The notes under the pieces: generated by a model
Database searches by the model: none
The model's input: the letters and a program-made list of their open reading frames with translations, nothing else
Told to the model about the DNA's origin: nothing
Program-made: the position numbers and the translations under genes
Source: an uncultured Gemmatimonadota bacterium
GTDB taxonomy: Bacteria; JAAXHH01
DNA: 64,000 nt
Direction of reading: 5' to 3'
Assembly: GCA_951812955.1 (NCBI GenBank)
Contig: OX638340.1
Span: 3,072,001 to 3,136,000, forward strand
Shown: positions 1 through 64,000 of the stretch, piece by piece
Layout of the letters: the number at the start of each line of letters is the position of its first letter
Numbering within the stretch: position 1 is the first letter of the stretch

Positions 1-1461
1 TTCCGTACCGTTGCATACGATGTCGTACTGGTAGGCCAGGACCTCGAGAGGCGGCTTGTTCCCGAGGGCTTCCAGTCCGCCCTGGGGCATGGAGAACGGA
101 TTGTGCGAAAAGATGACCTTCCCGGTTTCCGCGTCGTATTCGTACATGGGGAAATCGACGATCCAGCAGAAACGGTAGGCGTTCGGCTCACGCAGGGAAA
201 GCAGATCCGCGAAATGCAGCCTGAGCTTGCCCGCCACGTCGTTCGCGCGGTCCTCCGCGTCGGCCGTGAAAAACCATGAGGAACCGGTTTCGGGTTCGAT
301 GACGGATTTCAGCCGATCGAGGGTCTGCTCGTCCAGCACGCGGGCGATGGAACCCTTGACCCCATCCTCGGTAAAGGAAATGTAGGCCGCGCCCCGTCCC
401 CCGAAACCCTCCTTCACGGTCCGGTCCAGGTTGTCGAAGAAACTGCGGGGCTTCACGGCGACGCCAGGGACGGCAAGGGCCCTCACCACGCCGCCTTTCT
501 CGACGATCTGGCGAAACGCATTGAAATCGGAGTCCCGGAAGGCCTCGGTAACGTCCTGGATCTCCAGGCCGAAGCGCAGGTCGGGCTTGTCGGAACCGTA
601 ACGGAGCATCGCTTCGCGATAGGGGATGCGCGGAAAGGGCGGTGCAGTCACCTTCCAGTCGCTGAACTCCGTGAACAGCCCGTGAAACAGGGTCTCCAGC
701 GCTTCGAAAACATCATCCTGCTCCACGAAGGACATCTCCACGTCCAGCTGGTAAAACTCGCCCGGCGACCGATCGGCCCGGGCATCTTCATCCCGGAAGC
801 ACGGGGCGATCTGGAAATAGCGGTCGAACCCCGAGATCATGAGAAGCTGCTTGAACTGCTGCGGCGCCTGGGGAAGGGCGTAGAATTTGCCCGGATGCAC
901 CCGGCTCGGGACCAGGTAGTCCCGGGCGCCCTCGGGCGAACTGCTGGTGAGGATGGGCGTGTTGAACTCGTTGAAGCCAAGGGCCGTCATGCGTTGCCGT
1001 ATGCTCGCAACGATGCGCGACCGCATGATGATGTTGTGGTGTATCCGCTCCCTGCGCAGATCGAGCATGCGGTAGGTCAGGCGGGTGGCTTCCGGGTATT
1101 CCCGCTCGTCCGCGACGGACAGGGGCAGCGGATCCGCGGCGCTGAGTACCGTCATGGAATCGGCCTTCACTTCGATATGGCCCGTGGGCAGGTTGGGGTT
1201 GACCGCGTCCTCCGCCCTCGGGATTACCCCGCCGGTGAAGGTGGCGACGGTCTCCGCACGCAGGTCCCCAGCCTCTTCGTGGAATCCGCTTTCAGGCGTT
1301 ATGACGACCTGCGTGATCCCGTAGTGGTCCCGCAGGTCGATGAAGAGCAGGCCGCCGTGGTCCCGTTTCCGGTGAACCCAGCCGGCGATTCGCACGCACG
1401 TACCCTCGTCGCTCCGCCTCAATTCTCCGCAGGTGTGTGTCCTGTATGGGTGGTCTTTCAT
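1..1461 (-). CDS. aspS: Aspartyl-tRNA synthetase (3' end of gene cut by window edge)
   Basis: Manual translation of minus strand from ATG at 1461: MKDHPYRTHTCGELRRSDEGTCVRIAGWVHRKRDHGGLLFIDLRDHYGITQVV (OB-fold anticodon-binding N-terminus) continuing through class II core motifs (FYALPQAPQQFKQLLM, FQIAPCFRDED, QLDVEMSF) to position 1; absent from ORF track because no in-window stop. Confidence 0.9.
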   Translation of the reverse strand, partial: MKDHPYRTHTCGELRRSDEGTCVRIAGWVHRKRDHGGLLFIDLRDHYGITQVVITPESGFHEEAGDLRAETVATFTGGVIPRAEDAVNPNLPTGHIEVKADSMTVLSAADPLPLSVADEREYPEATRLTYRMLDLRRERIHHNIIMRSRIVASIRQRMTALGFNEFNTPILTSSSPEGARDYLVPSRVHPGKFYALPQAPQQFKQLLMISGFDRYFQIAPCFRDEDARADRSPGEFYQLDVEMSFVEQDDVFEALETLFHGLFTEFSDWKVTAPPFPRIPYREAMLRYGSDKPDLRFGLEIQDVTEAFRDSDFNAFRQIVEKGGVVRALAVPGVAVKPRSFFDNLDRTVKEGFGGRGAAYISFTEDGVKGSIARVLDEQTLDRLKSVIEPETGSSWFFTADAEDRANDVAGKLRLHFADLLSLREPNAYRFCWIVDFPMYEYDAETGKVIFSHNPFSMPQGGLEALGNKPPLEVLAYQYDIVCNGTE

Positions 1462-1540
1462 CTGGGGGTCCTTTCTCCCGTTTCCCGCCGGTTTTCGTGC
1501 CTCGTGCCCGGGCGGCGGTCCCCGGGCGGGTCGATTACCT

Positions 1541-2422
1541 TCACGACCGGTCCGCGCCCAGTTCCGCCAGAAGGTCCAGCGTGTTCCGCATGCAGATTCT
1601 GGAGGCCGCCTCTCCCGCCTCAGAAAACTGTTTTCCCCCCGGCCTCTCGATCAGCGTCCGTTCGATCTGATCGGCGCCAATGCGCCAGTGGGTTTCCAGG
1701 GACAGGCACCCGTCGTAATCCTGTCCGATCAGGTCGGCGAACTGTCCGCGATAGTCGATTTCGCCCTCGCACATGGGAACGTTGACATCCCCGTCGGGCG
1801 TACCGCGTCTGCCGTCCTTGAAGTGCATGTGACACATGTCCGACCGGATGTGTCCGTACCCGTCCGGGTAGGGTGTCTGCCCGCCGTCGGCGAACAACTC
1901 GTTGCAGGGATCCCACAGGGGCTTGACGACCGGCGAATCCAGTGCGTCGACCAGGCGCCGCGTCTCCGCGCCGGTGCCTATGAGGGTGGACGCTTCGTTC
2001 TCCAGTCCCAGCACGACGCCTTCGCCCGCGGCGATCCGGACGGGTTCGGCGTACCTTTCGATGATCCGGTCCCAGAATTTCTCGAGGGGATCCTGCTTCC
2101 AGAATGCGAAGACACGGACCAGCGTGGTGTCCAGTTCACGGGCTACGCGGATGCACTTGCGGAGCATGCCGAGGTGTTCCCTGCACGTGGCGTCGTCTTC
2201 GATGTCGCACTTGTAGAAGGGAGCGGCAACCCCAAAGACCGAGAGACCGGCCTCTCCGGTACGGTCCCTGATCCGCGCGATCTCGTTGTCGTCGAGATCC
2301 TGGGGCGGCTTGTCCCAGATGGATCGGATCTCGATGCCGTCCAGGTTGAAATCCCGGGCGAAGTCGATGACCGTATCCAGGTCCTGGGAAACCTCGTCGG
2401 TTATAACGGCGATCTTGAACAT
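1541..2422 (-). CDS. Sugar phosphate isomerase/epimerase (xylose-isomerase-like TIM barrel)
   Basis: 293 aa ORF; AP-endonuclease 2/xylose isomerase-like TIM-barrel pattern (LGLENE, metal-binding H/D/E positions, ETHW). Confidence 0.7.
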   Translation of the reverse strand: MFKIAVITDEVSQDLDTVIDFARDFNLDGIEIRSIWDKPPQDLDDNEIARIRDRTGEAGLSVFGVAAPFYKCDIEDDATCREHLGMLRKCIRVARELDTTLVRVFAFWKQDPLEKFWDRIIERYAEPVRIAAGEGVVLGLENEASTLIGTGAETRRLVDALDSPVVKPLWDPCNELFADGGQTPYPDGYGHIRSDMCHMHFKDGRRGTPDGDVNVPMCEGEIDYRGQFADLIGQDYDGCLSLETHWRIGADQIERTLIERPGGKQFSEAGEAASRICMRNTLDLLAELGADRS

Positions 2423-2461
2423 GGATCCTTTATGCTCCTTTACGCTGTTTTCCTTTTTCCT

Positions 2462-2881
2462 TTAAGTGCCGCGTTCGGCCATGGTTTCGGCGAAACGGAA
2501 GATCGACGATTCCTGCCCGAAGGTCTCTACCGATCCGGGACGGCTGTTGCGAATCTCTTCGATGGCGGCTTCCGGCGTGGCCCCCCGCCAGACGAGATAC
2601 CCCGCCAGCACGGTGCCGGTCCGGCCAATGCCAGCCATGCAATGCACGACCACGCCGCCCTGTTCGATTTGCTCATCGATATAGAGGACGGCCCGTCGAA
2701 TCTGTTCCGGCGAGGGCGCGGTCATGTCCTCCACCGGGAGATGCAGGCTGCGAAGCCCGCATTGCGCCAGCGTTTCCCCGTGCAGCGGTTCGCCCGTCAG
2801 GGACACCACGGTGGCCACGCCCAGTCCCTTCAGGCTCATCAGGTCCTGCTTCAGGGCCTGGTTCCGTCTTGCCTCCCTCAT
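2462..2881 (-). CDS. Dual-specificity protein phosphatase, DUSP23/VH1-like (N-terminal segment appears to lie in another frame 2882-2957; see findings)
   Basis: 139 aa ORF with Cys-based PTP signature VVVHCMAGIGRTGTVLAGYLV; upstream frame (2957 downward) encodes MLRNFTWVIPGRLAGMALP matching the conserved DUSP23 N-terminus. Confidence 0.75.
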   Translation of the reverse strand: MREARRNQALKQDLMSLKGLGVATVVSLTGEPLHGETLAQCGLRSLHLPVEDMTAPSPEQIRRAVLYIDEQIEQGGVVVHCMAGIGRTGTVLAGYLVWRGATPEAAIEEIRNSRPGSVETFGQESSIFRFAETMAERGT

Positions 2882-2972
2882 GCGGCCGGAGGGCGCCCGT
2901 GGGCAGGGCCATGCCGGCCAGCCGGCCGGGAATGACCCAGGTAAAGTTCCTCAGCATCCAGTGCTCCCGGCG

Positions 2973-3176
2973 TCACTTCCCGGGGATATCCTCGAAACGG
3001 CCTTCCTCGATGTTCTTCGGATCGATGGTCGTCTTCGGTTTCTTCGGTTCCCTCGGTCTGGGCTCCGGCGCCGGGCGGGACGGTCGAGTGAGCATATTGG
3101 CCAGGATACGGAGCACCTGTTGAATCAGGATTCCCGCCAGGAATCTCATCAAGAACCGGAGAATGTAAGTCAGCAT
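2973..3176 (-). CDS. Hypothetical small protein (67 aa, hydrophobic N-terminus, Pro/Lys-rich C-terminus)
   Basis: ORF fills gap between tmk and phosphatase on same strand; third codon positions strongly G/C as in neighbouring genes; no family recognised. Confidence 0.3.
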   Translation of the reverse strand: MLTYILRFLMRFLAGILIQQVLRILANMLTRPSRPAPEPRPREPKKPKTTIDPKNIEEGRFEDIPGK

Positions 3177-3180
3177 GGCA

Positions 3181-3843
3181 TTATCCGCCGCAGCAGGTCT
3201 GCATCACTTTTTCCACCCGATCGCGCACTTCCGCCTGCACTTCTTCGGGCGCGCGCGCGCCATCAATAATCTCAATCTGATCCAATGTTTTTCTGCGGTG
3301 CGCCAGTTCCAGGTAATTTCCGCGGATGGCGCGAAGCGTTTCCAGGTTCTCGAACAACTCGGTATCCGCACGCGCCTGGCGTATCCGTTCCATGCAAACC
3401 TCGGCGGGCGCATCGATGAGCAGGGTCAGATGGGGGTGGATCGCCCGTGCGTTGATCGACTCGATCCAGTCCAGCTCGCCGGGCATCTCCCGCCACTGGT
3501 AGGCAAAGGACGAGAGGAAATAACGGTCGCACAACACGGGGATTCCGCGGTGAATGCTGGATTCGATTTCCGATTTGACGTGATCGATCCGGTCGGCGGC
3601 GAACAGCAGGGCGTGACAGATGCCGTCGAGTTCCACCCGGCGCTGAAGGGCATCTTTCAGCAGTCTGCCGATGGGGCGGTTCGTGGGTTCTCCCGTGGTA
3701 AGGACGGGCCTCCCGTAACGCACTTCCATCCACTCGTGAAGGCGTTTCAGCTGAGTCGTCTTGCCCGCGCCGTCTATCCCTTCGATTACGATGAATGGCG
3801 CGGCGGCGTCGCCGGAATCGCGGCAGACCTCCTTTCCCTTCAT
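3181..3843 (-). CDS. tmk: Thymidylate kinase
   Basis: P-loop FIVIEGIDGAGKTTQ, DRY-like motif LCDRY; start ATG 3843 overlaps upstream stop (ATGA). Confidence 0.85.
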   Translation of the reverse strand: MKGKEVCRDSGDAAAPFIVIEGIDGAGKTTQLKRLHEWMEVRYGRPVLTTGEPTNRPIGRLLKDALQRRVELDGICHALLFAADRIDHVKSEIESSIHRGIPVLCDRYFLSSFAYQWREMPGELDWIESINARAIHPHLTLLIDAPAEVCMERIRQARADTELFENLETLRAIRGNYLELAHRRKTLDQIEIIDGARAPEEVQAEVRDRVEKVMQTCCGG

Positions 3844-4520
3844 GAATTCCCCCATGGACGGAGCAGGTCCCGCCATCCACGCGCTTCTTCCAGGACGCTG
3901 GTTTCGCTAAGCTCATATCGTTTCAGGGTTTCACGCAGTCCGGTGCTGAACAGCACGCCGATGGCACCGATGCCCAGGAAGAGCAGCCCGATACCGCTGG
4001 CCAGGCTGAAGACCATGATGAGAGAACCGGCCAGCAACAGCACGAAGGCGTAGCCGGCGTTGTCCAGGGCGAGGAATACACCGGAACGGATGATCTGCCT
4101 GACCGGGGCCCGGTTCCGGTACGCAAGCGGCAATGTGAAGACGGCCGTCATGCAGACGAAGACGATCAGCCACATCATCACGCCGCCCAGGACCGCGCCG
4201 GTCCAGGGCCAGTCATCCATGAGACGCATGTAGAAAAACACGTTGGCGGCAAGGAGAGCCAGGACGCCCGCGTAAAGCCCGCAGAGCACGAAACTGCGGC
4301 CCAGATCCTGCCTGGCGTGAACGAAGAAATCCCTCAAGCCCGTCTCTTCGTAGGCGGCGATTCGTCCGGTGACCCGGAACAGTCCGGCAAAGGCGAGGGG
4401 AAGCGTAACCAGCGGCAGGGCGCACAATATCCACAGGATGTTGATCACGATCAGCGTTCCCAGGTAATCATAGGTATTCCAGAACCATTTCCTGAACAGC
4501 CCGGGATCCTTGTCCTGCAT
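3840..4520 (-). CDS. DUF624/YesL-like integral membrane protein
   Basis: 226 aa, several long hydrophobic segments; N-terminal FRKWFWNTYDYLGTLIVINILW resembles YesL family. Confidence 0.55.
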   Translation of the reverse strand: MQDKDPGLFRKWFWNTYDYLGTLIVINILWILCALPLVTLPLAFAGLFRVTGRIAAYEETGLRDFFVHARQDLGRSFVLCGLYAGVLALLAANVFFYMRLMDDWPWTGAVLGGVMMWLIVFVCMTAVFTLPLAYRNRAPVRQIIRSGVFLALDNAGYAFVLLLAGSLIMVFSLASGIGLLFLGIGAIGVLFSTGLRETLKRYELSETSVLEEARGWRDLLRPWGNS

Positions 4521-4559
4521 ACTCGGCGCACCCTTTTACGGGGCTTTCGGCCGGCGGCC

Positions 4560-4636
4560 GCGGTTCGCAAAGCCCGAATTCAAAGGCCGGCCCGGCCGGG
4601 TGCTGCGGTTCGCGAAGCCTGTTTCCAAAGGCCGGC
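4560..4636. repeat. Two 32-bp imperfect direct repeats (gcggttcgcaaagcccgaattcaaaggccggc / gcggttcgcgaagcctgtttccaaaggccggc), period 45 bp, in divergent promoter region
   Basis: seen directly in sequence, 4560-4591 and 4605-4636. Confidence 0.6.
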
Positions 4637-4711
4637 TCGGTCTGCTCGACAACGCCAGCATGGTACAGGCTCCACCCTGAATTCGCAACTGTTTTCTTGG
4701 CGAGAAAAACC

Positions 4712-4740
4712 TTGACATAACCGTCGGACCGCAATATAAT
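4712..4740 (+). promoter_or_regulatory. Consensus sigma70-type promoter: TTGACA(4712-4717)-17 bp-TATAAT(4735-4740)
   Basis: perfect -35 and -10 hexamers with 17-bp spacer, about 55 nt upstream of leader ORF start. Confidence 0.55.
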
Positions 4741-4796
4741 GGCGCAATTCTAACAGTGGGCAGTCGAACGTGTTCCTCATCAAACTCTGGAAAGAA

Positions 4797-4916
4797 ATGA
4801 CAGCCGTTTACTCCTCCCGGTCATCGCGATTCGATTATTGGCGGAAGCAGAGCGATCTGTTTACCTGGTGGCCTTTTTACGGGACGAGGCGGCATGTCAT
4901 GCGAAGCGGCGCCTGA
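4797..4916 (+). CDS. Aromatic-codon-rich attenuation leader peptide (trpL-like), 39 aa: MTAVYSSRSSRFDYWRKQSDLFTWWPFYGTRRHVMRSGA
   Basis: manual translation; tandem TGG TGG at 4866-4871; 9 of 39 codons are Phe/Tyr/Trp; sits between consensus promoter and intrinsic terminator ahead of trpE. Confidence 0.55.
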   Translation: MTAVYSSRSSRFDYWRKQSDLFTWWPFYGTRRHVMRSGA

Positions 4917-4948
4917 TTGAAGTAGATTCATCCTTCGTTGATTTGACC

Positions 4949-4990
4949 GGCCTCTACCCACACAAGGTAGCGGCCTTTTTTTGTTTTGTG
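4949..4990 (+). terminator. Intrinsic terminator / attenuator hairpin: GGCCTCTACC-cacacaa-GGTAGCGGCC followed by TTTTTTTGTTTTGTG
   Basis: 10-bp GC-rich stem (1 mismatch) plus T-tract, 33 nt after leader stop and 76 nt before trpE ATG. Confidence 0.6.
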
Positions 4991-5065
4991 CGGGCATGAT
5001 CGCGACAGGCCGCTCCAGGTAGAGGGAATCCCAGGCAACTTGTCACCACGTAAAGGTCTGTAACC

Positions 5066-6553
5066 ATGTACAGGACATCCTACGACACCTTTCTGGAGTA
5101 CAACGGCAAGCCCGATTTCCCCCTGGTGCCCATCTGGCACGAACGGGACCTGACAGATGAAACGCCCGAGGAAACCTTCCACCGGATCAGCGCGGGATAC
5201 CGGTACGCCTTCCTGTTGGAGAGTATGGAAGGCGATCAGAAAACGGCGCGGTATTCCTTCGTAGGCGCAGATCCCTTTGAGCGTATCGTCGGAACGAAAC
5301 AGGGGATCAACAGGATCAACGACCGGGGGGTGCTGACGCTGAAGGGCAACCCCATCGAGCTGATGCGGGAAATCATGAGGGAATACCGGACCCCGGTGCT
5401 CGAACACCTGCCCCGGTTCACGGGCGGCGCCGTGGGATACCTCGGTTACGACGTCGTTCGGCACTTCGAAGAAATTCCGGACGACAACCCGGACGACCTG
5501 ATGATGCCCGACCTGCACTTCATCGTGGCAGGGAAGATTGTGGTTTTCGACCACGCGCGCAAGCGCATGTACGTGATCGTCAATATGCTGTCCAATGCCA
5601 CGGATCCCGCATCGGCCTACCGGCAGGGCATGACCCAGGTAGACGACATGCTGAAACGGATCGACCGGCCACAGCCTCCAGTCGAGTCCTTCGATGAAGG
5701 CCCGACCATGGAGGCGGATCGGACCGTGTCCTCCAACATGACCCGGGACGAGTTCGAGGATACGGTGAGGACGGCCAAGGAATACATCGCCGCGGGGGAC
5801 ATCTACCAGGTGGTGCTGTCCCAGCGGTTCAGGATGGAAGCCGGCCGGGATCCCTTCGATGTGTACCGGGCGCTCGCGAGGCTGAATCCATCGCCCTACC
5901 TGTTTTACCTGCGGCTGGACGACGTGCATATTGTCGGCTCCTCGCCCGAGACGATGGTACTGGCCGAGAACCGCAGGGTGACGGTACGCCCTCTGGCCGG
6001 GACTTGCCGGCGGGGCGCGGACGAGGCGGAAGACCGGCTGTTGATCGAAGAGATGCTGAATGATCCCAAGGAACGGGCGGAACATGTGATGCTGGTGGAC
6101 CTGGGCCGAAACGATATCGGCCGCATCTGCGAATACGGTACGGTTCGAACGTCGGAACTGATGGGCATAGAGCGGTATTCCCACGTGAGCCATATCGTAT
6201 CGAACGTGGAGGGACGCCTCCGGGAAGGCATCGATGGATTCGACGTGCTGGAGGCGACATTCCCGGCGGGGACCCTGTCCGGCGCACCCAAAATCCGGGC
6301 CATGGAAATCATCGACGAACAGGAGACCACCCGGCGCGGCGTGTACGGCGGGGCATTGGGGTATTTCGGTTTTTCGGACAACCTCGACCTGTGCATCACC
6401 ATTCGGACCATGGTTATCAAGGACGGCCAGGCCTACATCCAGGCGGGCGCCGGCATCGTCGCGGACTCGGATCCCGGAAAAGAATACGAGGAATGCTGGA
6501 AGAAGGCCGAGGCGCTGCTGCGGGCGCTGAAGGAAGCCGAGGTGGTTTCATGA
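5066..6553 (+). CDS. trpE: Anthranilate synthase component I
   Basis: 495 aa; TrpE/chorismate-binding family (LLESMEGD, C-terminal [22 protein letters not shown]). Confidence 0.9.
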
Positions 6554-7131
6554 TCCTGGTCATCGACAACTACGATTCTTTCACGTACAACCTCGTTCAG
6601 TACCTCGGGGAACTGGGTCAGCAGGTCACCGTGCGCCGTAACGACCGGATTACCCTTCCGGAGATCGAGGCCCTCGACCCGGACCACCTGGTCCTCTCTC
6701 CCGGGCCTTGCACCCCTGATGAAGCGGGCGTTTCCGTCGACGCGGTCCGTCGTTTCTCAGGCCGGCTGCCCATCCTGGGCGTATGCCTGGGACACCAGTC
6801 CATTGCCCAGGCCTACGGAGGACGGATCGTTCGCGCGTCGAAGCCCGTTCACGGCAAGACCTCCTCGATTGCCCACGATGGCGAATCCATCTTCAACCGG
6901 TTGCCGAATCCCTTCACCGCGACGCGTTACCACTCGCTGATCGTGGAAAAGGAAACACTGCCCGGATGCCTGGAAGTGACCGCGCGATCGGAGGACGGCC
7001 TGATCATGGGGTTGAGGCATGGTTCCCTGCCCGTTTACGGTGTACAGTTTCACCCGGAGTCCATACTGACCGAAGTAGGCAGACAGCTGTTGCGGAATTT
7101 CGTGGAGTCGAAGGCGTATGAACCAGCCTGA
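6550..7131 (+). CDS. trpG: Anthranilate synthase component II (glutamine amidotransferase)
   Basis: [23 protein letters not shown], catalytic GVCLGHQ; ATGA overlap with trpE stop. Confidence 0.9.
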
Positions 7132-7308
7132 TGTCATCCTGACCGGCATCAAGCCGACGGTCGGTCCGCTCATCGGCAACTATGCGGGCGCCGGCAGCAG
7201 GCGGGAGTCGGCAGGTACGGACATGGAGATCGCAAGGCAGGCGGTGGGAAGATAGCGGTGGAGATTTTGGTGTAAACGACTTATGCACCTCGATGGAGAC
7301 AGGCACCC

Positions 7309-8319
7309 ATGATACAGCAGGCGATAGCGAAGGCGATTGAAGGAATCTCGCTTTCCGAGGCGGAAGCCGTGGAGGTCATGAACGGGATCATGTCGGGCGA
7401 CGCGACGCCGGCGCAGATCGGCGCCTTCCTGATCGCCTTTCGACAGAAGGGCGAGACGATCGAAGAGGTCACCGGGTTTGCCCGGGTCATGCGGGCCAGG
7501 GCCACGCGGATAGACTGCCGCGCATACCCTATCGTGGATACCTGCGGCACGGGCGGCGACGGCAAGCATACGTTCAACATATCGACGGCGGCGGCCTTCG
7601 TGGCCGCGGCCGCGGGTGCCTTTATCGCCAAGCACGGGGGGCGCGCGGCATCCAGCAAGGCGGGCAGCGCCGACGTACTGACGGCCCTGGGCGTGAATAT
7701 CGAGACGCCGCCGGAGAAGGTGTCGGCATGCATCGACGAAATCGGCATCGGCTTCATGTTCGCCCCGGCCCTCCATTCCGCCATGCGATTCGCCAGCGGC
7801 CCGCGGCGGGAACTCGGCGTGCGGACGGTGCTCAACCTGCTGGGACCGTTGACCAATCCGGCCGGAACCACGGCCCAGGTCATGGGCGTATACGATGGAA
7901 GCGTCGTCCAGACCGCGGCCCACGTGCTGAACAACCTGGGGGCGGAACGTGCTTTCGTGGTGCACAGCGAAGACGGGTTGGACGAGATCGCGACCACGGC
8001 GCCGACCCACGTGGCGGAAGCCAGGGACGGCACCGTAAGGAGCTACGATATCGCGCCGGAAGACTTCGGTCTGCCACGGGCTTCCATCGAAGACCTCAAA
8101 GGTGGCGAAGCGGACGAGAACGCCGGGATCATCCGGTCCCTGCTTGAAGGGGAAACCGGCCCGAGAAGGGACATCGTCCTGCTGAACGCCGCGGCGGCGA
8201 TCGTCGCCGGAGGAAAGGCGGAGGATTTCAACGAGGGCATCACCCTGGCGGCCCGAGCGATCGATACCGGCGCGGCTAGGGAGAAACTGGACGCGTTGAT
8301 CAGGATGACGAACGCGTAA
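7309..8319 (+). CDS. trpD: Anthranilate phosphoribosyltransferase
   Basis: 336 aa; CGTGGDGKHTFNISTAAAFV motif. Confidence 0.9.
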   Translation: MIQQAIAKAIEGISLSEAEAVEVMNGIMSGDATPAQIGAFLIAFRQKGETIEEVTGFARVMRARATRIDCRAYPIVDTCGTGGDGKHTFNISTAAAFVAAAAGAFIAKHGGRAASSKAGSADVLTALGVNIETPPEKVSACIDEIGIGFMFAPALHSAMRFASGPRRELGVRTVLNLLGPLTNPAGTTAQVMGVYDGSVVQTAAHVLNNLGAERAFVVHSEDGLDEIATTAPTHVAEARDGTVRSYDIAPEDFGLPRASIEDLKGGEADENAGIIRSLLEGETGPRRDIVLLNAAAAIVAGGKAEDFNEGITLAARAIDTGAAREKLDALIRMTNA

Positions 8320-8360
8320 GTGCCTGGTACCGGCGGAGGCGGGAGTACGACGGGGAAAAC

Positions 8361-9170
8361 ATGGCAGCCATGAATATCCTGGACCAGATAGTAGCGCACA
8401 AATTCGACGAAATAGAAGACCGGAAGCGCCGTAGGCCGTTGCCTCGCGCTGAGCCCGGACGCCGGTCCGACGTGCGGCCGTTTGACCTTGCGCTGAAACA
8501 GGGGCACGGCATCTGCGTCATCGCCGAATTCAAGAAGGCTTCGCCGTCGAAGGGCGCGATACGTCCGGATGCCGTGCCCTCGGAGATCGGGCCGGTCTAC
8601 GCGGCTCACGGCGCCTCGGCCATTTCGGTGCTGACGGACCGGCGGTTCTTCCAGGGATGTGACGAGGACCTGGCGGCGCTTCGCGGGAGTGTGCCGGTAC
8701 CCGTGCTGCGAAAGGAATTCATCGTAGACGAATACCAGGTCCACGAGACGGCGGCCATGGGCGCGGACGCCATGCTGCTGATCGCGGCGGTACTGGACGA
8801 TGGCCGTCTGGCGGCACTGCGGCAGGCCGCGGCGGTATACGGCCTGCACTGCCTGGTGGAAGTACACGACGACGAGGAGTTGGACCGGGCCATGGAAGCC
8901 GGCAGCCGAATCATCGGCATCAACAACCGGGATCTGACGGATTTCACCGTTTCGCTGGATACTTCACTGAGACTGAGGCGGCGCATTCCCGATGGGATCG
9001 TGACCGTCAGCGAGAGCGGGATCCATACGCGTGAGGACGTCCTTATCCTGGAGCAGGCTGGATTCGACGCCGTACTCGTGGGCGAGTCCCTGATGGCGGC
9101 GGACGGGATCGGCGAACAACTGGACGCCCTGCTGGGCCGGGCACCCGTGCGAACAGGCGGCGGGGCCTGA
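8361..9170 (+). CDS. trpC: Indole-3-glycerol phosphate synthase
   Basis: 269 aa; IAEFKKASPSKG, INNRDL motifs. Confidence 0.85.
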   Translation: MAAMNILDQIVAHKFDEIEDRKRRRPLPRAEPGRRSDVRPFDLALKQGHGICVIAEFKKASPSKGAIRPDAVPSEIGPVYAAHGASAISVLTDRRFFQGCDEDLAALRGSVPVPVLRKEFIVDEYQVHETAAMGADAMLLIAAVLDDGRLAALRQAAAVYGLHCLVEVHDDEELDRAMEAGSRIIGINNRDLTDFTVSLDTSLRLRRRIPDGIVTVSESGIHTREDVLILEQAGFDAVLVGESLMAADGIGEQLDALLGRAPVRTGGGA

Positions 9171-9193
9171 AAGATCTCCCCGCGGACAGGATT

Positions 9194-9805
9194 ATGAACA
9201 CGGTCAAGATCAAGATTTGCGGCATCACGAATGAAGCGGACGCCTCCGCGGCGGTCCACGCGGGCGCGGACGCGCTGGGTTTCATTTTTTACGGTGGCAG
9301 CCCCCGGTACGTCGAGCCGGAGCAGGTCGCGGACATCGTGGGCGGCCTGCCGCCTTTCGTCGTGCCGGTAGGCGTTTTCGTGAACGCGTCGGTGGACGAA
9401 GTCGACGAAGTCTGCGAGAACACGGGGATCCAGGTCGCACAGCTCCATGGCGATGAATCGCCGGATTTTTGCACCAACGTGGGCCGGCCCGTCGTCAAGG
9501 CCCTTCGCGTCAGGGACGCGTCCTGGAAATCCGATGCCGCGGCCTATGCCGTCGGCGCGGTGCTGCTCGATACGTACGCCGAAGACCGGTATGGCGGTAC
9601 AGGGGTTGTGTTCGACTGGCGGCTCGTGGAAGGCAGCCCCCACCGCGTCATTCTGAGCGGCGGGCTGAACCCGATGAACGTGGCCGAGGCCGTGCGGAGC
9701 GTGCGTCCCTACGGTGTGGACACGGGGAGCGGTGTGGAGCGGGAGCCGGGCCGCAAGGATCACGGAAAGATCCGGGCCTTCGTGGAGGCCGCGAGGGGGG
9801 CGTAA
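9194..9805 (+). CDS. trpF: Phosphoribosylanthranilate isomerase
   Basis: 203 aa; KICGIT, QLHGDE motifs. Confidence 0.85.
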   Translation: MNTVKIKICGITNEADASAAVHAGADALGFIFYGGSPRYVEPEQVADIVGGLPPFVVPVGVFVNASVDEVDEVCENTGIQVAQLHGDESPDFCTNVGRPVVKALRVRDASWKSDAAAYAVGAVLLDTYAEDRYGGTGVVFDWRLVEGSPHRVILSGGLNPMNVAEAVRSVRPYGVDTGSGVEREPGRKDHGKIRAFVEAARGA

Positions 9806-10698
9806 TGAACACGCTGGACGAGGACGGGTCCCGGGGACTTTCTATTTCCGGTTCGACCCGCGTGGTCGGCGTATGCGGCCGGGGCATCGGTTACACCCTT
9901 TCGCCGGCCATGCACAACGCCGCCTTTCGGCATTGCGGACTGGACTACGTGTATGTAACCTTCGAAATCGCGGCGGCCGCCGTTCGACAGGCGGTAGACG
10001 GGATCCGGGGACTCGGGCTGGCGGGCGTAAACGTGACCAAGCCGCTCAAGACGGACGTACTGCCCTACCTGGACGAGGTGTCCGACGAGGCCCGAAGGAT
10101 CGGGTCGGTCAATACCATCGTCAACCGCTCGGGCCGGCTCGCCGGCGCTTCGACGGACGGCGCCGGACTACTGCGGGCACTCAGCGGAAAGGGTGTCACC
10201 GTCGAGGATTCGAGGGTGGTTATCCTGGGTGCCGGCGGTGCGGCCCGGGCGGCCTGCCATATGGCCAGGAGCGCGGGGGCGGGCTCGATTGCCATAGCCG
10301 CACGCGACGCGGCGCGCGCCGAAGACACCGCGGCGGTGGGAGGCGCATCGGCGGTTTCCCTGGCGCCGCGGGAACTGGGCGCCGCGATCGGGAGCGCCGA
10401 TCTGGTCATCAACGCGATCCCCGCGGACCTGCCCCTGGATGAAGACTGGTTCAATGCGGGACAATTTGTCTACGAAACGCGTTACGACCAGGAGGAGACA
10501 GGACTTATGCGTAACGCCCGGTCCCGGGGCGCGGGCGCGTTGAACGGCATCGATATGCTGCTGTTTCAAGGTGCTGAGTCGTTTGAGATCTGGACCGGAC
10601 GGCAGGCTCCGGTCGAAGTGATGAGAAGCGCCCTGGAAGATCAGTTGCGGCGCCGGGTAGACCAGGATGGGGCTGGTCATCCGGGACGTCCGACATAG
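9805..10698 (+). CDS. aroE: Shikimate dehydrogenase
   Basis: ATG at 9805 overlaps trpF TAA (TAATG); MNTLDE...GVCGRGIGYTLSPAMHNAAF, NVTKP, LGAGGAARAA. Confidence 0.85.
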   Translation: MNTLDEDGSRGLSISGSTRVVGVCGRGIGYTLSPAMHNAAFRHCGLDYVYVTFEIAAAAVRQAVDGIRGLGLAGVNVTKPLKTDVLPYLDEVSDEARRIGSVNTIVNRSGRLAGASTDGAGLLRALSGKGVTVEDSRVVILGAGGAARAACHMARSAGAGSIAIAARDAARAEDTAAVGGASAVSLAPRELGAAIGSADLVINAIPADLPLDEDWFNAGQFVYETRYDQEETGLMRNARSRGAGALNGIDMLLFQGAESFEIWTGRQAPVEVMRSALEDQLRRRVDQDGAGHPGRPT

Positions 10699-10801
10699 TG
10701 ATGGCGCTGAGGCCGGCGGCGCGGTTACATCGTCCGGCGGCGTACATATGCTTGACGGTCCGGGGCAGACCGGGCCGGGACCCTAGAAATCTGGAGACCG
10801 C

Positions 10802-11959
10802 ATGTTACGATACCTGACCGCAGGAGAATCTCACGGACCGGCGATATCGGCGATCCTCGAAGGGCTGCCCGCGGGGGTACCGGTCGCGGCGGAAGAGGTC
10901 AACCGCGACCTGAAACGGCGCCAGGGAGGATACGGACGAGGCCGGAGAATGCAGATCGAGACCGATACGATCGAAATCCGGGGCGGCGTCCGCCATGGAA
11001 AGACTATGGGCGGCCCGGTTTCCCTTGTGGTCCAGAACCAGGACTGGAAGAACTGGACGGACGTGATGTCGATCGAGGAGGCCGACGGTCCGGTGAGGCG
11101 CCGGGTGACGCGGCCCCGGCCGGGGCATGCCGACCTGGCGGGTGGCCTGAAGTACGACCGCCGCGACCTCCGGGACATCCTCGAGCGGGCCAGCGCCCGG
11201 GAAACGACCATGCGGGTTGCCGTCGGCGCAATCGCCCGCTCCCTGCTGGCGGAGTTCGGCATCCATGTACTCAGTCACGTCGTGCGGATCGGGCAGGTGG
11301 ACGCGGACGTGAGCGGACTGTCGAACGAACAGATCCTGGAACGGGCCGAGGCGTCGCCCGTGCGCTGCGCCGACGCGGACGCCGCGCAGAAGATGATCGG
11401 AGAAATCGACCGGGCAAAGTCCCTCAAGGACACGATCGGCGGAGTCTTCGAGGTCAAGGTGCTGAACGCGCCCCCCGGACTGGGCAGTCATGTGCAGTGG
11501 GACCGCAAGCTCGACGGACGACTCGCCCAGGCGGTCATGAGCATCCAGGCCGTGAAGGGGGTCGAGATCGGACTGGGCTTTGGCGTGTCCCGGGTGCTGG
11601 GTTCCGAGGTCCACGACGAGATCCACTATGGCGACGGCCGTTTTTACCGGGAAACGAACCGGGCCGGCGGCATCGAGGGCGGCATGACCGAAGGCGAGGA
11701 AATCGTGGTGCGCGGCGCCCTTAAGCCCATCGCGACCCTGATGCGCACCATCATGTCGGTGGATATCGAGACCAAGGAAGCCTTCGATTCCGCCAAGGAG
11801 CGTTCGGACGTCTGCACCGTACCCGCCGCCGGCGTGATCGGCGAAGCGGTGGTGGCCTTCGTCGTCGCCGACGCCATGCAGGAGAAATTCGGCGGCGACA
11901 GCCTGGAGGAGATGAAGCGGAACTACCAGGGCTACAAGGACCAGTTGGCCCGTTACTAG
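10802..11959 (+). CDS. aroC: Chorismate synthase
   Basis: 385 aa; MLRYLTAGESHGP, GRSSARETTMRVAVGA-like motifs. Confidence 0.9.
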   Translation: MLRYLTAGESHGPAISAILEGLPAGVPVAAEEVNRDLKRRQGGYGRGRRMQIETDTIEIRGGVRHGKTMGGPVSLVVQNQDWKNWTDVMSIEEADGPVRRRVTRPRPGHADLAGGLKYDRRDLRDILERASARETTMRVAVGAIARSLLAEFGIHVLSHVVRIGQVDADVSGLSNEQILERAEASPVRCADADAAQKMIGEIDRAKSLKDTIGGVFEVKVLNAPPGLGSHVQWDRKLDGRLAQAVMSIQAVKGVEIGLGFGVSRVLGSEVHDEIHYGDGRFYRETNRAGGIEGGMTEGEEIVVRGALKPIATLMRTIMSVDIETKEAFDSAKERSDVCTVPAAGVIGEAVVAFVVADAMQEKFGGDSLEEMKRNYQGYKDQLARY

Positions 11960-11963
11960 CGGA

Positions 11964-13643
11964 TTGTCCGGAGCATTTACCGGCAGCGCGCGGCCTCGGA
12001 TATCACCGGTCGAGGCGATCACGACAGGCAGGCGGCACGTGGCGAAAACTGGACAGGAGAAAGCCGGCGGCATCGTCCTGATCGGTTTCATGGGCACCGG
12101 AAAGACGGCGGTGGGGCGGCGGCTCGCAGGCGCCCTCGGCCTGCCCTTCGTGGACACCGACACGCTGATAGAGGAGCAGGCCGCGACCAGTATTCCGGAT
12201 CTCTTCAGGACGCGGGGCGAGACGGGTTTCCGGGCAATCGAGAAGCAGGTCATTCGCAGCCTTGCCGACGGGGAGCGCCGGGTGATCGCCACCGGAGGCG
12301 GCGCCGTGCTCGATCCGGACAACTTCGACGTGCTCAGGTCCCTCGGTCCGGTTATTCACCTGAGCGCGCCGGCGCCGACTATCCTGGCGCGAACGAAAGG
12401 CGACGCCGGCGTGCGGCCCCTGCTGGCCGGGGACGACCCGCTGGAGCGGATCCGGTCGCTTCAACGGGTGCGTGCGCCGGTCTACGGCCGAGCGGACCAC
12501 GAAGTCGACACGTCACGGCATACCATAGACGAGACCGTGGAGATGGTCATGGCATGGACCGGAAACGGCGAGCGCGTGATCCGGGTAGAACTCGGGGACG
12601 ACAGCTACGATATCGTGATCGGATCCGGCTGTCTCGGACGCCTGGGCTCCTTGATGAGTTCCTTCGACCTGACCGATCGCGCACTGGTCGTAACCCACCC
12701 GGATATCGCCACGCTCTACGGGGAACGGGCTGCGGACTCCCTGCGTTCGGCCGGCTTCGAACCGGCCGTGATCGAGGTGCCGGCCGGAGAAGAACAGAAA
12801 TCGCTGCAATGGGCCGAGAAGCTATACGACGCGATGCTGTCCCATCGCATGGACCGCCGTTCCCCCGTCATCGCGCTGGGCGGCGGGGTGGCCGGGGACC
12901 TGGCCGGCTTCGCCGCGGCCACCTTCCTGCGCGGCATTCCATTCATACAGGCTCCTACTTCTCTCCTCGCCCAGGTGGACGCCAGCGTGGGGGGCAAGGT
13001 CGCCGTGGACCACCGTCGTGGGAAGAACCTGATCGGCGCCTTCTACCAGCCTCTGCTCGTACTGGCCAGCCTGGACACGCTAGACAGTCTGCCCGATCGG
13101 GAACTGCGCGCGGGCATGGCGGAAGTGATCAAGTATGGGGTCATTGCAGACGCCGGCCTTTTCACCTATATTGAGGGTCGCCTTGACGAGATACTCAGGC
13201 GCGAATACGGTGCGCTCGCCCATCTGGTGGCCCGGTCCTGCGAGATCAAGGCCGATGTCGTTGCCGGGGACGAGCGTGAGCAGGGTCGGCGGGCCATACT
13301 CAACTTCGGCCACACCATGGGGCATGCCATCGAGACGCAGACCGGCATGCTGCACGGAGAGGCCGTGGCGATCGGCATGGTCTACGCGGCCCGTGTCGCG
13401 AAACGCCTGGGCATGCTGGACGGCGACAGCGTGCAAAGGCTGATCGAGTTGGTGCGTCGAACGGGGTTGCCGGTGCGCTGCGACGGCCTTGACGCTTCGG
13501 CGACCCTCGAAACCATGAAGTTGGACAAGAAATCGGTCGGTGGCCGCATGCGTTTCATCCTGCCGGAGCGAATTGGCGCGGTGGTCATCCGGGACGACGT
13601 CCCCAATGATTATATCCGGTCGGTCTTGACCGCGGGAACCTGA
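11964..13643 (+). CDS. aroKB: Bifunctional shikimate kinase / 3-dehydroquinate synthase (AroK-AroB fusion); true start may be internal near 12060
   Basis: 559 aa single ORF: N-terminal shikimate kinase Walker [22 protein letters not shown]-terminal DHQ synthase ([33 protein letters not shown]). Confidence 0.85.
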
Positions 13644-13676
13644 GTAGCGGCGCTACCAGGCAAAACGGAACGAAAC

Positions 13677-14123
13677 ATGAAATTACTCGTGTTGCACGGT
13701 CCGAATCTGAATATGCTGGGTGTCCGGGAACCGGAGGTCTACGGCAGAGATACGCTGGAAGACATCAACCGGTCCCTCGAGTCGGCCGCGGCGGACCAGG
13801 GAGTCGAGTTGCGCATTCGCCAGTCCAATCACGAAGGGGTGCTAGTGGACGAGATTCAGGAGGCCCTCGGGCGGGCGGAAGGCATCCTGATCAATCCCGG
13901 CGCGTACACGCATACGAGCATCGCCCTGCGCGACGCGATCGTCGCCGTGGGCCTGCCCGTCGTGGAGGTGCACCTGTCCGACATTCACGCCCGGGAGCAT
14001 TTCCGGCGCCATTCCTATATCGAGCCTGTGGCGCTCACGCAGATCTGCGGACATGGAAGCAGAAGTTACCTGCTGGGCCTGGAGGCCCTGGTCGATCATA
14101 TCAGGACGGGGAGCGAGGGATGA
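13677..14123 (+). CDS. aroQ: 3-dehydroquinate dehydratase, type II
   Basis: 148 aa; [33 protein letters not shown]. Confidence 0.9.
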
Positions 14124-15340
14124 CTGCCACCGCACTGCCTGACAAAAGAGGACACTTCGGGGTCTTCGGCGGCCGTTACGTCCCGGAAACGCTGATGACG
14201 GCCCTGGACGAACTCCTCGAGGTATATGAAGCGGCGACGCGGGATCCCGTCTTCGAGGATGAATTCCGCTACTTCCTGGCGGACTACGTGGGCCGGCCTT
14301 CCCCCCTTTACTTCGCGGAACGACTGACGGAGACCCTCGGCGGCGCCCGGATCTACCTCAAGCGGGAAGACCTGAACCACACGGGCGCCCACAAGATCAA
14401 TAACACCATCGGCCAGATCCTGCTGACCCGGCGCATGAATAAACCCCGGGTCATCGCCGAGACCGGAGCCGGCCAGCACGGCGTGGCCACGGCGACCGTG
14501 GCCGCCCGTTTCGGCCTGGAGTGCGACGTCTACATGGGGACCGAGGACATGGAACGCCAGGCGCTTAACGTCTTCCGCATGCGCCTGATGGGGAGCCGGG
14601 TCATCGGCGTCGACGCGGGCAGCCGCACGCTGAAGGACGCGCTGAACGAAGCCCTGCGCGACTGGGCGACCAACGTGCGGCATACCCATTACATCATCGG
14701 ATCGGTGGCGGGGCCCCATCCCTTCCCCTTGATGGTACGGGAATTCCAGTCGGTCATCGGCCGCGAAGCGCGCGGGCAGATCCTGGAGAAGGAAGGGCGG
14801 CTGCCGGATATGCTTGTCGCCTGCGTGGGGGGAGGCAGCAACGCCATCGGCCTCTTTCATCCTTTTCTAGACGACGAAGTGCAACTGGTCGGCGTGGAAG
14901 GGGCGGGGCACGGGCTCGACACCGGCCTGCACGCCGCGACGCTGGGCCAGGGCACGCCGGGCGTACTGCACGGCGCCATGAGCTATACGGGACAGGACGC
15001 AAATGGCCAGATCCAGGTCGCCCATTCCATCTCCGCCGGGCTGGACTATCCCGGTGTGGGACCCGAGCACAGCTACCTGAAGGACTCCGGCCGCGCGGAT
15101 TACGTCAGTGTGACCGATGACGAGGCGCTGGAGGCCTTCGAGCTGCTGTCCAGGGTCGAAGGCATCATACCCGCCCTGGAAAGCGCCCACGCCATCGGCC
15201 ATATCGCCCGGATCGCCCCGGGAATGGACCGGGATCAGATCATTGTCGCCGGGCTGTCGGGCCGCGGGGACAAGGATGTCGAGCAGGTATACGGATTCAT
15301 GGACCAGGAGCGGGTGGACCAGGAGCGGATGGAGGGCTGA
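14120..15340 (+). CDS. trpB: Tryptophan synthase beta chain
   Basis: 406 aa; [26 protein letters not shown] motifs. Confidence 0.9.
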
Positions 15341-16162
15341 ATGAACCGCATTGAAGAGACCTTCGCGACGCTTAAGTCTGCGGAACGGAAAGCGCTCGTC
15401 CCGTACATCATGGCGGGAGATCCGGACCTGGAAACGACCGCCGACCTGGTCGTGGAACTGGATCGCCGCGGCGCCGACCTGGTCGAACTGGGCGTTCCCT
15501 TCTCCGATCCCATCGCGGACGGCCCGACGATACAGCGCGCCGCGCTGCGGGCCCTGGATCAGGGCACGACCCTCCGGAACATCGTCGGTACGGTCGGATC
15601 CATCCGGGAGCGGTCGGACATACCAATCGTCCTGATGACCTATTACAACCCGGTACTCGCCTACGGTATCGAGGATCTTTGCCGAGATGCCGTCCGCACA
15701 GGTGTGGACGGTCTGATCGTACCCGACCTCCCGCCGGAAGAGGGCGGCGACCTGTCCGATGCCTGCCGGCGACATGGACTCACCGTCGTGTTCCTGGTGG
15801 CGCCCACGAGCACAAAGGCCCGGATCGAACTGGTGGGCCGCCACACCACGGGATTCGTATACTGCGTCTCCCTGACCGGCGTCACGGGCGCCCGGGGAAA
15901 GCTGGCGGACGGGGTGGACGAGTTTATGGCGCTGGTGCGGTCCCACACGGACCGGCCCCTTGGCCTGGGATTCGGCATTTCGTCGCCGGAACAGGCCAAT
16001 GAGGCCGCCCGGCTGGCCGACGGGGTCATCGTGGGCAGTGCCATAATCAACGTAATGGAAGAACACGCCGGCGAGCCGGATTTGATCCGGACCGTGGGCG
16101 AATACGTGGCTTCACTGAGAGCGGGCATAGACAGGAAGAACCCGGTGACCGCGCCGGGGTGA
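15341..16162 (+). CDS. trpA: Tryptophan synthase alpha chain
   Basis: 273 aa; LVPYIMAGDPDLETT, ELGVPFSDPIADGP, GFGIS. Confidence 0.9.
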   Translation: MNRIEETFATLKSAERKALVPYIMAGDPDLETTADLVVELDRRGADLVELGVPFSDPIADGPTIQRAALRALDQGTTLRNIVGTVGSIRERSDIPIVLMTYYNPVLAYGIEDLCRDAVRTGVDGLIVPDLPPEEGGDLSDACRRHGLTVVFLVAPTSTKARIELVGRHTTGFVYCVSLTGVTGARGKLADGVDEFMALVRSHTDRPLGLGFGISSPEQANEAARLADGVIVGSAIINVMEEHAGEPDLIRTVGEYVASLRAGIDRKNPVTAPG

Positions 16163-16375
16163 TTTCGGGTAACGGGTTCGATGCCGGGGTAGCTTCTGGT
16201 GCCGGGTACGATGCCGTTTGCACAGGAATTGAACATGACAGCAGTTTCATCCAGCCAGGGAGATGCATGTGGGAGTCGAGGAGCCCGGTCGGGTCTCTGC
16301 GGCTCCCACGTATTCCAACCAACTTTTCAGGTATGTTTCTGATAGAATCCAGCATTCCGCATTCCAGGAGGAACC

Positions 16376-16741
16376 ATGGTCCGGGGCGTTCGAGGCGCCA
16401 TAACCGTTGAACTGAACACCGCCGATGCCATTGGAGAAGCGTCCCGGCGACTGCTGTCGGCGATCGTCGACGCCAATCGCATCGAATTGGAGCAGATCGC
16501 CAGCGTCATCTTTTCCGCGACGAAGGATCTCGACGCCGAGACGCCCGCATTGGGAGCGCGCCAGATGGGATGGACGTCGATCCCCCTGTTCTGCACCCAG
16601 GAGATGGAAGTCCCAGACGGACTTGCCCGGTGCATCCGGGTTCTGATTCACGTAAACACGGTAAAACCACAGGATGAAATACGGCATGTTTACCTGAACG
16701 GAGCCGTAGTACTCAGGCCGGACATCGCCGAAGGAGGTTGA
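16376..16741 (+). CDS. aroH: Chorismate mutase, AroH class (monofunctional)
   Basis: 121 aa; [12 protein letters not shown]...CIRVLIHV...[15 protein letters not shown] matches AroH-type CM; AGGAGG RBS 6 nt upstream. Confidence 0.8.
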
Positions 16742-16742
16742 A

Positions 16743-17759
16743 ATGGTGGTCGTAATGAAGCCGCAGGCTTCGGAAGACCAGAAGGAGCATGTAAGGGATA
16801 CCATCCGTGCTTTCGGCTGCAAACCGCGTGACATTCAGGGTGACGCAATTACAATTATCTGTCTTATCGGCAATACACTGAGCCTTTCGCCCGAACAGTT
16901 TGAAATCCTTGACGGGGTGGACCGGGTTCAGCGCATTCAGCGGCCATACAAGCTCGTAAGCCGGGAAGTGCAGCCGCACAAGACCCAATTTCAGGTAGGC
17001 AACGTCACGATCGGCGGCGATGGGATTACCATCATAGCCGGTCCCTGTTCGGTCGAATCCTATGACCAGTTCGTGGAAGCGGCGCGGCACGCCCGGGCGG
17101 CCGGGGCCCACATCATCCGCGGCGGCGCGTTCAAGCCGCGGACTTCCCCCTACAGTTTCCAGGGGCTCGGCGAGGAAGGCCTGAAGATCATGGCCCGGGT
17201 CAGCGAGGAAACGGGACTGCCGACCATCTCGGAGGTGATGGAGCCGGAAATGGAACCGATGGTCTCCGAGTACGTGGACATGCTGCAGGTCGGCGCGCGC
17301 AATATGCAGAACTACCCGCTGTTGAACGCCGTGGGACAGAGTTCCAGGCCCGTCATGCTCAAGCGCGGCATGTCCGCCACGATCGAGGAGATGCTGCTGG
17401 CGGCAGAATACATCCTTGCGGGGGGAAACCACAACGTCGTTCTGTGCGAGCGGGGTATACGGACCTTCGAGACCTGGACGCGGAATACACTCGACATCTC
17501 GGCCGTGCCGGTGTTACAGAAATACACCCATCTGCCGGTCTTCATCGATCCGAGCCACGGAACCGGCAACGCGGATTTCGTGGGTCCGGCGTCCCGGGCG
17601 GCCGTTGCGGTCGGCGCGGACGGACTCATGATCGAGATGCATCCCAGACCCGAGCGCGCACTTTCGGACGGGGACCAGTCTCTGACTCCGGAAGCGTTTG
17701 CCTCGCTGATTCCGGAATTGCAGGCGGTCGCGACAGCCGTGAACCGCACCATAGACTGA
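16743..17759 (+). CDS. aroF: 3-deoxy-7-phosphoheptulonate (DAHP) synthase, type I-beta with N-terminal ferredoxin-like regulatory domain
   Basis: 338 aa; N-terminal about 80 aa ([43 protein letters not shown]) resembles the FL regulatory domain of Thermotoga-type DAHPS; core [23 protein letters not shown]. Confidence 0.8.
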
Positions 17760-17767
17760 GTTCGTTT

Positions 17768-18631
17768 ATGCGAGTCACCATCATCGGAGTCGGATTGCTG
17801 GGCGGTTCCTTCGGCATGGCGCTCCGCAAGTCGGGGGCGGCGGATCATGTCGCGGGCGTCGACCTGGACCGGGCAACGCTCGACCGGGCCATCGATCGCG
17901 GCGCGGTCGACGAGGGATTCCTCGACCTGGCCGAGGGGGTGGAAAGGGCCGACCTGGTCGTGCTCGCCACGCCGGTCCGGGCCATACTCGAGATGCTGCC
18001 GGGCCTGGCGTCGATTCTCGGTGCGGAGACCGTCCTCCTGGACCTGGGCAGCACCAAGGAGGCCATCGTTTCCACCGTCGCCAGTCAGGCCGGAATCAAA
18101 CGGTATGTCGGCGGACACCCCATGGCGGGAACCGAGCACGCCGGCATCGAACACGCCGATGCCCGGTTGCTGCAAGACGCGACTTTCGCCCTGGTCCCGC
18201 CTCCCGAGGTCGATGAAGGGGCTGTCGATCTGCTCACGGATCTCGTCCGCGGGATCGGCGCCTGTCCCGTCGTCATTCCCGCGGAACGCCACGACCGGAT
18301 CGTTTCCATAACCAGCCACCTCCCCTACCTGCTGTCCGTAGTGTTGGCGCTCGCCGCGGAAAACATGGCGCGCGAGGAAGACCGCCTGGGAGCGTTTGCG
18401 GCATCGGGATTTCGGGACACCACCCGTCTGGCCGCGTCCAACGTGCGCGTGATGGCCGACATTTGTCTGACGAACGGCCGGCCACTGCTCCGCGGCATCG
18501 AGGACGCCAGGCGGTTGCTGGACGACCTGGCGGCGCTGATCGAGGAGGGACGCGAGTCGGAACTGGTGAGGACGCTGACGACAGCGAAGGAAAGCAGGGC
18601 CTCGTTGTTGGAGGAGAGGAGAACCGATTGA
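17768..18631 (+). CDS. tyrA: Prephenate dehydrogenase
   Basis: ATG 17768; MRVTIIGVGLLGGSFGMALRKSG Rossmann N-terminus, HPMAGTE motif. Confidence 0.85.
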   Translation: MRVTIIGVGLLGGSFGMALRKSGAADHVAGVDLDRATLDRAIDRGAVDEGFLDLAEGVERADLVVLATPVRAILEMLPGLASILGAETVLLDLGSTKEAIVSTVASQAGIKRYVGGHPMAGTEHAGIEHADARLLQDATFALVPPPEVDEGAVDLLTDLVRGIGACPVVIPAERHDRIVSITSHLPYLLSVVLALAAENMAREEDRLGAFAASGFRDTTRLAASNVRVMADICLTNGRPLLRGIEDARRLLDDLAALIEEGRESELVRTLTTAKESRASLLEERRTD

Positions 18632-19470
18632 ACAAGTACAGGACCGGCTTCCAGGGCGAACTGGGCGCTTTCAGCGAAATGGCCGTGCAGGCATATTTCG
18701 GGGACGCGGCCGAACCGGTGCCACACGGGTGGTTCGACGACGTGTTCCGCGCCGTGGACGAAGGGCGGTGCGACTACGGGATGCTTCCGATCGAAAACAC
18801 CCTCGCGGGCAGCATCCACGTCAATTACGACCTGATGCAGGAGCACGACCAGCAAATCGTCGGCGAGATCGTGCTCCGGATCGTCCACAACCTGATGGCG
18901 AAACCGGGTGTCCGCCCGGAGGAACTCCGCCGGGTCCAGTCTCATCCCAAGGCGCTGGAACAGTGCGTCCGGTTTTTCCGGGAACATCCGTCGCTGAAGC
19001 CCGAAACTGTTTACGACACGGGCGGCGCGGCCAAGATGCTAGGTGAGGGAGAAGACCGGGACATCGGCGTGATCGCGAGTACCCGCGCCGCGGAGCGGTA
19101 CGGACTCGAGATCCTGGAGCACGGCATCGAAGACAACGTCCAGAACTATACGCGTTTCCTGGTCCTGGGCAGGGAGCCCGAACCACCTGTGGGCGAACGC
19201 CTTAAGACCTCCATCGTGTTCTCGATGCCCCACGAACCCGGCACGTTGTTCAAGGCCATGAGCGTATTCGCGCTGCGGGACATCTCCATCAACAAGATCG
19301 AATCGCGGCCCCTGGTCGGATCCCCCTGGGAGTACCTGTTCTACCTGGATTTCGAGGGACACGCCGACAGTCTGCTCTGCAAACGTGCGCTCAACCACCT
19401 CCAGGAGATCGCGACCAACTTCAAGCTGCTGGGATCCTACGCCGAGGGCAGCATCGTGGACCGGGTCTGA
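18628..19470 (+). CDS. pheA: Prephenate dehydratase (PDT + ACT domain)
   Basis: TTG 18628 (RBS GGAGGAGAGGA upstream) overlapping tyrA stop; NYTRFLVLG (TRF motif), ESRPLVGSPWEYLFYLD (ESRP motif). Confidence 0.85.
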   Translation: MNKYRTGFQGELGAFSEMAVQAYFGDAAEPVPHGWFDDVFRAVDEGRCDYGMLPIENTLAGSIHVNYDLMQEHDQQIVGEIVLRIVHNLMAKPGVRPEELRRVQSHPKALEQCVRFFREHPSLKPETVYDTGGAAKMLGEGEDRDIGVIASTRAAERYGLEILEHGIEDNVQNYTRFLVLGREPEPPVGERLKTSIVFSMPHEPGTLFKAMSVFALRDISINKIESRPLVGSPWEYLFYLDFEGHADSLLCKRALNHLQEIATNFKLLGSYAEGSIVDRV

Positions 19471-19480
19471 AGGGAACGGA

Positions 19481-21328
19481 TCATCCACGGTCCGAAGCCC
19501 CCGGCTGATCGGCCTGCCTGAGTTCAAGCCTGGGTTCGACGAAAAGCGTTTTTTCGCGGGTAAACACAACCTGCCCGGGCGCGCCGTTTTTCATTTTCCT
19601 GACGTAACGGCGTTCCGTGTAGTCCACCGGCACGGTGGTGGACCCCCGGCCCTTGCTGAAGTAGGCCGTCAGGCAGGCCGCTTCGTACAGGGTCCTTTTA
19701 CTCGGCATCTGGGTCTTGTCCACCCTCCGCAGAATCACGTGGGAACCGCCGAGGTCCCGCGCATGGAGCCAGATGTCGTCCGGCGCCGCCGATTTTGTGA
19801 GCGCTTCGTTTTCCCGGCTGTTGCGGCCCACCAGCAGCAGGTGTCCGTTCGATGTCATGTACCTTCTCGGGTGTATGTCGCGTCCGGCCTGTTTGCGTGA
19901 ACGTTTCGTTGCGCCGGCCTTACGGGGCGCCTTGACGAGATCCAGTCTGATGCAGGCCCTGTGGGCATCCTCCAGCTTTTTTGCGTCCGCACCGCTATCC
20001 AGCTCCGCACGGATGCCCTCGACTACTTCCAGTCGTCTTCGAGCCTGGCCCAGGCGATGCGCCACCGCCTTCCGTCCGTCTCTGGCTTTCCGGGCCATGC
20101 GGAAATACCACCGGGCGTTTTCCGCCGGCGACAGCCCGGGCTTCAACGGTATGACAATTTCCTCCCGTTCATCGCTGAAATAGTCTTCGACCCGGGCTTC
20201 CGTCGACCCCGCTTTCAACCGGGCTATGTGAGACGTGATCAAGTCGCCGTACCTGCGGTATTCCTCTTCCCGCTCCACGTGATCCTGGTCGCGGGCAAGG
20301 TTCGCCGTCAAACGCTCCAGGCGCCGGATTTCATCCCGCAGGGCGCGTTGTACCGTCAGCAACCGTTGCTTCGAGGCTTCTTCCGCTTTCCGCTCTGCGT
20401 AGAAAGTTTCTACGGCGACGCTGATGGATTCGTAGTGCTCGACCTGCGCATCCGGAAGGGAGTGGACCGGGACCGCCGACAGCAACCGGACCCGGCCGTC
20501 ATGCGACCTGCCGAGACAGGGCGTCCAGTCCCTGGCCCGGACTCGGTCGACAAGTTCATGCAGGCTCTGCCAGACCCGGTCAGCGCGGCCGCCCGGGCCC
20601 CCGTCGGCAAAGCCTGCGGCATCCGACAGGCCGGCCCGGGCCAGCACTTCCATGGCCATATCCCTGGATAGTCCCGCGAACGTGGCGGACAAGTGACGCG
20701 CCAGGTCTACCGAAGTTTTCAGGTTGTCCATATCGTCCAGTAGTCTGCGCGTCGCATCCAAAAGCGGTGTTTTTTCCATCGGCGGAGGAAATAAGTAGGT
20801 CTCACCGGGTACCAGTGGCCTGTCGGCGCCCCGGATGCGCCTGAGGGTCTCTAGAATAACCCGGTCCGGCTCGGAAAGGAACACCATGATGCCCCGGTTC
20901 CCGATGAGTTCAGCGATCAGGCGATAGCGGCGGTGTTCCGGCGATGATCGTCCCTGGATGTGCAGGTCCACCACCCGTTCAAACGGCGCCACGACGATCT
21001 TTTCCAGTGTACCGGGAACGAGATGGTCGCGCAGCGCACCGAGCAGGGCGGAAGCAGCCTCGCTCTTCCGCGTTGAATCCGAAAGATGTGCCCGTGCGAA
21101 ACCCGGTTGCACGGAAAGGGAAAGCACCCGCCTGCCCGTGCTCGTCTTCAGGACGAGGCCGATTTCCATGGGCGCGTATTGGTCGATGGCCGCAATACGC
21201 GTCCCCTCCAGGAACCTGCACTCGTCTTTTACGGCCTGCAACGCCAGGGCATCCATGACTGGTTTATCCTGTTTCCCGTGCCGGGCAGATAGGAATTGGT
21301 AGACGTTCTTCGACGCCTGAATCATCAT
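19481..21328 (-). CDS. rqcH: RqcH / FbpA-like NFACT-family ribosome quality control protein
   Basis: 615 aa; coiled-coil middle, C-terminal NFACT-R/DUF814-like IWLHARDLGGSHVIL. Confidence 0.7.
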   Translation of the reverse strand: MMIQASKNVYQFLSARHGKQDKPVMDALALQAVKDECRFLEGTRIAAIDQYAPMEIGLVLKTSTGRRVLSLSVQPGFARAHLSDSTRKSEAASALLGALRDHLVPGTLEKIVVAPFERVVDLHIQGRSSPEHRRYRLIAELIGNRGIMVFLSEPDRVILETLRRIRGADRPLVPGETYLFPPPMEKTPLLDATRRLLDDMDNLKTSVDLARHLSATFAGLSRDMAMEVLARAGLSDAAGFADGGPGGRADRVWQSLHELVDRVRARDWTPCLGRSHDGRVRLLSAVPVHSLPDAQVEHYESISVAVETFYAERKAEEASKQRLLTVQRALRDEIRRLERLTANLARDQDHVEREEEYRRYGDLITSHIARLKAGSTEARVEDYFSDEREEIVIPLKPGLSPAENARWYFRMARKARDGRKAVAHRLGQARRRLEVVEGIRAELDSGADAKKLEDAHRACIRLDLVKAPRKAGATKRSRKQAGRDIHPRRYMTSNGHLLLVGRNSRENEALTKSAAPDDIWLHARDLGGSHVILRRVDKTQMPSKRTLYEAACLTAYFSKGRGSTTVPVDYTERRYVRKMKNGAPGQVVFTREKTLFVEPRLELRQADQPGASDRG

Positions 21329-21440
21329 GTTCCAGACTTTTTCTTAATATAAAGCGGCCGGTCGCTTCAAGCGTCATGATTCTACGATTCATCGTGTCCG
21401 GAAAGGTAAGGAACACTCCCGTGCAACCGTTAATATGTTA

Positions 21441-21469
21441 TTGACAAATCGCCGTTTAGCGTGTAGTTT
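21441..21469 (+). promoter_or_regulatory. Candidate promoter TTGACA-17-TAGTTT upstream of yicC
   Basis: perfect -35, weak -10, 45 nt before yicC ATG. Confidence 0.3.
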
Positions 21470-21514
21470 CATGTTTCTTGGAAACAGACCTAAATGGAGA
21501 TTCAGGGGCTTTAA

Positions 21515-22393
21515 ATGATATGCAGCATGACTGGATACGGCGCCGGAGAATCTGACCTTGCCGGCGTCCGGACCGTTGTCGAACTGCGTTCGGTTAACGG
21601 TCGATTCTGTGACATCGCGGTAAGGTTGCCCAAGTCTCTGGGTTCGCTGGAGGGCCGGGTGCGCGCATACGTGCAGGAGCACGTCATCCGGGGTAACGTC
21701 TCCGTATCCGTTCGATGCGACGACGGCGAAACGGGTGCGCAGGGGATCCGGATCGACGTGGAGGCGGGAAGAAAGTTCTGCGACGCATTGAGGAAGCTCA
21801 AGGATCAACTTGGCGTTGCAGGCGACGTCTCCCTCGAAATGGTCGCCGCGTATCCGGGCCTGATTACTCCGGAAATCGAGGAAGTCGACCCGGCCGAGCG
21901 GTGGACGGGGATCGAAGCCGCTCTGGCGAAGGCGCTCGCCGCATTCAAAGACATGAAGAGAAGCGAGGGGAAGACCCTCGAAACAGACCTGCGCAACAGA
22001 ATCGAAGCCATAATGGCCATACTGCGGTCGATCGAGTGCCGGGCGCCGGACCGGGTATCCGATTTCCGGGAACGCTTGAGCAGTCGGCTCGCGGGCCTGC
22101 TGGATGACAGCCAGATCGATCCGCAGCGGGTGGCCATGGAGATTACCCTGTTCGCGGAGCGCAGCGACGTGACCGAGGAATGTGTCCGCCTGAGTGCGCA
22201 CTGCGACGCTTTTCTGGAAGCGCTCGCGGCCGATCGGAGTCCTGGCAGGCGGCTCAACTTCCTCATCCAGGAAATGAATCGGGAGATCAACACCATCGGA
22301 TCGAAGGGCAACGATACGGAGATCAGCCATTCCGTCATCGAGGCCAAGGAAGAGCTCGAGAAGGTTCGTGAGCAGGTGCAGAACATTGAGTGA
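21515..22393 (+). CDS. yicC: YicC-family stress-induced protein
   Basis: 292 aa; MICSMTGYGAGE, LRSVNGRFCD match YicC N-terminus. Confidence 0.8.
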   Translation: MICSMTGYGAGESDLAGVRTVVELRSVNGRFCDIAVRLPKSLGSLEGRVRAYVQEHVIRGNVSVSVRCDDGETGAQGIRIDVEAGRKFCDALRKLKDQLGVAGDVSLEMVAAYPGLITPEIEEVDPAERWTGIEAALAKALAAFKDMKRSEGKTLETDLRNRIEAIMAILRSIECRAPDRVSDFRERLSSRLAGLLDDSQIDPQRVAMEITLFAERSDVTEECVRLSAHCDAFLEALAADRSPGRRLNFLIQEMNREINTIGSKGNDTEISHSVIEAKEELEKVREQVQNIE

Positions 22394-23009
22394 TTTCGGT
22401 ACGCCCGGCCGATCGGATTCCAAGGGGTTCTGCCTGGTCCTTTCCGCGCCGTCGGGCACGGGTAAAACCACCGTCGGCGAATTGCTCACCGCGGAAGATT
22501 CGACCATCGTCAGGTCCGTCTCCATGACGACCCGGAGCATGCGGCCGAACGAGCAAGACGGGGTGGATTACCGTTTTGTCAGCGCGGACGAATTCAAGGC
22601 GAAGATCAGGCAGGGCGCCTTTCTCGAATGGGCGGAAGTTTATGACGGCGTGCTTTACGGCACCCCCAGGGACACCGTCGAGCGGGTCATTCGATCCGGG
22701 GACGTGGCCCTGCTGGTCATCGACGTACAGGGCGGGCGGGCAGTCAAGGCCATATTCCCGGAAGCCGTACTCGTCTTTCTCATACCGCCTTCCATGGACT
22801 GCCTGTCAAGACGGTTGAAACAACGGGGCCTGGAAACCGACGATCAGATCCACAGGAGGCTGATCAAGGCGCGCACCGAAATGAAGTATCTGCCCGCATA
22901 TGACTACGGGGTTGAAAATGACGACGGAAAACAGCAGTTAACCGTCGACGCCATTCGAGGGATCATTACCGCCGAACGGCGTCGCATCAGCCGATGGGAG
23001 CCGCAATGA
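22368..23009 (+). CDS. gmk: Guanylate kinase
   Basis: CLVLSAPSGTGKTTV P-loop, SVSMTTRSMRPNEQDGVDYRFV; start uncertain (overlaps yicC by 26 nt). Confidence 0.85.
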   Translation: MSRCRTLSDFGTPGRSDSKGFCLVLSAPSGTGKTTVGELLTAEDSTIVRSVSMTTRSMRPNEQDGVDYRFVSADEFKAKIRQGAFLEWAEVYDGVLYGTPRDTVERVIRSGDVALLVIDVQGGRAVKAIFPEAVLVFLIPPSMDCLSRRLKQRGLETDDQIHRRLIKARTEMKYLPAYDYGVENDDGKQQLTVDAIRGIITAERRRISRWEPQ

Positions 23010-23248
23010 ATACCGAAAAGCCAACGCAATACATATCCCAGGAGCGCATGAGGGAAGTCGCCGAAAACATCTACGAAGCCGTCATGATCACGGCCCTCGA
23101 GGCGCGGAGAATCAACCTCCACAACAAGATGCTGGGGACGCAGGAAGACCGCGCCGAAAAAGTGACGACCATGGCGCTGGACCGGTTGCTCGGCGACGAG
23201 TTGCGCTATGATTACCAGCCGGCCGGGGACGACGAGGCCGCGGAGTAA
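23006..23248 (+). CDS. rpoZ: DNA-directed RNA polymerase subunit omega
   Basis: about 80 aa following gmk (classic gmk-rpoZ pair); ATGA overlap with gmk stop. Confidence 0.7.
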   Translation: MNTEKPTQYISQERMREVAENIYEAVMITALEARRINLHNKMLGTQEDRAEKVTTMALDRLLGDELRYDYQPAGDDEAAE

Positions 23249-23262
23249 AACAGGAGTTCCCG

Positions 23263-24480
23263 ATGTCCAGGTTGAAAGGGCGCCGGATCGTCCTCGGGGT
23301 GACGGGCAGCATTTCGGCCTACAAGGCGGCGGAAGTCGTTCGCGGACTCGTTCAGGAGCAAGTGGACGTCCGGGTGGTCATGACGCGTGAAGCGCTCGCC
23401 TTTGTCGGCGCCGTAACATTCAGCGCCCTCACCGCGCGTCCCGTGGCCATCGAGCAGTTTCCCGATACCGGGTCGTCCGGTGAAGAACACGTGGATCTCG
23501 CGGTCTGGGCCGATACGGTGGCCATAGTGCCCGCCACGGCCAATATCATCGGCAAGATGGCGAACGGCCTGGGCGACGACCTGCTCTCCACCGTGATGCT
23601 GGCCTGCGAAGCGCCCTGTTGCCTGGCGCCGGCCATGAACTTCCGCATGTGGAGAAACGAGGCTGTCCAGGCGAATCTGGAACGGCTCAGAAACCGGGGC
23701 GTTCACGTCGTCGAACCGGAATTCGGGGCACTGGCGAACGGGGAAATGGGGGAGGGAAGGCTCGCGGCGCCGGATCGTATCGTGGAAGCGGTCGCCATTC
23801 TTGCCGATCCCGATCAGGACCTGGCCGGATGCAACGTGCTGGTGAGCGCCGGCCCCACGGCGGAGGACATCGATCCCGTCCGGTGCGTCACAAACCGTTC
23901 CAGCGGGAAGATGGGTTTTGCCGTTGCCAGGTCCGCGGCGCGTCGCGGCGCGTCGGTCACGCTGGTATCGGGACCTACAAACCTCCAGGATCCATACGGG
24001 GTGAACGTCGAACACGTCCGGTCCGCCGGTGAGATGCGCGAAGCCGTCCTGAGAAACCGCGAAGGTCAGCATGCCGTCATCATGGCTGCGGCAGTGTCGG
24101 ATTACCGGCCCGGCGTCCCGGTCCGCCGGAAGATGAAGAAGACGGAGGAGCGTCTTACGCTGGAAATGACGCGGACCGCCGATATCCTCAAGGAAGTGGC
24201 CGCGGACCGGCCGCCCGTGCTGATCGGCTTTGCCGCGGAGACCCATGACGGCATGGATTACGCGCGGAGGAAACTGGCGGAGAAGAACCTGGACCTGGTG
24301 GTCTTCAACGACATAACCGCCGAGGGCGCGGGGTTCGGGACGGATACGAACATCGTCACCCTGATACGCCGCGACGGCCGCGAGGAATCCCTTCCCATGC
24401 AATCCAAGTCCGGCGTGGCGGACCGCATAATGGACGAAGTCGCCCGCCTGCTGAGAAACCGGGAAGTCGTTCCCGCATGA
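23263..24480 (+). CDS. coaBC: Bifunctional phosphopantothenoylcysteine decarboxylase / phosphopantothenate-cysteine ligase
   Basis: 405 aa; IVLGVTGSISAYKAAEVVRGL flavoprotein N-domain, C-terminal CoaB domain. Confidence 0.85.
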   Translation: MSRLKGRRIVLGVTGSISAYKAAEVVRGLVQEQVDVRVVMTREALAFVGAVTFSALTARPVAIEQFPDTGSSGEEHVDLAVWADTVAIVPATANIIGKMANGLGDDLLSTVMLACEAPCCLAPAMNFRMWRNEAVQANLERLRNRGVHVVEPEFGALANGEMGEGRLAAPDRIVEAVAILADPDQDLAGCNVLVSAGPTAEDIDPVRCVTNRSSGKMGFAVARSAARRGASVTLVSGPTNLQDPYGVNVEHVRSAGEMREAVLRNREGQHAVIMAAAVSDYRPGVPVRRKMKKTEERLTLEMTRTADILKEVAADRPPVLIGFAAETHDGMDYARRKLAEKNLDLVVFNDITAEGAGFGTDTNIVTLIRRDGREESLPMQSKSGVADRIMDEVARLLRNREVVPA

Positions 24481-25220
24481 ACCGACAAGCGTCGCTGGCC
24501 GACCTTATACGCGAGACCGTCGAGGCCGTGCAGCAGGAAGCGGAGCAGGGGCTTGAAACGCACTTCCTGCCGGAGGGCCTGGACAAGGTCCTTCCGCTGC
24601 CGGAACGGCGGCGGAAGCCCGAACGGGCCGCCCAGTCGGATCGTGCCACTTCCCTCGAAGCGCTGTATGAGAGGTACCATCTCTGCACGGCGTGCGCACT
24701 CGGTCACCAGCGAAAACATTTCGTATTCGGTTCCGGCAACGAAAACGCCGACGTGATGTTCGTGGGCGAAGCGCCCGGAGCCCATGAAGACGAGCAGGGC
24801 CAGCCCTTCGTAGGGGCGGCGGGCAAACTGCTGACCCGCATATTGAACGCCATCGATTTCACCCGGGACGAGGTCTACATCACCAACATCCTGAAATGCC
24901 GGCCGCCGAACAACCGGGACCCTCGGCCCGAAGAGATCGACGCCTGCGACGCCATCCTTAAAGAGCAGATACGCCTCGTTCAGCCCCGGCTGATCTGCGC
25001 CCTCGGTCGAGTCGCCGCCCAGGCACTGCTCAAGCGGAACAGTTCGATCCGAACCCTGCGAGGCAGGTTTCACGACTGTCACGGCGTGAAACTGCTGGTT
25101 ACGTACCATCCCTCCGGCCTGTTGCACAATCCGGCGTACAAACGGCCGACGTGGGAAGATGTACAGATGTTGCGGAAGGAATATGACCGCATCGTGCAAT
25201 CTGACGCGAAGGCGACCTAG
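24477..25220 (+). CDS. Uracil-DNA glycosylase, family 4
   Basis: [51 protein letters not shown]; ATGA overlap with coaBC. Confidence 0.85.
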
Positions 25221-25232
25221 GAGCGCGAATCC

Positions 25233-26594
<1,362 letters not shown>

Positions 26595-26628
26595 CCGTTT
26601 CCCCCGGATTACGCATGCTTACCCGCTC

Positions 26629-27375
26629 ATGATCGAAATCATCCATTTGAGTAAAGCCTTCGGAAAACCGGTGCTTAAAGACGTAAACCTGACCATCGAA
26701 TCGGGAGAGACCATGGTCATCATCGGCCGGAGCGGATGCGGCAAGAGCGTGCTGCTCAAGCACATAACGGGATTATTGCATCCGGATGGCGGCACCCTCC
26801 TGGTGGACGGAAGGGACGTTACCCGGTTGTACAGGCACGAGCTGGACGAAGTCAGGAAACGGTTCGGTTTCCTGTTCCAGGGCGGCGCCCTGTTCGATTC
26901 GATGACCGTGGGGGAGAATGTGGGGATCGCCCTGAAGGTTCACACCGACCGAACCGAAACGGAGATCGGCGAACGGGTGCGGACCTGTCTCCAGCTGGTC
27001 GGACTGTCCGACGTGGAGGACCAGAAACCCGCTGAACTTTCGGGCGGCATGCGTAAAAGAGTGGGACTCGCCCGGGCGATCGCCATGAATCCGGAGTACA
27101 TCCTGTACGACGAGCCCACCACGGGCCTGGATCCGATCATGGCGGACATCATCAACGACCTGATCCTTGACATGAACCGGCGGCTGTCGGTGACTGCGAT
27201 CGCGGTGACCCACGACATGATCAGCGCGTACAAGGTCGCGGACCGCATCGCCATGTTGCATGACGGGGTGATACACGTGGTGGGCACTCCGGATGAGATC
27301 AGGAACAGCGACGACCCGCTGGTTCAGCAGTTTATCATGGGCCGCGGCGAGGGCCCAATCAAATCTCTGGAATAA
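26629..27375 (+). CDS. ABC transporter ATP-binding protein (MlaF-like)
   Basis: start MIEIIHLSKAFG; Walker A GRSGCGKS, signature LSGGMRKRV, Walker B ILYDEPTTGLD. Confidence 0.8.
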   Translation: MIEIIHLSKAFGKPVLKDVNLTIESGETMVIIGRSGCGKSVLLKHITGLLHPDGGTLLVDGRDVTRLYRHELDEVRKRFGFLFQGGALFDSMTVGENVGIALKVHTDRTETEIGERVRTCLQLVGLSDVEDQKPAELSGGMRKRVGLARAIAMNPEYILYDEPTTGLDPIMADIINDLILDMNRRLSVTAIAVTHDMISAYKVADRIAMLHDGVIHVVGTPDEIRNSDDPLVQQFIMGRGEGPIKSLE

Positions 27376-27414
27376 TCATGGATTGCTCCACAGGAGGATT
27401 ACGGGTCTCCCGGT

Positions 27415-28572
27415 ATGGCGTCGCTGGAATTTAACCTGCTCGCCCTGGACCCGGCTTCGAACGCGCGGGCCGGCCGCATGAAGACCGCCCACGGCGATAT
27501 CCGCACGCCGGTGTTCATGCCCGTGGGAACCCAGGCGACGGTGAAGACGCTTACGCCGGAGGAACTCGAAGCCGCCGGCGCGCAGATCATCCTGGGCAAC
27601 ACATACCACCTGTTTCTCCGGCCGGGGCATGCGTTGATCCGGAAAATGGGCGGGTTGCATGGCTTCATGAACTGGCGGCGCCCCCTGTTGACGGACAGCG
27701 GAGGCTACCAGGTCTTCAGCCTGTCCGATCTCAAGTCGATCGGAGAAGAAGGGGTGACGTTCCAGTCCCACATCGACGGCACGCGGCACTTATTCACGCC
27801 GGAGCTCGTCATGGATGTGGAGACCGCACTCGGCGCCGATATCATCGCGCCGCTCGACGAGTGTCCGCCCTATCCCTGCGATTACCGGTACGCGAAGGAT
27901 TCCGCCGCCCTGACGGTACGATGGGCGGCCCGTTCCCGGAAGCGTTTCGATGAACTGGAGGGAGAGAGAGCCCATGCACAGGCGCTGTTCGGCATCGTGC
28001 AGGGCAGCGTGTACGTGGATCTCCGGGTCGATTGCGCGCGATCGCTGGTCGACCAGGAATTCGACGCCTACGCCATCGGCGGCATGTCGATCGGTGAGCC
28101 GAAGTCGACCATGGGGGAACTGATCGACGCCACGGTAGAACACCTGCCGGAAGACCGGCCCCGTTATCTGATGGGCGCAGGGACGCCGGATGATTTGGTC
28201 GACGCGGTGGGACGGGGGATCGACATGTTCGACTGTGTGATTCCCACCCGCGAAGGACGAAACGGCGCGCTCTATACCCGCCGCGGCCGCATCAATATCT
28301 ACAATGCCCGTTTCCGGGATGATGCCGGACCGATCGACCCATCCTGTTCCTGCTACGCCTGCCGGACTTTCAGCAGATCGTACATCCGGCACCTGTACCG
28401 CGCTGGTGAAATCCTGGGTCCGAGAATGGGGACCCTGCACAACATCCACTTCTACGTCGGCCTGGCCTCCGAAATGGGAGAGGCCGTTCTGGAAGGGCGT
28501 TTCGGCGCGTGGCGAAGTTCGTTTTTAACCGCGTACCACAGTGAAAAAGAAAGAAAGGAGCGTGCTCAGTGA
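27415..28572 (+). CDS. tgt: Queuine tRNA-ribosyltransferase
   Basis: 385 aa; RTPVFMPVGT, zinc site CSCYAC..H. Confidence 0.9.
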   Translation: MASLEFNLLALDPASNARAGRMKTAHGDIRTPVFMPVGTQATVKTLTPEELEAAGAQIILGNTYHLFLRPGHALIRKMGGLHGFMNWRRPLLTDSGGYQVFSLSDLKSIGEEGVTFQSHIDGTRHLFTPELVMDVETALGADIIAPLDECPPYPCDYRYAKDSAALTVRWAARSRKRFDELEGERAHAQALFGIVQGSVYVDLRVDCARSLVDQEFDAYAIGGMSIGEPKSTMGELIDATVEHLPEDRPRYLMGAGTPDDLVDAVGRGIDMFDCVIPTREGRNGALYTRRGRINIYNARFRDDAGPIDPSCSCYACRTFSRSYIRHLYRAGEILGPRMGTLHNIHFYVGLASEMGEAVLEGRFGAWRSSFLTAYHSEKERKERAQ

Positions 28573-28907
28573 TACAAGATGCCTTTGCCATGGGTCCCGG
28601 CGGCGGTGGAGGAGATGCCTCAGGACCGGGGTTCCTGATCTCCATGATCCCGATCCTGTTGATGTTCGCCATCATCTACCTGTTGCTGATCCGGCCGCAG
28701 CAGAAGAGACAGCGGGAACAGCAGGCCATGCTGGACAGTCTGCAGAACGGGGACAAGGTGGTGACGCAGGGCGGGATCATCGGTGTCATAACCGGACTCA
28801 AATCGGACGTGGTTACAGTGCGCATCGCCGATGACGTCCGGGTCGATCTGCAGCGCAGCGCGATTTCCCGCCTGATCAGCAGCAAGAAGGGCAACAAAGA
28901 AGAATAG
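28569..28907 (+). CDS. yajC: Preprotein translocase subunit YajC
   Basis: GTG start overlapping tgt stop (GTGA); single TM MIPILLMFAIIYLLLIRPQQKRQ then GDKVVTQGGIIG. Confidence 0.8.
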   Translation: MIQDAFAMGPGGGGGDASGPGFLISMIPILLMFAIIYLLLIRPQQKRQREQQAMLDSLQNGDKVVTQGGIIGVITGLKSDVVTVRIADDVRVDLQRSAISRLISSKKGNKEE

Positions 28908-28916
28908 GCGGCGGCC

Positions 28917-29471
28917 ATGGCGGTCAGATCCATACGCATATACGGCGATCCGATCCTGCGGGAGAAAGCGCGGCCTGTGGAGGAAACGACCGCGGCGCTG
29001 CGCCGCCTCGCGGAGGACATGATCGACACCATGATCGAGGCGGAGGGTATCGGTCTCGCCGCTCCGCAAGTCGGTGAGACCGTTCGCCTGTACGTGGTCA
29101 ACCTCGGGGCGATCAGTCCGGAACTCTTCCAGGACCGCAGGGGGCCGTCTCTGGATGGAGATCCGGCCCACCTGGCGCTGGTGAATCCGCGTGTCGTCAA
29201 GCAGGAGGGCGCGCAGACGGGCGACGAGGGATGCCTGAGTTTTCCGGACCTGTTCGAAAAGGTGACCCGGCCCGAGGTCGTGCGCGTCGAGGCGACCGAC
29301 CTGGACGGACGGCCCCTGGAGATCGAGGGCAGCGGGCTGCTGGCACGGGTCCTGATCCACGAATTGGACCACCTGGAAGGCACGCTTTTCATCGATTACC
29401 TCAGCAAGTTCCGGCTTCAGTTCCTCCGTACCCGGTTGAAGAAACTCAAGGCGAGCAGCCAGGCGGGCTGA
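28917..29471 (+). CDS. def: Peptide deformylase
   Basis: GIGLAAPQVG, EGCLSFP, HELDHLEG motifs. Confidence 0.9.
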   Translation: MAVRSIRIYGDPILREKARPVEETTAALRRLAEDMIDTMIEAEGIGLAAPQVGETVRLYVVNLGAISPELFQDRRGPSLDGDPAHLALVNPRVVKQEGAQTGDEGCLSFPDLFEKVTRPEVVRVEATDLDGRPLEIEGSGLLARVLIHELDHLEGTLFIDYLSKFRLQFLRTRLKKLKASSQAG

Positions 29472-29472
29472 T

Positions 29473-30429
29473 ATGCGCGTGGTCTACATGGGGACGCCCG
29501 AATTCGCCGTGCCGAGCCTGGAAGCGCTGATCGGGCGTACGGAACACGACGTGGCCGGGATCGTCACCGGACCCGACCGGCCACGAGGCCGCGGGTTGAA
29601 GACCGGTTCTTCCCCGGTGAAGGAAGCGGCCCTGCGACACGGTATTCCCCTCTGGCAGCCGGAAAAGCTGCGCGACCCGTGTTTCCTGAACGCCCTCCGG
29701 GCCCTGAAGGCCGATCTGTTCGTGGTCGTGGCCTTTCGCATCCTGCCGGCCGCACTGCTGGAGATACCCCCGGGAGGCGCGGTCAACCTGCATCCTTCCC
29801 TCCTTCCCAGGCACCGCGGCGCGGCGCCTATACAGTGGGCGGTGATGAGTGGCGACGAGGTTACAGGCGTTACCACCTTCCTGATCGAAAAGCGGGTGGA
29901 CGCGGGGGACATCCTCTGCCAGGAGACCGTGCCGATCGGCCCGGAAGAAACCGCCGGCGAGCTACACGACCGCCTGTCCCGTATAGGCGCCGACCTGCTG
30001 CTGCGTACGGTGGACCTGGTGGGGGCCGGCGGCATCCGGCCGCGGCCGCAGAAGGGCGAAGCATCGCCTGCGCCCAGGATATCCCGGGAGGACGGCCGTA
30101 TAGACTGGCGGCTTCCGGCCCGGGACATACACAACCGGGTGCGGGGGCTGAATCCGTTTCCCATGGCCTTCACCACCTGGCGCGGGAAGTTCCTCCGGAT
30201 CCTGACCAGCCGGACCGTGTCCCTGGAAGGAACAGGCGGACTGGAGCCGGGAAGGATCGTCTACGCCGACGAACGCAGGGGTATTGTGGTTCAGACTGGA
30301 GAAGGCGGGTTGAGGCTGGACAGGGTACAACCCGAAGGTCGCGGCCGGATCGAGGGGGTGGAATTCGTGCGGGGATACCTGCCCGCGGCGGGTGACCAGT
30401 TCGGCGCGTGCGATCCGCGGCCGGGTTGA
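29473..30429 (+). CDS. fmt: Methionyl-tRNA formyltransferase
   Basis: 318 aa; MRVVYMGTPEFAVPSLEAL, SLLPRHRGAAPIQWAV. Confidence 0.9.
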   Translation: MRVVYMGTPEFAVPSLEALIGRTEHDVAGIVTGPDRPRGRGLKTGSSPVKEAALRHGIPLWQPEKLRDPCFLNALRALKADLFVVVAFRILPAALLEIPPGGAVNLHPSLLPRHRGAAPIQWAVMSGDEVTGVTTFLIEKRVDAGDILCQETVPIGPEETAGELHDRLSRIGADLLLRTVDLVGAGGIRPRPQKGEASPAPRISREDGRIDWRLPARDIHNRVRGLNPFPMAFTTWRGKFLRILTSRTVSLEGTGGLEPGRIVYADERRGIVVQTGEGGLRLDRVQPEGRGRIEGVEFVRGYLPAAGDQFGACDPRPG

Positions 30430-30513
30430 CGGAGGTTCCGCCTGGCGCACGATCCGTGGCGGGTGACCTGTTCGGCGGACGCGATCCGCGGTCGGGTTGA
30501 CGGAGATTCCGCC
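30388..30513. repeat. Tandem duplication (about 55 bp x2, period about 71 bp) of the fmt 3' terminal codons plus stop
   Basis: copy 1 30388-30442 (...AGDQFGACDPRPG*), copy 2 30459-30513 would read AGDLFGGRDPRSG*. Confidence 0.7.
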
Positions 30514-30616
30514 GGGCGAAGGGCCGCCTGTCGCGCCGATGAACTAAAAGGAAGCCGCTCCCCGGAGATTGCCCGCCGGTACACGCGGCCGGAAAGCGCT
30601 GCGCGGAACCGTGACC

Positions 30617-31999
30617 ATGGATCGACTACACGAAGATTCGGCGGCCGAAGGCGAAGGGAACGCACCTCCTGTGCGTGAGATCGCGCTGCAGGCGCTGCAT
30701 CGCGCCGAAAGCCGGGACATCCTGCCCCGTGATGCCCTCAACGCCCTCTTCCAGCGGCACGCATTCCGTGACCGCGACAAGGCCTTCGCCACCGAATTGG
30801 TGTATGGCGTCATCCGCTGGCGCCGCCGCCTTGACTGGATGCTCGGTCAGCTGTTGCGTGGAAAACCGGAGTCGCTGACGCCGTGGATCCGCCTGATCCT
30901 CCGCATGGGCCTGTACCAGTTGATGCTGATGGACCGGGTCCCCGACGCCGCCGCCACCCATACGTCCGTGGAACTCGCCAGGCGGTACGGACATCAGGGT
31001 ACCGTCCGCCTGACCAATGCAGTCCTGCGGACTGCCGTGCGGAAGCGCGATCAACTGTCGCGGCCCGCGCGCGGGGATGATCCCGTCACGGAACTCGGCG
31101 TAACCCATTCCTATCCGGCATGGCTGTCGAAGCGGTGGATCGATCGGTATGGCGTGGATTCCGCCGCAGCCCTCATGGTGGCCGGGAACCGGCCTCCGCC
31201 GCTGACCATACGGGTCAACGTGCTGCGGGTCGCGGCACCGGACCTCGCCGAGACGCTGGAAGGCCAGGGAATCCAAGTCGAGCCCGGTCGCTGGCTCCGC
31301 GATTTCATGTCCATTCGCCAGGCGGGCGACCTTGGCAGACTGCCCGCTCACGAGGCGGGTTTATTCCAGGTCCAGGACGAGAGCGCGGGCCTCGCGGTGA
31401 GGCTCCTCGGCCCGAAGACCGGCGAAACCGTTGTCGATTTATGTTGCGCTCCGGGCGGAAAAACAACATATATTGCCCAAATTGTCGGCGCGGGCGGAAG
31501 GGTGATCGCCTGCGATTCGTCACCGCATCGACTCAGACGGGTGGAGGAACACCGGCGGCGAATGGGGTTGGGGCAGGTGCGTCTTGTCGCCATGGACGGC
31601 CGGTCGCCCGGTTTGGATGTGAAAGCCGATCGGGTCCTGGTCGACGCCCCCTGTTCCGGACTCGGTACCATTGCGCGCCGGCCCGACCTGCGGTGGCGGC
31701 GAACGGCGGAGGACATAGACCGGCTCCGCGGAGAACAGCTGGCGCTGTTGGAACGAGGCGCCGGACTGGTGAAACCCGGCGGCGTCCTGGTGTACAGTAC
31801 GTGCACCATCGAGCCCGACGAGAATGAAGAGGTCGTTGCCGCGTTCTGCGACAGGCATCCAGGGTTTCGGGCGGACGGCCCCGAAGACTGGCCGGAGGGA
31901 CTGGCCCGGGTCACGGACGGCGTGGGCAGGATCGCCACGCTGCCGTCTGTACACGGCGTAGACGGGAGTTTCGCGGCGCGGCTCAGACGAGCCGGCTGA
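30617..31999 (+). CDS. rsmB: 16S rRNA (cytosine967-C5)-methyltransferase with NusB domain
   Basis: N-terminal NusB-like region, SAM motif DLCAAPGGKT, catalytic PCSGLGT; track ORF begins 30569 with alternative start. Confidence 0.85.
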   Translation: MDRLHEDSAAEGEGNAPPVREIALQALHRAESRDILPRDALNALFQRHAFRDRDKAFATELVYGVIRWRRRLDWMLGQLLRGKPESLTPWIRLILRMGLYQLMLMDRVPDAAATHTSVELARRYGHQGTVRLTNAVLRTAVRKRDQLSRPARGDDPVTELGVTHSYPAWLSKRWIDRYGVDSAAALMVAGNRPPPLTIRVNVLRVAAPDLAETLEGQGIQVEPGRWLRDFMSIRQAGDLGRLPAHEAGLFQVQDESAGLAVRLLGPKTGETVVDLCCAPGGKTTYIAQIVGAGGRVIACDSSPHRLRRVEEHRRRMGLGQVRLVAMDGRSPGLDVKADRVLVDAPCSGLGTIARRPDLRWRRTAEDIDRLRGEQLALLERGAGLVKPGGVLVYSTCTIEPDENEEVVAAFCDRHPGFRADGPEDWPEGLARVTDGVGRIATLPSVHGVDGSFAARLRRAG

Positions 32000-32016
32000 C
32001 CGTACTGGAGCCTATC

Positions 32017-33351
32017 GTGTTTGAAGAATTGACCGGCCGCATGGAGGTAATCGTCAGGAACCTTCGTGGCCAGGGCAAGCTGACGGAAAAGAACATCGAC
32101 GACAGTCTCCGGCAGGTGCGCCGTGCCTTGCTGGAAGCCGATGTGAATTTCAAGGTCGCCCGTTCGTTCATCGATACGGTCAAGGAAAAGGCGCTGGGGC
32201 AGGGCGTGTTGAAAAACCTGTCCCCGGGACAGCAGATGGTGGGCGTCGTCCACCGTGAGCTGATATCGCTGATGGGCGAGGAAGCCGCCGAGATCGCCTT
32301 CGCGGAAACTTCCCCGACCATCGTCATGCTTGTCGGCCTGCAGGGATCCGGCAAGACGACGGCCACGGGGAAGCTCGCCCGATTCTTCCTCGATGCGGGC
32401 CGCCGTCCCATGCTGGCCGCGGCGGACGTCTACCGGCCCGCGGCGGTGAAGCAGTTGCAGGTGCTGGGCGAACAACTGGGCGTTCCGGTCGTGTCCCTCG
32501 GGGACGGCCGTTCACCCGAAACGATCTGCAGGGTCGCTGTGGACCGCGCCGGCCAGGAAGACTGCGACGTCGTCATGCTGGACACGGCGGGTCGCCTGCA
32601 CGTCGATGAAGAAATGATGGAAGAACTGAGCGGGATTCGCGGGGCGGTCCATCCTCACGAGATTCTGCTTGTCGTGGACGGGATGACGGGCCAGGACGCG
32701 GTCAACGTGGCCGAGGCCTTCGATCGGCGCCTCGACATCGACGGCTGCATCCTGACGAAAATGGACGGGGACGCCCGGGGCGGAGCGGCGCTGTCCATAC
32801 GGCAGATTACCCGAAAGCCCATCAAGTTCGTGGGCGTCGGCGAGAAACTGGAAGCCCTGGAAGTGTTCCACCCCGAACGGATGGCTTCCCGGATCCTCGG
32901 AATGGGCGACGTGGTCTCCCTGGTCGAACGGGCGCAGGCCACGATAGACGTGGAGGAAGCCCGAAAGCTCGAAACGAAGCTACGCAAGCAGACATTCAAT
33001 CTCGAGGATTTCCGGTCGCAACTCCAGCAACTGGGGAAAATGGGTTCCATGCAGGAACTGGTAGAGATGATGCCCGGTTTTAACAGGAAGGCGTTGAAGG
33101 GCATGGACATGGATGAGAAAGCGCTCGTTCGCATGGACGCCATACTGAGTTCCATGACCAAACATGAAAGGGCGCGCCCCGTGGTGATCAACGGCAGCAG
33201 GCGCCGCCGGATCGCACGGGGAAGCGGAACGAGCGTGCAGGAGGTGAATCAGTTACTGAAACAGTACAATATGATGCAGAAGATGATGAAGCAGTTAAAC
33301 CGGCCGGGCGCCCTCGAGCAGCTCGGTCAAAGGATGTTACCGTTCAGGTAG
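32017..33351 (+). CDS. ffh: Signal recognition particle protein Ffh
   Basis: GTG start; GLQGSGKTT, DTAGR, M-domain Met-rich C-terminus. Confidence 0.9.
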   Translation: MFEELTGRMEVIVRNLRGQGKLTEKNIDDSLRQVRRALLEADVNFKVARSFIDTVKEKALGQGVLKNLSPGQQMVGVVHRELISLMGEEAAEIAFAETSPTIVMLVGLQGSGKTTATGKLARFFLDAGRRPMLAAADVYRPAAVKQLQVLGEQLGVPVVSLGDGRSPETICRVAVDRAGQEDCDVVMLDTAGRLHVDEEMMEELSGIRGAVHPHEILLVVDGMTGQDAVNVAEAFDRRLDIDGCILTKMDGDARGGAALSIRQITRKPIKFVGVGEKLEALEVFHPERMASRILGMGDVVSLVERAQATIDVEEARKLETKLRKQTFNLEDFRSQLQQLGKMGSMQELVEMMPGFNRKALKGMDMDEKALVRMDAILSSMTKHERARPVVINGSRRRRIARGSGTSVQEVNQLLKQYNMMQKMMKQLNRPGALEQLGQRMLPFR

Positions 33352-33366
33352 CAAAAGGAGCGAAAC

Positions 33367-33651
33367 ATGCCAGTGGCCATAAGGCTTCGGCGCACGGGAG
33401 CCAAGAAAAGACCGTTTTACCGGATCGTCGTAGCAGACAACCGCACCCGCCTGGGTGGGAAGTATATCGATAGCCTGGGCTACTACAACCCCATTTCGCC
33501 CGAACAGCTGGAGATGGACGTGGACAAGGCCGTCGATTGGCTCAACCGCGGCGCCCAGCCGAGCGACACCGTGCGGTCTCTTCTCGTGAAGAGCGGCGCG
33601 ATGGCGAAATGGCGCGGCATAGAACCGGCTGCGGCTGAAGCGGCGGAGTGA
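33367..33651 (+). CDS. rpsP: 30S ribosomal protein S16
   Basis: MPVAIRLRRTGAKKRPFYRIVVAD. Confidence 0.9.
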   Translation: MPVAIRLRRTGAKKRPFYRIVVADNRTRLGGKYIDSLGYYNPISPEQLEMDVDKAVDWLNRGAQPSDTVRSLLVKSGAMAKWRGIEPAAAEAAE

Positions 33652-34205
33652 ACCGACGCGTAACCGGCGCCGGCTGGCCGGGGCGGGATGCAGTGAGCGC
33701 AGACTGGATCGATATCGGGTTCATCAGAAAACCCCATGGACTCAGGGGCTACGTACGGGTGGAAGGGTTGACGGACGCTCCGGACCGGTTCGAGGACCTT
33801 GACCGGATCGGCGTGGAACGTAAGGACGGCGAACGGGAAACGCTGGAGATCGAACGTTGCAGCCGGGATGGGAACGGCTGGCTGATGAAGTTCCTCGGGA
33901 TCGATACGACGGAGAACGCACAACGGCTTCGCGGAGCGTACATCCAGGTGCCCGAAGAAGCCGTCGCCCCGTTGCCCCGAGACGTCTACTACGTCTTCGA
34001 ACTCGAGGGCTGCGCGGTCGTTTCCGACGAGGGAGAAGAAATCGGAACCATCCGCGAGGTACTTTCCATGCCCGCCAACGACGTGTTCGTTGTGGACACG
34101 CCGGCAGGAGAAGCCATGATCCCGGCGGTCCGGGATATCGTCGTGGAATTCGATCCCGGGGGTGCCAGGATCGTCATTCGCAAGATACCGGGACTGATCT
34201 CGTAA
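33648..34205 (+). CDS. rimM: Ribosome maturation factor RimM
   Basis: GTGA overlap with rpsP; IGFIRKPHGLRGYVRVE, PRC barrel C-terminus; true start possibly GTG 33696. Confidence 0.8.
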   Translation: MNRRVTGAGWPGRDAVSADWIDIGFIRKPHGLRGYVRVEGLTDAPDRFEDLDRIGVERKDGERETLEIERCSRDGNGWLMKFLGIDTTENAQRLRGAYIQVPEEAVAPLPRDVYYVFELEGCAVVSDEGEEIGTIREVLSMPANDVFVVDTPAGEAMIPAVRDIVVEFDPGGARIVIRKIPGLIS

Positions 34206-34216
34206 CGGAACTGATC

Positions 34217-34972
34217 ATGAGAATCGACATACTTACGGCCTTTCCGGGTGTATTCGCGGGACCCTTCGGGGAGAGTATCGCGGGCCGGGCATGCAGACGG
34301 GACCTGGTGGATGTATTTATCCACGACCTGCGAGCTTTTACCTCGGACCGCCACAAGACCATCGATGACTACGCATACGGCGGAAGCCCGGGCATGGTGC
34401 TCAAGCCGGAGCCCATATTCCGGGGCGTAAGCCACATTCGACGGCAGGTGGACGGGGCGTCCACGGCGGACCGGACCCGTACCGTACTGTTGTCGGCCAG
34501 GGGCAGACCGTTCTTGCAGGAAACCGCAAAGGCCTTCGCGGAAATGGATCAGCTCGTCCTCATCTGCGGACACTACAAGGGTGTCGACGAACGCGTGGCC
34601 ACGGGACTGGGCGCCGATGAATATTCCGTGGGTGATTTCGTCGTCACCGGCGGTGAAATTCCGGCCATGATGATAGCGGACGCCGTGATCCGTCTCCTTC
34701 CCGGGACCCTGGGTGAAAAGGCGTCCGCGGTCACGGATTCGCACTACGATGGACTGCTTGGCAACGCCGTGTACACGCGGCCGGAGCGTTTCCATGACTG
34801 GGGCGTACCCCCGGTGCTGCTTTCCGGGCACCACGAGCGCATCGAAAAATGGGAGCGGCAAGACGCACTTAAGAAGACCTTTCAGCAACGGCCTGAATTA
34901 CTGAAGACCGTGGAATTGACCGGAGAGGACAGGACCTATCTGGAGACACTTCAACGGAACGAGAACGGATAG
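34217..34972 (+). CDS. trmD: tRNA (guanine37-N1)-methyltransferase
   Basis: [13 protein letters not shown]...[17 protein letters not shown]; ATG located at 34217 inside longer track ORF. Confidence 0.9.
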
Positions 34973-35010
34973 CACCACCCGCGATCGTTCGAAAGGACGC
35001 GAGCAGAACC

Positions 35011-35355
35011 ATGGAAGCACTAGATACGATCACCCGGGACCAGTTGCGGACCGACCTGCCCGAATTCCGATCGGGAGACACCATACGGGTGGAGGTCAAA
35101 GTCCGCGAAGGCGACAAGGAACGCGTACAGCTCTACCAGGGCGTGGTCATCCAGCAGTCCGGCCACGGCATCGGCGAGACGATTACGGTTCGCAAGATTT
35201 CACAGGGCATCGGCGTCGAGCGGATCTTCCCGCTGCATTCGCCATCGATCGGCAAGATCCAGGTGTTGCGCCGGGGCAAAGTAAGGAAATCTCGGATCTA
35301 CTACCTGAGGAAGCTGAGGGGCAAGGCCGCGCGGATCGCCGAACGGCGCAATTGA
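35011..35355 (+). CDS. rplS: 50S ribosomal protein L19
   Basis: 114 aa, L19 pattern [16 protein letters not shown]. Confidence 0.9.
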
Positions 35356-36002
35356 GCGTGGCGTCGGCCGACGCGGAACGGGAAAGACTCCGGGCAATGG
35401 CCGTCCTCGAACGATCCCTCCTAGGCCGCGGCGTCAGGCGCGCGGCCGGAATCGACGAAGCCGGGAGGGGTGCCCTGGCCGGTCCCGTGGTCGCGGCCGC
35501 CGTGATTTTGCCGGACGATGCCATGATTCCGGGCCTGGACGATTCGAAACGCCTCTCTCCCGCTAAACGGGACGCGCTTTTCGACAAAATCACGGGCATC
35601 GCCACGGCAATCGGCGTCGGCCGTATCGAAGCGGCCGAGATCGACGCCGTGAACATCCGCCGCGCGAACCTCCTCGCCATGAAGGAAGCCGTGGAAGCCC
35701 TTGTACCGCCCCCCGGACATCTGCTCATCGACGGGATCGACGCGATCGACTGGCAGGGCCCCCAGACCACCGTGGTGGGAGGCGACGCGAGCAGTATCTC
35801 CATCGCGGCCGCCTCCATCATCGCGAAGGTGACCCGTGACCGTATCATGGTAGCCAGCGACCCGGTATTCCCCGAGTACGGTTTCGCCCGTCACAAGGGC
35901 TACGGCACGGCGGCGCACCTGGCAGCGCTCGAGGCCCATGGTCCTTCGGCCGCGCATCGGCGTTCTTTCCTGCGGAAGAGATTCAATTTCGACCCGGCCT
36001 GA
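35352..36002 (+). CDS. rnhB: Ribonuclease HII
   Basis: TTG start overlapping rplS stop; [22 protein letters not shown]. Confidence 0.85.
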
Positions 36003-36070
36003 CACCGGTCCGGTTTGTTACAACGGTCTACCGGCCCGCGTTCATCCCGGACATCAGACCCGCAAAAACC

Positions 36071-36445
36071 ATGGCAGAATCTACGCATACCCGGGGATCA
36101 CGCGGCGAGTCCATCGCGGAAGCGTTCCTGTGCCGGAAGGGCCATGCCGTACTGGCCAGGAACTTCAGGGATCCCGCCTCGCGATGCGAGATCGACCTCG
36201 TCACCAGGGACGGAGACGAACTCGTCTTCGTGGAAGTCAAGGCCGGCACCGGCCGGCGGTTCGGCGATCCTCAATCCTGGGTGAACGCGCGGAAACAGCG
36301 GCATATCGCCCGGGCCGCCCGCCGGTTCCTGCAGGATGGAAGCTTGCACGATACACCGTGCCGGTTCGATGTCGTCGGAATAGATCTGTCGCTGGATCCT
36401 CCCCGCGTAACGCACCTGGAACACGCGTTCTGGAGTGCCGGTTGA
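36071..36445 (+). CDS. yraN: YraN-family (UPF0102) endonuclease
   Basis: 124 aa; GESIAEAFL, EIDLVTRDGDELVFVEVK. Confidence 0.75.
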   Translation: MAESTHTRGSRGESIAEAFLCRKGHAVLARNFRDPASRCEIDLVTRDGDELVFVEVKAGTGRRFGDPQSWVNARKQRHIARAARRFLQDGSLHDTPCRFDVVGIDLSLDPPRVTHLEHAFWSAG

Positions 36446-36530
36446 TGGAATTCGGCTGCCTTAAGGCAAACGATCGGCGGCGATTCTCCCGTTTCGGATG
36501 CACGGAAGGGAACAGTCGGGGCGGCATGCC

Positions 36531-37748
36531 ATGCTGAGACCACGCAATGCGCTGAAAGTCCTCGCCGCGGGATGTGTTCTGCTCTGGATCGTGGATGGTT
36601 TCCTGATTATCCGCGCCGAATCTCCCCGCCCCGCACCGTCCCCTGACTCCGGGCCCGATGCGTCCGCCGGATCCGCGGCGTCCGCCGGATTCCGGTCCGG
36701 TACGCGCTACGCGGGCGCAATCCACGTACATTCCACCTACTCCGACGGGGGCGGCACGGTCGCGGATATCGTCCGGGCCGGACAGCGCACGGGACTGGAC
36801 TTCGTGGTGCTGACCGACCACGATACGCTGCAGCCCCGGTTCGACGGCCACCAGGGATACCATGACGGGCTGCTGCTGATCGTCGGCGAGGAAGTCAATA
36901 CCAGCGCGGGACACCTGCTGGCCCTCGGTGTGGGAAGGGACGTGGATCAGCGGGGACCGCTGGGATTACCCGCGTTGGTCAGGGAAATATCGGACGCGGG
37001 CGGCCTGTCCATCGCGGCCCATCCCACGGGCCGCCGGCCCTGGACAGACTGGACCCTGGAGGAGATGGACGGACTGGAGCTGCTCAACGCAGACTCCGAA
37101 TGGCGGGACGACGGCGTGCTGGAACTGGCGCGGGCCGTCGTTTTCCTGCCGTTCCTGCCCGACGGCGTATTCAACAGCCTCATCGACCGTCCCGACGAGG
37201 CCATCCGGCTTTGGACGCATCGCGCGCTGCACCAGCCAGTGACCGTGATCGGCAGCGTGGACGCCCACGAGCGCATTCCGCTCTGGGGCGAACGCCACTT
37301 GTCCTTCCCAACCTACGAGCGTCTGTTCGGTCTGATACGGACCTACGTGATAACGGACACCGAACTGACCGGCGACGCGGAAATAGATGAGGCGATGCTG
37401 GTGGACGCGATCCGGCGCGGGAGCTGTTATCTGGTGCTGGAAGGCTACGAACCTGCGCCGGCCTTTTCCTTCGAACTCACCAGAGGAGCAATAAGAACGC
37501 CCATGGGGTCCAGTGTCGGTTTTCAGGAAGGTGAACGGATACACGTAACTGCGCCATCATCCGGCCCGGTACGCATAAGGTTGTATAGAAACGAATTGCC
37601 GCTGATCGAGACCGAAGGCCATGAACTGTTCGTGGAGGTCCCCGGTCCGGGAGTTTACCACACCGAAGTCTACCAACAGCGCGGAACCCTGCTGCGCGGC
37701 GAGCGTCAGAGACTCTGGATCATATCAAACGCGATCCGGGTGGAGTAG
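36531..37748 (+). CDS. PHP-domain (CehA/McbA-like) metallohydrolase with N-terminal membrane anchor/signal
   Basis: AIHVHSTYSDGGG PHP motif, hydrophobic N-terminus LKVLAAGCVLLWIVDGFLII; track ORF starts 36498. Confidence 0.65.
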   Translation: MLRPRNALKVLAAGCVLLWIVDGFLIIRAESPRPAPSPDSGPDASAGSAASAGFRSGTRYAGAIHVHSTYSDGGGTVADIVRAGQRTGLDFVVLTDHDTLQPRFDGHQGYHDGLLLIVGEEVNTSAGHLLALGVGRDVDQRGPLGLPALVREISDAGGLSIAAHPTGRRPWTDWTLEEMDGLELLNADSEWRDDGVLELARAVVFLPFLPDGVFNSLIDRPDEAIRLWTHRALHQPVTVIGSVDAHERIPLWGERHLSFPTYERLFGLIRTYVITDTELTGDAEIDEAMLVDAIRRGSCYLVLEGYEPAPAFSFELTRGAIRTPMGSSVGFQEGERIHVTAPSSGPVRIRLYRNELPLIETEGHELFVEVPGPGVYHTEVYQQRGTLLRGERQRLWIISNAIRVE

Positions 37749-37835
37749 GTCGCTCCTCCCGCATTGGAGTAGGTTCCTCCCGCATTGGAGCAGGTCGCTC
37801 CTCCCGCATTGGAGCAGGTCGCTCCTTCCGCCTGG
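37742..37835. repeat. Four tandem 21-24 bp repeats (ggagYaggtcgctcctcccgcatt), each a GGAGC-loop-GCTCC hairpin, between convergent PHP and pyrC genes; likely bidirectional terminator region
   Basis: units at 37742-37765, 37766-37786, 37787-37810, 37811-37835; first unit includes PHP stop codon. Confidence 0.6.
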
Positions 37836-37841
37836 ACCGGC

Positions 37842-38849
37842 CTAATGCACGTCCGCCACCGTCCAGTCCAGTTTCCTTCCAGGATACATGGGGATGACGT
37901 CGCCGTACCGCTCAGGTATGACCGCCCCTGTTTTTTCGAACACCACGGTTTTCTCCGGCGGCGCGACGCCGTAGATCCGTTGCGCGTTGTCCGAGACGAA
38001 GGCCTGCAACTGGTCCAGCGCGCCGTTTTCTTCGAAAAGTCCGACGAGCATCTGAAGGGCCACGGGGGCGGTGAAGACCCCGGCGGCGCAGCCGGCGCAC
38101 TCTTTCCTGTCAACCGGGTGCGGCGCGGAATCGCTGCCGAAGGCCAGCTTGGGGTGGGCTTCGAGGGCCCGTGCGAGAAGCGCGTCGCGGTCTTCCGGCC
38201 GCTTGGCGATCGGCTTGCAGAAGAGGTGGGGATTGAGCAGGCCGCCCGCCACGTCGTCCAGGGTGATCAGCAGGTGCTGCAGGGTGACGGTCGCGTACAG
38301 GTTCTCGTGACGGTCCAACAGCGCGGCGGCCTCCAGCGTCGTGATGTGTTCCATGACGATGTCCAGCCGGGGGAAACGCGCGGCCAGATCTTCGTAGACC
38401 GGGAGGAACGCGCGCTCGCGGTCCAGCACGAAATCCGACGTTTCACCGTGAACCATCAAACGGATTCCCATTTCCTCCATGCTGGCCAGGGTATCCTCCA
38501 CGTCGCGGAGGTTGCCGACCCCTGTGTCGCTGTGGGTAGTGACGCCCTCCGGGTACAGCTTGACACCGATGATCCGGTCCTTCATCGAGGCCAGTTCCTT
38601 TTCGGTATAGGGCCGCATGAACAGGGTCATGTACGGTTCGAAGGCGTGGCCGGCCACGGCCGTCCTGACTTCGGCCGCGTACCGTTCCAGCCGGCCGAAA
38701 TCATCCACCGGAGGCACCAGGTTGGGCATGATCACACCGCCGGCGAAGGTCCTGGCGCTCAACGGCGCCACGCGCCTCAGCATATCGCCTTCGCGGAAGT
38801 GGATGTGCATGTCCAGGGGGGAATGGAGGAAGCAGGTCGGGTTCGTCAT
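37842..38849 (-). CDS. pyrC: Dihydroorotase, homodimeric (class II) type
   Basis: start [27 protein letters not shown] (metal-binding HxH) ... [12 protein letters not shown]; ATG at 38849 (longer track ORF has spurious N-extension). Confidence 0.85.
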
Positions 38850-38884
38850 GGGAAGAGCAGGATTCCGAATTACGCCATTTGAAT

Positions 38885-39979
38885 TCAGGGGACGGGGTCG
38901 TAGAAGGGCAGGTCCGCGATTTCGGCGACGGCCGTGCCGCCGCTTACCTCGACGTCCAACGGTCCGCCCGACTCCCTGTATCTGCGCCGGATGAATCCCA
39001 GCGCGATGATCTTGTTTACGGCCCTTCCATGCACGGCCGTCGTGATCCAGCCGGCATCCTTCCCATCCTGCCGAATCGCGGCATCTCGTTCGGGCAGCGT
39101 TTCCCCTTCGATGACCAGACCCGAGAGCAACCTGTTGGGACGCCCACGGTGCTCCATCATCACGACGGGCTCCTGCCCGACGTAGCATCCCTTGGTGAAA
39201 CTGACCGCCCGGTCTTTCACCGCCTCGTTGGGGATGATCCGGCCGTCCAGTTCCGCCGTACAGCGGGGAATGCCGGCTTCCACGCGCAGTACCTCCAGGG
39301 TCTCGTGTCCGATAGGGACGCAGTCGCCGCCGTCTCCGCAGTCGCCGCCGTCTCCGCTGAGCAACGCTTTCCAGGCTTCGTCTGCGCTTCCGGCGGGGAC
39401 GTAAACGTCATAGTCTCTTTCACCCGTGCGGTGGGACCGCGCTACGGTCAGGGACAGGCCGTTCCACGCCAACTCGACGTGTCCGCAGGGCGGCAGGCGG
39501 TCCAGGGGACCGGACAGGCGCCGGATGCAGTCGTCCGCCCGTCTCCCATACAGGCCGATCAATCCGTACTGCGAGGTGACGTCCGTGATCTCGACGTCGT
39601 CCATGAGCGCGTACCGATCGAGCGTGTCCCGGAGAACGCCCGCCATCCCCGGCTCCACGTCGATGAGCAGGTCCTCTTCCCGGACATAGACCGACATGTC
39701 CGAGATGATCTTACCCTGGGGCGTCAGCATGCAGGCATAGACGCCCTCTCCGGCGTCCAGGCCTTCCACGTCGTTGGTCACCACGCGGTGCAGGAAGCGC
39801 TGCCGGTCCGCGCCGGTCATTCGCAGTTTGCCGCGGCAGGACAGGTCGCACAGGCCGGCGGCGGTCCGGACGGCGCGGTACTCGGCGGCGGCGTCTCCGT
39901 AGTGTAGCACGGACACCCGGCCCTGGAAGTCCCCGGATACCGCGCCGAAATCGTCGTGTGAAATGTACGTTGCGCTCAT
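38885..39979 (-). CDS. ygfZ: YgfZ/GcvT-family folate-binding protein
   Basis: 364 aa; YgfZ signature KGCYVGQEP; contains in-frame 18-bp tandem duplication ([12 protein letters not shown]). Confidence 0.75.
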
Positions 39980-40095
39980 CGGTCGCCCGGAGTTTGCTTT
40001 CGGCTTGAGACATCGGCTTAAACACAGCGAAATCGCAATGTATCAATGCGCCCGGCCCGCGCTTCTGTCAATCGATATTTTCGGTTCGGCAGGGG

Positions 40096-40124
40096 CCTTT
40101 TGGGTTGACACTTCGCCGTCTTTT
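40096..40124 (+). promoter_or_regulatory. Candidate promoter TTGACA-17-TATGCT upstream of glyQS
   Basis: perfect -35, 4/6 -10, about 85 nt before start; AGGAAAGGA RBS before GTG. Confidence 0.4.
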
Positions 40125-40210
40125 CGTTATGCTGATCGCGTTGTTTGCGGCATGCCGGAAGCGCCGCACTACCTGTCGTCTTCCCTTGAATAGTATAGGA
40201 AAGGATCGCG

Positions 40211-41809
40211 GTGCCTGCCGTCTCGCTGGAACAGCTCGTTTCGCTTTGCAAACGCCGCGGAATCATCTACCCGGGTTCCGAAATATACGGCGGGTTGCAG
40301 GGTCTGTACGATTACGGCCCGGTGGGCGTCGAGCTGAAGAACAACATCGTGGACTCCTGGTGGCGAAAGAACGTCTATGAACGCGATGACATGGAAGGGC
40401 TCGACAGCGCCATCCTGATGAACCCGCAGACCTGGAAGTATTCGGGTCACGAGGAAACCTTCGTCGATCCCCTGGTGGACTGCCGGAAATGCCAGGGACG
40501 CTGGCGCGCCGACCAGGTTGGAGGAGCCTGCCCGTCGTGCGGTTCCACGGACCTGACCGAACCGCGGCCCTTCAACCTGATGTTCAAGACCCAGGTGGGC
40601 CCTGTCTCGGAGGAGGACGCGTACGCCTATCTGCGTCCCGAGACCGCCCAGGGCATTTTCGTTAATTTCAACAACGTGCTGACCACCACGGCACGCAAGC
40701 TGCCCTTCGGCATCGCGCAGGTGGGCAAGGGGTTCCGCAACGAGATCAATCCCCGCAACTTCCTGTTCCGCGTGCGTGAATTCGACATGCTGGAAATCGA
40801 ATTCTTCGTCCATCCCGGCACGGAGGACGAATGGCAGGACCGGTGGCTGGAAGACCGGCTCGACTGGTGGGAGCACATCGGGGTAGGCCGCGACGCCATC
40901 CGGATCCTGGATGTGCCGCGGGAGGACCTCGCCCACTACTCCAAGAAGACCTACGACCTGATGTACCGGTATCCCTCCCTCGGCTACGAGGAACTGGAGG
41001 GCATTGCCAGCCGGACGGATTTCGATCTGGGTTCGCACACGCGGTACCAGGAGCAGTACGATCTCACGGCGGACGTGGCGGAGAACCCGTCCAGCACGAC
41101 GCGGCTGTCCTACTTCGATCCGCAGGCGAACCGCCACGTGATCCCCTTCGTGGTCGAGCCGTCGGCGGGTGTCGGACGCTGCCTGCTGGCCGTGCTCAGC
41201 GAGGCCTACGATGAACCCATGGTCAAGGCGCCGCCCGGGGATAAACTCGAGGGCGTCAAGGACGGGCTGGAGGCATTCAATGCGTCCGTCTCGAAGAACA
41301 AGAAGCTGCCCGCGGAGGCGCGTGAATCCATGCTGGCCTTCGGGGAGTCCATCGCCGGTGAACTGCCCGAAAGCATGCCGCGCATCGATGCGCTCCTGGC
41401 CATACCCGGCGCCGACCGGATCAAGGAGGGCAAGACGCTTAGGAACCTGTCGCAGAAGGTCATCGGCGACCACTACCGGACGGTGTTGCGGCTCAGGCCC
41501 CACCTGGCCCCGGTCAAGGTGGCAGTCTTCCCCCTGAAGCGGACCGACGAGCGTCTGGCATCCACGGCCCGGGAGATACGCAAGTCGCTGCAGACCGGTG
41601 GCAGGATCCGCACGGTCTACGACGATACGGGCGCCATCGGCAAGCTCTACAGGCGCCAGGACGAAATCGGCACGCCGCTCTGCGTCACGGTCGATTTCCA
41701 GACGATCGACGATCAGGCGGTGACGGTCCGCGACCGGGATACCATGGTGCAGGACCGGGTTTCCATCAATGAACTGAAGGATTACGTAGAAGAAAAGCTC
41801 GCGTCATGA
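40211..41809 (+). CDS. glyQS: Glycyl-tRNA synthetase, alpha2 (GlyQS) type
   Basis: 532 aa; LCKRRGIIYPGSEIYGG, class II motifs, C-terminal anticodon-binding domain. Confidence 0.9.
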   Translation: MPAVSLEQLVSLCKRRGIIYPGSEIYGGLQGLYDYGPVGVELKNNIVDSWWRKNVYERDDMEGLDSAILMNPQTWKYSGHEETFVDPLVDCRKCQGRWRADQVGGACPSCGSTDLTEPRPFNLMFKTQVGPVSEEDAYAYLRPETAQGIFVNFNNVLTTTARKLPFGIAQVGKGFRNEINPRNFLFRVREFDMLEIEFFVHPGTEDEWQDRWLEDRLDWWEHIGVGRDAIRILDVPREDLAHYSKKTYDLMYRYPSLGYEELEGIASRTDFDLGSHTRYQEQYDLTADVAENPSSTTRLSYFDPQANRHVIPFVVEPSAGVGRCLLAVLSEAYDEPMVKAPPGDKLEGVKDGLEAFNASVSKNKKLPAEARESMLAFGESIAGELPESMPRIDALLAIPGADRIKEGKTLRNLSQKVIGDHYRTVLRLRPHLAPVKVAVFPLKRTDERLASTAREIRKSLQTGGRIRTVYDDTGAIGKLYRRQDEIGTPLCVTVDFQTIDDQAVTVRDRDTMVQDRVSINELKDYVEEKLAS

Positions 41810-41851
41810 CGGGATCGCCTCCGAGGCGAACGGGACCGAAAGGAGCAACAC

Positions 41852-43018
41852 ATGGCACGCAACGTTAACGTGGGCCTGGTGGGTTATTCGTTCATGGGCA
41901 AGGCGCACAGCCACGCCTTCAAGGACATGTCCTTCTTCTTTCCGGATGCGTCCGGCGTGCCGGTTATGAAGGCCATCTGCGGCCGGAACGAGGAGAACGT
42001 GAAGGGCGCGGCCGCGGAATTCGGCTGGGAAGGTTACGAGACCGACTGGAAGACGCTGGTCGCCCGCGACGACATCGACCTCATCGACGTCTCGACCCCG
42101 GGCGACAGCCACGCGGAGATTGCCATCGCCGCCGCGGAAGCGGGCAAGCACGTCTTCTGCGAGAAACCGCTGGCCAACACCCTATCGGAAGCCCGCGCCA
42201 TGGCCGACGCCGTAAACAGGGCGGGCGTGAAGAGCATGGTGGCCTACAACTATCGCAGGGTGCCCGCCGTCGCGCTGGCGAAGCGGCTTATCGAAGAGGG
42301 GCGCATCGGCCAGGTCTACCACTGGCGCGCCGTATACCTGCAGGACTGGATCATGGACCCCGACTTTCCCCTGGTCTGGCGATTGCAGAAGGAGAAGGCC
42401 GGCTCGGGCCCCCACGGGGACCTGAACGCCCACATCATCGACCTGGCCCGGTATCTCGTCGGCGAGATCACCGAGGTGACCGGCATGCAGGAGACCTTCA
42501 TCAAGGAGCGTCCCATCGCGGAGGAGATCGATGCAGCCCTGGGCGCGAGCGCCGCCACGCGCAAGGGACCGGTGACGGTGGACGACACGACCCTGGCCCT
42601 CGCCCGGTTCGAGAACGGCGCCGTGGGTTCCTTCGAGGCCACGCGCTTCGCCGGCGGCAGGCGCAACGGCAATCGATTCGAGATCAACGGCAGCAAGGGG
42701 TCCATCGCCTTCAACCTGGAGAAGATGAACGAACTGCAGTACTATGACCGGGCAGACGAGGACCACGTGCAGGGCTTTCGCGAGATCATCGTGACCGAAG
42801 GCGCCCATCCCTACATGGACCGGTGGTGGCCGCCGGGACATATCATCGGCTGGGAGCACACTTTCATCCACGAAATCTACGATCTCATGCAGGCCATCGC
42901 CGGCGCCGATGACGACCTGCACCCGGATTTCGACGAGGGGGTCAGGGACCAGGCCGTGCTGGAAGCCATTTCCCTGTCGGCCGAGCACGGCGCCTGGGTC
43001 CGGATCGCCGACCTCTAG
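41852..43018 (+). CDS. Gfo/Idh/MocA-family NAD(P)-dependent oxidoreductase
   Basis: 388 aa; N-terminal Rossmann VGLVGYSFMGKAHSHAF, EKPLA motif. Confidence 0.8.
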   Translation: MARNVNVGLVGYSFMGKAHSHAFKDMSFFFPDASGVPVMKAICGRNEENVKGAAAEFGWEGYETDWKTLVARDDIDLIDVSTPGDSHAEIAIAAAEAGKHVFCEKPLANTLSEARAMADAVNRAGVKSMVAYNYRRVPAVALAKRLIEEGRIGQVYHWRAVYLQDWIMDPDFPLVWRLQKEKAGSGPHGDLNAHIIDLARYLVGEITEVTGMQETFIKERPIAEEIDAALGASAATRKGPVTVDDTTLALARFENGAVGSFEATRFAGGRRNGNRFEINGSKGSIAFNLEKMNELQYYDRADEDHVQGFREIIVTEGAHPYMDRWWPPGHIIGWEHTFIHEIYDLMQAIAGADDDLHPDFDEGVRDQAVLEAISLSAEHGAWVRIADL

Positions 43019-43121
43019 GCCACCGGCCCGGGAACAGGATACCGGTTGCGTGGGGTCTGTCGTCGACCGGCGACTCCCGCGCCGTACATGCCGTCCATGA
43101 AACTGAAAGGAGCAATCAACC

Positions 43122-44123
43122 ATGTCTCGTCCCGTAACGCTATTCACCGGCCAGTGGGCGGACCTTACGCTGGATACCCTCGCCGGCAAGGCGGCAAGCT
43201 GGGGATTCGACGGACTCGAACTGGCCTGCTGGGGGGATCACTTCGACGTGCGGCAGGGCGCCGAGAGCAAGGCGTACTGCGAGGAACGCAGGGCGTTGCT
43301 CGAAAAGCACGGCCTGCAGATCTTTTCCATTAGCAATCATCTCGCCGGCCAGGCCGTCTGCGACCTGATCGATGCCCGACACGAAGCGATACTGCCGCCT
43401 CATGTCTGGGGCGACGGGGATCCAGAAGGCGTGCGGCAACGCGCGGCCGAGGAAATGAAACTGACCGCCCGGGCCGCCGCCAACATGGGCCTCGGCGTCG
43501 TCAACGGATTCACCGGTTCATCGATCTGGCACCTCCTCTACTCTTTCCCCCCCGTGGACCCGTCGTCCATCGACGCCGGCTTCGACGATTTCGCGGCGCG
43601 CTGGAATCCCATCCTGGACGTATTCGACGAGGTGGGCGTGAAGTACGGACTCGAGGTGCATCCCACGGAAATCGCCTTCGACATCTCCTCGGCCCAAAGG
43701 GCGCTGGACGCCCTGGGCAACCGTGAGGCCTTCGGCTTCAACTACGATCCCAGTCACTTCGGCTACCAGGGCGTGGACTACGTGGAATTCATACGGACCT
43801 TCCGCAATCGCATCTACCACGTGCACATGAAGGACGTCTGGTGGTCGGAGCGGCCGACCCGTGCCGGGGTATTCGGCGGACACGTCAATTTCGGGAATCC
43901 CGACCGCTTCTGGGATTTCAGATCCCTCGGCCGCGGCAGCATCGACTTCGAAGAAATCATCCGCGCGCTCAACGAGATCGGTTACCAGGGCCCCCTCTCC
44001 ATCGAGTGGGAAGATAGCGGCATGGACCGTGAACACGGGGCGGAGGAAGCGTGCGCCTTCACCAAGGGCGTGGATTTTCCTCCTTCCGACGTGGCCTTCG
44101 ACGCAGCCTTCGCCGAAGAATGA
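43122..44123 (+). CDS. Sugar phosphate isomerase/epimerase (xylose-isomerase-like TIM barrel)
   Basis: 333 aa; [29 protein letters not shown]. Confidence 0.7.
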
Positions 44124-44178
44124 CCGCATGGCCAAAAAGGCAACGCACGTCGTCGTGGGTGGCAGACAAGAGGGCTCG

Positions 44179-45888
44179 ATGCGAAGATGGTTACACGCCT
44201 TTGCCTGCGCCGCCGCCGTTTTCGCGGCGGCCTGCGGTTCATCGGGTGACGGTCCCGGGGCCGGTACCCAGCCCTCGCGTGTCAACTCGCTGGGCCGGGA
44301 GCTCCCGGCCGACGCCGCTCCGCTGAGTGAGCAGTTCGTCCGGCTGAGCATGCTGGAACCGTCCACCCTGGACGTGGGCATATCCCTCTTCGACGCCCAG
44401 TTTAACGCCTTTCTCTTCGAGTCCCTGCTGGTCTTCGACGAAGACATGGAGATCAGGGGCGCGGCGGCCGAATCCTGGTCCGTGGCGGACGACCACGTGA
44501 CCTGGACTTTCAAGATCCGATCGGGCGCCAAATGGAGCGACGACCGGCCGGTGACCGCCCACGATTTCGAATGGTCCTTCCGCCGACTGCTCGATCCCGC
44601 GCACGCCAACGTATTCGCCTACTTCTACTATCCGATCAAGGGTGCCCGGGCTTTTAATTCGGGGCGGACGAGCGATGCGTCGACGGTCGGCGTCCGGGCG
44701 GTGGACGACAGGACGCTGGTAATCGAAACCGAAGAACCCTGTTCCTATTTCCCCTACATACTGACCTTCTTCACTTCCGTGCCGGCCCCTCGGTGGCAGG
44801 TGGAGAAATACGGGATAGGGTGGACCGAGCCGGAGTACTGCGTGTCCAATTCCACCTGGCGCCTCGCGTCATGGGACAAGAGCGTCGGCATGACCTACAT
44901 GCTGAATCCCCACTATAACGGACCGTGGAAGGGATACCTCGAACGCATCGAGTTCACCTTCATCCTGCCGGGCTGGCGCGGGCTTCCGGCCTACGAAAAC
45001 GGCGAATTCGACCGGATCGCCGTCATGGGCCCCGACTATCACCACGCGCGCATGGATCCCGTCCTGAGCCGAGAGCTGATCACCTATCCCAACTTCGGGA
45101 CTTACTACACGATCTTCAAAACCAGCGAGCCGCCCTTCGACAACATCCGGTTGCGCCAGGCCCTTGCCCACGCCATCGACCGCGATTCCATCTGCAACGT
45201 CGTACTCGGCGGCGGCGCCACGCCCGCCTACGGCATGCTGCCGGAGGGATTCCCCGGTTACCAGGCAGACCGGATCCGGAAGTACCAGGCGTTCGATCCC
45301 GAGTTGGCCCGGAAACGACTGGCTGAAGCCGGCTATCCCGGCGGCAAGGGACTGCCCCCGCTCGAGCTCTGGGTGCGGGGCCAGCCGCCCACCCCCGACG
45401 AATGGAACGTGGTGGTCGCCATGCAGCAAATGTTCGAGGATCATCTGGATATCGAGGTGAACCTGCGCCAGCAGTCAACCAACGCCTTCAACGCCTACAT
45501 GCGTGACCACGAGATCCCGTGGGGGTTCCTCTGGTTCAACATGGATTACCCGGACCCGAGCGACATGATCGCCGTGCCCTGGCGTTCTCAACCCGCGGGA
45601 TCGGGCCGGCAGGACTGGAAGCACGACGAATTCGACCGCCTGGTGGATTCGGCCGCGCGGGAATTCGACAACGAGAAACGGGTGGCCATGTATCAGGACG
45701 CCGAGGTGATCCTGGCGGAGGAGGCCGCGGGCGTGTTCCTGCACAACATGGTCAACGCGACGCTGAGCAAGCCATGGGTCATGGGTATCGAGGAGAACAG
45801 GTATGGCGACCGGCGGTGGAGTGGATTCGCGCCGGCCTACGCCACCCTGTACATCGGGGAGCTGGAAGAAGGATCGGGCCGGAGGTAG
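44179..45888 (+). CDS. ABC transporter substrate-binding lipoprotein, family 5 (peptide/opine/nickel type)
   Basis: signal MRRWLHAFACAAAVFAAACGSS (lipobox-like AAC), SBP_bac_5 body; AGAGGG RBS before ATG 44179 (alternative ATG 44128). Confidence 0.75.
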   Translation: MRRWLHAFACAAAVFAAACGSSGDGPGAGTQPSRVNSLGRELPADAAPLSEQFVRLSMLEPSTLDVGISLFDAQFNAFLFESLLVFDEDMEIRGAAAESWSVADDHVTWTFKIRSGAKWSDDRPVTAHDFEWSFRRLLDPAHANVFAYFYYPIKGARAFNSGRTSDASTVGVRAVDDRTLVIETEEPCSYFPYILTFFTSVPAPRWQVEKYGIGWTEPEYCVSNSTWRLASWDKSVGMTYMLNPHYNGPWKGYLERIEFTFILPGWRGLPAYENGEFDRIAVMGPDYHHARMDPVLSRELITYPNFGTYYTIFKTSEPPFDNIRLRQALAHAIDRDSICNVVLGGGATPAYGMLPEGFPGYQADRIRKYQAFDPELARKRLAEAGYPGGKGLPPLELWVRGQPPTPDEWNVVVAMQQMFEDHLDIEVNLRQQSTNAFNAYMRDHEIPWGFLWFNMDYPDPSDMIAVPWRSQPAGSGRQDWKHDEFDRLVDSAAREFDNEKRVAMYQDAEVILAEEAAGVFLHNMVNATLSKPWVMGIEENRYGDRRWSGFAPAYATLYIGELEEGSGRR

Positions 45889-45891
45889 GGA

Positions 45892-46773
45892 TCAGGAAAG
45901 GGGGTCCAGGTCGAAACCTGATTCGGGCCGGATCCGTTCCGCGCCTTCCGGCCAGTCCACGGGCCATTCCCAGCCCGGGATTTCCAGGCTTTCCGCCCGA
46001 ACGCGGTGCGCGGCGGCCCGCCGATGCACGCCCGGCGGCGCCTCGCTGACTGCTGAGCTGTGGAGCATGGTGGGATAGTAAAAGGTGACGCTCCCCTCGC
46101 CCGCAATGCTGTCGACGGCCTCGTGCTCGTGCGCGGCGACGTAGTCCGCCAGGCCGCCCGATTCGCCTGCCAGTTCGAGGGGTCCTTCGAGATAGGAGCC
46201 GGGGAGGACCTTCATGGCGCCGTTCTCGATAGTCTGCGGGTCCACGTTGATGCGGACGATGATGGTCTTCCGGAAGTAGTCTTCCTGCCAATCGATGTGG
46301 TCCGGGCGTACGTGCACGTGGCCGAACTGGGTCCAGTAGCCGCCGAGATCGACTTCCCGTCCCTTCGGCGGATCGACGATGAAGAAGGTGTCCTGGTGCC
46401 AGCCTATCTCCGCGTCCCCGCCGGCCACCTTGTCGAACATCGTGCCGATGCTCGCGTGCCGGACCGGTTCCCCCAGCGTGCGCTCCAGCACGCTTACGAT
46501 GGCGGGATGCCGGGAAAACCGGAGTCCGCCTTCGCAAACGGCATAGAGTTCCCATAGCAGCCAGACCGTGTCCTTCGACTTCCCAAGAAGCTTGTCTGTC
46601 GGCCGGCCCTTGTACTCATCGACGCGGTTCGCTTCCGCGATCGTCCGGTCCAGGAGCCCCCGGAACGTACGCATCTCTTCCGCCGAGAATACGCCTTCGA
46701 CGGTCACGATGCCTTGCGTTTTCAGTTCCTCTGTCGCGTCCTGCAAATCGAGGGCGGTTTTAACGTGGTTCAT
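45892..46773 (-). CDS. Phytanoyl-CoA dioxygenase (PhyH)-family Fe(II)/2-oxoglutarate oxygenase
   Basis: 293 aa; HxD...H facial triad context GWHQDTFF. Confidence 0.65.
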   Translation of the reverse strand: MNHVKTALDLQDATEELKTQGIVTVEGVFSAEEMRTFRGLLDRTIAEANRVDEYKGRPTDKLLGKSKDTVWLLWELYAVCEGGLRFSRHPAIVSVLERTLGEPVRHASIGTMFDKVAGGDAEIGWHQDTFFIVDPPKGREVDLGGYWTQFGHVHVRPDHIDWQEDYFRKTIIVRINVDPQTIENGAMKVLPGSYLEGPLELAGESGGLADYVAAHEHEAVDSIAGEGSVTFYYPTMLHSSAVSEAPPGVHRRAAAHRVRAESLEIPGWEWPVDWPEGAERIRPESGFDLDPLS

Positions 46774-46800
46774 GGTTTCACTTCCAGTGTGGGCCGGGCG

Positions 46801-48522
46801 CTAACGGTTCAATCTGAGCGTTATGTCTTCGGTCTCCCATCCGGAGCGAATCTCCAGGGTATCCGGATGGACCATGGACCGCTCGGCGGGAACGAAGGGC
46901 AGGGCGGTGCCGTAATCATATCTTCCATTTCCATTCGCGTCGCGGTATGCTTGCAGGATATATCGACCCGGCATGACACTGTCAAACCTGAAATCACCCG
47001 GTCCGGCCAGATCGATTTCCGATGAGGCGTCCGATTGCCGTTCCCGGTAAAGGGAGATCCACACGGGACCCGTTCCCTCCGGGTCTTCGTCCTCGAACAT
47101 TCCCGACAGCGAACCGTATTCCGCGGGGTCGATGGTAGAGAAGGAATATGCGAGCGTATCGGGACGGTCGCCCGTGGCCTGCAGCGGCTGGCCGTATCCA
47201 TTCTCGACCAGGACGGCCAGTACGAGGATCTCGTATTCCGCGCTCGGTTGCAGCAGGGAGTCGGGCCGCATCGCGGCGATCGTGGAGGAGATCAATCGAA
47301 GATCCCCTCCGACATCACGTCCAGTGGAGTCCCTAAGGACCACGGCGTGCTCCTCCAGGGAGACCGGTTCGTTGAAGGAAAACCGAAGCTCGACAGACTG
47401 CGCGACATCCCGCGATCGGTCGTCCGGATGAACTTCCAGAAGCCTCGGCGATGGCATGTTCTCGACGGACGACCCGGTGAACTCCGCCGTGTTCTCCGTT
47501 GAGTCGATCGGTTCCGCCCAGTTGTCTTCCAGTCCGCTCACGGTCAGCAGGTAAACCCGGTCTCGGACCTGGGGCGCCGTGGTCAGTACGATGGTCGACG
47601 AATCCGCCGGATCCCGATACGCGGACAGGACCTCGAGGCGCTCTCCTTCCTCCACGCCGGTGATCGTATAGGCGTCGAGGTCCCGGACCCGGTCGCCCCG
47701 TGGCGCCTCGCTCAGGAACACACTCAGTTCGCGCATGTGGGAAGGACGGGCGGAGACCACGTGCATCGAGGCCGTGTCGTTCACGGCCAGTCGGAACCAC
47801 AAGGGACCGTCCGACATGAACTCTTCCGACAGGTCGACGTCCCGGGTGGGTATGCCGACGGGATCCGTATCCGCGTCGTAGAGACGGTCTCTGCCCTGGT
47901 CCAGGAATGTGAAAAACCGGTAGCGGTCCGCCGAAAGATTGGTAAAATTGAAAGTGCCATCCCTGCCCGCCTGGGTCAGGTAGTCCGGGGTCGTGCCGGC
48001 CGGGTTCGGATTCGGCTTTCCGGTAAGGCTGTAGGCCCAGACGTACGCGTTCCTGGCGGGAAGGCCCTCATGGACCGCGAGGCCGCCCACCTCCCCCTGT
48101 TCGATGTTCGGGCCGGTCGACAGCGCATATACATAGGTGGAATCCATGCGGTTGCTCCGCATGTCCCTTATGCCTGTACCCACCGTGATGATATAGGTTC
48201 TTTCCTCAAGCAGGGGCTCTTCGAACCGGACCGTGATCCGGTCACCCTGCCAGTTCGATTCGGCTTCGAATTCCACGATAGGCGCGATGAAGAGGTTGCC
48301 CTCGATGGAGCGGGGCTCGATGCGTTCGTTGAAGGTCAGCGACGGGGAAACGTCCAGCGGCACGTGGGTCGAACCCGTCGGCGGATCGGTTTCCACCACG
48401 TAAGGCGGAAAACGGTCGCGTGGACCGCCGGGCGGCAGGCCTTCACGGGCGCAGGCCATGCCAGCCATAACGGCCAGGCCGGCCGGAAGCATCAGAGCGA
48501 TAATGACCAGCGTCCCGTTCAT
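46801..48522 (-). CDS. Secreted/cell-surface protein with Ig-like (Big/SbsA-type) domains
   Basis: 573 aa; N-terminal signal MNGTLVIIALMLPAGLAVMAGMACA, repeated beta-rich segments, no catalytic motif recognised. Confidence 0.5.
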   Translation of the reverse strand: MNGTLVIIALMLPAGLAVMAGMACAREGLPPGGPRDRFPPYVVETDPPTGSTHVPLDVSPSLTFNERIEPRSIEGNLFIAPIVEFEAESNWQGDRITVRFEEPLLEERTYIITVGTGIRDMRSNRMDSTYVYALSTGPNIEQGEVGGLAVHEGLPARNAYVWAYSLTGKPNPNPAGTTPDYLTQAGRDGTFNFTNLSADRYRFFTFLDQGRDRLYDADTDPVGIPTRDVDLSEEFMSDGPLWFRLAVNDTASMHVVSARPSHMRELSVFLSEAPRGDRVRDLDAYTITGVEEGERLEVLSAYRDPADSSTIVLTTAPQVRDRVYLLTVSGLEDNWAEPIDSTENTAEFTGSSVENMPSPRLLEVHPDDRSRDVAQSVELRFSFNEPVSLEEHAVVLRDSTGRDVGGDLRLISSTIAAMRPDSLLQPSAEYEILVLAVLVENGYGQPLQATGDRPDTLAYSFSTIDPAEYGSLSGMFEDEDPEGTGPVWISLYRERQSDASSEIDLAGPGDFRFDSVMPGRYILQAYRDANGNGRYDYGTALPFVPAERSMVHPDTLEIRSGWETEDITLRLNR

Positions 48523-48525
48523 AGA

Positions 48526-49419
48526 TCACGCACGAGGATGCGCTTCTTCATACATTTTTTTGAGTCGGTCGAGGGCGACGTGAGTATATACCTGCGTGGT
48601 CGAAAGCCGTTCGTGACCGAGCAGTTCCTTGACGGCCAGCAGATCCGCTCCGGCGTCAAGCAGGTGTGTGGCGGTCGTATGTCGGAGCATGTGGGGCGTC
48701 AATCCCGGCTGGCTTATCCTGAGACCGTATCTCGCCAGGATATACTGGACCCCTCGGCCCGTCAGCCTGCGGCCGTGTTGATTCAGCAGCAGCGCGGCCG
48801 TTTCTTCCCGCTTCGCCTTGATCAGTAGGGGCCGGGCGTTCAAATAGGATTCCAGCGCGGCCAGGGCCTGCCCCCCCAGTGGCACGATGCGTTCCTTGTC
48901 TCCCTTCCCGATCACGCGGATCCGTTCTTCCGTCAGTTCGATCGCGCCGATGTCGAGTCCTACGAGTTCCGATAGACGCATGCCCGCACCGTAGAGGAGT
49001 TCCAGGATGACCGCGTCCCGCAGACCGAGCACCTGGCCGCGGTCGGGCTGGCCGAGCAGTGCTTCCACCTGGCCTCTATCCAGGAACCGGGGCAGGTGTC
49101 GGTCCCATTTCGGCGTGGTCAGATAGACGCACGGATTCGAGGAAACGGCTCCTTCCCTGCAGAGGAAGTGGAAAAAGGACCGCACGGCCGCGAATCGACG
49201 CGCGATGGTCCGTCTGCTGAAGCCTTCCCGGTGCAAATGGCGGAGGAACGCCCGCACCACGGACTTGTCGATTGAATCCGGAACCGGAGGTTCTGTGCCG
49301 TGTTCGGAGAGGAAAGACTGGAATTGGGCCAGGTCGCCGGCATAGGCCGACAGGGTATGCCGGGAGTAATTCCGCTCGATCTCGAGATGGTCGAGGAATT
49401 CGCTAACCAGTTTCTCCAT
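48526..49419 (-). CDS. xerC: Tyrosine recombinase XerC/XerD
   Basis: 297 aa; N-terminal SAM-like domain, catalytic R..HxxR..Y (LGHERLSTTQVYTHV). Confidence 0.85.
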   Translation of the reverse strand: MEKLVSEFLDHLEIERNYSRHTLSAYAGDLAQFQSFLSEHGTEPPVPDSIDKSVVRAFLRHLHREGFSRRTIARRFAAVRSFFHFLCREGAVSSNPCVYLTTPKWDRHLPRFLDRGQVEALLGQPDRGQVLGLRDAVILELLYGAGMRLSELVGLDIGAIELTEERIRVIGKGDKERIVPLGGQALAALESYLNARPLLIKAKREETAALLLNQHGRRLTGRGVQYILARYGLRISQPGLTPHMLRHTTATHLLDAGADLLAVKELLGHERLSTTQVYTHVALDRLKKMYEEAHPRA

Positions 49420-49425
49420 GATCGG

Positions 49426-51738
49426 TCAAGCCTCCTGGAGCGTCTGTCCCGCCTGGTCCGCTTCGTCCGCCTGGTCGGCTTCGTTCGCCTGGTTGGAACC
49501 GGAGGGCGGCTGCTCGGTGGGCCGGACCCGATGCTTGCACGACGGGCACTGCAGCGCCGAGCGGCCGGACCTTTCCTGTTTCTCGACCATGAGGGGATAG
49601 TCGCATCGTGGACAACGGCGATCGACCGGGGTGTCCCACACCACGAAACGGCACGAGGGGTATTTGCTGCAACCGTAGAAATTCCGGCCCTTCTGCGAAC
49701 GGCGGGCAGTAAGGAATCCGTCGCAGCCTTCTTCCGGACAGTCGACTCCGATGTTGACCGGCCGCGTCTCCCGGCAGCGAGGATATCCGCTGCACGCAAG
49801 GAACGGACCGTATCGACCCGTCTTCACGACCATTTTCTCGCCGCATTTCCCGCATTCTTCGTCGGAGTTCATGCCGGCGTTCTCGTCTTCGTTCACCGGC
49901 CGGGTATTCCTGCACGCGGGAAATCCCCCGCATGCCATGAACCGGCCGTTTCTGCCCCACCTGATTAACATGGGTTTGCCGCATTTCTCGCAGGTCTCGT
50001 CCGTTTCCTCCGTCAACGTGCTCTTCAGCTCCGATCGCTGGGCGTTCACGGACTGCAGCCGCTCATTGAAGGGCTGGTAGAAATCCACCAGTGTGCCGGT
50101 CCATTCCAGTTCACCCGTTTCGATGCGGTCCAGCGCGTCCTCCATCCTGGCAGTAAACGCCACGTTGAACAGGTCCGGGAAGGCCAGGACCAGGATTCTG
50201 TTCACGGCCATGCCCAGGTCCGAAGGCGTGAACCGGCCCTGCTTCATGGCCGCGTACTTGCGCATGCGCAGCGTGCTGATGATCTGGGCGTACGTGCTGG
50301 GCCGGCCGATCTGTCTGACCTCGAGTTCCTTGACGAGACTCGCCTCAGTGTACCTGGGCGGAGGCTGGGTAAAATGTTGCCTGGGCTCAAGTCTCTCCAG
50401 CGCGAGTTTTTCGTCCTTACTCAATACGGGCAGGGACTTTTCGTCATCTTTCTTTTCATCGTCTTCGTCGACCGGTTCTTCGTAGGCCTTCAGGAATCCC
50501 GCGAAGGTCGGCACGGTACCCGTGGCGCGAAACTGGTACTTCCCGGACCGAACGTCCACGGTAGTCACGTCAAAACGAGCCGGACGCATCTGGGAGGCCA
50601 CGAAGCGCAGCCAGATCAATTCGTACAGCTTGTACTGGTCCGTCGTCAGGAAGGGTTTCATCTTCTCCGGACTGCGGTCCGCCGCCGTGGGCCGGATCGC
50701 TTCGTGGGCGTCCTGGACCCCCGGTTTGGTCTTGAATTTCCTGGGTTTGGCCGGTACGTACTCGGCGCCGTAGACCCGGCCGATCAGGTCCCGGACGGCC
50801 TCGACCGCTTCATCCACGATACGGGTCGAGTCCGTCCTCATGTAGGTAATCAGCCCGATAGATCCCTCGTCGCCCAGATCGATGCCTTCGTAAAGTTGCT
50901 GGGCGATCATCATGGTCTTCTGGGTGGTGAACCGAAGGCGTCTGGACGCGTCCTGCTGCAGGGTGCTGGTGATGAAGGGCGGATATGGGTTGCGCTTCGT
51001 GTGCTTCCTGGCGATGTCCTCGATCCCGAAGGTATTCCCGCGCAAGTCCTCGATCAGGTCCCGGGCCGACTTCTCGTCGGGTATGAGGAACTTCTCTCCG
51101 TCCACGCGGATCAATTTCACCGGGAATTCATCATCCCGCTCCGTCCGGAGGTGGGCCGTTATGGACCAGTACTCTTCGACCTTGAACTTCTCGATCTCCG
51201 TTTCCCGTTCACATATCAGCCGCAACGCCACCGACTGGACCCGGCCCGCGCTCAGTCCTCCGGTGATCGTCTTCCATAGAAAGGGGCTGACCTGGTATCC
51301 GACGAGACGATCCATTACGCGTCGCGCCTGTTGGGCATTGACTTTCTGCATGTCGATGGGCACGGGTTTGTCGATCGCCGTCCGCACCGCCTGGGGGGTT
51401 ATTTCGTGGAAGAGCACCCTCCCCACCTCTTTCTTGCCGTTGCTCAGTTGGCTGGCCACGTGCCAGGCTATGGCTTCGCCTTCCCGGTCTGGGTCCGTCG
51501 CGAGAAAGATCTGGTCGGCCGAACGCGCCGCGCTGCGCAGGTCTTTCACGACCTTTTCCTTTCCCGGAATCGTGACATACTCGGGCTGGAAGTCGTTTTT
51601 TACGTCTACGCCCAGGCTCTTGGGCGGCAGGTCCCGGACATGGCCCACGGACGCCATGATCTGGAAATCCTTGCCCAGGTACTTCTTGATCGTACGGGCC
51701 TTGGCCGGAGATTCCACGATGACAAGGGATTTAGGCAT
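49426..51738 (-). CDS. topA: DNA topoisomerase I
   Basis: 770 aa; MPKSLVIVESPAKARTIKKYLG Toprim, four C-terminal Cys4 zinc ribbons; C-terminal EADQADEADQAGQ from 18-bp tandem repeat. Confidence 0.9.
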   Translation of the reverse strand: MPKSLVIVESPAKARTIKKYLGKDFQIMASVGHVRDLPPKSLGVDVKNDFQPEYVTIPGKEKVVKDLRSAARSADQIFLATDPDREGEAIAWHVASQLSNGKKEVGRVLFHEITPQAVRTAIDKPVPIDMQKVNAQQARRVMDRLVGYQVSPFLWKTITGGLSAGRVQSVALRLICERETEIEKFKVEEYWSITAHLRTERDDEFPVKLIRVDGEKFLIPDEKSARDLIEDLRGNTFGIEDIARKHTKRNPYPPFITSTLQQDASRRLRFTTQKTMMIAQQLYEGIDLGDEGSIGLITYMRTDSTRIVDEAVEAVRDLIGRVYGAEYVPAKPRKFKTKPGVQDAHEAIRPTAADRSPEKMKPFLTTDQYKLYELIWLRFVASQMRPARFDVTTVDVRSGKYQFRATGTVPTFAGFLKAYEEPVDEDDEKKDDEKSLPVLSKDEKLALERLEPRQHFTQPPPRYTEASLVKELEVRQIGRPSTYAQIISTLRMRKYAAMKQGRFTPSDLGMAVNRILVLAFPDLFNVAFTARMEDALDRIETGELEWTGTLVDFYQPFNERLQSVNAQRSELKSTLTEETDETCEKCGKPMLIRWGRNGRFMACGGFPACRNTRPVNEDENAGMNSDEECGKCGEKMVVKTGRYGPFLACSGYPRCRETRPVNIGVDCPEEGCDGFLTARRSQKGRNFYGCSKYPSCRFVVWDTPVDRRCPRCDYPLMVEKQERSGRSALQCPSCKHRVRPTEQPPSGSNQANEADQADEADQAGQTLQEA

Positions 51739-51783
51739 AGTATTTTGTTGACTGGATGAAGTTTGGGACCCGGGCGGACGGCC

Positions 51784-52254
51784 TCAGTTGCCGATAATGC
51801 CTTCTTCGAGGTCGTCGGGCAACCAGATCATGACCTGGCCCGATTCCGATTCAAGCAGGATCGGGGCGGCAATGGTCTTGATGTCTTCCCGGGTGACGGA
51901 ACGGGCGCCGGTCAGCATGGCCCGTTCGATGATCAGTTCGGTCTGCGTGTCGTTAATGAGGCCCAGCTCCCGGAGTTCAAGGAGATAGCCATACGCGTCC
52001 GGCTGGATCATCAGCTGTTCCACGGCGTGCAGTATGCGGTTGGGTTTGGGTTGAAGCGGCAGGGTCGGATCGATCACGACTTCCGCCTGCGCCTGGAGGC
52101 GTTCGAACAGCCAGGCGAATGCCGTGTTGACCTCCTGCTGGGTATAGCCGTGTCCGACCAGGGTCTGCGAGACATCGGCGATGTCGTTGAAGCGGCCTTT
52201 CTCATCCTGCATGTGCTTCATCAGGAAAACGATGATTTCCATCACTTTTTCCAT
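51784..52254 (-). CDS. smg: Smg protein (DUF494)
   Basis: MEKVMEIIVFLMKHMQDE...; typical position immediately upstream of topA; ATG at 52254 with AGGAGAG RBS. Confidence 0.75.
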   Translation of the reverse strand: MEKVMEIIVFLMKHMQDEKGRFNDIADVSQTLVGHGYTQQEVNTAFAWLFERLQAQAEVVIDPTLPLQPKPNRILHAVEQLMIQPDAYGYLLELRELGLINDTQTELIIERAMLTGARSVTREDIKTIAAPILLESESGQVMIWLPDDLEEGIIGN

Positions 52255-52400
52255 GATTCTCTCCTGAAGGAATGCGAAGATGGTATAAGGACCGGGCCGA
52301 AGAACGACCCCCGGCTGTTCAGTGCACTTCCGGTTTTCGATGTCCAAATCTAATCTTTCAGGGGGTCTCATGCAAGTGTTTTTCCCGGTCCTGGATGCCA

Positions 52401-53423
52401 TTAAGACGCTTCGAATACCTTGCCTATTTCATCCCGGTCGAAGGTTGGCAGATCGACGACCGCCCCGTCCCTCCTTATCCGGATTCCGTACCCGGGAGGT
52501 TCTATAGAGCCAATCACGGCGGCCGGAATGCCGGCTTCCGCGAGGCGGGCGGTCACCGGGTCCGCGCAGTCCGCATCTACCACGATGAGCAGCGCGCCCG
52601 ACGCGATGACGCCAAGGGGATCCAGGCCGTAGTACGAACAAAGGGCCTCCGATTCGGGCAACAGGGGCAGCCGGTCCTCCTCGATGAGCATGCCGACATC
52701 GGAAGCGACGGCGATTTCGCGAAGCCCCGAAGCGACTCCGCCCTCCGTCGGATCATGCATGGCGTGGACCCCTCCGGTTTCCATGGCGATGCGGGATTCA
52801 CGGACTACGCTGAGGCCGGGCCGCCGGAGGTACAGGCGGCACGTCTCGAGAAATTCGTCGGAGAAACGAGCCCTGACCTCGTCACTTTTTTCCATGGCGA
52901 TCAGCGCCGTCGCCTCGATGGCGATGCCCTTGGTAAGCAGGATACGGTCGCCCACCCTGGCGCCGGATCCGGTAACGTAGCCGTCGGGTGTCGTTTCCCC
53001 CAGCATCTGCCCGATCAGCAGCGGCCGGTCCAGACCGTGGGTGATTTCGGTATGGCCACCGGCGAGCGTGACGCCGAGTTCCCGGCACGCGTCGGACAAC
53101 CCGGAGAATATGCGGTCCACCAGATCGGGGTCCGTTTTCGCTTCCGGAAGCAGTATGGTCGTGAGGAACCACCGGGGCGCCGCGCCCATGGCCGCCACGT
53201 CGTTGGCGTTTATGTTGACGGCGTACCAGCCGATCTCTTCGGTGGCGAAGGTGATAGGGTCCGTTTTCGTCACGAGTACGCTGGAACCGAACGAAATCAC
53301 CGCCGCGTCCCGGCCGATGCCAGGACCCACGAGCATTCTCGGGTCGGAACTGGAAGCATAGCGTCGCAGTATGCGGTCCAGATCTTCCGCGGGCAGCTTG
53401 CCGACCGGGTAATAGGGAGGCAT
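52401..53423 (-). CDS. AIR-synthase-related (PurM-superfamily; ThiL/HypE-like) protein of unassigned function
   Basis: LVGPGIGRDAAVI, NINANDVAAMGAAPRWFLTTILLPE (ThiL-like), MHDPTEGG; no C-terminal Cys (not HypE), no N-terminal Cys/Sec (not SelD). Confidence 0.6.
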   Translation of the reverse strand: MPPYYPVGKLPAEDLDRILRRYASSSDPRMLVGPGIGRDAAVISFGSSVLVTKTDPITFATEEIGWYAVNINANDVAAMGAAPRWFLTTILLPEAKTDPDLVDRIFSGLSDACRELGVTLAGGHTEITHGLDRPLLIGQMLGETTPDGYVTGSGARVGDRILLTKGIAIEATALIAMEKSDEVRARFSDEFLETCRLYLRRPGLSVVRESRIAMETGGVHAMHDPTEGGVASGLREIAVASDVGMLIEEDRLPLLPESEALCSYYGLDPLGVIASGALLIVVDADCADPVTARLAEAGIPAAVIGSIEPPGYGIRIRRDGAVVDLPTFDRDEIGKVFEAS

Positions 53424-53530
53424 GTCTCGCTGATCTGCGTGGGTGCTTGGATATCCGTGCGGAGGGCTTGTACCGGCGCCGCGGACCGCCGATTCCCGCA
53501 CGTCAGGCGGCGCGGGCGGCCGAGACCGGA

Positions 53531-53833
53531 TTATTCCCGCCGCTTTCGCTGGGCGCGCAAAGCTTCTTTGAGTATCTTCCCCGGTTTGAACCTGGCTTTA
53601 CGCCTGGCCGGAACTTCGATGGTATACCCGGTCCGCGGATTGCGGGCCGCCGGCTTGGGGCGGGTATTCCTGATTTCCAGCGCGCCGAATCCCCGGATCT
53701 CGATCCGGTTCCCCTCGACCAGGTTCTCCCGCATGATCTCGAAGAGGGCGTCGATCACGGGATAGATCTGGGTCTTTTTGAGCCCCAGCGTCTCGCTGAT
53801 TTCATTGACCAGTTCCCTGCGCGTCGTCGTCAT
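53531..53833 (-). CDS. HU/IHF-family DNA-binding protein
   Basis: 100 aa; RIEIRGFGALEIRNTRPKPAARNPRTGYTIEVPARRKARFKPGK. Confidence 0.85.
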   Translation of the reverse strand: MTTTRRELVNEISETLGLKKTQIYPVIDALFEIMRENLVEGNRIEIRGFGALEIRNTRPKPAARNPRTGYTIEVPARRKARFKPGKILKEALRAQRKRRE

Positions 53834-54507
53834 TTAGGTTCCTCGGACCCGATGCCTTCGTTTCCGCCGGACAATCCCGCCCGACCGTACATGCGGCGCA
53901 ACTTGTCCACGTTCTCTTCGCCTATGGTATTGACCTGGCCGAGCATGCGCGCCACGAGGGTAATCCGTGCGCAGTGCTCCATGGTCTCCATCTTGTGATA
54001 CGCCGCAACGATGTCCGGACCCAGGGTCAGCGCGCCATGGTTTTCGAGCAGGACCGCGTCGTATTCCCGCACGTATTCCCGGAGCGATTCGACCAGCTCC
54101 ATGGTTCCCGGCGTCCCGTATGGCGCGATGGGGACATGTCCGAGGGAGACGATCACTTCCGGCAGCAGGTTGTCCGGCAGATTCACCCCGGCCACGGAAA
54201 ACCCCGTTGACGCCGGTGGATGGGCGTGGGCGACGGCGTGCACGTCCGGCCGTTCCCGATACACCATCAGGTGCATTTTCATCTCGGACGAAGGCTCGTG
54301 ACTTCCGGAGATCACCGCGCCGTCATAATCGACGACCACGAACTTATCCGGATCGAGGAATCCTTTGCTGACCCCGGTCATCGTGATCAGCAACCGGTCT
54401 TCGGACAGCCGAACGCTGAGGTTCCCGTCGTTCGAGGCCACGTACCCGCGGTCATACATCCGCTTGCCGACATGGATCACGTCGGATAGGACTTGATCAA
54501 GTTGCAA
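53830..54507 (-). CDS. Class II aldolase/adducin-family protein (FucA / RuBP-epimerase / MTRu-1-P dehydratase-like)
   Basis: 225 aa; GNLSVRL, HAHPPAS, ENHG motifs; TTG start. Confidence 0.75.
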   Translation of the reverse strand: MQLDQVLSDVIHVGKRMYDRGYVASNDGNLSVRLSEDRLLITMTGVSKGFLDPDKFVVVDYDGAVISGSHEPSSEMKMHLMVYRERPDVHAVAHAHPPASTGFSVAGVNLPDNLLPEVIVSLGHVPIAPYGTPGTMELVESLREYVREYDAVLLENHGALTLGPDIVAAYHKMETMEHCARITLVARMLGQVNTIGEENVDKLRRMYGRAGLSGGNEGIGSEEPK

Positions 54508-54557
54508 GATAACTCGGTTCCAGGTGTAAGATTTCGGATTGCAGTATTACGATTTCG

Positions 54558-54586
54558 AATATATCCGGCCCGCCGATTCCGTACAA
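54558..54586 (-). promoter_or_regulatory. Candidate promoter TTGTAC-17-TATATT (minus strand) inside an unusually AT-rich 100-bp island
   Basis: region 54508-54605 is about 58% AT versus about 34% genome-wide; hexamers read on minus strand upstream of aldolase start. Confidence 0.35.
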
Positions 54587-54605
54587 GTATTATTATTTAC
54601 GTAAG

Positions 54606-56072
54606 TTATAAGCCGGACCTTACAATACGCGCCACGTCGTGAATCCGGCTTTTCTCTACGCCCCGCATGTCGATCCGGACCCGGTCCCGGCCGCAATCGA
54701 CCAGCAGAGGAGGGGTCCCATTAAGCCACCGGTCCGCCAGGTCTTCGCCCCTGGACCCCGGCGCGCGAACCGAGACAGCGAAGCTGGGCATGGCGTGGAT
54801 GGGAAGGCGGTACGTGGTGAGATGCGACCGCTGTTCGACCACGGTACACTCCGCGCGGAATCGACAGTCTTCAGTCAGGCGTTCGAGCAACTGGCGGGCA
54901 CGGGCGCCTACCTCGTCCGGGGATGCGGCCAGCATGTGGGCCGCCGGGTGGTTCTCGAGGTCGCAGTCGCTCCCGGCCAGTTCCGCCAGACGCGCGTCGA
55001 GCCCCGCTCTCACGTGCCTGGAGGCCCGCGCCGCGGGCCACATGCCGTGCCCTCTAATGCGCGCCAGGATCCGGCGCTTTCCGATCAGCAGTCCGCAGGG
55101 GGGACCGCCAATCAGGCCTCCGCCGGCCGCGATGATCAACGGCGTGCCGTGCCGCACCGCTTCCGCGACGGAGCCCGCGGCCGGAAGCGCGGCGGAAGTG
55201 ACCGGGCGCAACGTCGTGTCGCCGGCCAGGTGAAGCACCTCGACGCCGGTGTCCGTACCGGTCCGTACGATCTCTTCCTGCGCGGGTTCTTCTGTGAAAC
55301 CTCGAAGGGCGCAGGTGGACGGGCGCGCCGTGACGATCAGCGCGGTGCGGTCACCTACGGCGCCAAGGTAGTCGGACACGCGGGTCTTGTTGGCGGCGCC
55401 GGCCTCTACCACGGCTGCGCCGGCCTGTCCACAGATCGACACCGGACTCAAAGGCCGCGCATCGTAAGGCGCATCGATCAGTCCAAGCTGGCTGCGGCCG
55501 AAGACGACTTCCGCACCTTCGGCGAGGGCCCGGATCGCCAGGAAGAAAGCGGCGCCGACCGAACGGCATACCAGTGCGTCCTCGGCGCCGGTCAATTCGC
55601 CAAGCAGGCCGGAGGCGCGGCCGTCATCGTCGTAAGCCGCGACCGTGAGCGACAGCCGCGAAGCCCTATCCGCGGCCTTCCCGGCAAACCGGTCCCGCGC
55701 CCGTGGATGGAAGAGGATGCCGGAGGCGTTGATCAGGTCCCCGGCCGTCGACCTGTCTTCCCGCTCCAGGAGCGCGGCGACTCGTCCCGCGAAGTGCTCC
55801 GACTCGAAACCGGCCGTCGACCTTTCTTCCCGCTCCAGGAGCGTGGCGACTCGTCCCGCGAAGTGCTCCGGCTCGAAACCGCCTGCTTCAGTCTCGGGAG
55901 GACGGAACCGGATCCGGTCCCGCGCGTCGCGCAGTACTTTCCGGATCGCGTTGTCGATCTGCCGGTCCTCGAACCGGCCGCGCAATGCCCCGACGCGGGG
56001 ATCGCGTTGCATCGCGCCCACGGAAGGCAGGAGGGCGAGCCAGGGCCTTAAGTCTTCGCGGCCTGGTCTCAT
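54606..56072 (-). CDS. SelA-family (L-seryl-tRNA(Sec) selenium transferase-like) fold-type-I PLP protein LACKING the PLP lysine; contains 23-aa in-frame tandem duplication
   Basis: ATG 56072; LTGAEDALV, EVVFGRSQLGLIDAPYD...AGAANKTRVSDY, IVTARPSTCALRGFT align with SelA core; where SelA has SFSGDKLLGGPQAGIIVGK this has IIAAGGGLIGGPPCGLLIGK (Lys to Gly, DNA 55116-55118 = gcc on plus strand); the 624-aa track ORF has a spurious 136-aa N-extension. Confidence 0.65.
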   Translation of the reverse strand: MRPGREDLRPWLALLPSVGAMQRDPRVGALRGRFEDRQIDNAIRKVLRDARDRIRFRPPETEAGGFEPEHFAGRVATLLEREERSTAGFESEHFAGRVAALLEREDRSTAGDLINASGILFHPRARDRFAGKAADRASRLSLTVAAYDDDGRASGLLGELTGAEDALVCRSVGAAFFLAIRALAEGAEVVFGRSQLGLIDAPYDARPLSPVSICGQAGAAVVEAGAANKTRVSDYLGAVGDRTALIVTARPSTCALRGFTEEPAQEEIVRTGTDTGVEVLHLAGDTTLRPVTSAALPAAGSVAEAVRHGTPLIIAAGGGLIGGPPCGLLIGKRRILARIRGHGMWPAARASRHVRAGLDARLAELAGSDCDLENHPAAHMLAASPDEVGARARQLLERLTEDCRFRAECTVVEQRSHLTTYRLPIHAMPSFAVSVRAPGSRGEDLADRWLNGTPPLLVDCGRDRVRIDMRGVEKSRIHDVARIVRSGL

Positions 56073-56785
56073 GCGGGGATTCCTCCCCGGCCTACCGTCG
56101 CGAGCGCGGATTCCGTGCAGCGTCCGGTCGAGGGATCGCCGCCGGCCCGCAGCGCCCGTATCTCGCGGGCGACCCGGTCCAGATCGGCGGGCCGGTCCAC
56201 GTCGTGCCAGACCGGGAGCTCGTGGCACGTAAGACCGCTTGCCCGGATTGCCGCCCGAGTCTGGCGCAACACGCGGCCTGTGCCCCAATGGATGGAGTCG
56301 AACAGCCTGGCGCAACGGCATGCGACCTTCACGCCGCGTCTCATGCCGATCAGGTAATACCCGCCGTCCTCGGCAGGTCCGAGCACAACGTCGTGCCGGT
56401 CGAGCGACTCGAAAGCCTCTTCGACGTAAGCGCGGGGCAGGAGGGGGCTGTCTCCACCCAGCACGACGGTCTTGTCCCATTCATTCTGCAAGAACTCCGC
56501 GAAGGCGTTCGACAGCCGTTCCCCGAGATGACCACCTCGCTGGCCGGTCCATATCACGTCCGGATCGCCGAGGGCGGACCGGAGATCCGCCAGTCCGTCT
56601 TCGGGCGCCCAGGCAACGTAGAGGGACGCGCTGGCGATCCCTTGCGCAATATGGAGCGTGTCCAGGATGAAGGCGCGGTAGAGTGCCGCCGCCGCACCGG
56701 GTGAGACCCGCGCCGTCAACCGGGTTTTCACCGTCCCGGGTCTCGGGGCTTTCATGAACAGGACGAGTGCGTTCGACATGGACAT
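56069..56785 (-). CDS. DUF2064-family protein (GT-A / MobA-like nucleotidyltransferase fold)
   Basis: LVLFMKAPRPGTVKTRL, LGGDSPLLP, GPAEDGGYYLIGMRR, HDVDRPADLDRV; stop overlaps SelA-like start (ATGA); start chosen at Met 56785 (track ORF starts 56863). Confidence 0.6.
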   Translation of the reverse strand: MSMSNALVLFMKAPRPGTVKTRLTARVSPGAAAALYRAFILDTLHIAQGIASASLYVAWAPEDGLADLRSALGDPDVIWTGQRGGHLGERLSNAFAEFLQNEWDKTVVLGGDSPLLPRAYVEEAFESLDRHDVVLGPAEDGGYYLIGMRRGVKVACRCARLFDSIHWGTGRVLRQTRAAIRASGLTCHELPVWHDVDRPADLDRVAREIRALRAGGDPSTGRCTESALATVGRGGIPA

Positions 56786-57084
56786 GTGCTGGACGTTACA
56801 GGGAAGACAGGTTCCGCCCGGGGGCGGCAAGGCATTGAACCGATGCGTTGCGAGGCAACCCATGCATACTACCTGGCGGCTCGTGACGTGTCAATTAAAA
56901 CCCCTGTTTATCAACCAGTTAACCCGATTTCCATCAGCTCGGGAACAACAATAAGACTTGACATTAAGGGTACTTGAAGGTTATTTTCGGCCTTTCTTGC
57001 CGGGCGCCGGCCTTCCCCGATACATAAGGACCGGAGCCCGTTAAAGACGAGCCGCCTGGCGGCGCCGGGTCCGATCCATGGAAG

Positions 57085-58062
57085 ATGGCCATGTGGGATG
57101 AAATCAAGGCAGCCATAGCATCGAACCAGTCCTTCGTGATATCCAGTCACGTCAATCCGGACGGGGATTCGGTCGGCTCGGCCCTGGGGGTCTACGAGTG
57201 TCTTAAAACGCTCGGGAAGGACGCCGTCGTCGTCATGAACGACGCCATTCCCGATGCCTATACCTGGCTGGACCCGGACGGGGATATCATCGCGCCGGCC
57301 TCGGAGGCGGATATCGCGCGCCTGGGGGACATGGACGTGGCCGTCATCGTGGACGCCAACGGCTGGGACAGGCTGGGGCGTTTACGGAAGCCGCTGGAAG
57401 AATCGCCGGCAGTCAAGGTCGTGATCGACCACCATCCATACAGTGAACTGATCACGCCCTTGTCGGTGATTGAGACGAATGCGTCTTCAACGGCCGAGCT
57501 CGTTTATGATCTGATCGACTCATTAGGCGCGCCGCTTTCTTCGAGGGCGGCGGACGCGCTATACACGGGCATACTCACCGATACCGTTTCCTTCCGTTTC
57601 GCCAGAAGCGCTCCATGCGCCCATGTCATCGCGGCCAAGCTCCTTTCCGCGGGCGTCGACCCGTCCCGGGTCTACGACCAGGTCTACAACCGCAACACGG
57701 GCGCCCGAACCCGGCTCATGGGCCGCGCGCTCTCCGATATTCAATTCACCGGATGCGGCCGCGTCGCCTGGCTGACCGTAACACGTTCCATGATTGAGGA
57801 GACCGGCGCGCTGTCCTCGGATACGAGCGGGTTCGTGGACGTGACCATGACCATCGCCGGCATTCGGATCGGGATCATTTTCGTGGAGTCCAGAGACGGC
57901 ACGGTCCAGATCAGCTTGAGGTCCCGGCCCGATACCGATATCAATCAGGTCGCCGTAGACCTGGGCGGCGGCGGCCACAGGAACGCCGCGGGCGCCGTGT
58001 ACAGCGGCACGCTCGAACAGGCCGTCAGGACCGTCACGGCGGCGGCGGTCACCGCACTCTAG
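57085..58062 (+). CDS. nrnA: NrnA-type DHH/DHHA1 nanoRNase / pAp phosphatase
   Basis: 325 aa; FVISSHVNPDGDSVGSALG, DHH context VVIDHH, C-terminal GGGHRNAAGA. Confidence 0.8.
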   Translation: MAMWDEIKAAIASNQSFVISSHVNPDGDSVGSALGVYECLKTLGKDAVVVMNDAIPDAYTWLDPDGDIIAPASEADIARLGDMDVAVIVDANGWDRLGRLRKPLEESPAVKVVIDHHPYSELITPLSVIETNASSTAELVYDLIDSLGAPLSSRAADALYTGILTDTVSFRFARSAPCAHVIAAKLLSAGVDPSRVYDQVYNRNTGARTRLMGRALSDIQFTGCGRVAWLTVTRSMIEETGALSSDTSGFVDVTMTIAGIRIGIIFVESRDGTVQISLRSRPDTDINQVAVDLGGGGHRNAAGAVYSGTLEQAVRTVTAAAVTAL

Positions 58063-58156
58063 CACGGCAGTCACCGAATTCCGGCTCGGTGGTCACCGCA
58101 CGCTGGTACGGCTGTTATTCCCGCGGGCCGGCTGACCGTCCGAACCATCCGACCGC

Positions 58157-58981
58157 ATGATACTCATTACGCGAAAAACCCGTTTCTCGGCGGCCCATCT
58201 GTGCCACGACCCGCAGTGGCCGGAGGCCAGGAACAGGCGGGTGTACGGAACCTGCGCCGTCGGCACCGGCCACGGTCACGACTACGAGGCCGAATTCACT
58301 TTCGGAGGACCAGTCGATCCCCGGACCGGCGTGGTCCTGAACCTGACCGAGGTCAAGCGGCTGATCCACGCCGTGATCGAGCCGCTGGATCTGAGCCATC
58401 TGAACCACGACCACGCCGCCCTGGAGGGTCCGGCTCCGACGAGCGAAAGACTCGTCCGGTACCTCTGGCACGCGCTGGAAAGCGGTACCGGGCGGTGCGA
58501 GCTTACGCGCATCCTGCTCCATGAAAGCCGCGCGAGAAGTATCGAATACACTGGAGACGACAGCATGGTCCTTGTCACGAGAAGCGTAGAGTTCAACGCC
58601 GCCCACCGTCTGCACAGTATTAAGTTGAGCGACGAAGAGAACGTGCGTATATTCGGCAAGTGCAATAACCCGCACGGCCACGGCCACAATTATGAACTCG
58701 CGGTGACGGTCCGCGGCCCGGTAGACGAGAAGACCGGGATGGTCATCGACATGGGACGTTTCGATGAGATCCTCCAGAAGGAAGTCGTGGATCGTTACGA
58801 TCACCGGCACCTGAACCGGGACCTGGAGGAATTCAGGACGGTCAATCCGACCTCGGAGGAGATGCTACGCGTTATCTGGGCGCGGCTGCTTCCCTTTTTC
58901 GATTCCCCATCCCTGTACAGGATTCGCCTGGTGGAAACGTCCAAGAACGCTTTCGAGTATTTCGGAGAAGAGGACCGGTAA
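58157..58981 (+). CDS. Two-domain 6-pyruvoyl-tetrahydropterin synthase / QueD-like protein
   Basis: 274 aa with two PTPS modules, each with C-x5-HGH motif ([12 protein letters not shown] and [12 protein letters not shown]). Confidence 0.75.
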
Positions 58982-58986
58982 CCACG

Positions 58987-59550
58987 ATGGATCCTATCGA
59001 GGGATTGACAAGGTCACTGCTCGCCGAAATCGGCGAGAACCCGGACCGGGACGGTCTCAGGCGGACGCCCCGCCGCGTAGCGGAATCCCTGCGGTTTCTG
59101 ACACAGGGCTACGAAAAAAGCATTGAAACCGTTATTAATAACGCTATCTATGAAGAGGACTACGATGAGATGGTACTGGTGAAGGACATTGAGTTCTTCT
59201 CGCTGTGTGAGCACCACCTGCTGCCGTTTTTCGGCCAGTGCCATATCGCCTACATACCCAACGGCAAGATAATCGGACTCGGCAAAGTCCCCCGCATCGT
59301 GGACGTCTTCTCGCGGCGTCTGCAGTTGCAGGAGCGCCTGACCTTCCAGATCGCCCAGACCCTGCAGACCTGGCTCGACCCCCTCGGGGTGGCGGTTGTC
59401 ATGGAAGCGGGCCATCTCTGCATGATGATGCGCGGCGTGGAGAAACAGCACTCCAAGGCGACGACGAGCGCCATGCTCGGCGTATTCCGGGACGATCGCG
59501 CCACGCGGATGGAATTTCTCGATCTGACCCGGTCGAAGCACGGCGGGTAA
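58987..59550 (+). CDS. folE: GTP cyclohydrolase I
   Basis: 187 aa; [14 protein letters not shown], zinc-binding Cys/His pattern. Confidence 0.9.
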
Positions 59551-59612
59551 AGCGGGACAGAGGCAGGCCGGAGACCGGCTTGTTGAAAAGCCGGCGATCG
59601 GCCGATTGACCG

Positions 59613-61073
59613 GTGGGGTACACCATCATGAACAAAGACCGACTCGTGGACCGACTCGCGGCCGTGCTGGGCCGCGACAACGTCATCGACGCGCCGGACC
59701 AGCTGATCGTGTACGAATGCGACGGGCTGACCATCGACCGGAACGCCCCTCATGCCGTGGTCTACCCGACCACGACGGAGGAGGTCGCGGCCGTGGTCCG
59801 CATACTCCACGAAGCAAGGATCCCCTTCGTGGCGCGCGGGGCCGGCACCGGGCTGAGCGGCGGGAGCCTGCCGCCCGACGGCGGGGTCATGATCGCCCTG
59901 ACCAAGATGAACCGCATCGTGGAGGTCGACTTCCGGAACCAGCGCGCGCTGGTGGAAGCCGGCGTGGTCAACCTGCACCTGTCAAAGGAAACCGGCAAGC
60001 AGGGCTACCATTTCGTGCCGGACCCATCGAGCCAGTACGCCTGTACCATCGGCGGAAACATCGCCGAGAACTCGGGCGGTCCCCACACATTGAAGTACGG
60101 GGTCACGACCAACCACACGCTGGGCGTGGAGGTGGTCTTGCCGGACGGGCAAGTCACGTGGTTCGGCGGCAAGGCCGAAGACACCGTGGGGTACGATCTG
60201 CGCGGCCTCCTGATCGGCTCCGAAGGCATGCTGGGCATCGTTACGCGGGCGTGGGTCAAACTGACCCGCCTTCCCCAGGCCTGGCGGACATTTCTGGTGG
60301 TATTCGACAGTGTGGAAGACGCGTCCCGCGCCGTCGCCGGCGTGGTGGACCGGGGAATCGTCCCTTCGGCCCTCGAAATGATCGACCGGGTCGCCATCGG
60401 CGCCATCGAGGCTGCCTACCATTTCGGATTTCCACTGGACGCGGAAGCCGTGCTGATCATCGAACTCGAGGGGCACGAGGCGGGTCTGGGCGCCCAGGCC
60501 GAAGCGGTGACCGCGGTGTGTGGGGATAACCGGGCCCGCGAAATCCGTACCGCGGAAGACGACAGGGAACGCGCCCTGCTGTGGACGAGCCGCAAACGGG
60601 CCTTCGGCGCCATGGGACGCCTGAGTCCCAGCTACTACGTGCAGGACGGCGTGGTTCCACGTACGAAAATCCCGGACATCATGCGGGTCATCCGGACGAC
60701 GGCCGAGAAATACGAACTGCTGATCGGCAACGTGTTCCACGCCGGCGACGGCAACATCCATCCCTGTATCGCATATGACGACCGGGACGAGGAACAGGCG
60801 CAGAAGACCGTGGAGGCCAGCAACGAGATCCTGCGGGCCTGTGTCGACCTGGGCGGATCCATCACCGGGGAACACGGCATCGGATATGAAAAGGTCGACC
60901 TGATGCCCCTGATTTTCGACGAACCGGATATCCAGGCCATGGAGACGGTTAAAGAGGTGTTCGACGGGGACAACCTCAGCAATCCCGGCAAGATGTTTCC
61001 CACGAACCGTTCCTGCATCGGATGCGGAACGGCTGAACTGAAATACACTAACCGCCAGGCGGCGCTGCTCTGA
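59613..61073 (+). CDS. glcD: FAD-linked oxidase, GlcD-like (glycolate/D-lactate dehydrogenase family)
   Basis: 486 aa; FAD-binding PCMH domain RGAGTGLSGGSLP; GTG 59613 or ATG 59628. Confidence 0.8.
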   Translation: MGYTIMNKDRLVDRLAAVLGRDNVIDAPDQLIVYECDGLTIDRNAPHAVVYPTTTEEVAAVVRILHEARIPFVARGAGTGLSGGSLPPDGGVMIALTKMNRIVEVDFRNQRALVEAGVVNLHLSKETGKQGYHFVPDPSSQYACTIGGNIAENSGGPHTLKYGVTTNHTLGVEVVLPDGQVTWFGGKAEDTVGYDLRGLLIGSEGMLGIVTRAWVKLTRLPQAWRTFLVVFDSVEDASRAVAGVVDRGIVPSALEMIDRVAIGAIEAAYHFGFPLDAEAVLIIELEGHEAGLGAQAEAVTAVCGDNRAREIRTAEDDRERALLWTSRKRAFGAMGRLSPSYYVQDGVVPRTKIPDIMRVIRTTAEKYELLIGNVFHAGDGNIHPCIAYDDRDEEQAQKTVEASNEILRACVDLGGSITGEHGIGYEKVDLMPLIFDEPDIQAMETVKEVFDGDNLSNPGKMFPTNRSCIGCGTAELKYTNRQAALL

Positions 61074-61097
61074 ACTCGATGGCACACAGGTTAACCC

Positions 61098-62495
61098 ATG
61101 CCCGATGAGGTGCTGCACAGCAGGCTCGGATCCGTCGTGGACGGATATGCGCCCGCGAGCCGGGAAACGCTGGCTTCCCTTGCCGTGGAAGGGGTCGTTC
61201 CCTCGGCCTTCGTAGCCCCGGGAAGCGTGGAGTCCCTTTCGGCTACCGTGAAAGTGGCCACGGAACTGGGTTACGCCGTGATTCCGCGGGGTGGCGGCAC
61301 CAAGATGGACTTCGGCCATCCGCCCTCCCGCGCGGACATCGTGGTGTCCATGGAGCGCCTCAACCGGATCGTCGCCCACGAACCGGCGGACCAGACGGCC
61401 ACTGTAGAGGCCGGCATCACCATGGCCGGGCTGCAGTCCGGGCTGGGAAAAAGAGGCCAGTATCTTCCCCTGGACCCGCCTCACGGCGATGCGTGCACCC
61501 TGGGCGGCGTACTCGCCACCAATGCCTCCGGCGTGCTCAGGACCTCCTTCGGTACGGCCAGGGACATGGTCATCGGCGCCCGTGTGGTCCAGGCGGACGG
61601 CACGGTTGTGCGTTCCGGCGGTCAGGTCGTCAAGAACGTAGCGGGTTACGACCTGAACAAGATGTACATCGGTTCGCTCGGCACGCTCGGCATTCTCGCG
61701 GAGGTGAATCTCAAGCTCCAGCCCCTGTCGGCTGCGGGAAGAATCGTCATCGGAAACATGCCGGAGCTGGGCGCTGCCGCCGAATGCGCATTTCGGGTTA
61801 TGGACTCGGAGGTCATGCCGTCCTTCCTGGAATTAGCCAATCCCGCGGCCTGCGCCTTGCTTGCGGGTGATGCCGGCGGTGCGCCGGTCCACGGCGCCGG
61901 GGAGGGCAGCGCGCGGAACGGACATCATTTCACGCTTGTAGCGGGCATGATCGGACCGAACGAGACGGTGGACTGGCAGTCCAAGGAATGCGAACGGCTT
62001 TTCCGGGAGTCGGGCGCGGTCGAAGTCGTCCAGACGGACGGGGACGGATACCGCCGGCTTCTCGATGCGATGCGGGCTTTTCCCGCGGGCCGGCTCGTGC
62101 CCCGGGGCATGGGGCCGGGGTTGACCTGCCGCGCCGGCGTGACTCCGGACAGGGTGGACGCGCTGTTCCGGCTGGCGGATGAAGGCTGCCGGCGCCTGTC
62201 CATCGGCTGTGCCATGCTCTCCCATTTCGCAAGCGGCCACGTGGCCTTCGTCTTCTACCGGGAAGGGACGTTCCAGGTTCCGGAATTCGACGGGTTGGCG
62301 GGCCTGATCGAGGCATTGCGGAGCGCGTCGGAACAACAGGGCGTCTTCGTGGTGGAGCATGCGCCCGCCGCCCTGAGGGAACGGGTCGGCGTGTGGGGTT
62401 CAACCGGAGGAAACCAACGCATCATGGAAATGCTCAAATACCGTTTCGATCCGAAAAGCACGTTGAATCCGGGTCGGTTTACGGACGGAATCTGA
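61098..62495 (+). CDS. glcE: FAD-binding oxidoreductase, GlcE-like
   Basis: 465 aa; second PCMH-type FAD-binding domain PRGGGTKMDFG. Confidence 0.7.
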   Translation: MPDEVLHSRLGSVVDGYAPASRETLASLAVEGVVPSAFVAPGSVESLSATVKVATELGYAVIPRGGGTKMDFGHPPSRADIVVSMERLNRIVAHEPADQTATVEAGITMAGLQSGLGKRGQYLPLDPPHGDACTLGGVLATNASGVLRTSFGTARDMVIGARVVQADGTVVRSGGQVVKNVAGYDLNKMYIGSLGTLGILAEVNLKLQPLSAAGRIVIGNMPELGAAAECAFRVMDSEVMPSFLELANPAACALLAGDAGGAPVHGAGEGSARNGHHFTLVAGMIGPNETVDWQSKECERLFRESGAVEVVQTDGDGYRRLLDAMRAFPAGRLVPRGMGPGLTCRAGVTPDRVDALFRLADEGCRRLSIGCAMLSHFASGHVAFVFYREGTFQVPEFDGLAGLIEALRSASEQQGVFVVEHAPAALRERVGVWGSTGGNQRIMEMLKYRFDPKSTLNPGRFTDGI

Positions 62496-62558
62496 AGGAA
62501 CCGGCCTTGTGAAGCCACGGATGTGCCGCACAAGATCCGGTTAAACGGGAGATCCCAA

Positions 62559-63818
62559 ATGAAACTGCCTGCATTCAGGGAGATTCGCCAGCGGTTCGAC
62601 GCGCCTGTCGTCGAGGATATATCCGGAACGACTGAAATGGAAGTCTCCCGCATGATCGAGGAGACGGGCATGCGCGCCGGATCTACGGTGGCCGTCGCGT
62701 GCGGAAGCCGGGGGATCGGAAACATAGCGACCATCGTCGGGAGTGTCGTTTCCGCACTCGGCAAAGCCGGACTGAAGCCGTTCGTTGTACCGGCCATGGG
62801 CAGTCACGGGGGTGCGACTTCCGAAGGACAGCAAAGGGTACTGGAGAACTACGGTATCAGCGAAGCGGCGACCGGGTGCCCCGTACGCTCCGACATCGAG
62901 CCTGCGAGCCTCGGGCAGACCGAGGACGGACTGCCGGTTTACCTGGACCGGAATGCCCTGTCCGCGGACCATATCGTGGTGGTCAACCGTGTGAAGCCCC
63001 ATACGGACTTCAAGGGATCGGTAGGTAGCGGACTGATGAAGATGCTGGCTATCGGGCTGGGCAAGCAGAAAGGCGCCAGCTACTATCACGGCGCGGTCTT
63101 CGAATACGGGTTCGAACACATGATCACGACCGTGTCCGGGCACGTTCTCGAGCACGCGCCTGTGGCCTTCGGACTGGCCATCATCGAGAACGCCTACGAT
63201 CAGACCGCCCACATCTCGGGCGTCCCTGCGAATGTCCTGCAGCAAGAAGAACGCCGCCTCTTCCAGGAGGCGCAGCGCCTCATGCCCCGCCTTCCGTCCG
63301 ACGACATCGACATACTGATCGTCGACGAGATGGGGAAGAACATCAGCGGGACCGGCATGGACACGAATATCATCGGCCGGCGCATGCAGAATTTCGAGAA
63401 TGAGCCCGCGGTTCCGCGGATCCTGCGCATCATCGTCCGCGACCTGACCCCGCAGAGCGAGGGCAACGCCGTGGGCATCGGTCTCGCCGATTTCACCACC
63501 CGCCGCCTGGTGGACAAGATCAATCACCAATACACCTACGTCAATTCCATCACGGGCATGAGCCCTCAGAAATCCCGCATTCCCGTGTTTCTGGACACGG
63601 ACCGCGAAGTAATCGAGGCCGCCTTCTCCACCATCGGCATGAAGCCGCCCGGGGACGGACGCGCCGTCCGCATAAAGAACACGCTCTCCCTCGGACGCGT
63701 AGCGGTTTCCGACGCCCTGTCGGAAGAACTGGCCGATCGGGAGGACATCGAATTCACGGACCGCCGCGGACCGCTGGAATTCGACGGACGCGGTACCCTG
63801 GCGTCCCTTCCGGACTGA
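62559..63818 (+). CDS. Conserved hypothetical protein (420-431 aa), no Fe-S motifs; family not recognised
   Basis: GGGAGA RBS before ATG 62559 (track ORF from 62523); VAVACGSRGIGN, VPAMGSHGGAT segments; occupies the position where GlcF would be expected. Confidence 0.4.
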   Translation: MKLPAFREIRQRFDAPVVEDISGTTEMEVSRMIEETGMRAGSTVAVACGSRGIGNIATIVGSVVSALGKAGLKPFVVPAMGSHGGATSEGQQRVLENYGISEAATGCPVRSDIEPASLGQTEDGLPVYLDRNALSADHIVVVNRVKPHTDFKGSVGSGLMKMLAIGLGKQKGASYYHGAVFEYGFEHMITTVSGHVLEHAPVAFGLAIIENAYDQTAHISGVPANVLQQEERRLFQEAQRLMPRLPSDDIDILIVDEMGKNISGTGMDTNIIGRRMQNFENEPAVPRILRIIVRDLTPQSEGNAVGIGLADFTTRRLVDKINHQYTYVNSITGMSPQKSRIPVFLDTDREVIEAAFSTIGMKPPGDGRAVRIKNTLSLGRVAVSDALSEELADREDIEFTDRRGPLEFDGRGTLASLPD

Positions 63819-63895
63819 GTCGGCGGCTCCATCTGAACCTGACGCCCTTCCGGACTGAATCGGCGGTCCACCTGGGCTGAACCTGCCGCCCTTCC
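63805..63895. repeat. Tandem duplication (about 42 bp x2.2) of the 3' terminal codons plus stop of the preceding gene
   Basis: cccttccggactgaGtcggcgg... / cccttccggactgaAtcggcgg... / cccttcc. Confidence 0.7.
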
Positions 63896-63905
63896 TGTTT
63901 ATTTA

Positions 63906-63934
63906 TTGACAAACCATCCTGGCTATGTATATTA
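63906..63934 (+). promoter_or_regulatory. Candidate promoter TTGACA-16-TATATT near window end
   Basis: ttgacaaaccatcctggctatgtatatt; downstream gene lies beyond window. Confidence 0.3.
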
Positions 63935-64000
63935 GTAAACTGCCCGATTTTGCAAAAGGCTTGTCGATGAGCCTTGACCGGCGGGCATTGCTATTGGGAA

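Follow-up and report, generated by a model that had tools for sequence, protein, structure and literature searches.

The region upstream of trpE in the 64,000-nucleotide stretch of DNA analysed here (the window) raises the question of how a set of genes for aromatic amino acid synthesis could respond to its own end products. An earlier note on this locus had proposed an attenuation architecture of the trpL type with a mixed aromatic leader peptide. We computed the sequence elements and their degree of conservation, found folds that exclude one another and measured an enrichment of aromatic codons; these results support the proposal. From sequence comparison and fold modelling, we estimate at about 0.8 the probability that the locus controls transcription by ribosome-mediated, leader-peptide attenuation with the four RNA segments of the classic systems.

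The genes that would be regulated are the following, with identities assigned by NCBIfam.

5066–19470, + strand: operon of trpE, trpG, trpD, trpC, trpF, aroE, aroC, an aroK/aroB fusion, aroQ, trpB, trpA, aroH, DAHP synthase, tyrA and pheA

The operon consists of 15 genes, among which aroH encodes chorismate mutase and pheA is the last, and the shikimate genes are embedded within the trp cluster. The gene order from trpE to aroC is kept in relatives. A scan of the operon interior revealed no convincing terminator on the + strand and no strong promoter, and the 15 genes are probably co-transcribed as one transcript over internal gaps of 177 nt at 7132–7308, 103 nt at 10699–10801 and 213 nt at 16163–16375. 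The gene identities thus agree with the combined Trp, Phe, Tyr and shikimate operon that had been claimed. However, the claimed coverage of the whole pathway does not hold, because the operon lacks both aroA and an aromatic aminotransferase. Nor was aroA found elsewhere in the window among ten scanned ORFs, nine of 422–466 aa and one of 398 aa.

Three elements lie in the first part of the upstream region:

4712–4740, + strand: sigma-70-type promoter (TTGACA at 4712–4717, 17-nt spacer, TATAAT at 4735–4740)
4789–4794, + strand: weak Shine-Dalgarno-like GGAAAG, with GGA 6–8 nt 5' of the leader ATG
4797–4916, + strand: leader peptide ORF of 39 codons and a stop (ATG at 4797, TGA at 4914–4916), product MTAVYSSRSSRFDYWRKQSDLFTWWPFYGTRRHVMRSGA

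Direct reading of the sequence bore out the perfect TTGACA-17-TATAAT promoter reported earlier, and in a scan of positions 4400–20000 (15.6 kb) it was the sole 12/12 sigma-70 match. Transcription would start at about 4747. The leader ORF lies between this promoter and trpE at 5066, as in other attenuators of this class. The Shine-Dalgarno-like sequence is weak, which counts against the attenuator reading; its GGA is constant across the close-clade alignment while the flanking bases vary, and distant relatives carry purine-rich elements ∼7–18 nt 5' of their leader start codons.

To follow these elements beyond the window, we examined 21 related loci from uncultured Latescibacterota-like MAGs, in which TrpE is 59–98% identical. 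Loci L001–L010 derive from sponge and marine samples. All 21 share the promoter, an aromatic leader ORF, the terminator and an upstream GAGGC. The -35 TTGAC and the -10 TATA[A/T]T do not vary in the close clade and are still recognisable in distant relatives. A DNA pattern built on the structure, run against metagenome contigs, gave three matches and no added diversity: a near-duplicate of locus L002, the contig of L081 again, and a coding-region match without a U-tract, which is due to chance.

The leader ORF reads as described before, with a tandem TGG TGG at 4866–4871 (W24, W25) and aromatic residues at 9 of its 39 codons (Y5, F12, Y14, W15, F22, W24, W25, F27 and Y28). This share of 23% is above the 5.6% of the proteins that the operon encodes (binomial P=2.6e-4); the other two frames of the region have a lower aromatic content. 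The ORF keeps its position and frame in 21/21 relatives, down to 59% TrpE identity; it has 32–48 codons, 18–38% of them aromatic against the background of 5.6%. The ORF's own frame holds the highest aromatic count in 22/22 leaders, with off-frame counts that are not negligible in the U-rich relatives. We then counted codons within the effective zone, in which a stalled ribosome could bring about read-through, in 11 lineage representatives. Trp codons were 31-fold enriched (30 observed, 0.96 expected), Phe codons 6.5-fold (56 observed, 8.7 expected, P=2e-28) and Tyr codons 3.1-fold (22 observed, 7.2 expected, P=5e-6). The conservation of aromatic codons, on which the earlier note had made its reading depend, is therefore found for all three residues; they occur in the effective zone of every one of the 11 lineages, at shifting positions. 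The pyrimidine-rich segment 1 (see below) could be the source of part of the Phe enrichment. In all lineages the last Trp codon lies upstream of segment 2, at a distance of 17–26 nt. A small ORF in the trpA–aroH gap was considered as a duplicated leader and rejected, since its similarity to the leader start scored 22 and the shuffle maximum was 27.

Downstream of the leader ORF, the GC-rich hairpin with T-tract previously noted before trpE was read at 4949–4982, with the trpE ATG at 5066.

4949–4987, + strand: intrinsic terminator (stem 4949–4958/4966–4975, loop 4959–4965, U7 at 4976–4982, G, UUUU at 4984–4987)

Its arms, GGCC-U-CUACC (4949–4958) and GGUAG-C-GGCC (4966–4975), enclose a conserved internal U.C mismatch. 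The hairpin has a dG of -13.9 kcal/mol, in keeping with the intrinsic terminators of attenuators. The GGCCUCUACC terminator is kept in 21/21 related loci and a U-tract follows it in every relative. Across the family 100% of the cells of the stem alignment are paired, including one compensatory change from G-C to A-U. A second exact copy of GGCCTCTACC at 55401 lies within a long ORF, without hairpin or U-tract, and is therefore due to chance. Loss of the small ORF, of its aromatic codons, of the hairpin or of the U-tract in relatives would have spoken against the proposal; all such outcomes named earlier that can be computed were looked for, and none was found.

The earlier note had left the antiterminator unassigned and had suggested folding the leader in search of mutually exclusive pairs. 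Folding located the antiterminator between 4881–4892 and 4947–4959, and it also disclosed an anti-antiterminator whose 5' strand is the beginning of the ORF. The RNA elements are:

4797–4818, + strand: segment 1, 5' strand of the anti-antiterminator (AUGACAGCCGU..CUC.CUCCC), which spans the start codon and is predicted to pair with 4881–4900 if untranslated
4843–4865, + strand: hairpin P1 (GGAAGCAGA / UCUGUUU.CC), between segments 1 and 2, with a U-rich stretch 3' of it
4881–4892, + strand: segment 2, 5' strand of the antiterminator (GGG-AC-GAGGC-GG)
4893–4946, + strand: central hairpin, common to both conformations, which joins segments 2 and 3 and contains the stop codon at 4914–4916
4947–4959, + strand: segment 3 (CCGGCCUCUACCC), able to pair with segment 2 as antiterminator or with segment 4 as terminator

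In the 2:3 antiterminator, GGG..GAGGCGG (4881–4892) pairs with CCGGCCUC..CCC (4947–4959) and stacks on the central hairpin. Pairing of the upstream GAGGC with the 5' arm of the terminator is kept in 21/21 related loci, and the GCCUCU of segment 3 is unchanged throughout the family. GAGGC is conserved in 17/17 distinct family sequences, three of which carry it in altered form: the changes in L089 and L091 are wobble-compatible, and L087 loses a terminal pair. Moreover, the motif occurs in three reading-frame contexts, one of them overlapping a UGA stop, which indicates that the constraint is on the RNA. RNAalifold places the 1:2 helix in its consensus for the close clade, where it shows one compensatory change from C-G to U-A and wobble-compatible changes in L009. 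Its duplex energy is -28.5 kcal/mol, and a partner for GAGGC in the early ORF is predicted in 10/13 lineages. The central hairpin is found in 13/13 representatives, with lineage-specific helix sequences and an apex pair that changes from U-A to C-G in three sequences. Hairpin P1 is predicted in both the window fold and the consensus fold, and it is possibly an RNA polymerase pause hairpin.

The 2:3 and 1:2 helices exclude one another, and their support comes from register-specific complementarity together with few compensatory changes. The 2:3 helix is 91.9% paired in register, and sliding the partner lowers this to 28–61%. The helices and the core are nearly invariant, which makes for weak formal covariation: shuffles reached the covariation score in 67/500 cases for the antiterminator and in 86/500 for the terminator. 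The leader core is 94–98% identical, compared with 66–75% for the third codon positions of trpE.

To relate these helices to translation, equilibrium folds of the window sequence were computed with the ribosome masking the RNA, and the probability of the terminator (P) was scored for each A-site codon. With no ribosome on the leader, the terminator dominates (P=0.995), and the fold containing 1:2 and 3:4 reaches -74.5 kcal/mol, against -65.5 with the antiterminator forced. With segment 1 masked, the antiterminator is favoured (-33.0 against -29.4 kcal/mol for the terminator). When the A-site is at codons 8–24, P falls to 0.006–0.15, except for 0.40 at one codon, and the antiterminator forms. 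A stall at W25 gives P=0.53, and from P26 onward P is ≥0.87. The aromatic codons effective in this simulation are F12, Y14, W15, F22, W24 and, in part, W25, whereas F27 and Y28 give no read-through because they are too near segment 2. If pairing across the ribosome is permitted, segment 1 can capture segment 2 at the W24 and W25 stalls and the switch is abolished there; read-through at these two codons would in that case need trailing ribosomes covering segment 1.

The stall-dependent switch was reproduced at equilibrium for the clade to which the window belongs and for L081 and L086. In about half of the distant relatives (L083, L085, L087, L088, L090 and L091) the terminator dominated at every ribosome position. 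Because of this outcome, the distant relatives were folded as a nascent transcript ending before the 3' arm of the terminator, and in such transcripts GAGGC pairs with GCCUC in 13/13 representatives. A switch in the six relatives would thus depend on kinetic, co-transcriptional reasoning.

These data suggest the following mechanism. Transcription would begin from the promoter at 4712–4740, and a ribosome would translate the 39 codons of the leader before RNA polymerase has left it. With Phe-, Tyr- and Trp-tRNAs charged, the ribosome would cross segment 2 (4881–4892) and enter the central hairpin toward the stop at 4914. Segment 3 would then be free for segment 4, and the terminator (4949–4975) with its U-tract would yield an RNA of ∼236 nt. 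Should any one of the charged tRNAs be scarce, the ribosome would stall at F12, Y14, W15, F22, W24 or W25, upstream of about codon 25, and would cover segment 1 or hold it off segment 2. The freed segment 2 could then pair with segment 3 at the base of the central hairpin, sequestering the 5' arm of the terminator and allowing read-through into the trp, aro, tyr and phe genes. In the absence of translation, segment 1, which opens the ORF and contains its AUG, would pair with segment 2 and leave the terminator to form, a state of super-attenuation. The switch most likely turns on the 15-gene operon when any of Phe, Tyr and Trp runs short; here we infer both the co-transcriptional timing and how the switch responds to each amino acid. 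That one leader integrates the charging of all three tRNAs for nearly the entire aromatic pathway, a true three-way attenuation, has in our judgement somewhat better than even odds. Among the three amino acids, the sensing of Tyr is the least certain.

The leader could instead sense Trp only, the Phe and Tyr codons being by-products of pyrimidine-rich RNA for segment 1 and the UUUUUACGGG stretch, or part of a hitch-hiking peptide. Trp enrichment is by far the strongest and the Trp codons are the best placed relative to segment 2; to this may be added the many off-frame aromatic codons of U-rich relatives and the lack of function of F27 and Y28 in the simulation. In addition, L091 keeps the RNA UUUUUUACGGG while its frame turns Y into T, and there is therefore a constraint at the RNA level at that spot. 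The aroR leader of Corynebacterium glutamicum has a Tyr codon and yet, as far as the account in PMC11802643 goes, Tyr does not regulate it. However, the effective zone has a significant excess of both Phe and Tyr codons and keeps them, at shifting positions, in all 11 lineages, and in every leader the own frame is the richest in aromatic codons. Pyrimidine richness does not account for the Tyr codons UAU and UAC. Furthermore, the shared shikimate genes lie inside the trp cluster, and sensing of Phe and Tyr therefore makes physiological sense. We consider a Trp-only attenuator unlikely. A mainly trans-acting role of the ∼236-nt leader RNA, the 39-aa peptide or both, like that of rnTrpL and peTrpL in Sinorhizobium, could add to attenuation, and small RNAs derived from attenuators as well as functional leader peptides have been documented (PMC6614838, PMC7298713). 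The identity of the core exceeds the usual need of simple attenuators, but overlapping constraints from coding and three alternative helices can account for it, and neither the C-terminal tail of the peptide nor the interior of the central hairpin is conserved in deeper lineages. As the main function of the leader, such a role seems improbable. There is also a slim chance that three-way sensing over one transcription unit is combined with a trans function of the RNA or peptide, and this second function would explain why the leader core is more conserved than trpE.

Control by a protein or ligand, as by TRAP, a T-box, a riboswitch or a TnaC-like peptide that arrests with free Trp, would make the ORF irrelevant or turn it into a site of nascent-peptide arrest. 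The invariant W[W/R]PFYG might in principle arrest the ribosome, and a protein or ligand might bind the large central hairpin. However, the sequence of this hairpin differs between lineages, which argues against an aptamer, and L091 retains the RNA of the motif under a change of frame. The terminator is intrinsic, unlike the Rho-dependent tna system. An Rfam cmscan of positions 3500–6000 at E<=10 matched no leader, T-box or riboswitch family, including RF00513 (Trp_leader), and no T-box core motif is present in the leader. As for a TRAP site of 9–11 (G/U)AG triplets with 2–3 nt spacers, the longest chain in the leader was 1 and the shuffle mean 1.5. Such control appears very improbable, and a multivalent aromatic attenuator remains our preferred reading.

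The leader resembles trpL of E. coli and Salmonella (RF00513) in its promoter, its short ORF with tandem Trp codons, its exclusive 1:2, 2:3 and 3:4 helices and its intrinsic terminator before trpE. It differs in having no sequence or covariance-model similarity, in its 39 codons with Phe and Tyr codons added (trpL has 14 codons), in the 54-nt central hairpin that parts segments 2 and 3, and in a segment 1 that contains the start codon. It also precedes 15 genes, some of them for shikimate, Phe and Tyr enzymes, in an uncultured Latescibacterota-like lineage. In its predicted workings it is a trp leader, yet by sequence it falls outside the Rfam family RF00513. Default termination of the untranslated leader is a further likeness to trpL, and the logic of the leader matches the I:II, II:III and III:IV model of attenuation, including super-attenuation (PMC1183508). 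In C. glutamicum, the aroR leader before aroF carries Phe-Tyr-Phe and acts by ribosome stalling, with a response to Phe and none to Tyr (Neshat et al. 2014, as related in PMC11802643). According to that account, aroR is likewise a mixed-aromatic leader peptide controlling a shikimate-pathway gene; it is without Trp codons, and the C. glutamicum trp operon has a separate trpL, whereas the present leader has all three residue types before joint trp, shikimate, Phe and Tyr genes.

Multivalent attenuators are known from thrL (Thr and Ile), ilvL of ilvGMEDA (Ile, Leu and Val) and ilvBN. As in these, a single leader here carries codons for several end products of a branched pathway, so that shortage of any one would relieve termination; the pathway is another one. 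The thr and ilv operons are listed among those controlled by attenuation (PMC1183508), and the E. coli pheL–pheA pair offers a Phe-codon-rich leader peptide that attenuates a gene of the Phe branch (PMC3082878). The pheL leader is short, with runs of Phe only, while the Phe codons here are mixed with those for Tyr and Trp and pheA is the last of 15 genes. In the aromatic supraoperon of B. subtilis (aroFBH-trpEDCFBA-hisC-tyrA-aroE), trp genes also stand amid shikimate, Tyr and Phe genes, with a leader terminator/antiterminator switch before trpE. That switch is set by the binding of TRAP to 11 (G/U)AG repeats (PMC3064811). In contrast, the present leader has no such repeats and has a translated aromatic-rich ORF instead.

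The locus is a textbook mechanism in a new form and not a new mechanism, and the understanding of attenuation is unchanged, multivalent leaders (thr, ilv) and a Phe/Tyr leader (aroR) being already known. We know of no multivalent leader described as spanning Phe, Tyr and Trp, and our literature search found no report of a tri-aromatic leader or of attenuation in Latescibacteria. If it works as inferred, the leader would bring attenuation by leader peptides into a lineage of the FCB group that is uncultured and Latescibacterota-like. To our knowledge it would be the first with all three aromatic codon types before a joint trp, shikimate, Phe and Tyr operon. It would offer a small, experimentally tractable system in which a single RNA switch keeps the three branches of a pathway in balance, and it might be used as a natural part for biosensors of aromatic amino acids.

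One further element lies beyond the terminator:

5009–5025, + strand: post-terminator element GGCCGCUCCAGGUAGAGG, complementary to both terminator arms

Its 3' part, GGTAGAGG (5018–5025), had been noted before for its ability to pair with the 5' arm of the terminator, CCUCUACC. The complementarity is real. However, GGTAGAGG cannot be the antiterminator because it is positioned 3' of the U-tract and is transcribed only after it. In the consensus fold of the close clade, 9/10 sequences keep the 5009–5025 element, with zero compensatory changes. The duplex energy is -15.0 kcal/mol, and the element could refold the read-through mRNA.

In its mechanism, the leader upstream of trpE appears to be a classic leader-peptide attenuator (probability about 0.8). 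The promoter, 39-codon ORF, tandem TGG codons, nine aromatic codons and hairpin with T-tract described in the earlier note are all present in the sequence; they are listed here with the predicted pairings.

4712-4740, + strand: promoter read from sequence, TTGACA (4712-4717), 17-nt spacer, TATAAT (4735-4740)
4797-4916, + strand: leader ORF, 39 codons (9 aromatic), ATG at 4797, TGA at 4914-4916, product MTAVYSSRSSRFDYWRKQSDLFTWWPFYGTRRHVMRSGA
4797-4818, + strand: segment 1, AUGACAGCCGU..CUC.CUCCC, 5' end of the ORF, predicted to pair with 4881-4900
4866-4871, + strand: tandem TGG TGG in the ORF
4881-4892 with 4947-4959: segments 2 and 3, predicted antiterminator, GG 4891-4892 with CC 4947-4948, GAGGC 4886-4890 with GCCUC 4950-4954, GGG 4881-4883 with CCC 4957-4959
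4893-4946, + strand: predicted central hairpin, extended by the antiterminator pairing
4949-4975, + strand: terminator hairpin, GGCC-U-CUACC (4949-4958) with GGUAG-C-GGCC (4966-4975)
4976-4982, + strand: U7 3' of the hairpin, then UUUU
5009-5025: GGCCGCUCCAGGUAGAGG, downstream of the terminator, complementary to both its arms
5066, + strand: trpE start

The 12/12 consensus promoter match is the single one within the 15.6 kb scanned. In the terminator stem (4949-4975), an internal U.C or U.U mismatch is kept in nearly all lineages; only L085, a related locus, has a perfect stem.

The earlier note had proposed a search for mutually exclusive folds, and such a pair was found, 4881-4892 with 4947-4959 against the terminator. 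This antiterminator (2:3) would sequester the 5' arm of the terminator (3:4), with predicted energies of -33.0 versus -29.4 kcal/mol for the two conformers. Locally the antiterminator fits better, because the U that is mismatched in the terminator stem finds a perfect partner in the A of GAGGC. In an untranslated leader, segment 1 would pair with 4881-4900 and free the terminator (MFE -74.5 kcal/mol versus -65.5 with the antiterminator forced; duplex energies of -28.5 for 1:2, -17.0 for 2:3 and -17.2 for 3:4). As modelled, the leader follows the I:II, II:III, III:IV scheme with super-attenuation published for trp and his (PMC1183508).

A ribosome was masked at each position in turn, and the RNA 3' of it was folded. 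Terminator probability was 0.995 for the untranslated leader, about 0.006-0.15 with the A-site at codons 8-24 (0.40 at one codon), 0.53 at W25 and 0.87-0.995 at P26 and later, a simulated series that matches the textbook attenuator pattern. The effective aromatic codons would be F12, Y14, W15, F22 and W24, with W25 marginal, since F27 and Y28 lie too near segment 2 in the simulation to favour antitermination. When 1:2 pairing was allowed around the stalled ribosome, simulated W24/W25 stalls would not relieve termination; relief would then need trailing ribosomes covering segment 1.

A scan with one genome per species gave ten close relatives (TrpE 87-98% identical, the next match just 49%), all uncultured MAGs labelled Gemmatimonadetes, Latescibacterota or plain 'bacterium'. 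A protein search added intermediate TrpE relatives at 59-84% identity, of which some carry the label Latescibacteria or Zixibacteria; their contigs were retrieved for upstream comparison. In all relatives, trpEGDCF-aroE-aroC is preceded by a long intergenic region, on whose other side lies a divergent DUF624/MusI membrane gene. The conservation of small ORF, aromatic codons and hairpin with U-tract, suggested earlier as a check, holds in 21/21 related loci, each with a TTGAC..TATA[A/T]T promoter, an ORF of 32-48 codons and the terminator GGCCUCUACC..GGUAG[C/U/A]GGCC followed by a U-tract. The leader peptides diverge considerably and keep their aromatic richness (e.g. MPRVPAIFSPYGFRFWWRQAYLFAWWPFYGVK, MSFMLPVFFSYSFRPFWQAFRFVWRPFYPAIARRDTTRS and MNSTASHFPPYPFDRFQAWFWQAFPFSRWFFYGFMVRREVTRGTECG).

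Aromatic residues make up 18-38% of the leaders, with 2-4 Trp each; in the operon's own proteins they make up 5.6% (Trp 0.32%). Every leader has more aromatic codons in its own frame than in both other frames. In the stall-effective zone, i.e. the codons where a stalled ribosome leaves the antiterminator arm uncovered, 11 lineage representatives contain 56 Phe (8.7 expected), 22 Tyr (7.2 expected) and 30 Trp (0.96 expected), the enrichment P-values being optimistic because the lineages are related. All three residues occur there in 11/11 lineages, and 17-26 nt separate the last Trp codon from the antiterminator arm downstream of it. For Trp and Phe the direction of enrichment leaves no doubt; for Tyr it is moderate. 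Tyr sensing would be the least secure of the claimed responses; the nearest precedent, the C. glutamicum aroR leader (Phe-Tyr-Phe, upstream of aroF), is regulated by Phe, not Tyr (PMC11802643).

What argues for the switch is conserved, register-specific complementarity. In folds of nascent RNA that stops short of the 3' arm of the terminator, GAGGC:GCCUC closes the central hairpin in 13/13 representative leaders, whose inner helices differ in sequence. The reading frame across GAGGC takes three forms (AGG-CGG, GAG-GCG and overlap with a UGA stop) and the sequence is kept in each, indicating constraint as RNA, not peptide. Its few changes are mostly pairing-compatible (A to G giving G.U, C to U giving U.G; in the related locus L087 a terminal pair is lost). 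The remainder of the terminator arm is covered by flanking helices that differ from lineage to lineage (GGG/CCC, CGGGGUA/UACCCCG, YGGU/ACCG). An early-ORF partner of GAGGC is predicted in 10/13 lineages, in some of which it consists of the Phe/Pro/Ser codons themselves. Across 17 aligned sequences, pairing reaches 91.9% in the antiterminator core, versus 28-61% with the partner slid, and 100% in the terminator, where a single G-C to A-U change is compensatory; a single compensatory C-G to U-A change, besides wobble-compatible ones, occurs in the anti-antiterminator. Covariation statistics for antiterminator and terminator in this alignment were indistinguishable from shuffles because the key helices barely vary. 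Over the 131-nt leader core, identity is 94-98%, compared with 66-75% at the third codon positions of trpE. Equilibrium folding gave no switch in six distant relatives, whose terminators are stronger; there the case would be kinetic.

With regard to other types of control, Rfam at E<=10 gave no match to leader, T-box or riboswitch families, and neither a TRAP-type triplet array nor a T-box core was found in the leader. An aptamer is argued against by the lack of conservation of the central hairpin interior across lineages. GGTAGAGG, for which the earlier note proposed pairing with the terminator's 5' arm, is part of 5009-5025, an element able to pair with both terminator arms in read-through RNA; its transcription comes too late for it to serve as the antiterminator. 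The leader falls outside the Rfam Trp_leader sequence family, although its attenuation mechanism would be classic. Its distinguishing features are a 39-codon ORF in which Phe, Tyr and Trp all occur, segments 2 and 3 set apart by a large scaffold hairpin, a start codon within segment 1, the 15-gene aromatic operon predicted to be under its control and its uncultured Latescibacterota-like host clade. Known leaders include aroR (Phe/Tyr) and multivalent ones that serve other pathways; our literature search found neither a tri-aromatic leader nor an attenuator report for a Latescibacterota-like lineage. We regard it as a clean, well-conserved example, neat to the specialist and not surprising.

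By NCBIfam, the leader is followed by trpE, trpG, trpD, trpC, trpF, aroE, aroC, an aroK/aroB fusion (shikimate kinase and 3-dehydroquinate synthase in one 559-aa ORF, 11964-13643), aroQ, trpB and trpA, then, after a 213-nt gap, an aroH-type chorismate mutase, DAHP synthase, tyrA and pheA, up to 19470, facing a convergent gene. These assignments bear out the combined Trp/Phe/Tyr/shikimate operon proposed earlier, which is nearly complete for the pathway. Missing from 5066-19470 are an aromatic aminotransferase and the EPSP synthase gene, aroA; ten ORFs scanned in other parts of the window did not include aroA. A scan found no convincing internal + strand terminator or strong promoter, and we infer one transcript across gaps of 103, 177 and 213 nt. 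The 213-nt trpA-aroH gap holds a 35-codon ORF, MTAVSSSQGDACGSRGARSGLCGSHVFQPTFQVCF (16235-16342), together with a 7-bp hairpin (GUGGGAG/CUCCCAC). At its start the ORF is similar to MTAVYSS of the leader, yet the DNA similarity is within shuffle range.

The 5009-5025 element, which could pair in read-through RNA, is kept in 9/10 close relatives without compensatory changes. With this element paired, their consensus fold joins GACC (4945-4948) to GGUC of the trpE ribosome-binding region, a hint of a possible second, translational layer of control. Between the leader promoter and the start of the divergent DUF624/MusI gene (4520, minus strand) lie two tandem 45-nt GC-rich copies (4548-4637, 80% identical, with an internal palindrome), and a similar stretch occurs in the related locus L092. 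The motif GCATGGTACA..(about 20 nt)..CGCAACTGTTTTCTT at ~4650-4700 recurs in every relative, even where TrpE identity is down to 59-65%. Its minus strand resembles a -35/-10 pair (TTGCGA-17-TACCAT; TATACT in relatives), which probably serves the DUF624-thymidylate kinase genes as their divergent promoter.

Follow-up and report, generated by a model that had tools for sequence, protein, structure and literature searches.

Classical leader-peptide attenuators include hisL and the multivalent thr and ilvGMEDA leaders. The trpL and pheL leaders of Escherichia coli belong to the same class (PMC11802643), and in Corynebacterium glutamicum a leader named aroR, with Phe-Tyr-Phe, precedes the DAHP synthase operon (Neshat et al. 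2014, summarised in PMC11802643). Aromatic supraoperons are described in Bacillus subtilis, with the order aroF-aroB-aroH-trpEDCFBA-hisC-tyrA-aroE, and in Desulfovibrio vulgaris, where aroA'-aroB'-aroQ.pheA-EPSP synthase-tyrA is joined to a seven-gene trp operon (both PMC1173090). Our literature search returned no report of an attenuator in Gemmatimonadota. The locus described here is a combination of these known kinds, an aromatic supraoperon together with a leader-peptide attenuator. In an uncultured Gemmatimonadota lineage it is quite probably the core operon for aromatic amino-acid biosynthesis, placed under ribosome-mediated transcription attenuation, and the leader and terminator probably switch the block on when Trp, Phe and Tyr run short.

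The window analysed is a stretch of 64 kb, and positions 5066-19470 hold a genuine aromatic amino-acid super-operon, a 14.4-kb block of 15 ORFs, all on the + strand and all matching named families, in the order trpE-G-D-C-F-aroE-aroC-aroK::aroB-aroQ-trpB-A-aroH-aroF-tyrA-pheA. These identities and this order, proposed by a sequence-only reading of the region, were borne out by profile searches against the curated NCBIfam cut-offs (in bits), which 14 of the 15 ORFs passed for the named function. The tryptophan branch comprises trpE, anthranilate synthase component I (5066-6553; TIGR00564, 568 bits against a cut-off of 518), trpG, its glutamine amidotransferase (6550-7131; TIGR00566, 267 bits), trpD, anthranilate phosphoribosyltransferase (7309-8319; TIGR01245, 427 bits), trpC, indole-3-glycerol-phosphate synthase (8361-9170; NF001377, 304 bits), trpF, phosphoribosylanthranilate isomerase (9194-9805; NF002298, 250 bits), and the tryptophan synthase genes trpB, beta (14120-15340; TIGR00263, 617 bits), and trpA, alpha (15341-16162; TIGR00262, 278 bits). 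The common pathway is represented by aroE, shikimate dehydrogenase (9805-10698; TIGR00507, 207 bits, cut-off 200), aroC, chorismate synthase (10802-11959; NF003793, 439 bits), a fused aroK::aroB for shikimate kinase and 3-dehydroquinate synthase (12039-13643), aroQ, type II 3-dehydroquinate dehydratase (13677-14123; TIGR01088, 198 bits), and a DAHP synthase of the Bacillus/Thermotoga type, called aroF in the earlier reading (16743-17759; NF006421, 483 bits, cut-off 335). The remaining genes are aroH, a monofunctional AroH-type chorismate mutase (16376-16741; TIGR01796, 140 bits, cut-off 82), tyrA, prephenate/arogenate dehydrogenase (17768-18631), and pheA, prephenate dehydratase with a TTG start (18628-19470; NF008865, 236 bits, cut-off 219). 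An HMM search had been named beforehand as a possible refutation of aroH, aroE and the fused gene, and none of the three failed.

Two assignments are weaker. In the fused gene the aroB domain matched TIGR01357 with 381 bits, and the kinase domain matched shikimate kinase models at E 1e-49, under the equivalog cut-off. The best matches of TyrA (E 1e-60) also fell under equivalog cut-offs, and its substrate may therefore be either prephenate or arogenate; its orthologues carry PDH_N and PDH_C. The DAHP synthase has an N-terminal ferredoxin-like regulatory domain (PF18152 with PF00793 on orthologues), which suggests feedback inhibition at the enzyme level. Altogether the block covers 6 of 7 shikimate steps, 7 of 7 tryptophan-branch activities, chorismate mutase, prephenate dehydrogenase and prephenate dehydratase.

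The arrangement is, as had been claimed, unlike that of E. coli or Bacillus, since trpEGDCF and trpBA are parted by aroE-aroC-aroK::aroB-aroQ. The block resembles the B. subtilis supraoperon in joining trp to common-pathway, chorismate mutase and tyrA genes on one strand, and in its AroH-type chorismate mutase and Bacillus-type DAHP synthase family. The Bacillus nesting of trpEDCFBA between aroF-aroB-aroH and hisC-tyrA-aroE does not occur here; whereas Bacillus keeps an intact trp operon inside an aro operon, here trp is split after trpF. Bacillus has EPSP synthase and the hisC aminotransferase without pheA, the reverse of the present block, and its control is exerted by the TRAP protein, while here a leader peptide is predicted. 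With D. vulgaris the block shares a span over the Trp, Phe and Tyr branches plus common-pathway steps; unlike the present locus, D. vulgaris has early enzymes of an alternative route to dehydroquinate, an EPSP synthase, an uninterrupted trp operon and most shikimate steps outside the block. Big same-strand blocks mixing trp, aro and tyr, with the same aroC-aroK::aroB-aroQ module and the same kinase/synthase fusion, were also found in Chloroflexi, namely trpDCFBA-aroH-tyrA-aroA-aroE-aroC-aroK::aroB-aroQ (L039) and trpGDCF-aroC-aroK::aroB-aroQ (L015, Caldilineaceae). Their order differs from ours and their proteins are only 37-60% identical; in L039, moreover, trpBA is not parted from trpF and EPSP synthase is included.

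The most informative feature of the locus is a predicted leader-peptide attenuator upstream of trpE, absent from the sequence-only reading, whose elements all lie on the + strand. Its sigma-70-type promoter (4712-4740; TTGACA, 17-nt spacer, TATAAT) agrees with the consensus at 12 of 12 positions and is the only perfect promoter in the scanned region 4000-20500; both hexamers and their spacing are kept in five relatives and in further loci, and transcription is predicted to start near 4747. A leader ORF of 39 codons, MTAVYSSRSSRFDYWRKQSDLFTWWPFYGTRRHVMRSGA (4797-4916), begins with an ATG 50 nt past this predicted start and lies 150 nt before trpE, with a weak Shine-Dalgarno (GGA only) ahead of the ATG. 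It includes LFTWWPFYG and contains 3 Trp, 3 Phe and 3 Tyr codons, against frequencies of 0.4%, 2.9% and 2.4% in the enzymes of the operon (binomial P 2e-4). Across the leaders compared, aromatic residues make up 21-31% of the peptide and only 5.6% of the enzymes that the operon encodes, with per-peptide P from 1e-3 to 2e-7. The 39-codon length is kept in eight main-clade lineages, where some 30 nucleotide positions differ and the frame stays intact, free of frameshifts and stops. Within the peptide, the cluster F22, W24, W25, F27, Y28 (4860-4880) is invariant; the upstream aromatic codons move between lineages yet stay, as F12/Y14/W15, Y12/Y14/W15 or F14/W15/W16. Three distant lineages carry different, equally aromatic peptides, for example ..QAWFWQAFPFSRWFFYG...

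An intrinsic terminator (GGCCUCUACC, 7-nt loop, GGUAGCGGCC, U7; 4949-4982) lies 84 nt before the trpE start codon. Its G+C-rich stem of 9 bp, with one mismatch, is kept in all related loci, and leader ORF, terminator and promoter are together kept in about ten distinct lineages. A metagenome-wide scan recovered the exact terminator motif in only 7 stretches, always at this leader; 4 of them run into a trpE homologue, 2 carry the leader ORF but match trpE weakly at best, and one (L094) ends too soon to show the gene. Folding with ViennaRNA predicts an antiterminator helix (4881-4961) between a 5' arm, GGGACGAGGCGGCAUGUCAUGCGAAG (4881-4905), which spans leader codons 29-37, and 4935-4961, a 3' side that takes in the terminator's own 5' arm. 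In RNA that stops short of the terminator's 3' arm, this helix is worth about -29 kcal/mol. RNAalifold recovers the core helix in its consensus for nine sequences; only four pairs have both partners replaced, and support from covariation is thin because the core is otherwise invariant.

The folding models also took account of a ribosome. As long as its A site has not moved beyond codon 24, the downstream RNA is most stable as the antiterminator, and from codon 25 on as the terminator. In the kinetic view, which considers the RNA before the terminator is complete, the terminator arm ceases to be sequestered once the ribosome is at the last aromatic cluster; this holds for the window and for L001, L086, L093, L088 and L089, and the switch is weak in L090. 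For L088, L089 and L090 the equilibrium model lets the terminator win at nearly every ribosome position, with the switch appearing only in the kinetic model. The ribosome-free full leader folds as a 1:2 pairing plus the terminator, in agreement with the classical design; as a whole the leader is no more stable than shuffled sequence (z -0.8). The region thus presents the ORF position, codon enrichment, Rho-independent terminator and ribosome-dependent antiterminator of a leader-peptide attenuator, the last of these on computational grounds only.

In the mechanism that we propose, transcription would begin near 4747 and a ribosome would translate the 39-codon ORF with its Trp, Phe and Tyr codons. 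Were any of the three charged tRNAs scarce, the ribosome would stall at or before the FTWW codons (4860-4871), leaving 4881-4905 free to pair with 4935-4961; the antiterminator would then sequester the terminator 5' arm, and RNA polymerase would read into trpE and the rest of the block. When the amino acids are plentiful, the ribosome would traverse codons 29-39 to the stop codon and melt the antiterminator, so that the hairpin 4949-4975 with its U7 could form and transcription would stop before trpE. The attenuator apparently senses all three aromatic amino acids. A ribosome that stalled as far along as F27 or Y28 would itself sit on some of the antiterminator. F12, Y14 and F22 may therefore be the codons through which Phe and Tyr are sensed, perhaps less strongly than Trp.

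The modelled switch point lies at the tandem Trp codons, which makes Trp the best-placed signal, and a leader sensing Trp only, with incidental Phe and Tyr codons, is one of three ways in which the region could act otherwise; we regard such alternatives, taken together, as unlikely. A precedent for codons without regulatory effect is the C. glutamicum AroR leader, whose Phe-Tyr-Phe does not make Tyr availability effective (PMC11802643). However, the operon also makes Phe and Tyr, and control by Trp alone would misregulate both. Every lineage, moreover, keeps several F and Y codons besides W, and the shift of their positions under a constant aromatic composition is a signature of selection on codon identity. 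Between the WW codons and the terminator the nucleotides are almost completely conserved, third codon positions included, which shows a constraint at the RNA level and counts in favour of such alternatives. A second alternative is an RNA that binds a protein or ligand. Against it, the region resembles no known riboswitch, T-box or leader family: searches with Rfam (including Trp_leader, Phe_leader and T-box) gave no family at gathering score anywhere in the window, and at E up to 10 the sole match within 4400-5200 was a chance-level sRNA on the opposite strand. An informal reading of 4741-5065 noticed no array of (G/U)AG triplets of the TRAP type. The third alternative, a 39-residue arrest peptide or functional micropeptide, sits poorly with the logic of a biosynthetic operon, which fits stalling at hungry codons and not TnaC-like induction by free Trp.

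Attenuation by the leader peptide, the reading that we prefer, can be set beside the known cases. As in E. coli trpL and other classical attenuators, a promoter is followed by a short ORF with codons for the end products and by mutually exclusive antiterminator and terminator, with tandem Trp codons at the switch point and the stop codon inside the antiterminator arm. In contrast to those, the leader shows no sequence or covariance-model similarity to Rfam leader families, its peptide is longer (39 aa) with codons for three end products, and it would govern the common pathway and all three branches. What it shares with C. glutamicum aroR, as summarised in PMC11802643, is the control of a common-pathway gene by a mixed-aromatic leader peptide; in that account AroR is without Trp codons, a separate trpL serves the trp operon, limitation is effective for Phe alone, and the operon controlled is small, not the whole pathway.

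The 5' consensus promoter with its attenuator, four overlaps between genes and collinearity in about ten lineages are consistent with one polycistronic unit, and same-strand genes with short or overlapping junctions and conserved collinearity are what is found in operons. The sequence-only reading had listed overlapping starts at five junctions. Four stand, trpE/trpG (ATGA), trpF/aroE (TAATG, aroE ATG at 9805), aroQ/trpB (ATGA) and tyrA/pheA (TTGA, TTG start at 18628); trpB and trpA abut, TGA then ATG with a gap of 0, without overlap. With aroH-aroF, spaced by 1 nt, this makes two junctions at 0-1 nt; the widest gap in the block measures 213 nt. The start of aroK::aroB is most likely GTG 12039 and not the alternative TTG at 11964, because a database protein of 534 aa (P0001), 100% identical to the product, begins there; with this start, 79 nt separate the gene from aroC, which makes a fourth gap. 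The three gaps put forward earlier as sites of internal promoters (7132-7308, 10699-10801 and 16163-16375) came out empty in the promoter scan, with no promoter-like match in 10699-10801.

A conserved hairpin, GTGGGAGTCGAGGAGCCCGGTCGGGTCTCTGCGGCTCCCAC (16269-16309, + strand), lies upstream of aroH and could terminate or process the transcript there. Its folding z-score is -3.1, it is unique within the window and within the loci, and a small ORF (16235-16342) runs across it. L084, L085, L089 and L090 have the hairpin in the corresponding position, with compensatory changes in the stem (A-T to C-G, T-A or T.G to C-G), so that five loci in all carry it directly before aroH. The block might accordingly consist of at least two transcription units, trpE-trpA being attenuated and ended or processed at the hairpin, aroH-aroF-tyrA-pheA having its own promoter in the 213-nt gap, and aroC onward perhaps starting from the 103-nt gap; this we consider doubtful, though a serious contender. 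In its favour are L088 and L089, where an unrelated gene lies between trpA and aroH-aroF and tyrA-pheA are missing, an arrangement that makes the 3' module separable in evolution. An extended -10-like TGATAGAAT is also present at 16340-16348, 28 nt before the aroH ATG, but relatives do not share it, and chance alone would yield 0.12 such matches across the window. The hairpin, for its part, has no U tract, being followed by GUAUUCC, and is missing from L001, L086 and L088, where the gene order is the same; the empty gaps and the single perfect promoter before the leader likewise speak for one unit.

EPSP synthase (aroA) had been singled out as the sole shikimate step absent from the block, and this holds. 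A tblastn search with E. coli AroA found no match in the 64-kb window, where ten further ORFs of 400-500 aa are other proteins and none is aroA, and found no EPSP synthase in any Gemmatimonadota-lineage locus fetched; as a positive control, seven unrelated loci yielded an EPSP synthase to the same query, at 27-44% identity. An aromatic aminotransferase for the last step to Phe and Tyr is not encoded in the block either, a point not raised before. We infer that both activities come from elsewhere in the genome.

Given that an aroA outside the block is needed in any event, and that redundant trp/aro supraoperons are known (PMC1173090), the cluster could be a redundant specialised copy feeding secondary metabolism, like that of Nostoc/Anabaena. 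This seems to us very improbable. The synteny comparison proposed earlier showed the order to be collinear in about ten lineages; in uncultured Gemmatimonadota-like genomes it recurs with AroK::AroB 58-100% identical (relatives at 85%, 81%, 68%, 64%, 62% and 58%) and with the same tmk and MusI-like flanks, pointing to vertical conservation. The housekeeping neighbours are conserved, tmk upstream and RqcH, gmk, coaBC, dnaB and ffh downstream, and next to the block lie no genes for tailoring or secondary metabolites. The enzymes of the block are also about threefold depleted in Trp, as expected of enzymes that must be made during Trp starvation.

Finally, the trpG-trpD gap has a history of its own. 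Most of it is occupied by a remnant of trpS, for tryptophan-tRNA ligase (7118-7255, + strand), detected by tblastn with the TrpS of L084 as a 45-codon in-frame fusion of the N- and C-terminal ends; residues 7-33 of that protein match at 70% identity and residues 333-357 at 68%. An intact trpS occupies the same position in the relatives L084 and L085, the L084 gene matching TIGR00233 with 261 bits. By this comparison, the gap 7132-7308 is the scar of a deleted trpS and not the promoter gap that had been proposed.

The region contains 15 consecutive open reading frames (ORFs) on the + strand (5066-19470), and functions were assigned by NCBIfam models with curated cut-offs. In order, they encode trpE (TIGR00564, 568 bits), trpG (TIGR00566), trpD (TIGR01245), trpC (NF001377), trpF (NF002298), aroE (TIGR00507), aroC (NF003793), a fused shikimate kinase/3-dehydroquinate synthase (aroK::aroB; TIGR01357 plus kinase models), aroQ (TIGR01088), trpB (TIGR00263), trpA (TIGR00262), an AroH-type chorismate mutase (TIGR01796), a Bacillus-type DAHP synthase (NF006421), a prephenate/arogenate dehydrogenase (TyrA) and a prephenate dehydratase (NF008865). 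These matches bear out the 15 families, and their order, as named in the sequence-only reading. Only the kinase domain and TyrA did not pass the curated cut-offs, both being strong but sub-equivalog matches; of the three genes whose failure on an HMM search was to count against the sequence-only reading, aroH, aroE and the aroB domain of the fused gene thus held, and only the kinase domain stayed below the equivalog level. The annotation of the locus as aromatic amino-acid operon genes is almost certainly correct. For the fused gene, the GTG at 12039 is the most likely start, since a database protein that matches it without a difference over 534 residues begins there. Overlaps of 4 nt were found at trpE/trpG, aroQ/trpB and tyrA/pheA, and of 1 nt at trpF/aroE, as had been claimed; trpB and trpA, also thought to overlap, simply abut. 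We lean towards a single transcript for the whole operon. At its end, the stops of pheA and of a convergent RqcH/NFACT-family gene (19481-21328, minus strand) lie 10 nt apart (19470-19481) with no canonical terminator between them, so the operon 3' end must fall inside the opposing gene.

The claim that aroA is missing from the block was confirmed: tblastn with the E. coli AroA query gave no EPSP synthase match in the window, and the same query, as a positive control, picked up EPSP synthases of 27-44% identity from seven unrelated loci. Outside the cluster, ten ORFs are 400-500 aa long; they encode CoaBC, DnaB, RsmB, Ffh and others, and none is aroA. The query also found no EPSP synthase in the window-lineage loci fetched from other genomes, and none appears in Pfam lists of genes at most 10 kb from the cluster in these relatives. 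The cluster likewise holds no aromatic aminotransferase, and we infer that both this gene and aroA are located elsewhere in the genome. In many bacteria, both of these functions are part of a separate conserved linkage group, hisHb-tyrA-EPSP synthase-cmk-rpsA (PMC1173090).

The gene order recurs, with variations, in relatives whose AroK::AroB is 58-85% identical to that of the window. A 100% identical AroK::AroB is encoded on a 3.81-Mb contig, and proteins in the 90% cluster of this sequence bear the name Gemmatimonadota bacterium. The same order and flanks were observed in L001-L003 (85%), L084 and L085 (81%), the marine locus L086 (68%), L090, labelled Zixibacteria (64%), L088 (62%) and L089 (58%). 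The shared upstream flank consists of a thymidylate kinase gene (tmk) and a gene for a MusI-like membrane protein. In the divergent intergenic region, the window carries a tandem 45-nt direct repeat (4548-4637, 80% identical), and a similar duplication occurs in L085. Beside the repeat, a conserved block (4655-4700) reads as a minus-strand promoter, TTGCGA-17-TACCAT, putatively serving the divergent MusI-like/tmk genes.

Upstream of trpE, the best promoter match within 4000-20500, a perfect TTGACA-17-TATAAT (4712-4740), is followed by a leader ORF of 39 codons (4797-4916; MTAVYSSRSSRFDYWRKQSDLFTWWPFYGTRRHVMRSGA) containing three codons each for Trp, Phe and Tyr, and by a terminator (4949-4982) made of the hairpin GGCCUCUACC / GGUAGCGGCC and a U7 tract, with trpE 84 nt downstream. 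All three elements are kept in relatives. The 39-codon ORF, with an invariant LF[TS]WWPFYG, is preserved in eight main-clade lineages, in which the aromatic codons upstream of this motif shift position yet remain, and three distant lineages have different, even more aromatic leader peptides (..QAWFWQAFPFSRWFFYG.., MTYALAPIASYRIQAWLWRVFPFTRWFF.. and ..FFSYSFRPFWQAFRFVWRPFY..). The aromatic share of residues is 21-31% in the leaders versus 5.6% in the operon enzymes. When a metagenome collection was scanned, the terminator motif turned up in seven stretches. Four of them continue into a trpE homologue; the other three are short contigs with the same leader ORF that end soon after. Among leader codons 1-21, the first, second and third positions have 10, 9 and 10 variable sites. 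With no third-position excess, these counts do not point to selection on the sequence of the N-terminal peptide; only ORF integrity and aromatic content are maintained. In the L089 leader (within 3028-3456), a TTTTTT(T) run has one T fewer than in L088, so the ORF ends prematurely (..RWFFTGLR*), 62 nt short of the terminator rather than about 30 nt; the missing T reflects either an assembly error in the homopolymer or a natural frameshift. A T-box, other known leaders and riboswitches were rejected at the leader, as Rfam models stayed below gathering score across the whole window, and relaxing to E values up to 10 at the leader and in the trpA-aroH gap gave nothing above chance-level hits.

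When the RNA downstream of a modelled ribosome was folded alone, two mutually exclusive folds were obtained. Leader codons 29-37 (4881-4905) pair with 4935-4961 at about -29 kcal/mol, hiding the 5' arm of the terminator; this antiterminator is favoured as long as the A site has not passed codon 24, and the terminator from codon 25. Considered kinetically, before the 3' arm is made, sequestration collapses just past the last aromatic cluster in the window and in L001, L086, L093, L088 and L089, and less clearly in L090. Without a ribosome, the antiterminator arm is paired with the start of the ORF, and the fold contains the terminator. We discarded global stability as evidence, the equilibrium fold of the leader being no more stable than shuffles (z -0.8), and a masking model in which RNA behind the ribosome could pair ahead, which gave the terminator almost everywhere and was replaced by the downstream-only folds. 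The folding logic is that of a classical attenuator, in which a stalled ribosome leads to the antiterminator and a ribosome passing WW to the terminator. Sequence and conservation together show the promoter, ORF, terminator and alternative helix. We consider it probable that the leader region is a transcription attenuator. We infer its response to charged tRNA, and likewise which of the three amino acids count. In the model, the switch position favours Trp sensing; F12, Y14, W15 and F22 also lie upstream of the switch point, and stalls at F27 and Y28 would already mask part of the antiterminator. For a three-way sensor of Trp, Phe and Tyr, we consider the chances evenly balanced.

Three gaps had been put forward in the sequence-only reading as possible sites of internal promoters, and two of them turned out to hold something else. 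The promoter scan gave no promoter-like match in 10699-10801. The gap at 7132-7308 instead encodes 45 codons in which the two ends of TrpS are fused in frame, namely the first ~27 residues (70% identity) and the last ~25 (68%) of the protein that is intact in L084 and L085; it is a trpS deletion scar, and L001 retains a shorter relic. In the third gap (16163-16375), we found a 41-nt hairpin (16269-16309; folding z -3.1) that recurs directly upstream of aroH in L084, L085, L089 and L090, with compensatory changes in its stem (A-T to C-G; T-A or T.G to C-G). No U tract follows this hairpin, and L001, L086 and L088 do not have it. A dispersed repeat was rejected, the hairpin being unique in the window and found only at this position in relatives, and a search for an ornithine cyclodeaminase remnant in the gap found none. 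A small ORF (16235-16342; MTAVSSSQGDACGSRGARSGLCGSHVFQPTFQVCF), whose start resembles the trpE leader (MTAV.SS) and which ends with three Phe codons, passes through the hairpin in the same frame in all five loci; F, Y or W follows shortly after the hairpin in each of the four relatives, and the L089 ORF is called as a 52-aa gene. Possibly, this ORF serves the aroH-aroF-tyrA-pheA module as a second leader.

Soils and seas are rich in Gemmatimonadota, and to our knowledge their gene regulation is almost unstudied; the leader-peptide design is best known from Proteobacteria and Actinobacteria. Leader-peptide attenuators have been described for trp, pheA and C. glutamicum aroR, whose codons are mixed Phe/Tyr (PMC11802643), and aromatic supraoperons in Bacillus, Desulfovibrio vulgaris and Nostoc (PMC1173090). 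A literature search of incomplete coverage found no report of an attenuator in Gemmatimonadota, nor of a whole-pathway operon whose leader has Trp, Phe and Tyr codons side by side. The locus offers a concrete, testable regulatory element for this phylum, in which the leader-peptide design is predicted to be adapted so that a single promoter puts a whole amino-acid family under multivalent control. In a reading that we consider less likely than not, one leader peptide sensing Trp, Phe and Tyr charging together would govern the trunk and the three branches through a single 14.4-kb transcript in an uncultured phylum, and the pre-aroH hairpin and small ORF would form a second internal control tuning the Phe/Tyr module separately. 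If so, no known attenuator of an amino-acid family would be more integrated, and the pre-aroH hairpin would be an undescribed element. In engineering, 15 aromatic-pathway genes in a compact module under one switch could also prove a useful part.

The relatives further differ in gene content. In L084 (2009-5325) and L085 (1917-5248), the counterpart of window 5066-7308 holds a fused clade-3 TrpE(G) gene, 33% identical to the window TrpE, with trpS between it and trpD. The same fused type replaces split trpE and trpG in L093 and L095 (30-33% identity overall). Where this occurs, the other operon genes are 77-93% identical and the leader is unchanged, a pattern suggesting that a xenologue took the place of the first gene while the attenuator in front of it was conserved. 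A nickel-pincer-nucleotide-dependent ornithine cyclodeaminase gene (TIGR00300, 536 bits) lies between trpA and aroH in L088 (14132-15361), L089 (14162-15403) and L090 (13839-15095), with no evident tie to aromatic biosynthesis, and tyrA-pheA are missing after DAHP synthase in L088 and L089. For pathway evolution, trpS loss with a scar, fused trpE(G) for split trpE/trpG, ornithine cyclodeaminase insertion and tyrA-pheA addition together make up a dated succession of steps by which one lineage remodelled its operon.

A scan of genome contigs with a 20-sequence AroK::AroB alignment picked universal AroB motifs, and the matches listed include no Gemmatimonadota, only distant genomes at 37-52% identity; these served as a control set and supplied the Chloroflexi clusters. 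Judged from these loci, the aromatic super-operon as such is not unique, because two Chloroflexi MAGs hold other large same-strand trp/aro blocks (L039:1-21497 and L015:1-17461); the window-lineage gene order is unique among the matches listed. Both blocks share the aroC-aroK::aroB-aroQ module, and L039 includes EPSP synthase (6604-7860).

Finally, Trp is about threefold rarer in the operon enzymes than elsewhere in the window, represented by a crude set of ORFs (0.3-0.4% vs 0.9%, Fisher P 5e-5), Phe is mildly rarer (2.6% vs 3.6%) and Tyr is not depleted, a pattern that fits enzymes needed while these amino acids run short.

Follow-up and report, generated by a model that had tools for sequence, protein, structure and literature searches.

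The short tandem duplications that recur at and around gene ends in the window (the whole 64-kb stretch of DNA analyzed here) are most probably ordinary slippage duplications that have survived where they are harmless, in a lineage where their density is about 2.8 times that of the control bacteria sampled. The lineage is uncultured and sponge- or coral-associated, with records labeled Gemmatimonadetes or Latescibacterota, and a search of the literature for tandem repeats in Latescibacterota or Gemmatimonadota from sponges returned nothing specific. What is raised in the lineage is the overall array density, not the share of arrays located at stop codons. Given that the mechanism is already known at textbook level, the finding opens no new question, and the raised density is its modestly interesting part.

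Using TRF with a score threshold of at least 60, we identified 10 tandem arrays in the 64-kb window, compared to 0.1 per 64 kb in random sequences of the same composition. Gene identities were checked against Pfam, and stop positions were taken from our own simple codon-usage caller, which predicted 64 genes (93.6% coding). These arrays, and one weaker repeat, are listed below by position, strand, and unit size with copy number:

4548–4640, no strand assigned: array in the 545-bp promoter spacer between divergent genes, 45 bp x2.1 (TRF)
15299–15333, plus strand: in-frame C-terminal duplication in trpB, 15 bp x2.3, with the stop 5 nt further on (TRF, Pfam PALP)
16153–16216, plus strand: array over the trpA stop, 30 bp x2.1, 79% matches (TRF, gene call)
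30383–30518, plus strand: array over the fmt stop, 71 bp x1.9, with four ~35-bp subunits (TRF)
37741–37831, plus strand: array over the stop of the PHP-domain gene, 24 bp x3.9 (TRF, gene call)
39319–39357, minus strand: duplication inside the GcvT/YgfZ-family gene, 18 bp x2.2, 100% matches, in frame, adding 6 aa (TRF, Pfam)
44082–44112, plus strand: weak in-frame repeat, 12 bp x2.5, TRF score 39, with the stop of its gene (43122–44123) 9 nt further on
49449–49493, minus strand: C-terminal tail repeat EADQAD in topA, 18 bp x2.5, in frame (TRF)
55741–55881, minus strand: duplication in the N-terminal region of the SelA-like gene, 69 bp x2.0, in frame (23 aa; TRF, Pfam)
58043–58112, plus strand: array over the stop of the DHH/DHHA1 gene, 22 bp x3.2 (TRF, gene call)
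63797–63895, plus strand: array over the stop of the LarA_N/DUF362 gene, 40 bp x2 or 22 bp x2.9 (TRF)

Half of the arrays scoring at least 60 straddle a stop codon (5/10; trpA, fmt, the PHP gene, the LarA_N/DUF362 gene, and the DHH-family gene), two lie in frame within C-terminal tails (trpB and topA), two are in frame within genes (GcvT-family and SelA-like), and one sits in the divergent promoter spacer and touches no gene end, while none of the 10 straddles a start codon. The preliminary description of this DNA had reported short tandem duplications at gene 3′ ends, and these are real, with TRF recovering every case it listed; two more, at the DHH stop and in the promoter spacer, had been overlooked. 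The individual arrays differ in how they treat the stop. In trpA, the TGA is followed by an in-frame TAG after 10 codons. The fmt array extends over the final 15 codons, the TGA, and 25 nt downstream; the repeated fmt end noted earlier is thus present, but since the period is 71 the second TGA falls out of frame. The PHP array, in which the successive copies read TAG, TAG, CAG, and CAG, occupies the whole spacer up to the convergent Amidohydro_2 gene. The stop is absent from copies 2–3 of the DHH array, whereas each copy at the end of the LarA_N/DUF362 gene carries a TGA, and the 3′ limit of that array is a conserved promoter. The topA repeat sits 21 nt upstream of its stop.

To place the window in context, array density in the clade was compared with that in 52 diverse control loci, comprising loci of at least 12 kb from a trpA metagenome scan and Desulfuromonadales loci. 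The clade yielded 102 arrays in 551 kb (18.5 per 100 kb), counts that are partly pseudo-replicated because the sample consists of three orthologous regions, against 65 in 965 kb of controls (6.7 per 100 kb; 5.6 per 100 kb in controls with GC ≥0.58), a ratio of about 2.8 (Mann-Whitney per locus, p = 2e-5). Density is uneven within the clade, with 0–1 arrays in about 21 kb in L004, L006, L008, and L011, while L007, L015, and L017 are rich in arrays. Stop-straddling arrays were likewise more frequent per gene (19/551 in the clade vs. 6/956 in controls; Fisher p = 7e-5). Their share among all arrays, by comparison, showed no significant excess (19/102 vs. 6/65, p = 0.12), and with a 15-nt margin the shares were ~29% and 25%. 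The concentration at stops that had been remarked upon therefore exists in the window but, given the similar share in control bacteria, is not specific to this lineage. The trpA metagenome scan itself contained few clade members (the partial locus L051 at 93% and L045 at 69%).

The reading frame of the arrays is informative as to how they persist. Across the clade, the period is a multiple of three in 41 of 42 arrays internal to coding sequences and in 13 of 14 C-terminal arrays, compared to only 5 of 19 at stops, which is the level expected by chance. This pattern fits a general mutational input filtered by selection, and it supports the earlier suggestion of high slippage tolerated at C-termini and past stops, as do the unduplicated alleles with flanking microhomology and the variation in copy number among near-identical strains described below. 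In L129, a split NFACT gene coincides with an out-of-frame 16-bp x3.1 array. The same counts bear on the proposal that selection for back-up (tandem) stops retains the duplicated stop codons, a proposal for which the second stops themselves speak: an in-frame stop is supplied by the duplicated copy after 10 codons in trpA and after 8 in the PHP gene, while 6 codons beyond the stop of the LarA-family gene there is likewise a TGA in frame. The preliminary description had several copies regenerating an in-frame stop, but only in trpA and the PHP gene does it come from the homologous copy. Against such selection, the periods at stops show no preference for the frame, no further in-frame stop occurs within 50 codons in fmt or the DHH gene, later copies have lost the stop (PHP copies 3–4, DHH copies 2–3), and the nearest relatives lack the arrays, making this account highly improbable.

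The syntenic loci of 24 relatives provide a direct view of how the arrays change. Syntenic alignment revealed single-copy alleles for fmt, the PHP gene, the GcvT-family gene, the SelA-like gene, the DHH gene, the LarA-family gene, trpA, and trpB. The trpB duplication is common to L125 and L126, while L128 has a single copy (MDPERMEG*) and the tails in L127 and L129 contain other repeats; trpA in L125 and L126 has one copy, bounded by the direct repeat GCCGG...GCCGG. For fmt, L001 (96% aa identity) has one 71-bp unit and L002 is without any spacer, with other C-terminal repeats found in fmt homologues of the clade. The PHP array is present in neither L001 nor L002, and L001 bears its own 25-bp x2.4 duplication over the Amidohydro_2 stop. 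The GcvT-family gene is single copy with CGC microhomology in both L001 and L002, encoding 358 aa compared to 364 aa in the window. The topA repeat has fewer units in L004, and other clade members show 9-, 18-, or 27-bp repeats in varying number at the corresponding position.

Close strains also differ in copy number, and the same sites have been hit more than once. The SelA-like duplication is present in L003 (an independent assembly) and missing in L004, and separate 18-bp repeats occur at nearly the same site in L013 and L009. At the DHH stop, the copy number is 1 in L004, 2 in L003, and 3 in the window, at 5–7% neutral divergence, and L013 carries an independent 44-bp x2.8 array over its own TAA. 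The LarA end is single copy in L004 and holds a differently arranged array in L003, with separate arrays in L005, L007, L013, L015, L016 (x6.8), and L017 (23 bp x3.1, 100% identical); the arrays at this site differ across eight genomes. A 24-nt spacer after the gene ending at 61073 has grown by stop-containing duplications with at least four different unit boundaries, and both this spacer and the LarA end vary among species.

In the single-copy alleles of syntenic relatives, the unit is flanked by 3–8 nt GC-rich direct repeats. This microhomology was read at five loci, namely CGC in the GcvT-family gene, GCCGG in trpA, GTC in the DHH gene, an imperfect CCGnCCG in the SelA-like gene, and CGTCCGCC at the Amidohydro_2 gene of L001, while the borders of the fmt and PHP arrays were too complex to read. 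Microhomology-mediated tandem duplications are reported to arise far more often at long GC-rich microhomology, to revert at high rates, and to be filtered by selection according to frame (PMC8639346).

The recurrence at particular sites raises the question of whether duplications at stops are preferentially produced by a mechanism specific to gene 3′ ends or are just spared there by selection. Candidates include transcription-termination or replication conflict, R-loops, and the filling-in and end joining of paired nicks. Under a uniform model of random duplication, 2.0% of events would span a stop, 2.2% a start, and 4.3% would be purely intergenic. Measured against this model, 5 of the 6 non-CDS arrays in the window straddle a stop (~21% expected), as do 19 of 44 non-coding arrays in the clade (~15% expected), and stop-spanning arrays outnumber start-spanning ones by 19 to 5 in the clade and by 5 to 0 in the window. 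Independent events have moreover accumulated at the LarA end (at least four lineages), at the DHH end (twice), at the fmt tail (several), and after the gene ending at 61073 (at least four unit boundaries). The controls, however, have a similar stop share and a similar stop-to-start ratio (7 vs. 2), and start-spanning (37 bp x4.3 at ffh in L002), promoter-spacer, and many in-frame internal arrays exist as well. In keeping with tolerance, the recurrent sites are also those where the downstream spacer is free or the tail dispensable. No intrinsic terminator (a GC-rich hairpin and T-run on the gene strand) was found at any array, and terminator-like sites do not exceed shuffle expectation, and we therefore rejected slippage driven by terminators. 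Taken together, a dedicated 3′-end mechanism appears quite unlikely, with tolerance of ordinary slippage as the preferred reading, although the excess of stops over starts counts against it unless extra selection against 5′ events is assumed.

Every sequence considered is metagenome-assembled, which is the one point that speaks for an assembly artefact of the metagenome bin, as had been suggested earlier. The trpB duplication is nevertheless found again in L125 (ENA) and L126 (Logan), and L003, a short-read MAG assembled independently, contains both the SelA duplication and the LarA-end array; similar arrays occur in the 3.3–3.97 Mb chromosome-scale assemblies of relatives. No array is as long as a read, the copies are diverged and not identical, and gene-internal arrays keep the reading frame, unlike what is expected of an artefact and indicative of selection acting on real DNA. 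We regard an artefact as barely credible.

A further possibility is that the arrays located 3′ of genes have a function in cis or belong to a mobile repeat family, with protein-binding arrays, structured RNA, terminators, and MIRU/REP-like units as candidates. Their intercistronic position, variable copy number, and 20–70 bp units resemble mycobacterial MIRU, and a small hairpin (GGAGC-N5-GCTCC) lies within the PHP unit. Yet the arrays are mutually dissimilar, sharing only chance matches of 8–15 nt in all-against-all blastn-short searches and in searches of the arrays against the window, where they have no further copies; a dispersed repeat family (REP, MIRU, or MITE) was rejected on this lack of common sequence. 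The units copy the local gene end, which is single copy in relatives, and the arrays are not conserved, being missing in the closest relatives. Fold z-scores were unremarkable (-1.7 to +0.6), Rfam gave no match in the window at the gathering threshold, and permissive Rfam searches gave none in the trpA spacer or in the L004 leader after the LarA-family gene, and a structured RNA or riboswitch was rejected on these grounds. A functional or mobile role is thus very unlikely. Scars of tRNA-linked integration were also discarded, as the window contains no tRNA genes.

The preferred reading, slippage with survival where harmless, can be laid out as follows. We infer slippage as the molecular event, in which short GC-rich direct repeats would allow slipped-strand mispairing or template switching to generate 9–72 bp units, a process also called microhomology-mediated tandem duplication. 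Such duplications would arise genome-wide, expand and contract fast, and persist where harmless. A duplication spanning a stop would alter neither the upstream protein nor the more distal downstream sequence, and any period would be tolerated there for that reason; within genes, only in-frame copies would survive, chiefly in terminal tails and linkers. As the genome is 94% coding with a median spacer of ~30 bp, stop-spanning duplications would be a main visible class, and the higher number of arrays per kb would explain how at least seven cases came to be noticed in one 64-kb window.

Copies within several arrays are 12–32% apart, while the nearest single-copy relative is only 4–7% apart at neutral sites. 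This counts against the preferred reading, which would need these arrays to be older and to have contracted in sister strains. Error-prone duplication was rejected as the source of the divergence, given the many arrays with 100% identity elsewhere in the clade. The roughly threefold duplication load suggests that replication or repair fidelity differs, or that purging is weaker. A stronger version, in which the rate or retention of microhomology-mediated tandem duplication is heritably raised in the clade and makes its spacers and gene ends VNTR-like, seems unlikely, with loss or alteration of a slippage-suppressing function, or very GC-rich microhomology, as a possible cause. If true, fast-evolving gene ends and intercistronic spacers would alter gene spacing, and through it translational coupling, between symbiont strains.

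For annotation, the spacers and C-terminal tails of this lineage are partly decayed gene-end copies, which should not be taken for small ORFs, regulatory repeats, or mobile elements, and differences in protein length between strains stem from such duplications. The arrays also constitute ready-made, highly variable strain markers.

Several known systems resemble these arrays in part. REP/BIME extragenic palindromes also lie just 3′ of genes and are sometimes clustered, but the arrays described here have no common palindromic consensus, dispersed copies, or significant folding. trpA, the PHP gene, and the LarA-family gene resemble cases of tandem (back-up) stops in having another stop after the first, though with neither in-frame preference nor conservation. 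Phase-variable contingency loci built on simple sequence repeats are similarly slippage-driven and unstable in copy number; their units are 1–8 bp, compared to 9–72 bp here, where a change in copy number does not switch genes on or off. Mycobacterial MIRU have units of tens of bp and are used in strain typing. They are dispersed, share a sequence, appear mobile, and insert at start codons with a coupled small ORF (summarized in PMC12548453). The likeness lies in tandem units of tens of bp between co-directional genes, overlap with gene boundaries, and strain-variable copy number, whereas each array here copies its own gene end and shares no sequence with the others, and the arrays mostly lie on stops. 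The arrays also agree with the classical replication-slippage model. Microhomology-mediated tandem duplication, or slipped-strand mispairing (PMC8639346), is matched in the head-to-tail local copies with 3–8 nt GC-rich borders, in the quick change of copy number between close strains, and in the in-frame survival inside genes. From this process the arrays do not differ in kind, but in their density, ~2.8 times that of the sampled controls, and in the retention of several arrays until their copies had diverged by 12–32%.

Gene calling by codon usage placed 64 genes in the window (63% GC), which is 93.6% coding with a median spacer of ~30 bp. Using TRF, we found 10 distinct arrays of short tandem duplications with a score of at least 60, whereas random sequence (same second-order Markov composition or shuffled triplets) gave ~0.1 such arrays per 64 kb. 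As placed by TRF and the gene map, they are as follows:

Tandem arrays of the window
4548–4640: array in a divergent promoter spacer
15299–15333: trpB, in-frame, C-terminal tail
16153–16216: trpA, stop codon included
30383–30518: fmt, stop codon included
37741–37831: PHP-domain gene, stop codon included
39319–39357: GcvT/YgfZ-family gene, in-frame, gene-internal
49449–49493: topA, in-frame, C-terminal tail
55741–55881: SelA-like gene, in-frame, gene-internal
58043–58112: DHH/DHHA1 gene, stop codon included
63797–63895: LarA_N/DUF362 (LarA-family) gene, stop codon included

None of these 10 arrays contains a start codon. Every tandem duplication listed in the preliminary description was recovered by TRF as real and its gene names agreed with Pfam, though the DHH/DHHA1 array had been overlooked. 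Its suggestion that copies regenerate an in-frame stop holds for trpA and the PHP gene, where a homologous copy supplies one, but for no other array; in fmt the period is 71, and the second TGA is therefore out of frame. A role of the arrays as functional RNA or terminators was not supported, with fold z-scores of −1.7 to +0.6, zero Rfam matches and no terminator-like site at any array.

The window belongs to a tight clade (74–97% amino-acid identity among fmt and trpA homologues), and the next relatives outside it share at most 62% (fmt) and 76% (trpA) identity. Clade MAGs are labelled Gemmatimonadetes bacterium (APA_bin_41, IRC1_bin_16, SB0665_bin_8) or Candidatus Latescibacterota (e.g., Plut_88884), several chromosome-level assemblies of 3.7–3.97 Mb are also included, and from the isolate names only we infer that the records are sponge and coral holobiont samples. 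We sampled 24 syntenic clade loci from three window parts (L001–L002 around fmt, L003–L018 around the DHH gene, and L125–L130 around trpA), and the controls were 52 loci of at least 12 kb from unrelated bacteria, drawn from Desulfuromonadales and from a diverse set of metagenome contigs around trpA. The clade set comprised 102 arrays (period at least 9, score at least 50) in 551 kb, or 18.5 arrays per 100 kb versus 6.7 in controls (per-locus Mann–Whitney p = 2e-5) and 5.6 in controls with GC of at least 0.58. Stop-containing arrays were also more frequent per gene (19/551 versus 6/956, Fisher p = 7e-5). The share of arrays with a stop was 19/102 in the clade versus 6/65 in controls (p = 0.12), and that of arrays no more than 15 nt from a stop was ~29% (30/102) versus ~25% (16/65). 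Given that an excess of stops over starts was present in both sets, the concentration at gene ends is what selection in compact genomes generally produces; it is the total number of duplications that is higher in this lineage, not their gene-end concentration.

Array density within the clade climbs with GC (Spearman 0.62), yet GC alone does not account for array load, because high-GC controls are array-poor. L004, L006, L008 and L011 hold 0–1 arrays in ~21 kb; the last three are the lowest-GC clade members. L004 (OY762445.1), with a 97% identical DHH protein, has no arrays of score 50 or more in 21 kb versus four in the window (47000–64000), and array load therefore differs sharply inside the clade.

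No sequence is common to different arrays, and no further copies occur elsewhere in the window; each array copies its own gene end, and relatives hold that sequence once. A single 18-bp unit with CGC microhomology at both borders is present in the GcvT-family gene of L001 and L002, a single 30-bp unit with GCCGG at both borders in trpA of L125 and L126, and one unit with CCGnCCG at its borders in the SelA-like gene of L004. The convergent Amidohydro_2 gene has a separate 25-bp ×2.4 duplication over its stop in L001; the window has the unduplicated form, with TCCGCC repeated 24 bp apart.

The period is divisible by three in 41/42 gene-internal clade arrays and in 13 of the 14 within the last 30 nt of genes, versus only 5/19 stop-containing arrays, which is the chance level. 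An out-of-frame 16-bp ×3.1 array in L129 (15379–15429) lies exactly at a frameshift that divides an NFACT-family gene between two ORFs in different frames (416 and 161 aa); the split gene is a genuine pseudogene or else reflects a consensus error in that assembly. Given this array and the period filter inside genes, mutational input is not limited to gene ends. Harmful duplications are purged by selection. A stop-spanning duplication leaves the protein unaltered, and the sequence downstream of the stop stays beside the following gene in its distal copy. Selection for back-up stops, as raised in the preliminary description, was not supported, since the periods of stop arrays show no in-frame preference, the stop is lost in later copies and the arrays are missing from the nearest relatives.

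Start-spanning arrays occur but are rarer than stop-spanning ones. In L002, a 37-bp ×4.3 array (12415–12572) repeats the RBS, TTG start and first six codons of ffh and fills a spacer measuring 17 nt in the window; it mirrors, at a start codon, the arrays that span stops. When duplications are placed uniformly at random on the window gene map, 2.0% span a stop, 2.2% span a start and 4.3% are purely intergenic, whereas the observed order is stops, spacers, then starts; selection against promoter and 5′ events is thus also needed, a plausible assumption.

Closely related strains differ in copy number, and the same gene ends were hit repeatedly. The DHH stop is present once in L004, twice in L003 and three times in the window, and L013 has an independent 44-bp ×2.8 array over its own DHH-gene TAA. 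At the LarA-family stop, arrays with different units and copy numbers are found in the window, L003, L005, L007, L013, L015, L016 (×6.8) and L017 (23 bp ×3.1, 100% identical); the stop is single-copy in eight other genomes. The spacer following the gene that ends at 61073 is 24–25 nt in nine genomes (the window, at 61074–61097 with 24 nt, and eight relatives) and expanded in L005, L006, L007, L010, L011, L012 and L018; in these seven, every duplication includes the upstream stop, at least four unit boundaries occur and the last 20 nt ahead of the next ATG remain intact, the pattern expected of stop-spanning duplication. The trpB, topA and fmt tails hold in-frame repeats differing from member to member of the clade. 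Four fmt homologues (P0009, P0016, P0029, P0030) have independent in-frame C-terminal repeats (AAGDLLG ×2; 13-aa unit ×2) and also an inserted GRPG-type repeat at the N-terminus, around residue 22. While repeated independent events are consistent with a mutational mechanism particular to gene 3′ ends, we consider one improbable, as the recurrently hit ends are also those followed by free spacer or ending in a dispensable tail, and controls are biased in position in the same way. An assembly artefact was likewise not supported: the trpB, SelA and LarA-end arrays recur in independent assemblies, the same array type occurs in long chromosome-scale assemblies of relatives, copies have diverged, and an artefact would not generate the reading-frame filter.

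In the arrays of trpA, fmt, the PHP gene and the DHH gene, copies are 12–32% divergent (TRF), versus only 4–7% divergence between the window and the closest single-copy genomes (third codon positions and spacers); since many arrays are 100% identical, duplication itself is faithful. The simplest reading is that these four arrays predate the strain splits and were contracted in sister strains. Tandem duplications formed via microhomology are reported to show high reversion rates (PMC8639346), and the sequence at the fmt junction is easier to reconcile with loss in L001 than with a simple gain in the window.

Directly 3′ of the LarA-family array lies a near-consensus promoter (TTGACA-16-TATATT, 11/12 matches; 63906–63933), followed by a ~130-nt leader (window to 64000; L004 16665–16828) kept upstream of the next gene in 16/16 clade loci. 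This leader has no Rfam match and may represent an undescribed cis-regulatory leader. Between trpA and the chorismate mutase gene, the spacer (~16265–16310) contains a stem (gtgggagtc ... gactcccac or ggctcccac) enclosing a hairpin that varies, upstream of CM_1, DAHP synthase, PDH and PDT genes; the stem is found in 6/7 clade loci examined (missing in L127), yields nothing in Rfam even at E ≤ 1, and may be an attenuator or leader of aromatic amino-acid genes. A single long co-directional run (~5066–19470), its gene order kept across the clade, encodes a nearly complete aromatic amino-acid pathway (trpE/G/D/C/F, aroE, aroC, an aroK-aroB fusion, aroQ, trpB, trpA, chorismate mutase, DAHP synthase, prephenate dehydrogenase and prephenate dehydratase).

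The 3′-end duplications are a real pattern arising from a known process, not a new kind of element, and merit note in annotation; the data hint that the slippage rate, or the retention of duplications, is lineage-specific. In position and variability, the arrays resemble mycobacterial MIRU loci, a dispersed, apparently mobile family inserting at start codons (PMC12548453), but unlike MIRU, those of the window have no common sequence. They behave like microhomology-mediated tandem duplication, whose formation is strongly favoured by GC-rich microhomology, which reverts fast and which inside genes is enriched for in-frame events (PMC8639346).

Follow-up and report, generated by a model that had tools for sequence, protein, structure and literature searches.

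It was found that a protein of the SelA family, encoded in a stretch of 64 kb that was analysed as a whole (the window), has lost the Schiff-base lysine along with other residues for PLP and selenophosphate, and that its gene overlaps that of an apparently intact DUF2064 enzyme. From its sequence and its pattern of evolution, the protein may be regarded as a catalytically dead homologue under selection. The explanation that fits best, held tentatively and with a little less than an even chance of being right, is that this SelA-derived pseudoenzyme acts as a non-catalytic binding or scaffold partner of the DUF2064 enzyme, possibly as an RNA-binding one. The locus comprises the following features.

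53830–54507, minus strand: gene of the class II aldolase family, the regular neighbour downstream (Pfam Aldolase_II, 4.2e-50)
54606–56072, minus strand, read from 56072 to 54606: lysine-less SelA-family protein of 488 aa (Pfam SelA, TIGR00474, AF2 fold, dN/dS)
56069–56072, minus strand: ATGA in which the DUF2064 stop and the SelA-like start overlap; GGAGG lies 9 nt upstream
56069–56785, minus strand: TIGR04282/DUF2064 gene (238 aa), CofC/MobA-like nucleotidyl- or glycosyl-transferase fold, apparently intact
56866–56894, minus strand: site resembling a sigma-70 promoter, TTGACA-17-TAGTAT, ahead of the DUF2064 gene (consensus scan, 10/12)

The first-pass annotation had aligned the downstream gene along its length with selenocysteine synthase, and profile searches bear this out: the protein matches Pfam SelA PF03841 with E=5.9e-44 and the TIGR00474 selA model with 189.1 bits over model positions 4–453, a score below the equivalog cutoff of 267.9, and it obtains 18.6 bits with TIGR01437 selA_rel. 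LTGAEDALV, EVVFGRSQLGLIDAPYD, EAGAANKTRVSDY and GRDRVRIDMR are all present. The AF2 model has a pLDDT of 76.6, and its best PDB fold matches by Foldseek are the SelA structures 3w1h and 8uzw (E about 1e-29 to 1e-24; TM by target 0.72–0.86). The fold and the order of N-terminal helical domain, linker, core and C-terminal domain are thus common to the window protein and bacterial SelA (EC 2.9.1.1; PF03841 and PF12390; 3w1h, 8uzw); the two can be aligned end to end at 25–30% identity, and the structural motifs TGAE, ExGxxNKT, GF and GGP are retained. Unlike SelA, the window protein is without Lys285, Asp284, Ser282, His215, Asn218, Asp247, Arg312 and the Asn-Asn loop, and its gene is linked to DUF2064 and not to selB or selC. 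The features within the SelA-like gene are as follows.

54801–54824, minus strand: HLTTYRLP, a family-specific conserved motif of the C-terminal domain in place of the SelA G-G-G-S-L-P loop (family alignment)
55014–55040, minus strand: WPAARASRH where SelA has R-A-L-R-x-D-K with the selenophosphate-binding Arg312 and Arg315 (alignments)
55116–55130, minus strand: AAGGG (residues 315–319) at the PLP site that reads S-G-D-K in SelA (alignments)
55314–55325, minus strand: RPST where SelA has H-x-S-N (family alignment)
55689–55709, minus strand: HPRARDR, degenerate counterpart of HTNLGR, residues 122–128 (alignments)
55743–55880, minus strand: an in-frame 23-aa repeat in two copies (GFEPEHFAGRVATLLEREERSTA / GFESEHFAGRVAALLEREDRSTA), within the flexible N-linker (TRF)
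55902–56072, minus strand: N-terminal domain, residues 1–57, putative counterpart of the helical domain by which SelA binds tRNA(Sec) (alignment, AF2)

At the position of the Schiff-base lysine (K285 in Aquifex, K295 in E. coli) the window protein has Gly319; in phmmer alignments its GGG lies opposite the GDK of both E. coli SelA (8uzw) and Aquifex SelA (3w1h). In Aquifex numbering, the changes at this site are Ser282 to Ala316, Asp284 to Gly318 and Lys285 to Gly319. Misalignment or sequencing error at the lysine was rejected, as phmmer against the two solved SelAs and MAFFT alignments of 30 and 216 sequences concur, and the AAGGG reading of the first-pass annotation holds. The same alignments support its reading of HPRARDR as a degenerate HTNLGR, a motif whose Arg (Arg86 in Aquifex, Arg97 in E. 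coli) binds selenophosphate; the R86 equivalent is ambiguous in the window clade and absent in most of the group of lysine-less relatives that read GDG instead of GGG. In the H-x-S-N motif, His215 to Arg250 is fixed in 96% of the lysine-less family and Asn218 to Thr253 in 91%. D247 is replaced by L and NN by RS, and Ser217 is the only one of the PLP contacts tested that is kept. Arg312 has become Pro346; Arg315 corresponds to Arg349 in the window protein, to Gln in most of the window clade, and is absent in most of the GDG group, in which P0189 and P0337 keep it; R119 falls in a loop deleted from the window protein, and the R-G-x-R loop is lost. The lysine-less family has replacements at 38 positions whose conservation is 85% or more among 141 lysine-containing SelAs, a reference set that carries Lys by selection. 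HTNLGR, NN, HxSN, D-GSG, SGDK and RxxRxDK are among the motifs affected; the literature-defined residues K285, D284, S282, R86, R312 and R315 match replaced positions. With replacements at the lysine, at other PLP contacts and at the selenophosphate arginines, the SelA-like protein is predicted to be one that cannot carry out PLP chemistry or bind selenophosphate. The first-pass annotation had proposed either a non-catalytic paralogue or an altered use of the cofactor; the former stands, and the latter is unlikely because the N1-binding Asp, the stacking His, the phosphate-binding Ser, the Asn-Asn pair and the selenophosphate arginines have gone as well.

The loss extends across the family. 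The Schiff-base lysine is absent from 59 of the 59 relatives compared (about 31–94% identity), of which 55 have Gly at this position and P0335-type members have Ala; because the change occurs in every orthologue examined, Lys-to-Gly is neither an error nor a matter of chance. In a rough NJ tree, the lysine-less family forms one clade. It falls into two sub-groups that differ at former active-site positions, with the motif GDG or GGG; the N1 Asp is retained by some members and lost by others, and Arg126 occurs in the window clade only. A scan of genome collections for distant GDG members gave, among the matches listed, only the window-type clade and ordinary SelAs, and the contexts of GDG members were taken from exact-protein look-ups. 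All 59 sequences are full length with an intact frame, and dN/dS of the SelA-like gene is 0.21–0.30, so the possibility of a pseudogene was rejected. Essential catalytic residues have thus been lost in a protein that is conserved across species under purifying selection, which is what defines a pseudoenzyme. The lysine-less family has also fixed some 20 positions anew, at 90% or more. The SelA-like gene evolves at two to three times the rate of its neighbours and has a higher dN/dS; with a mean distance of 0.75 vs 0.24–0.53 for the others, it is the fastest in the neighbourhood.

The N-terminal domain appears to have been retained. The TIGR00474 alignment begins at model position 4, the LPSV motif is present, and the region is predicted to be helical at a pLDDT of 65–84. 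PF12390 gives no significant match (E<=0.01) in the window protein itself; it is significant in lysine-less relatives (L088, 6e-13; P0328, 1.7e-10; P0204, 1.2e-05). In the window clade the domain keeps a length of about 55–57 aa and a net charge of +6.6, and in the lysine-less family it is about as well conserved as the core (0.63 against 0.68); both terminal domains, N and C, show higher conservation within this family than among true SelAs. Since the domain is kept here as well as in L048, P0204 and P0328, the sequences point to binding rather than chemistry as the property retained. Residues 58–88 of the N-linker have low pLDDT and contain the repeats, which TRF places at 55741–55881 (69-bp period, 2.0 copies, 95% match) and which close relatives carry in 1, 2 or 3 copies. 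SelA is a homodecameric ring, a pentamer of dimers. Among the dimer–dimer residues of the Aquifex protein, D199 is kept and R174, T191 and Y220 differ, with segment 218–224 present; because several of these residues are changed, formation of a decamer by the SelA-like protein is, on this comparison, not assured.

Meanwhile, the upstream gene, assigned to DUF2064 by the first-pass annotation, is confirmed as such by Pfam (DUF2064, 1e-29; CofC, 1.2e-06) and by TIGR04282, at 189.7 bits against a cutoff of 134. Its product matches PDB 3cgx with E=5.6e-34 over residues 5–207 and keeps the motifs KxPxPGxVKTRL, GER, GxDxP, GPxxDGGYYLIG and WxDVD as in 3cgx, and its dN/dS is 0.16–0.29. The ATGA overlap described earlier is real and is the same in three other genomes (L001, L002 and L003); the junction is a 4-bp overlap in L087, a 17-bp overlap in L088 and an 8-bp overlap in the P0340 contig, and in L086 and L089 it is a 19-nt gap. 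An intergenic alignment of six genomes, whose SelA-like proteins are 52–91% identical, shows the promoter hexamers near-unchanged with most positions invariant. The DUF2064 gene lies immediately upstream in 15 of the 15 lysine-less loci, with overlapping or near-overlapping junctions; no DUF2064 was found within 7 kb of a lysine-containing SelA in any of 74 loci. In addition, the pairwise distances of DUF2064 and the SelA-like protein show the best correlation among the neighbouring genes, a modest one that is not phylogenetically corrected (partial r 0.59). The pair is carried by a lineage of Gemmatimonadota/Latescibacterota MAGs, in which the neighbourhood of about 20 kb is syntenic as a whole; because of this synteny, the 15/15 adjacency reflects for the most part a single inheritance, and the conserved pairing counts for less as evidence than would at first seem. 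A Rosetta-stone fusion of DUF2064 and SelA was sought, and none was present among the six over-long SelA homologues checked. Literature searches yielded nothing relevant on DUF2064 function, lysine-less SelA or their pairing, in agreement with the earlier statement that no function had been described for it.

The aldolase gene lies 3' of the SelA-like gene in every locus of sufficient length and is separated from it by a 98-nt AT-rich spacer; a terminator or structured RNA in this spacer was rejected, since the folding is no better than that of shuffled sequence (z = +1.4). The aldolase-family protein is below all NCBIfam cutoffs, and the membership of its gene in the DUF2064/SelA-like unit is uncertain. 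In distant relatives the pair is located just upstream of a fucose/rhamnose-type microcompartment (BMC) operon. The window clade has lost the BMC shell and enzyme genes and has kept the DUF2064/SelA-like pair; the pair is thus independent of the BMC, and its assignment to the adjacent microcompartment locus was rejected. As for the selenium machinery, selB, selD and selC were reported as missing nearby, and indeed neither these nor any tRNA is found in the 64-kb window. No selB, selD, selC or selenoprotein gene occurs in the window or in 14 related loci; searches of the window with ARAGORN and Rfam were negative for a tRNA, tRNA(Sec) or ncRNA partner, as was ARAGORN within the 14 related loci. 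The AIR-synthase-like neighbour had been compared with SelD and said to lack its Cys/Sec. The statement on its sequence is correct. Among solved proteins the neighbour is closest to HypE, followed by ThiL, rather than to SelD, and it reaches no NCBIfam cutoff; a dead SelD was rejected, and the gene is, judged by these matches, no evidence for a selenium theme.

Several SelA homologues outside the Sec pathway have been reported, namely H. pylori HP1513, those of Frankia, the DgaE/'SelA_rel' lineage and M. jannaschii MJ0158; these described orphans keep the lysine and have lost the N-terminal domain. As is probable for the lysine-less family, they were recruited to a non-Sec role with relaxed selection. 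In the two features the family is the opposite of the HpSelA, DgaE and MJ0158 type, the lysine being absent and the N-terminal domain present. Other lysine-less SelA homologues include the Thermoguttaceae locus L048 ('RGDR'), P0196, P0200, P0204 and P0328, which share with the family a replaced lysine, degenerate active-site motifs and a retained N-terminal domain. In the tree, from which L048 was left out, P0196, P0200 and P0298 sit with lysine-containing, planctomycete-like SelAs, and P0328 branches off close to the base of the lysine-less clade; the L048 locus has no DUF2064 neighbour. The canonical TIGR04282 system is the 'rSAM/selenodomain-associated transferase 1', named 'arsenosugar biosynthesis glycosyltransferase' by NCBI; the window DUF2064 gene resembles it in being a member by HMM score and in being junction-coupled to its neighbour. 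In the nearest outgroups, L090 and L091, TIGR04282 is coupled to a Radical_SAM+DUF3641 protein, a GT2 (TIGR04283) and a metallophosphoesterase. None of the canonical partners is found at the window locus or at the 15 family loci, and the SelA-like protein takes the adjacent position. The canonical partner set, the synteny over about 20 kb and the retained N-terminal domain of tRNA-binding type had been missed by the first-pass annotation.

According to the scaffold reading, the SelA-like gene would be transcribed from the pair's own conserved promoter as the second of a two-gene unit, and its translation would be coupled to that of the intact TIGR04282/DUF2064 nucleotidyl/glycosyl-transferase-like enzyme. 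A ring of dimers taken over from SelA, with N-terminal arms that are flexible and basic, would hold a ligand that is probably nucleic-acid or nucleotide-containing, most plausibly a tRNA-like RNA, and DUF2064 would supply the chemistry. We infer from these comparisons the partnership with DUF2064 (physical or functional), the oligomeric state, the RNA binding and the identity of the substrate. The tRNA/nucleotide-modification activity put forward by the first-pass annotation is likewise a conjecture. A more specific version, which is quite improbable, has the SelA-derived ring as an RNA-presenting platform whose N-terminal arms pass a tRNA or aminoacyl-tRNA to the co-translated DUF2064 transferase; the tRNA could be tRNA(Sec) or another one. 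If true, it would be a new system for tRNA-dependent modification or small-molecule biosynthesis and the first functional handle on the DUF2064/TIGR04282 family. Several observations point against the scaffold reading: the 20 newly fixed residues are just as compatible with a newly formed catalytic site, neither a tRNA nor a known RNA family is located close to the locus, no fusion is seen among the over-long homologues, and the SelA-like gene evolves faster than its neighbours, with PF12390 not significant in the window protein.

The newly fixed residues lead to the reading that the PLP pocket has been rebuilt as a new active site, either cofactor-independent or differently cofactored, so that the protein would be a neofunctionalised enzyme; this appears unlikely. 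It is equally unlikely that the protein would catalyse a step in a DUF2064 pathway, acting on a small phosphorylated or nucleotide-linked metabolite instead of serving as a scaffold. Several of the fixed positions lie at the former active site (Arg250, Thr253, Cys326, His375, plus Arg422), the gene is under purifying selection, its operon partner is an intact enzyme, and a gene of the class II aldolase family, which acts on phosphosugars, is constantly downstream. However, the former active-site positions vary between the sub-groups, which resembles drift after loss of function and not redesign, and the Cys at the GGPxCG position is also found in ordinary SelAs. To our knowledge, no chemistry of a fold-type I PLP enzyme works without the lysine, which also counts against this reading.

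The retained N-terminal domain of tRNA(Sec)-binding type would suit an accessory factor of an active Sec pathway, in which the dead paralogue binds tRNA(Sec) or SelD. TIGR04282 normally adjoins a radical SAM protein with a C-terminal 'selenodomain' that often carries Sec, so an ancestral link to a selenoprotein gene is plausible. This role is nevertheless improbable, and so is its form as a chaperone, decoy or regulator beside a true SelA encoded elsewhere in the genome, given the lack of Sec genes in the window and related loci noted above. Among the protein-search matches there was no true SelA from a dozen large chromosomes of the clade, which is a weak test, and the strict coupling to DUF2064 is left unexplained. 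The fast evolution and raised dN/dS of the SelA-like gene, the tolerance of repeat expansion in its linker and the drifted active-site positions might instead suggest an evolutionary relic of little or no function, a former selA left idle once the Sec trait was lost; that it is such a relic is very improbable. Just as improbable is that it persists beside DUF2064 only through synteny and an overlapping junction that makes deletion costly. The frame is intact in 59/59 sequences down to about 31–40% identity with dN/dS well below 1, the terminal domains are more conserved than among true SelAs, some twenty positions are newly fixed, and the gene has outlived the loss of the adjacent microcompartment genes.

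SelA has been studied almost solely as the bacterial selenocysteine synthase, and the present family suggests a second, non-catalytic use of its scaffold. The findings suggest that the pair is a two-protein system not previously described, from a bacterial lineage that has received little study; as the family is locked to DUF2064/TIGR04282, which is widespread and annotated without function, it offers a concrete, testable pair for the role of DUF2064. Members of the family that are mis-annotated can inflate the inference of the selenocysteine trait from metagenomes, and lysine-less SelA homologues are fairly common among distant relatives, so the lysine deserves a check in any survey of the Sec trait. 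At least one member of the lysine-less family (MBI4551757.1) is annotated as a genuine selenium transferase; the NCBI name for members of the window clade is 'hypothetical protein'.

The gene pair consists of a DUF2064 (TIGR04282) gene and, directly downstream, a gene for a SelA-like protein, preceded by a promoter-like site:

56785–56069, minus strand: DUF2064 gene, 238 aa, upstream member of the pair
56072–54606, minus strand: SelA-like gene, 488 aa, downstream member of the pair
upstream of the pair, minus strand: promoter-like site TTGACA-17-TAGTAT, nearly identical across six genomes

The SelA-like protein matches PF03841 at 5.9e-44 and covers model positions 4–453 of TIGR00474 with 189 bits, under the cutoff of 268, and the best solved matches of its AlphaFold model (pLDDT 76.6) are Aquifex and E. 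coli SelA. The Schiff-base lysine of SelA has been reported as K285 in Aquifex and K295 in E. coli. In HMMER alignments, the S-G-D-K of both solved enzymes faces A-G-G-G in the window protein, so the lysine position corresponds to Gly319. The first-pass annotation had described a lysine-less SelA-family protein coupled to a DUF2064 gene; this observation is borne out, with AAGGG at exactly the coordinates it gave (55116–55130). Column-by-column comparison of 59 sequences of the lysine-less family with 141 lysine-containing SelAs found 38 positions, each at least 85% conserved in the latter, that are replaced in the family; these include the HTNLGR motif, the Asn-Asn loop, the GGxFRxP segment, the H-x-S-N motif (His to Arg250 and Asn to Thr253), the Asp of D-x-G-S-G (to Leu282), S-G-D-K, the Gln after GGP, R-x-x-R-x-D-K, and a GGG loop of the C-terminal domain. 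The functional SelA residues in the literature are the lysine K285; R86, R312, and R315 for selenophosphate; R119 and D284 for positioning; and S217 and S282 as PLP contacts, of which S217 alone survives unambiguously. Judged from these residues, PLP catalysis and selenophosphate binding by the protein can be excluded with good confidence. Because its score lies below the equivalog cutoff and the tests for the lysine, the PLP contacts, and the selenophosphate arginines came out negative, it is a SelA-fold homologue, not a SelA.

The first about 57 residues of the protein align with the SelA N-terminal domain. This domain is predicted to be helical with reasonable confidence in the AlphaFold model, has a within-family conservation that equals that of the core (0.63 versus 0.68), and is distinctly basic in the window clade, with a net charge of +6.6 versus +1.0 in true SelAs. 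PF12390 is significant in lysine-less relatives (6e-13 at L088, 1.7e-10 in P0328, and 1.2e-05 in P0204), and is not significant in the window protein itself. Among the ring-formation residues, Asp199 is kept and Arg174, Thr191, and Tyr220 are changed, while segment 218–224, also implicated in ring formation, is present, with a conservation pattern of its own. The linker after the N-terminal domain is variable and of low confidence in the model, and contains a repeat:

55741–55881, minus strand: in-frame 69-bp tandem duplication, residues 65–110 of the SelA-like protein, copies 95% identical

Copy number among close relatives ranges from 1 to 3, and the duplication in this flexible linker is recent. 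In the 90% cluster of the window protein, the repeat unit occurs once (465-aa proteins) or twice (488 aa); P0002, which belongs to another cluster and is 87% identical, has three copies (511 aa). At this site, the short repeats of other clade members are of unrelated sequence (EADGFAEADGF...).

It has been reported that orphan SelA homologues (H. pylori, Frankia, the DgaE-like lineage, and MJ0158) keep the lysine and the phosphate-binding arginines but have lost the N-terminal domain. The lysine-less family is the reverse, with the N-terminal domain kept, a pattern also found in other lysine-less homologues (L048 from Thermoguttaceae, P0204, and P0328), and the SelA-like protein falls outside the known group of PLP-retaining orphans. 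About 47 cluster-level relatives of the window protein, at 50–94% identity, belong to MAGs with the label Gemmatimonadota or Candidatus Latescibacterota; judging by their names, several of these MAGs may stem from sponges or corals. Beyond them, identity falls sharply to ordinary SelAs at about 30%, with an intermediate tier, P0186–P0191, that scored 285–407 bits when 1.8 billion representatives were searched with a profile and that has G-D-G or G-S-G where SelA has the lysine. A neighbour-joining tree nests the close relatives with GGG at this position inside this GDG group, and the two form one monophyletic lysine-less family. The more distant members still resemble SelA at further sites (the Asp before the lysine, the N1 Asp in some, and the Asn-Asn loop in one), which fits an early lysine loss and later drift of a pocket no longer under constraint.

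The SelA-like start codon overlaps the DUF2064 stop codon in the window (ATGA), with GGAGG 9 nt upstream of the start. The two genes overlap by 4 bp in the window, L001–L003, and L087, by 17 bp in L088, and by 8 bp on the P0340 contig; in L086 and L089 they are 19 nt apart. Besides the window itself, each of the 15 lysine-less loci with DNA (window-type L001–L003 and L006–L013, GDG-type L086–L089) has DUF2064 directly upstream of its SelA-like gene, and none of 74 loci with lysine-containing SelA, drawn from many phyla, has DUF2064 within 7 kb. The pairwise protein distances of the two partners correlate at r=0.986, and their partial correlation with two neighbouring genes regressed out (0.59) is the highest of six gene pairs. 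This strict coupling and the inverse pattern of retention would surprise specialists in selenium biology or PLP enzymes. The region that separates the divergent NrnA-like DHH and DUF2064 genes (56786–57084) is strongly conserved in six genomes, with back-to-back promoter-like sites, TTGACA-17-TAGTAT (minus strand) and TTGACA-18-TATTTT (plus strand), and between them a conserved element of ~19 nt, GTTAAMTGRTTGATAAAYA, a possible binding site for a regulator.

Synteny confounds the evidence from the conserved pairing: the whole ~20-kb neighbourhood is syntenic throughout the lineage, from the NrnA-like DHH gene, PTPS, and FolE at one end to aldolase, HU, AIRS-like, DUF494, topA, and xerC at the other, so the adjacency at 15 loci is essentially one maintained ancient event, not 15 independent ones. 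In distant relatives, a fucose/rhamnose-type microcompartment operon, for which the literature on Latescibacteria offers a comparison, lies between the class II aldolase and HU genes and encodes acetate kinase, PduL-type phosphotransacylase (PTAC), BMC-H, three EutN, and aldehyde dehydrogenase:

L086:11588–17788, L088:10243–16723, and L089:10306–12804: microcompartment operon (compare window 53531–54507)

The window clade has wholly lost this operon and kept the pair and the aldolase; the pair has thus outlived substantial rearrangement of its neighbourhood, and the retained aldolase either has another role or belongs with the pair. Three other neighbours are as follows:

52401–53423, minus strand: AIR-synthase-family protein, 340 aa from MPPYYPVGKLP...
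58157–58981, plus strand: tandem two-domain PTPS/QueD-like gene, two PF01242 stretches
58987–59550, plus strand: GTP cyclohydrolase I gene, directly downstream of the PTPS/QueD-like gene

The AIR-synthase-family protein is under the curated cutoffs of ThiL, HypE, and SelD (107, 107, and 98 bits), and its closest solved relatives are HypE proteins; its gene is strongly conserved (dN/dS 0.04–0.23), always in the order HU-AIRS-DUF494-topA. The latter two genes have been kept together in every related locus, on the other strand from the pair.

The 238-aa upstream protein matches Pfam DUF2064 at 1e-29, with a weaker CofC match, and scores 190 bits against TIGR04282 (cutoff 134); its sequence marks it as a clear TIGR04282/DUF2064 member. 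It aligns over its full length with PDB 3cgx, the sole solved member of the family (E=5.6e-34), with conserved family motifs intact. TIGR04282 bears the old JGI name 'rSAM/selenodomain-associated transferase 1' and the NCBI name 'arsenosugar biosynthesis glycosyltransferase', and a literature search found no experimental work on the TIGR04282/DUF2064 family. The closest DUF2064 proteins outside the family (about 42–44% identity) have the canonical TIGR04282 context. In outgroup L090 (5024–7472), the DUF2064 gene shares a 4-bp overlap with a Radical_SAM+DUF3641 gene, which holds the coupled position that the SelA-like gene occupies in the studied lineage; in outgroup L091 (3613–6705), a radical SAM gene shares the operon, and genes for a family-2 glycosyltransferase (GT2), a metallophosphoesterase, a MerA-like flavoprotein, and CMD/AhpD-like proteins lie near DUF2064 in these loci. 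If the DUF3641 'selenodomain' carries selenocysteine, as it often does, an ancestral cluster uniting a selenoprotein operon and selA is a plausible origin. In a sub-group of clade genomes the DUF2064 protein is longer, at 283–305 aa (L010, OZ241920.1, 6129–6548; P0074–P0076, P0078, and P0080). A single continuous alignment with it covers only about 58% of the window protein (83% identity), which points to an insertion or a diverged stretch in the transferase.

The evidence best supports reading the SelA-like protein as a SelA-derived pseudoenzyme that works with DUF2064. Read from its residues, the protein has demonstrably lost the SelA chemistry, while its partnership with DUF2064 is inferred from the way the genes join, their exclusive adjacency, and evolutionary rates that run in parallel. 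It may bind RNA or a nucleotide-bearing ligand, since the N-terminal domain is retained, conserved, and basic, in contrast to the described orphan homologues. The first-pass annotation had left open a non-catalytic paralogue or an altered use of the cofactor, in some small-molecule or tRNA/nucleotide modification; this is partly supported, and sharpened towards the pseudoenzyme. A rival reading is a rebuilt non-PLP active site, and about 20 positions are newly fixed in the family, including Arg250, Thr253, Cys326, His375, and the LTxYRLP motif. The protein could also have an accessory role in a Sec pathway that is still present, or its gene could be a slowly decaying relic. By the Nei-Gojobori method, dN/dS is 0.21–0.30 for the SelA-like gene and 0.16–0.29 for the DUF2064 gene versus 0.04–0.18 for aldolase, AIRS-like, and topA compared at equal divergence; selection is therefore purifying but relaxed. 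As a pseudoenzyme, the protein would act by a mechanism that we infer, in a lineage-restricted family that sits among SelA-family proteins recruited to non-Sec roles and among pseudoenzymes more generally.

The literature searched makes no mention of the lysine-less family, and NCBI labels clade members 'hypothetical protein'. The G-D-G-type MBI4551757.1 (P0189; L088:8707–10128; a Candidatus Latescibacterota MAG) is labelled 'L-seryl-tRNA(Sec) selenium transferase', which is very likely wrong because its sequence lacks the lysine, and this probable misannotation could mislead Sec-trait surveys. Sixteen more lysine-less SelA homologues occur among the best 150 representative matches (P0196, P0200, P0204, P0207, P0210–P0212, P0229, P0230, P0237, P0278, P0282, P0298, P0299, P0326, and P0328), with degenerate active-site motifs and GNR, GEQ, GDG, GDR, GDL, GAG, GDD, GGE, GGS, and others at the lysine site. 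The three in the tree (P0196, P0200, and P0298) group with planctomycete-like true SelAs. L048:6863–8356 (Thermoguttaceae, 'RGDR') keeps the N-terminal domain and lies between rhaT/rhaA and IMPDH, with no DUF2064 neighbour. Lysine loss therefore appears recurrent in the SelA family. Elsewhere in the window, two ORFs without a Pfam match at E≤1e-4 are well supported and have coding-like GC3:

3840–4520, minus strand: ORF, 226 aa
37785–38882, plus strand: ORF, 365 aa, first-position GC unusually high (0.82)
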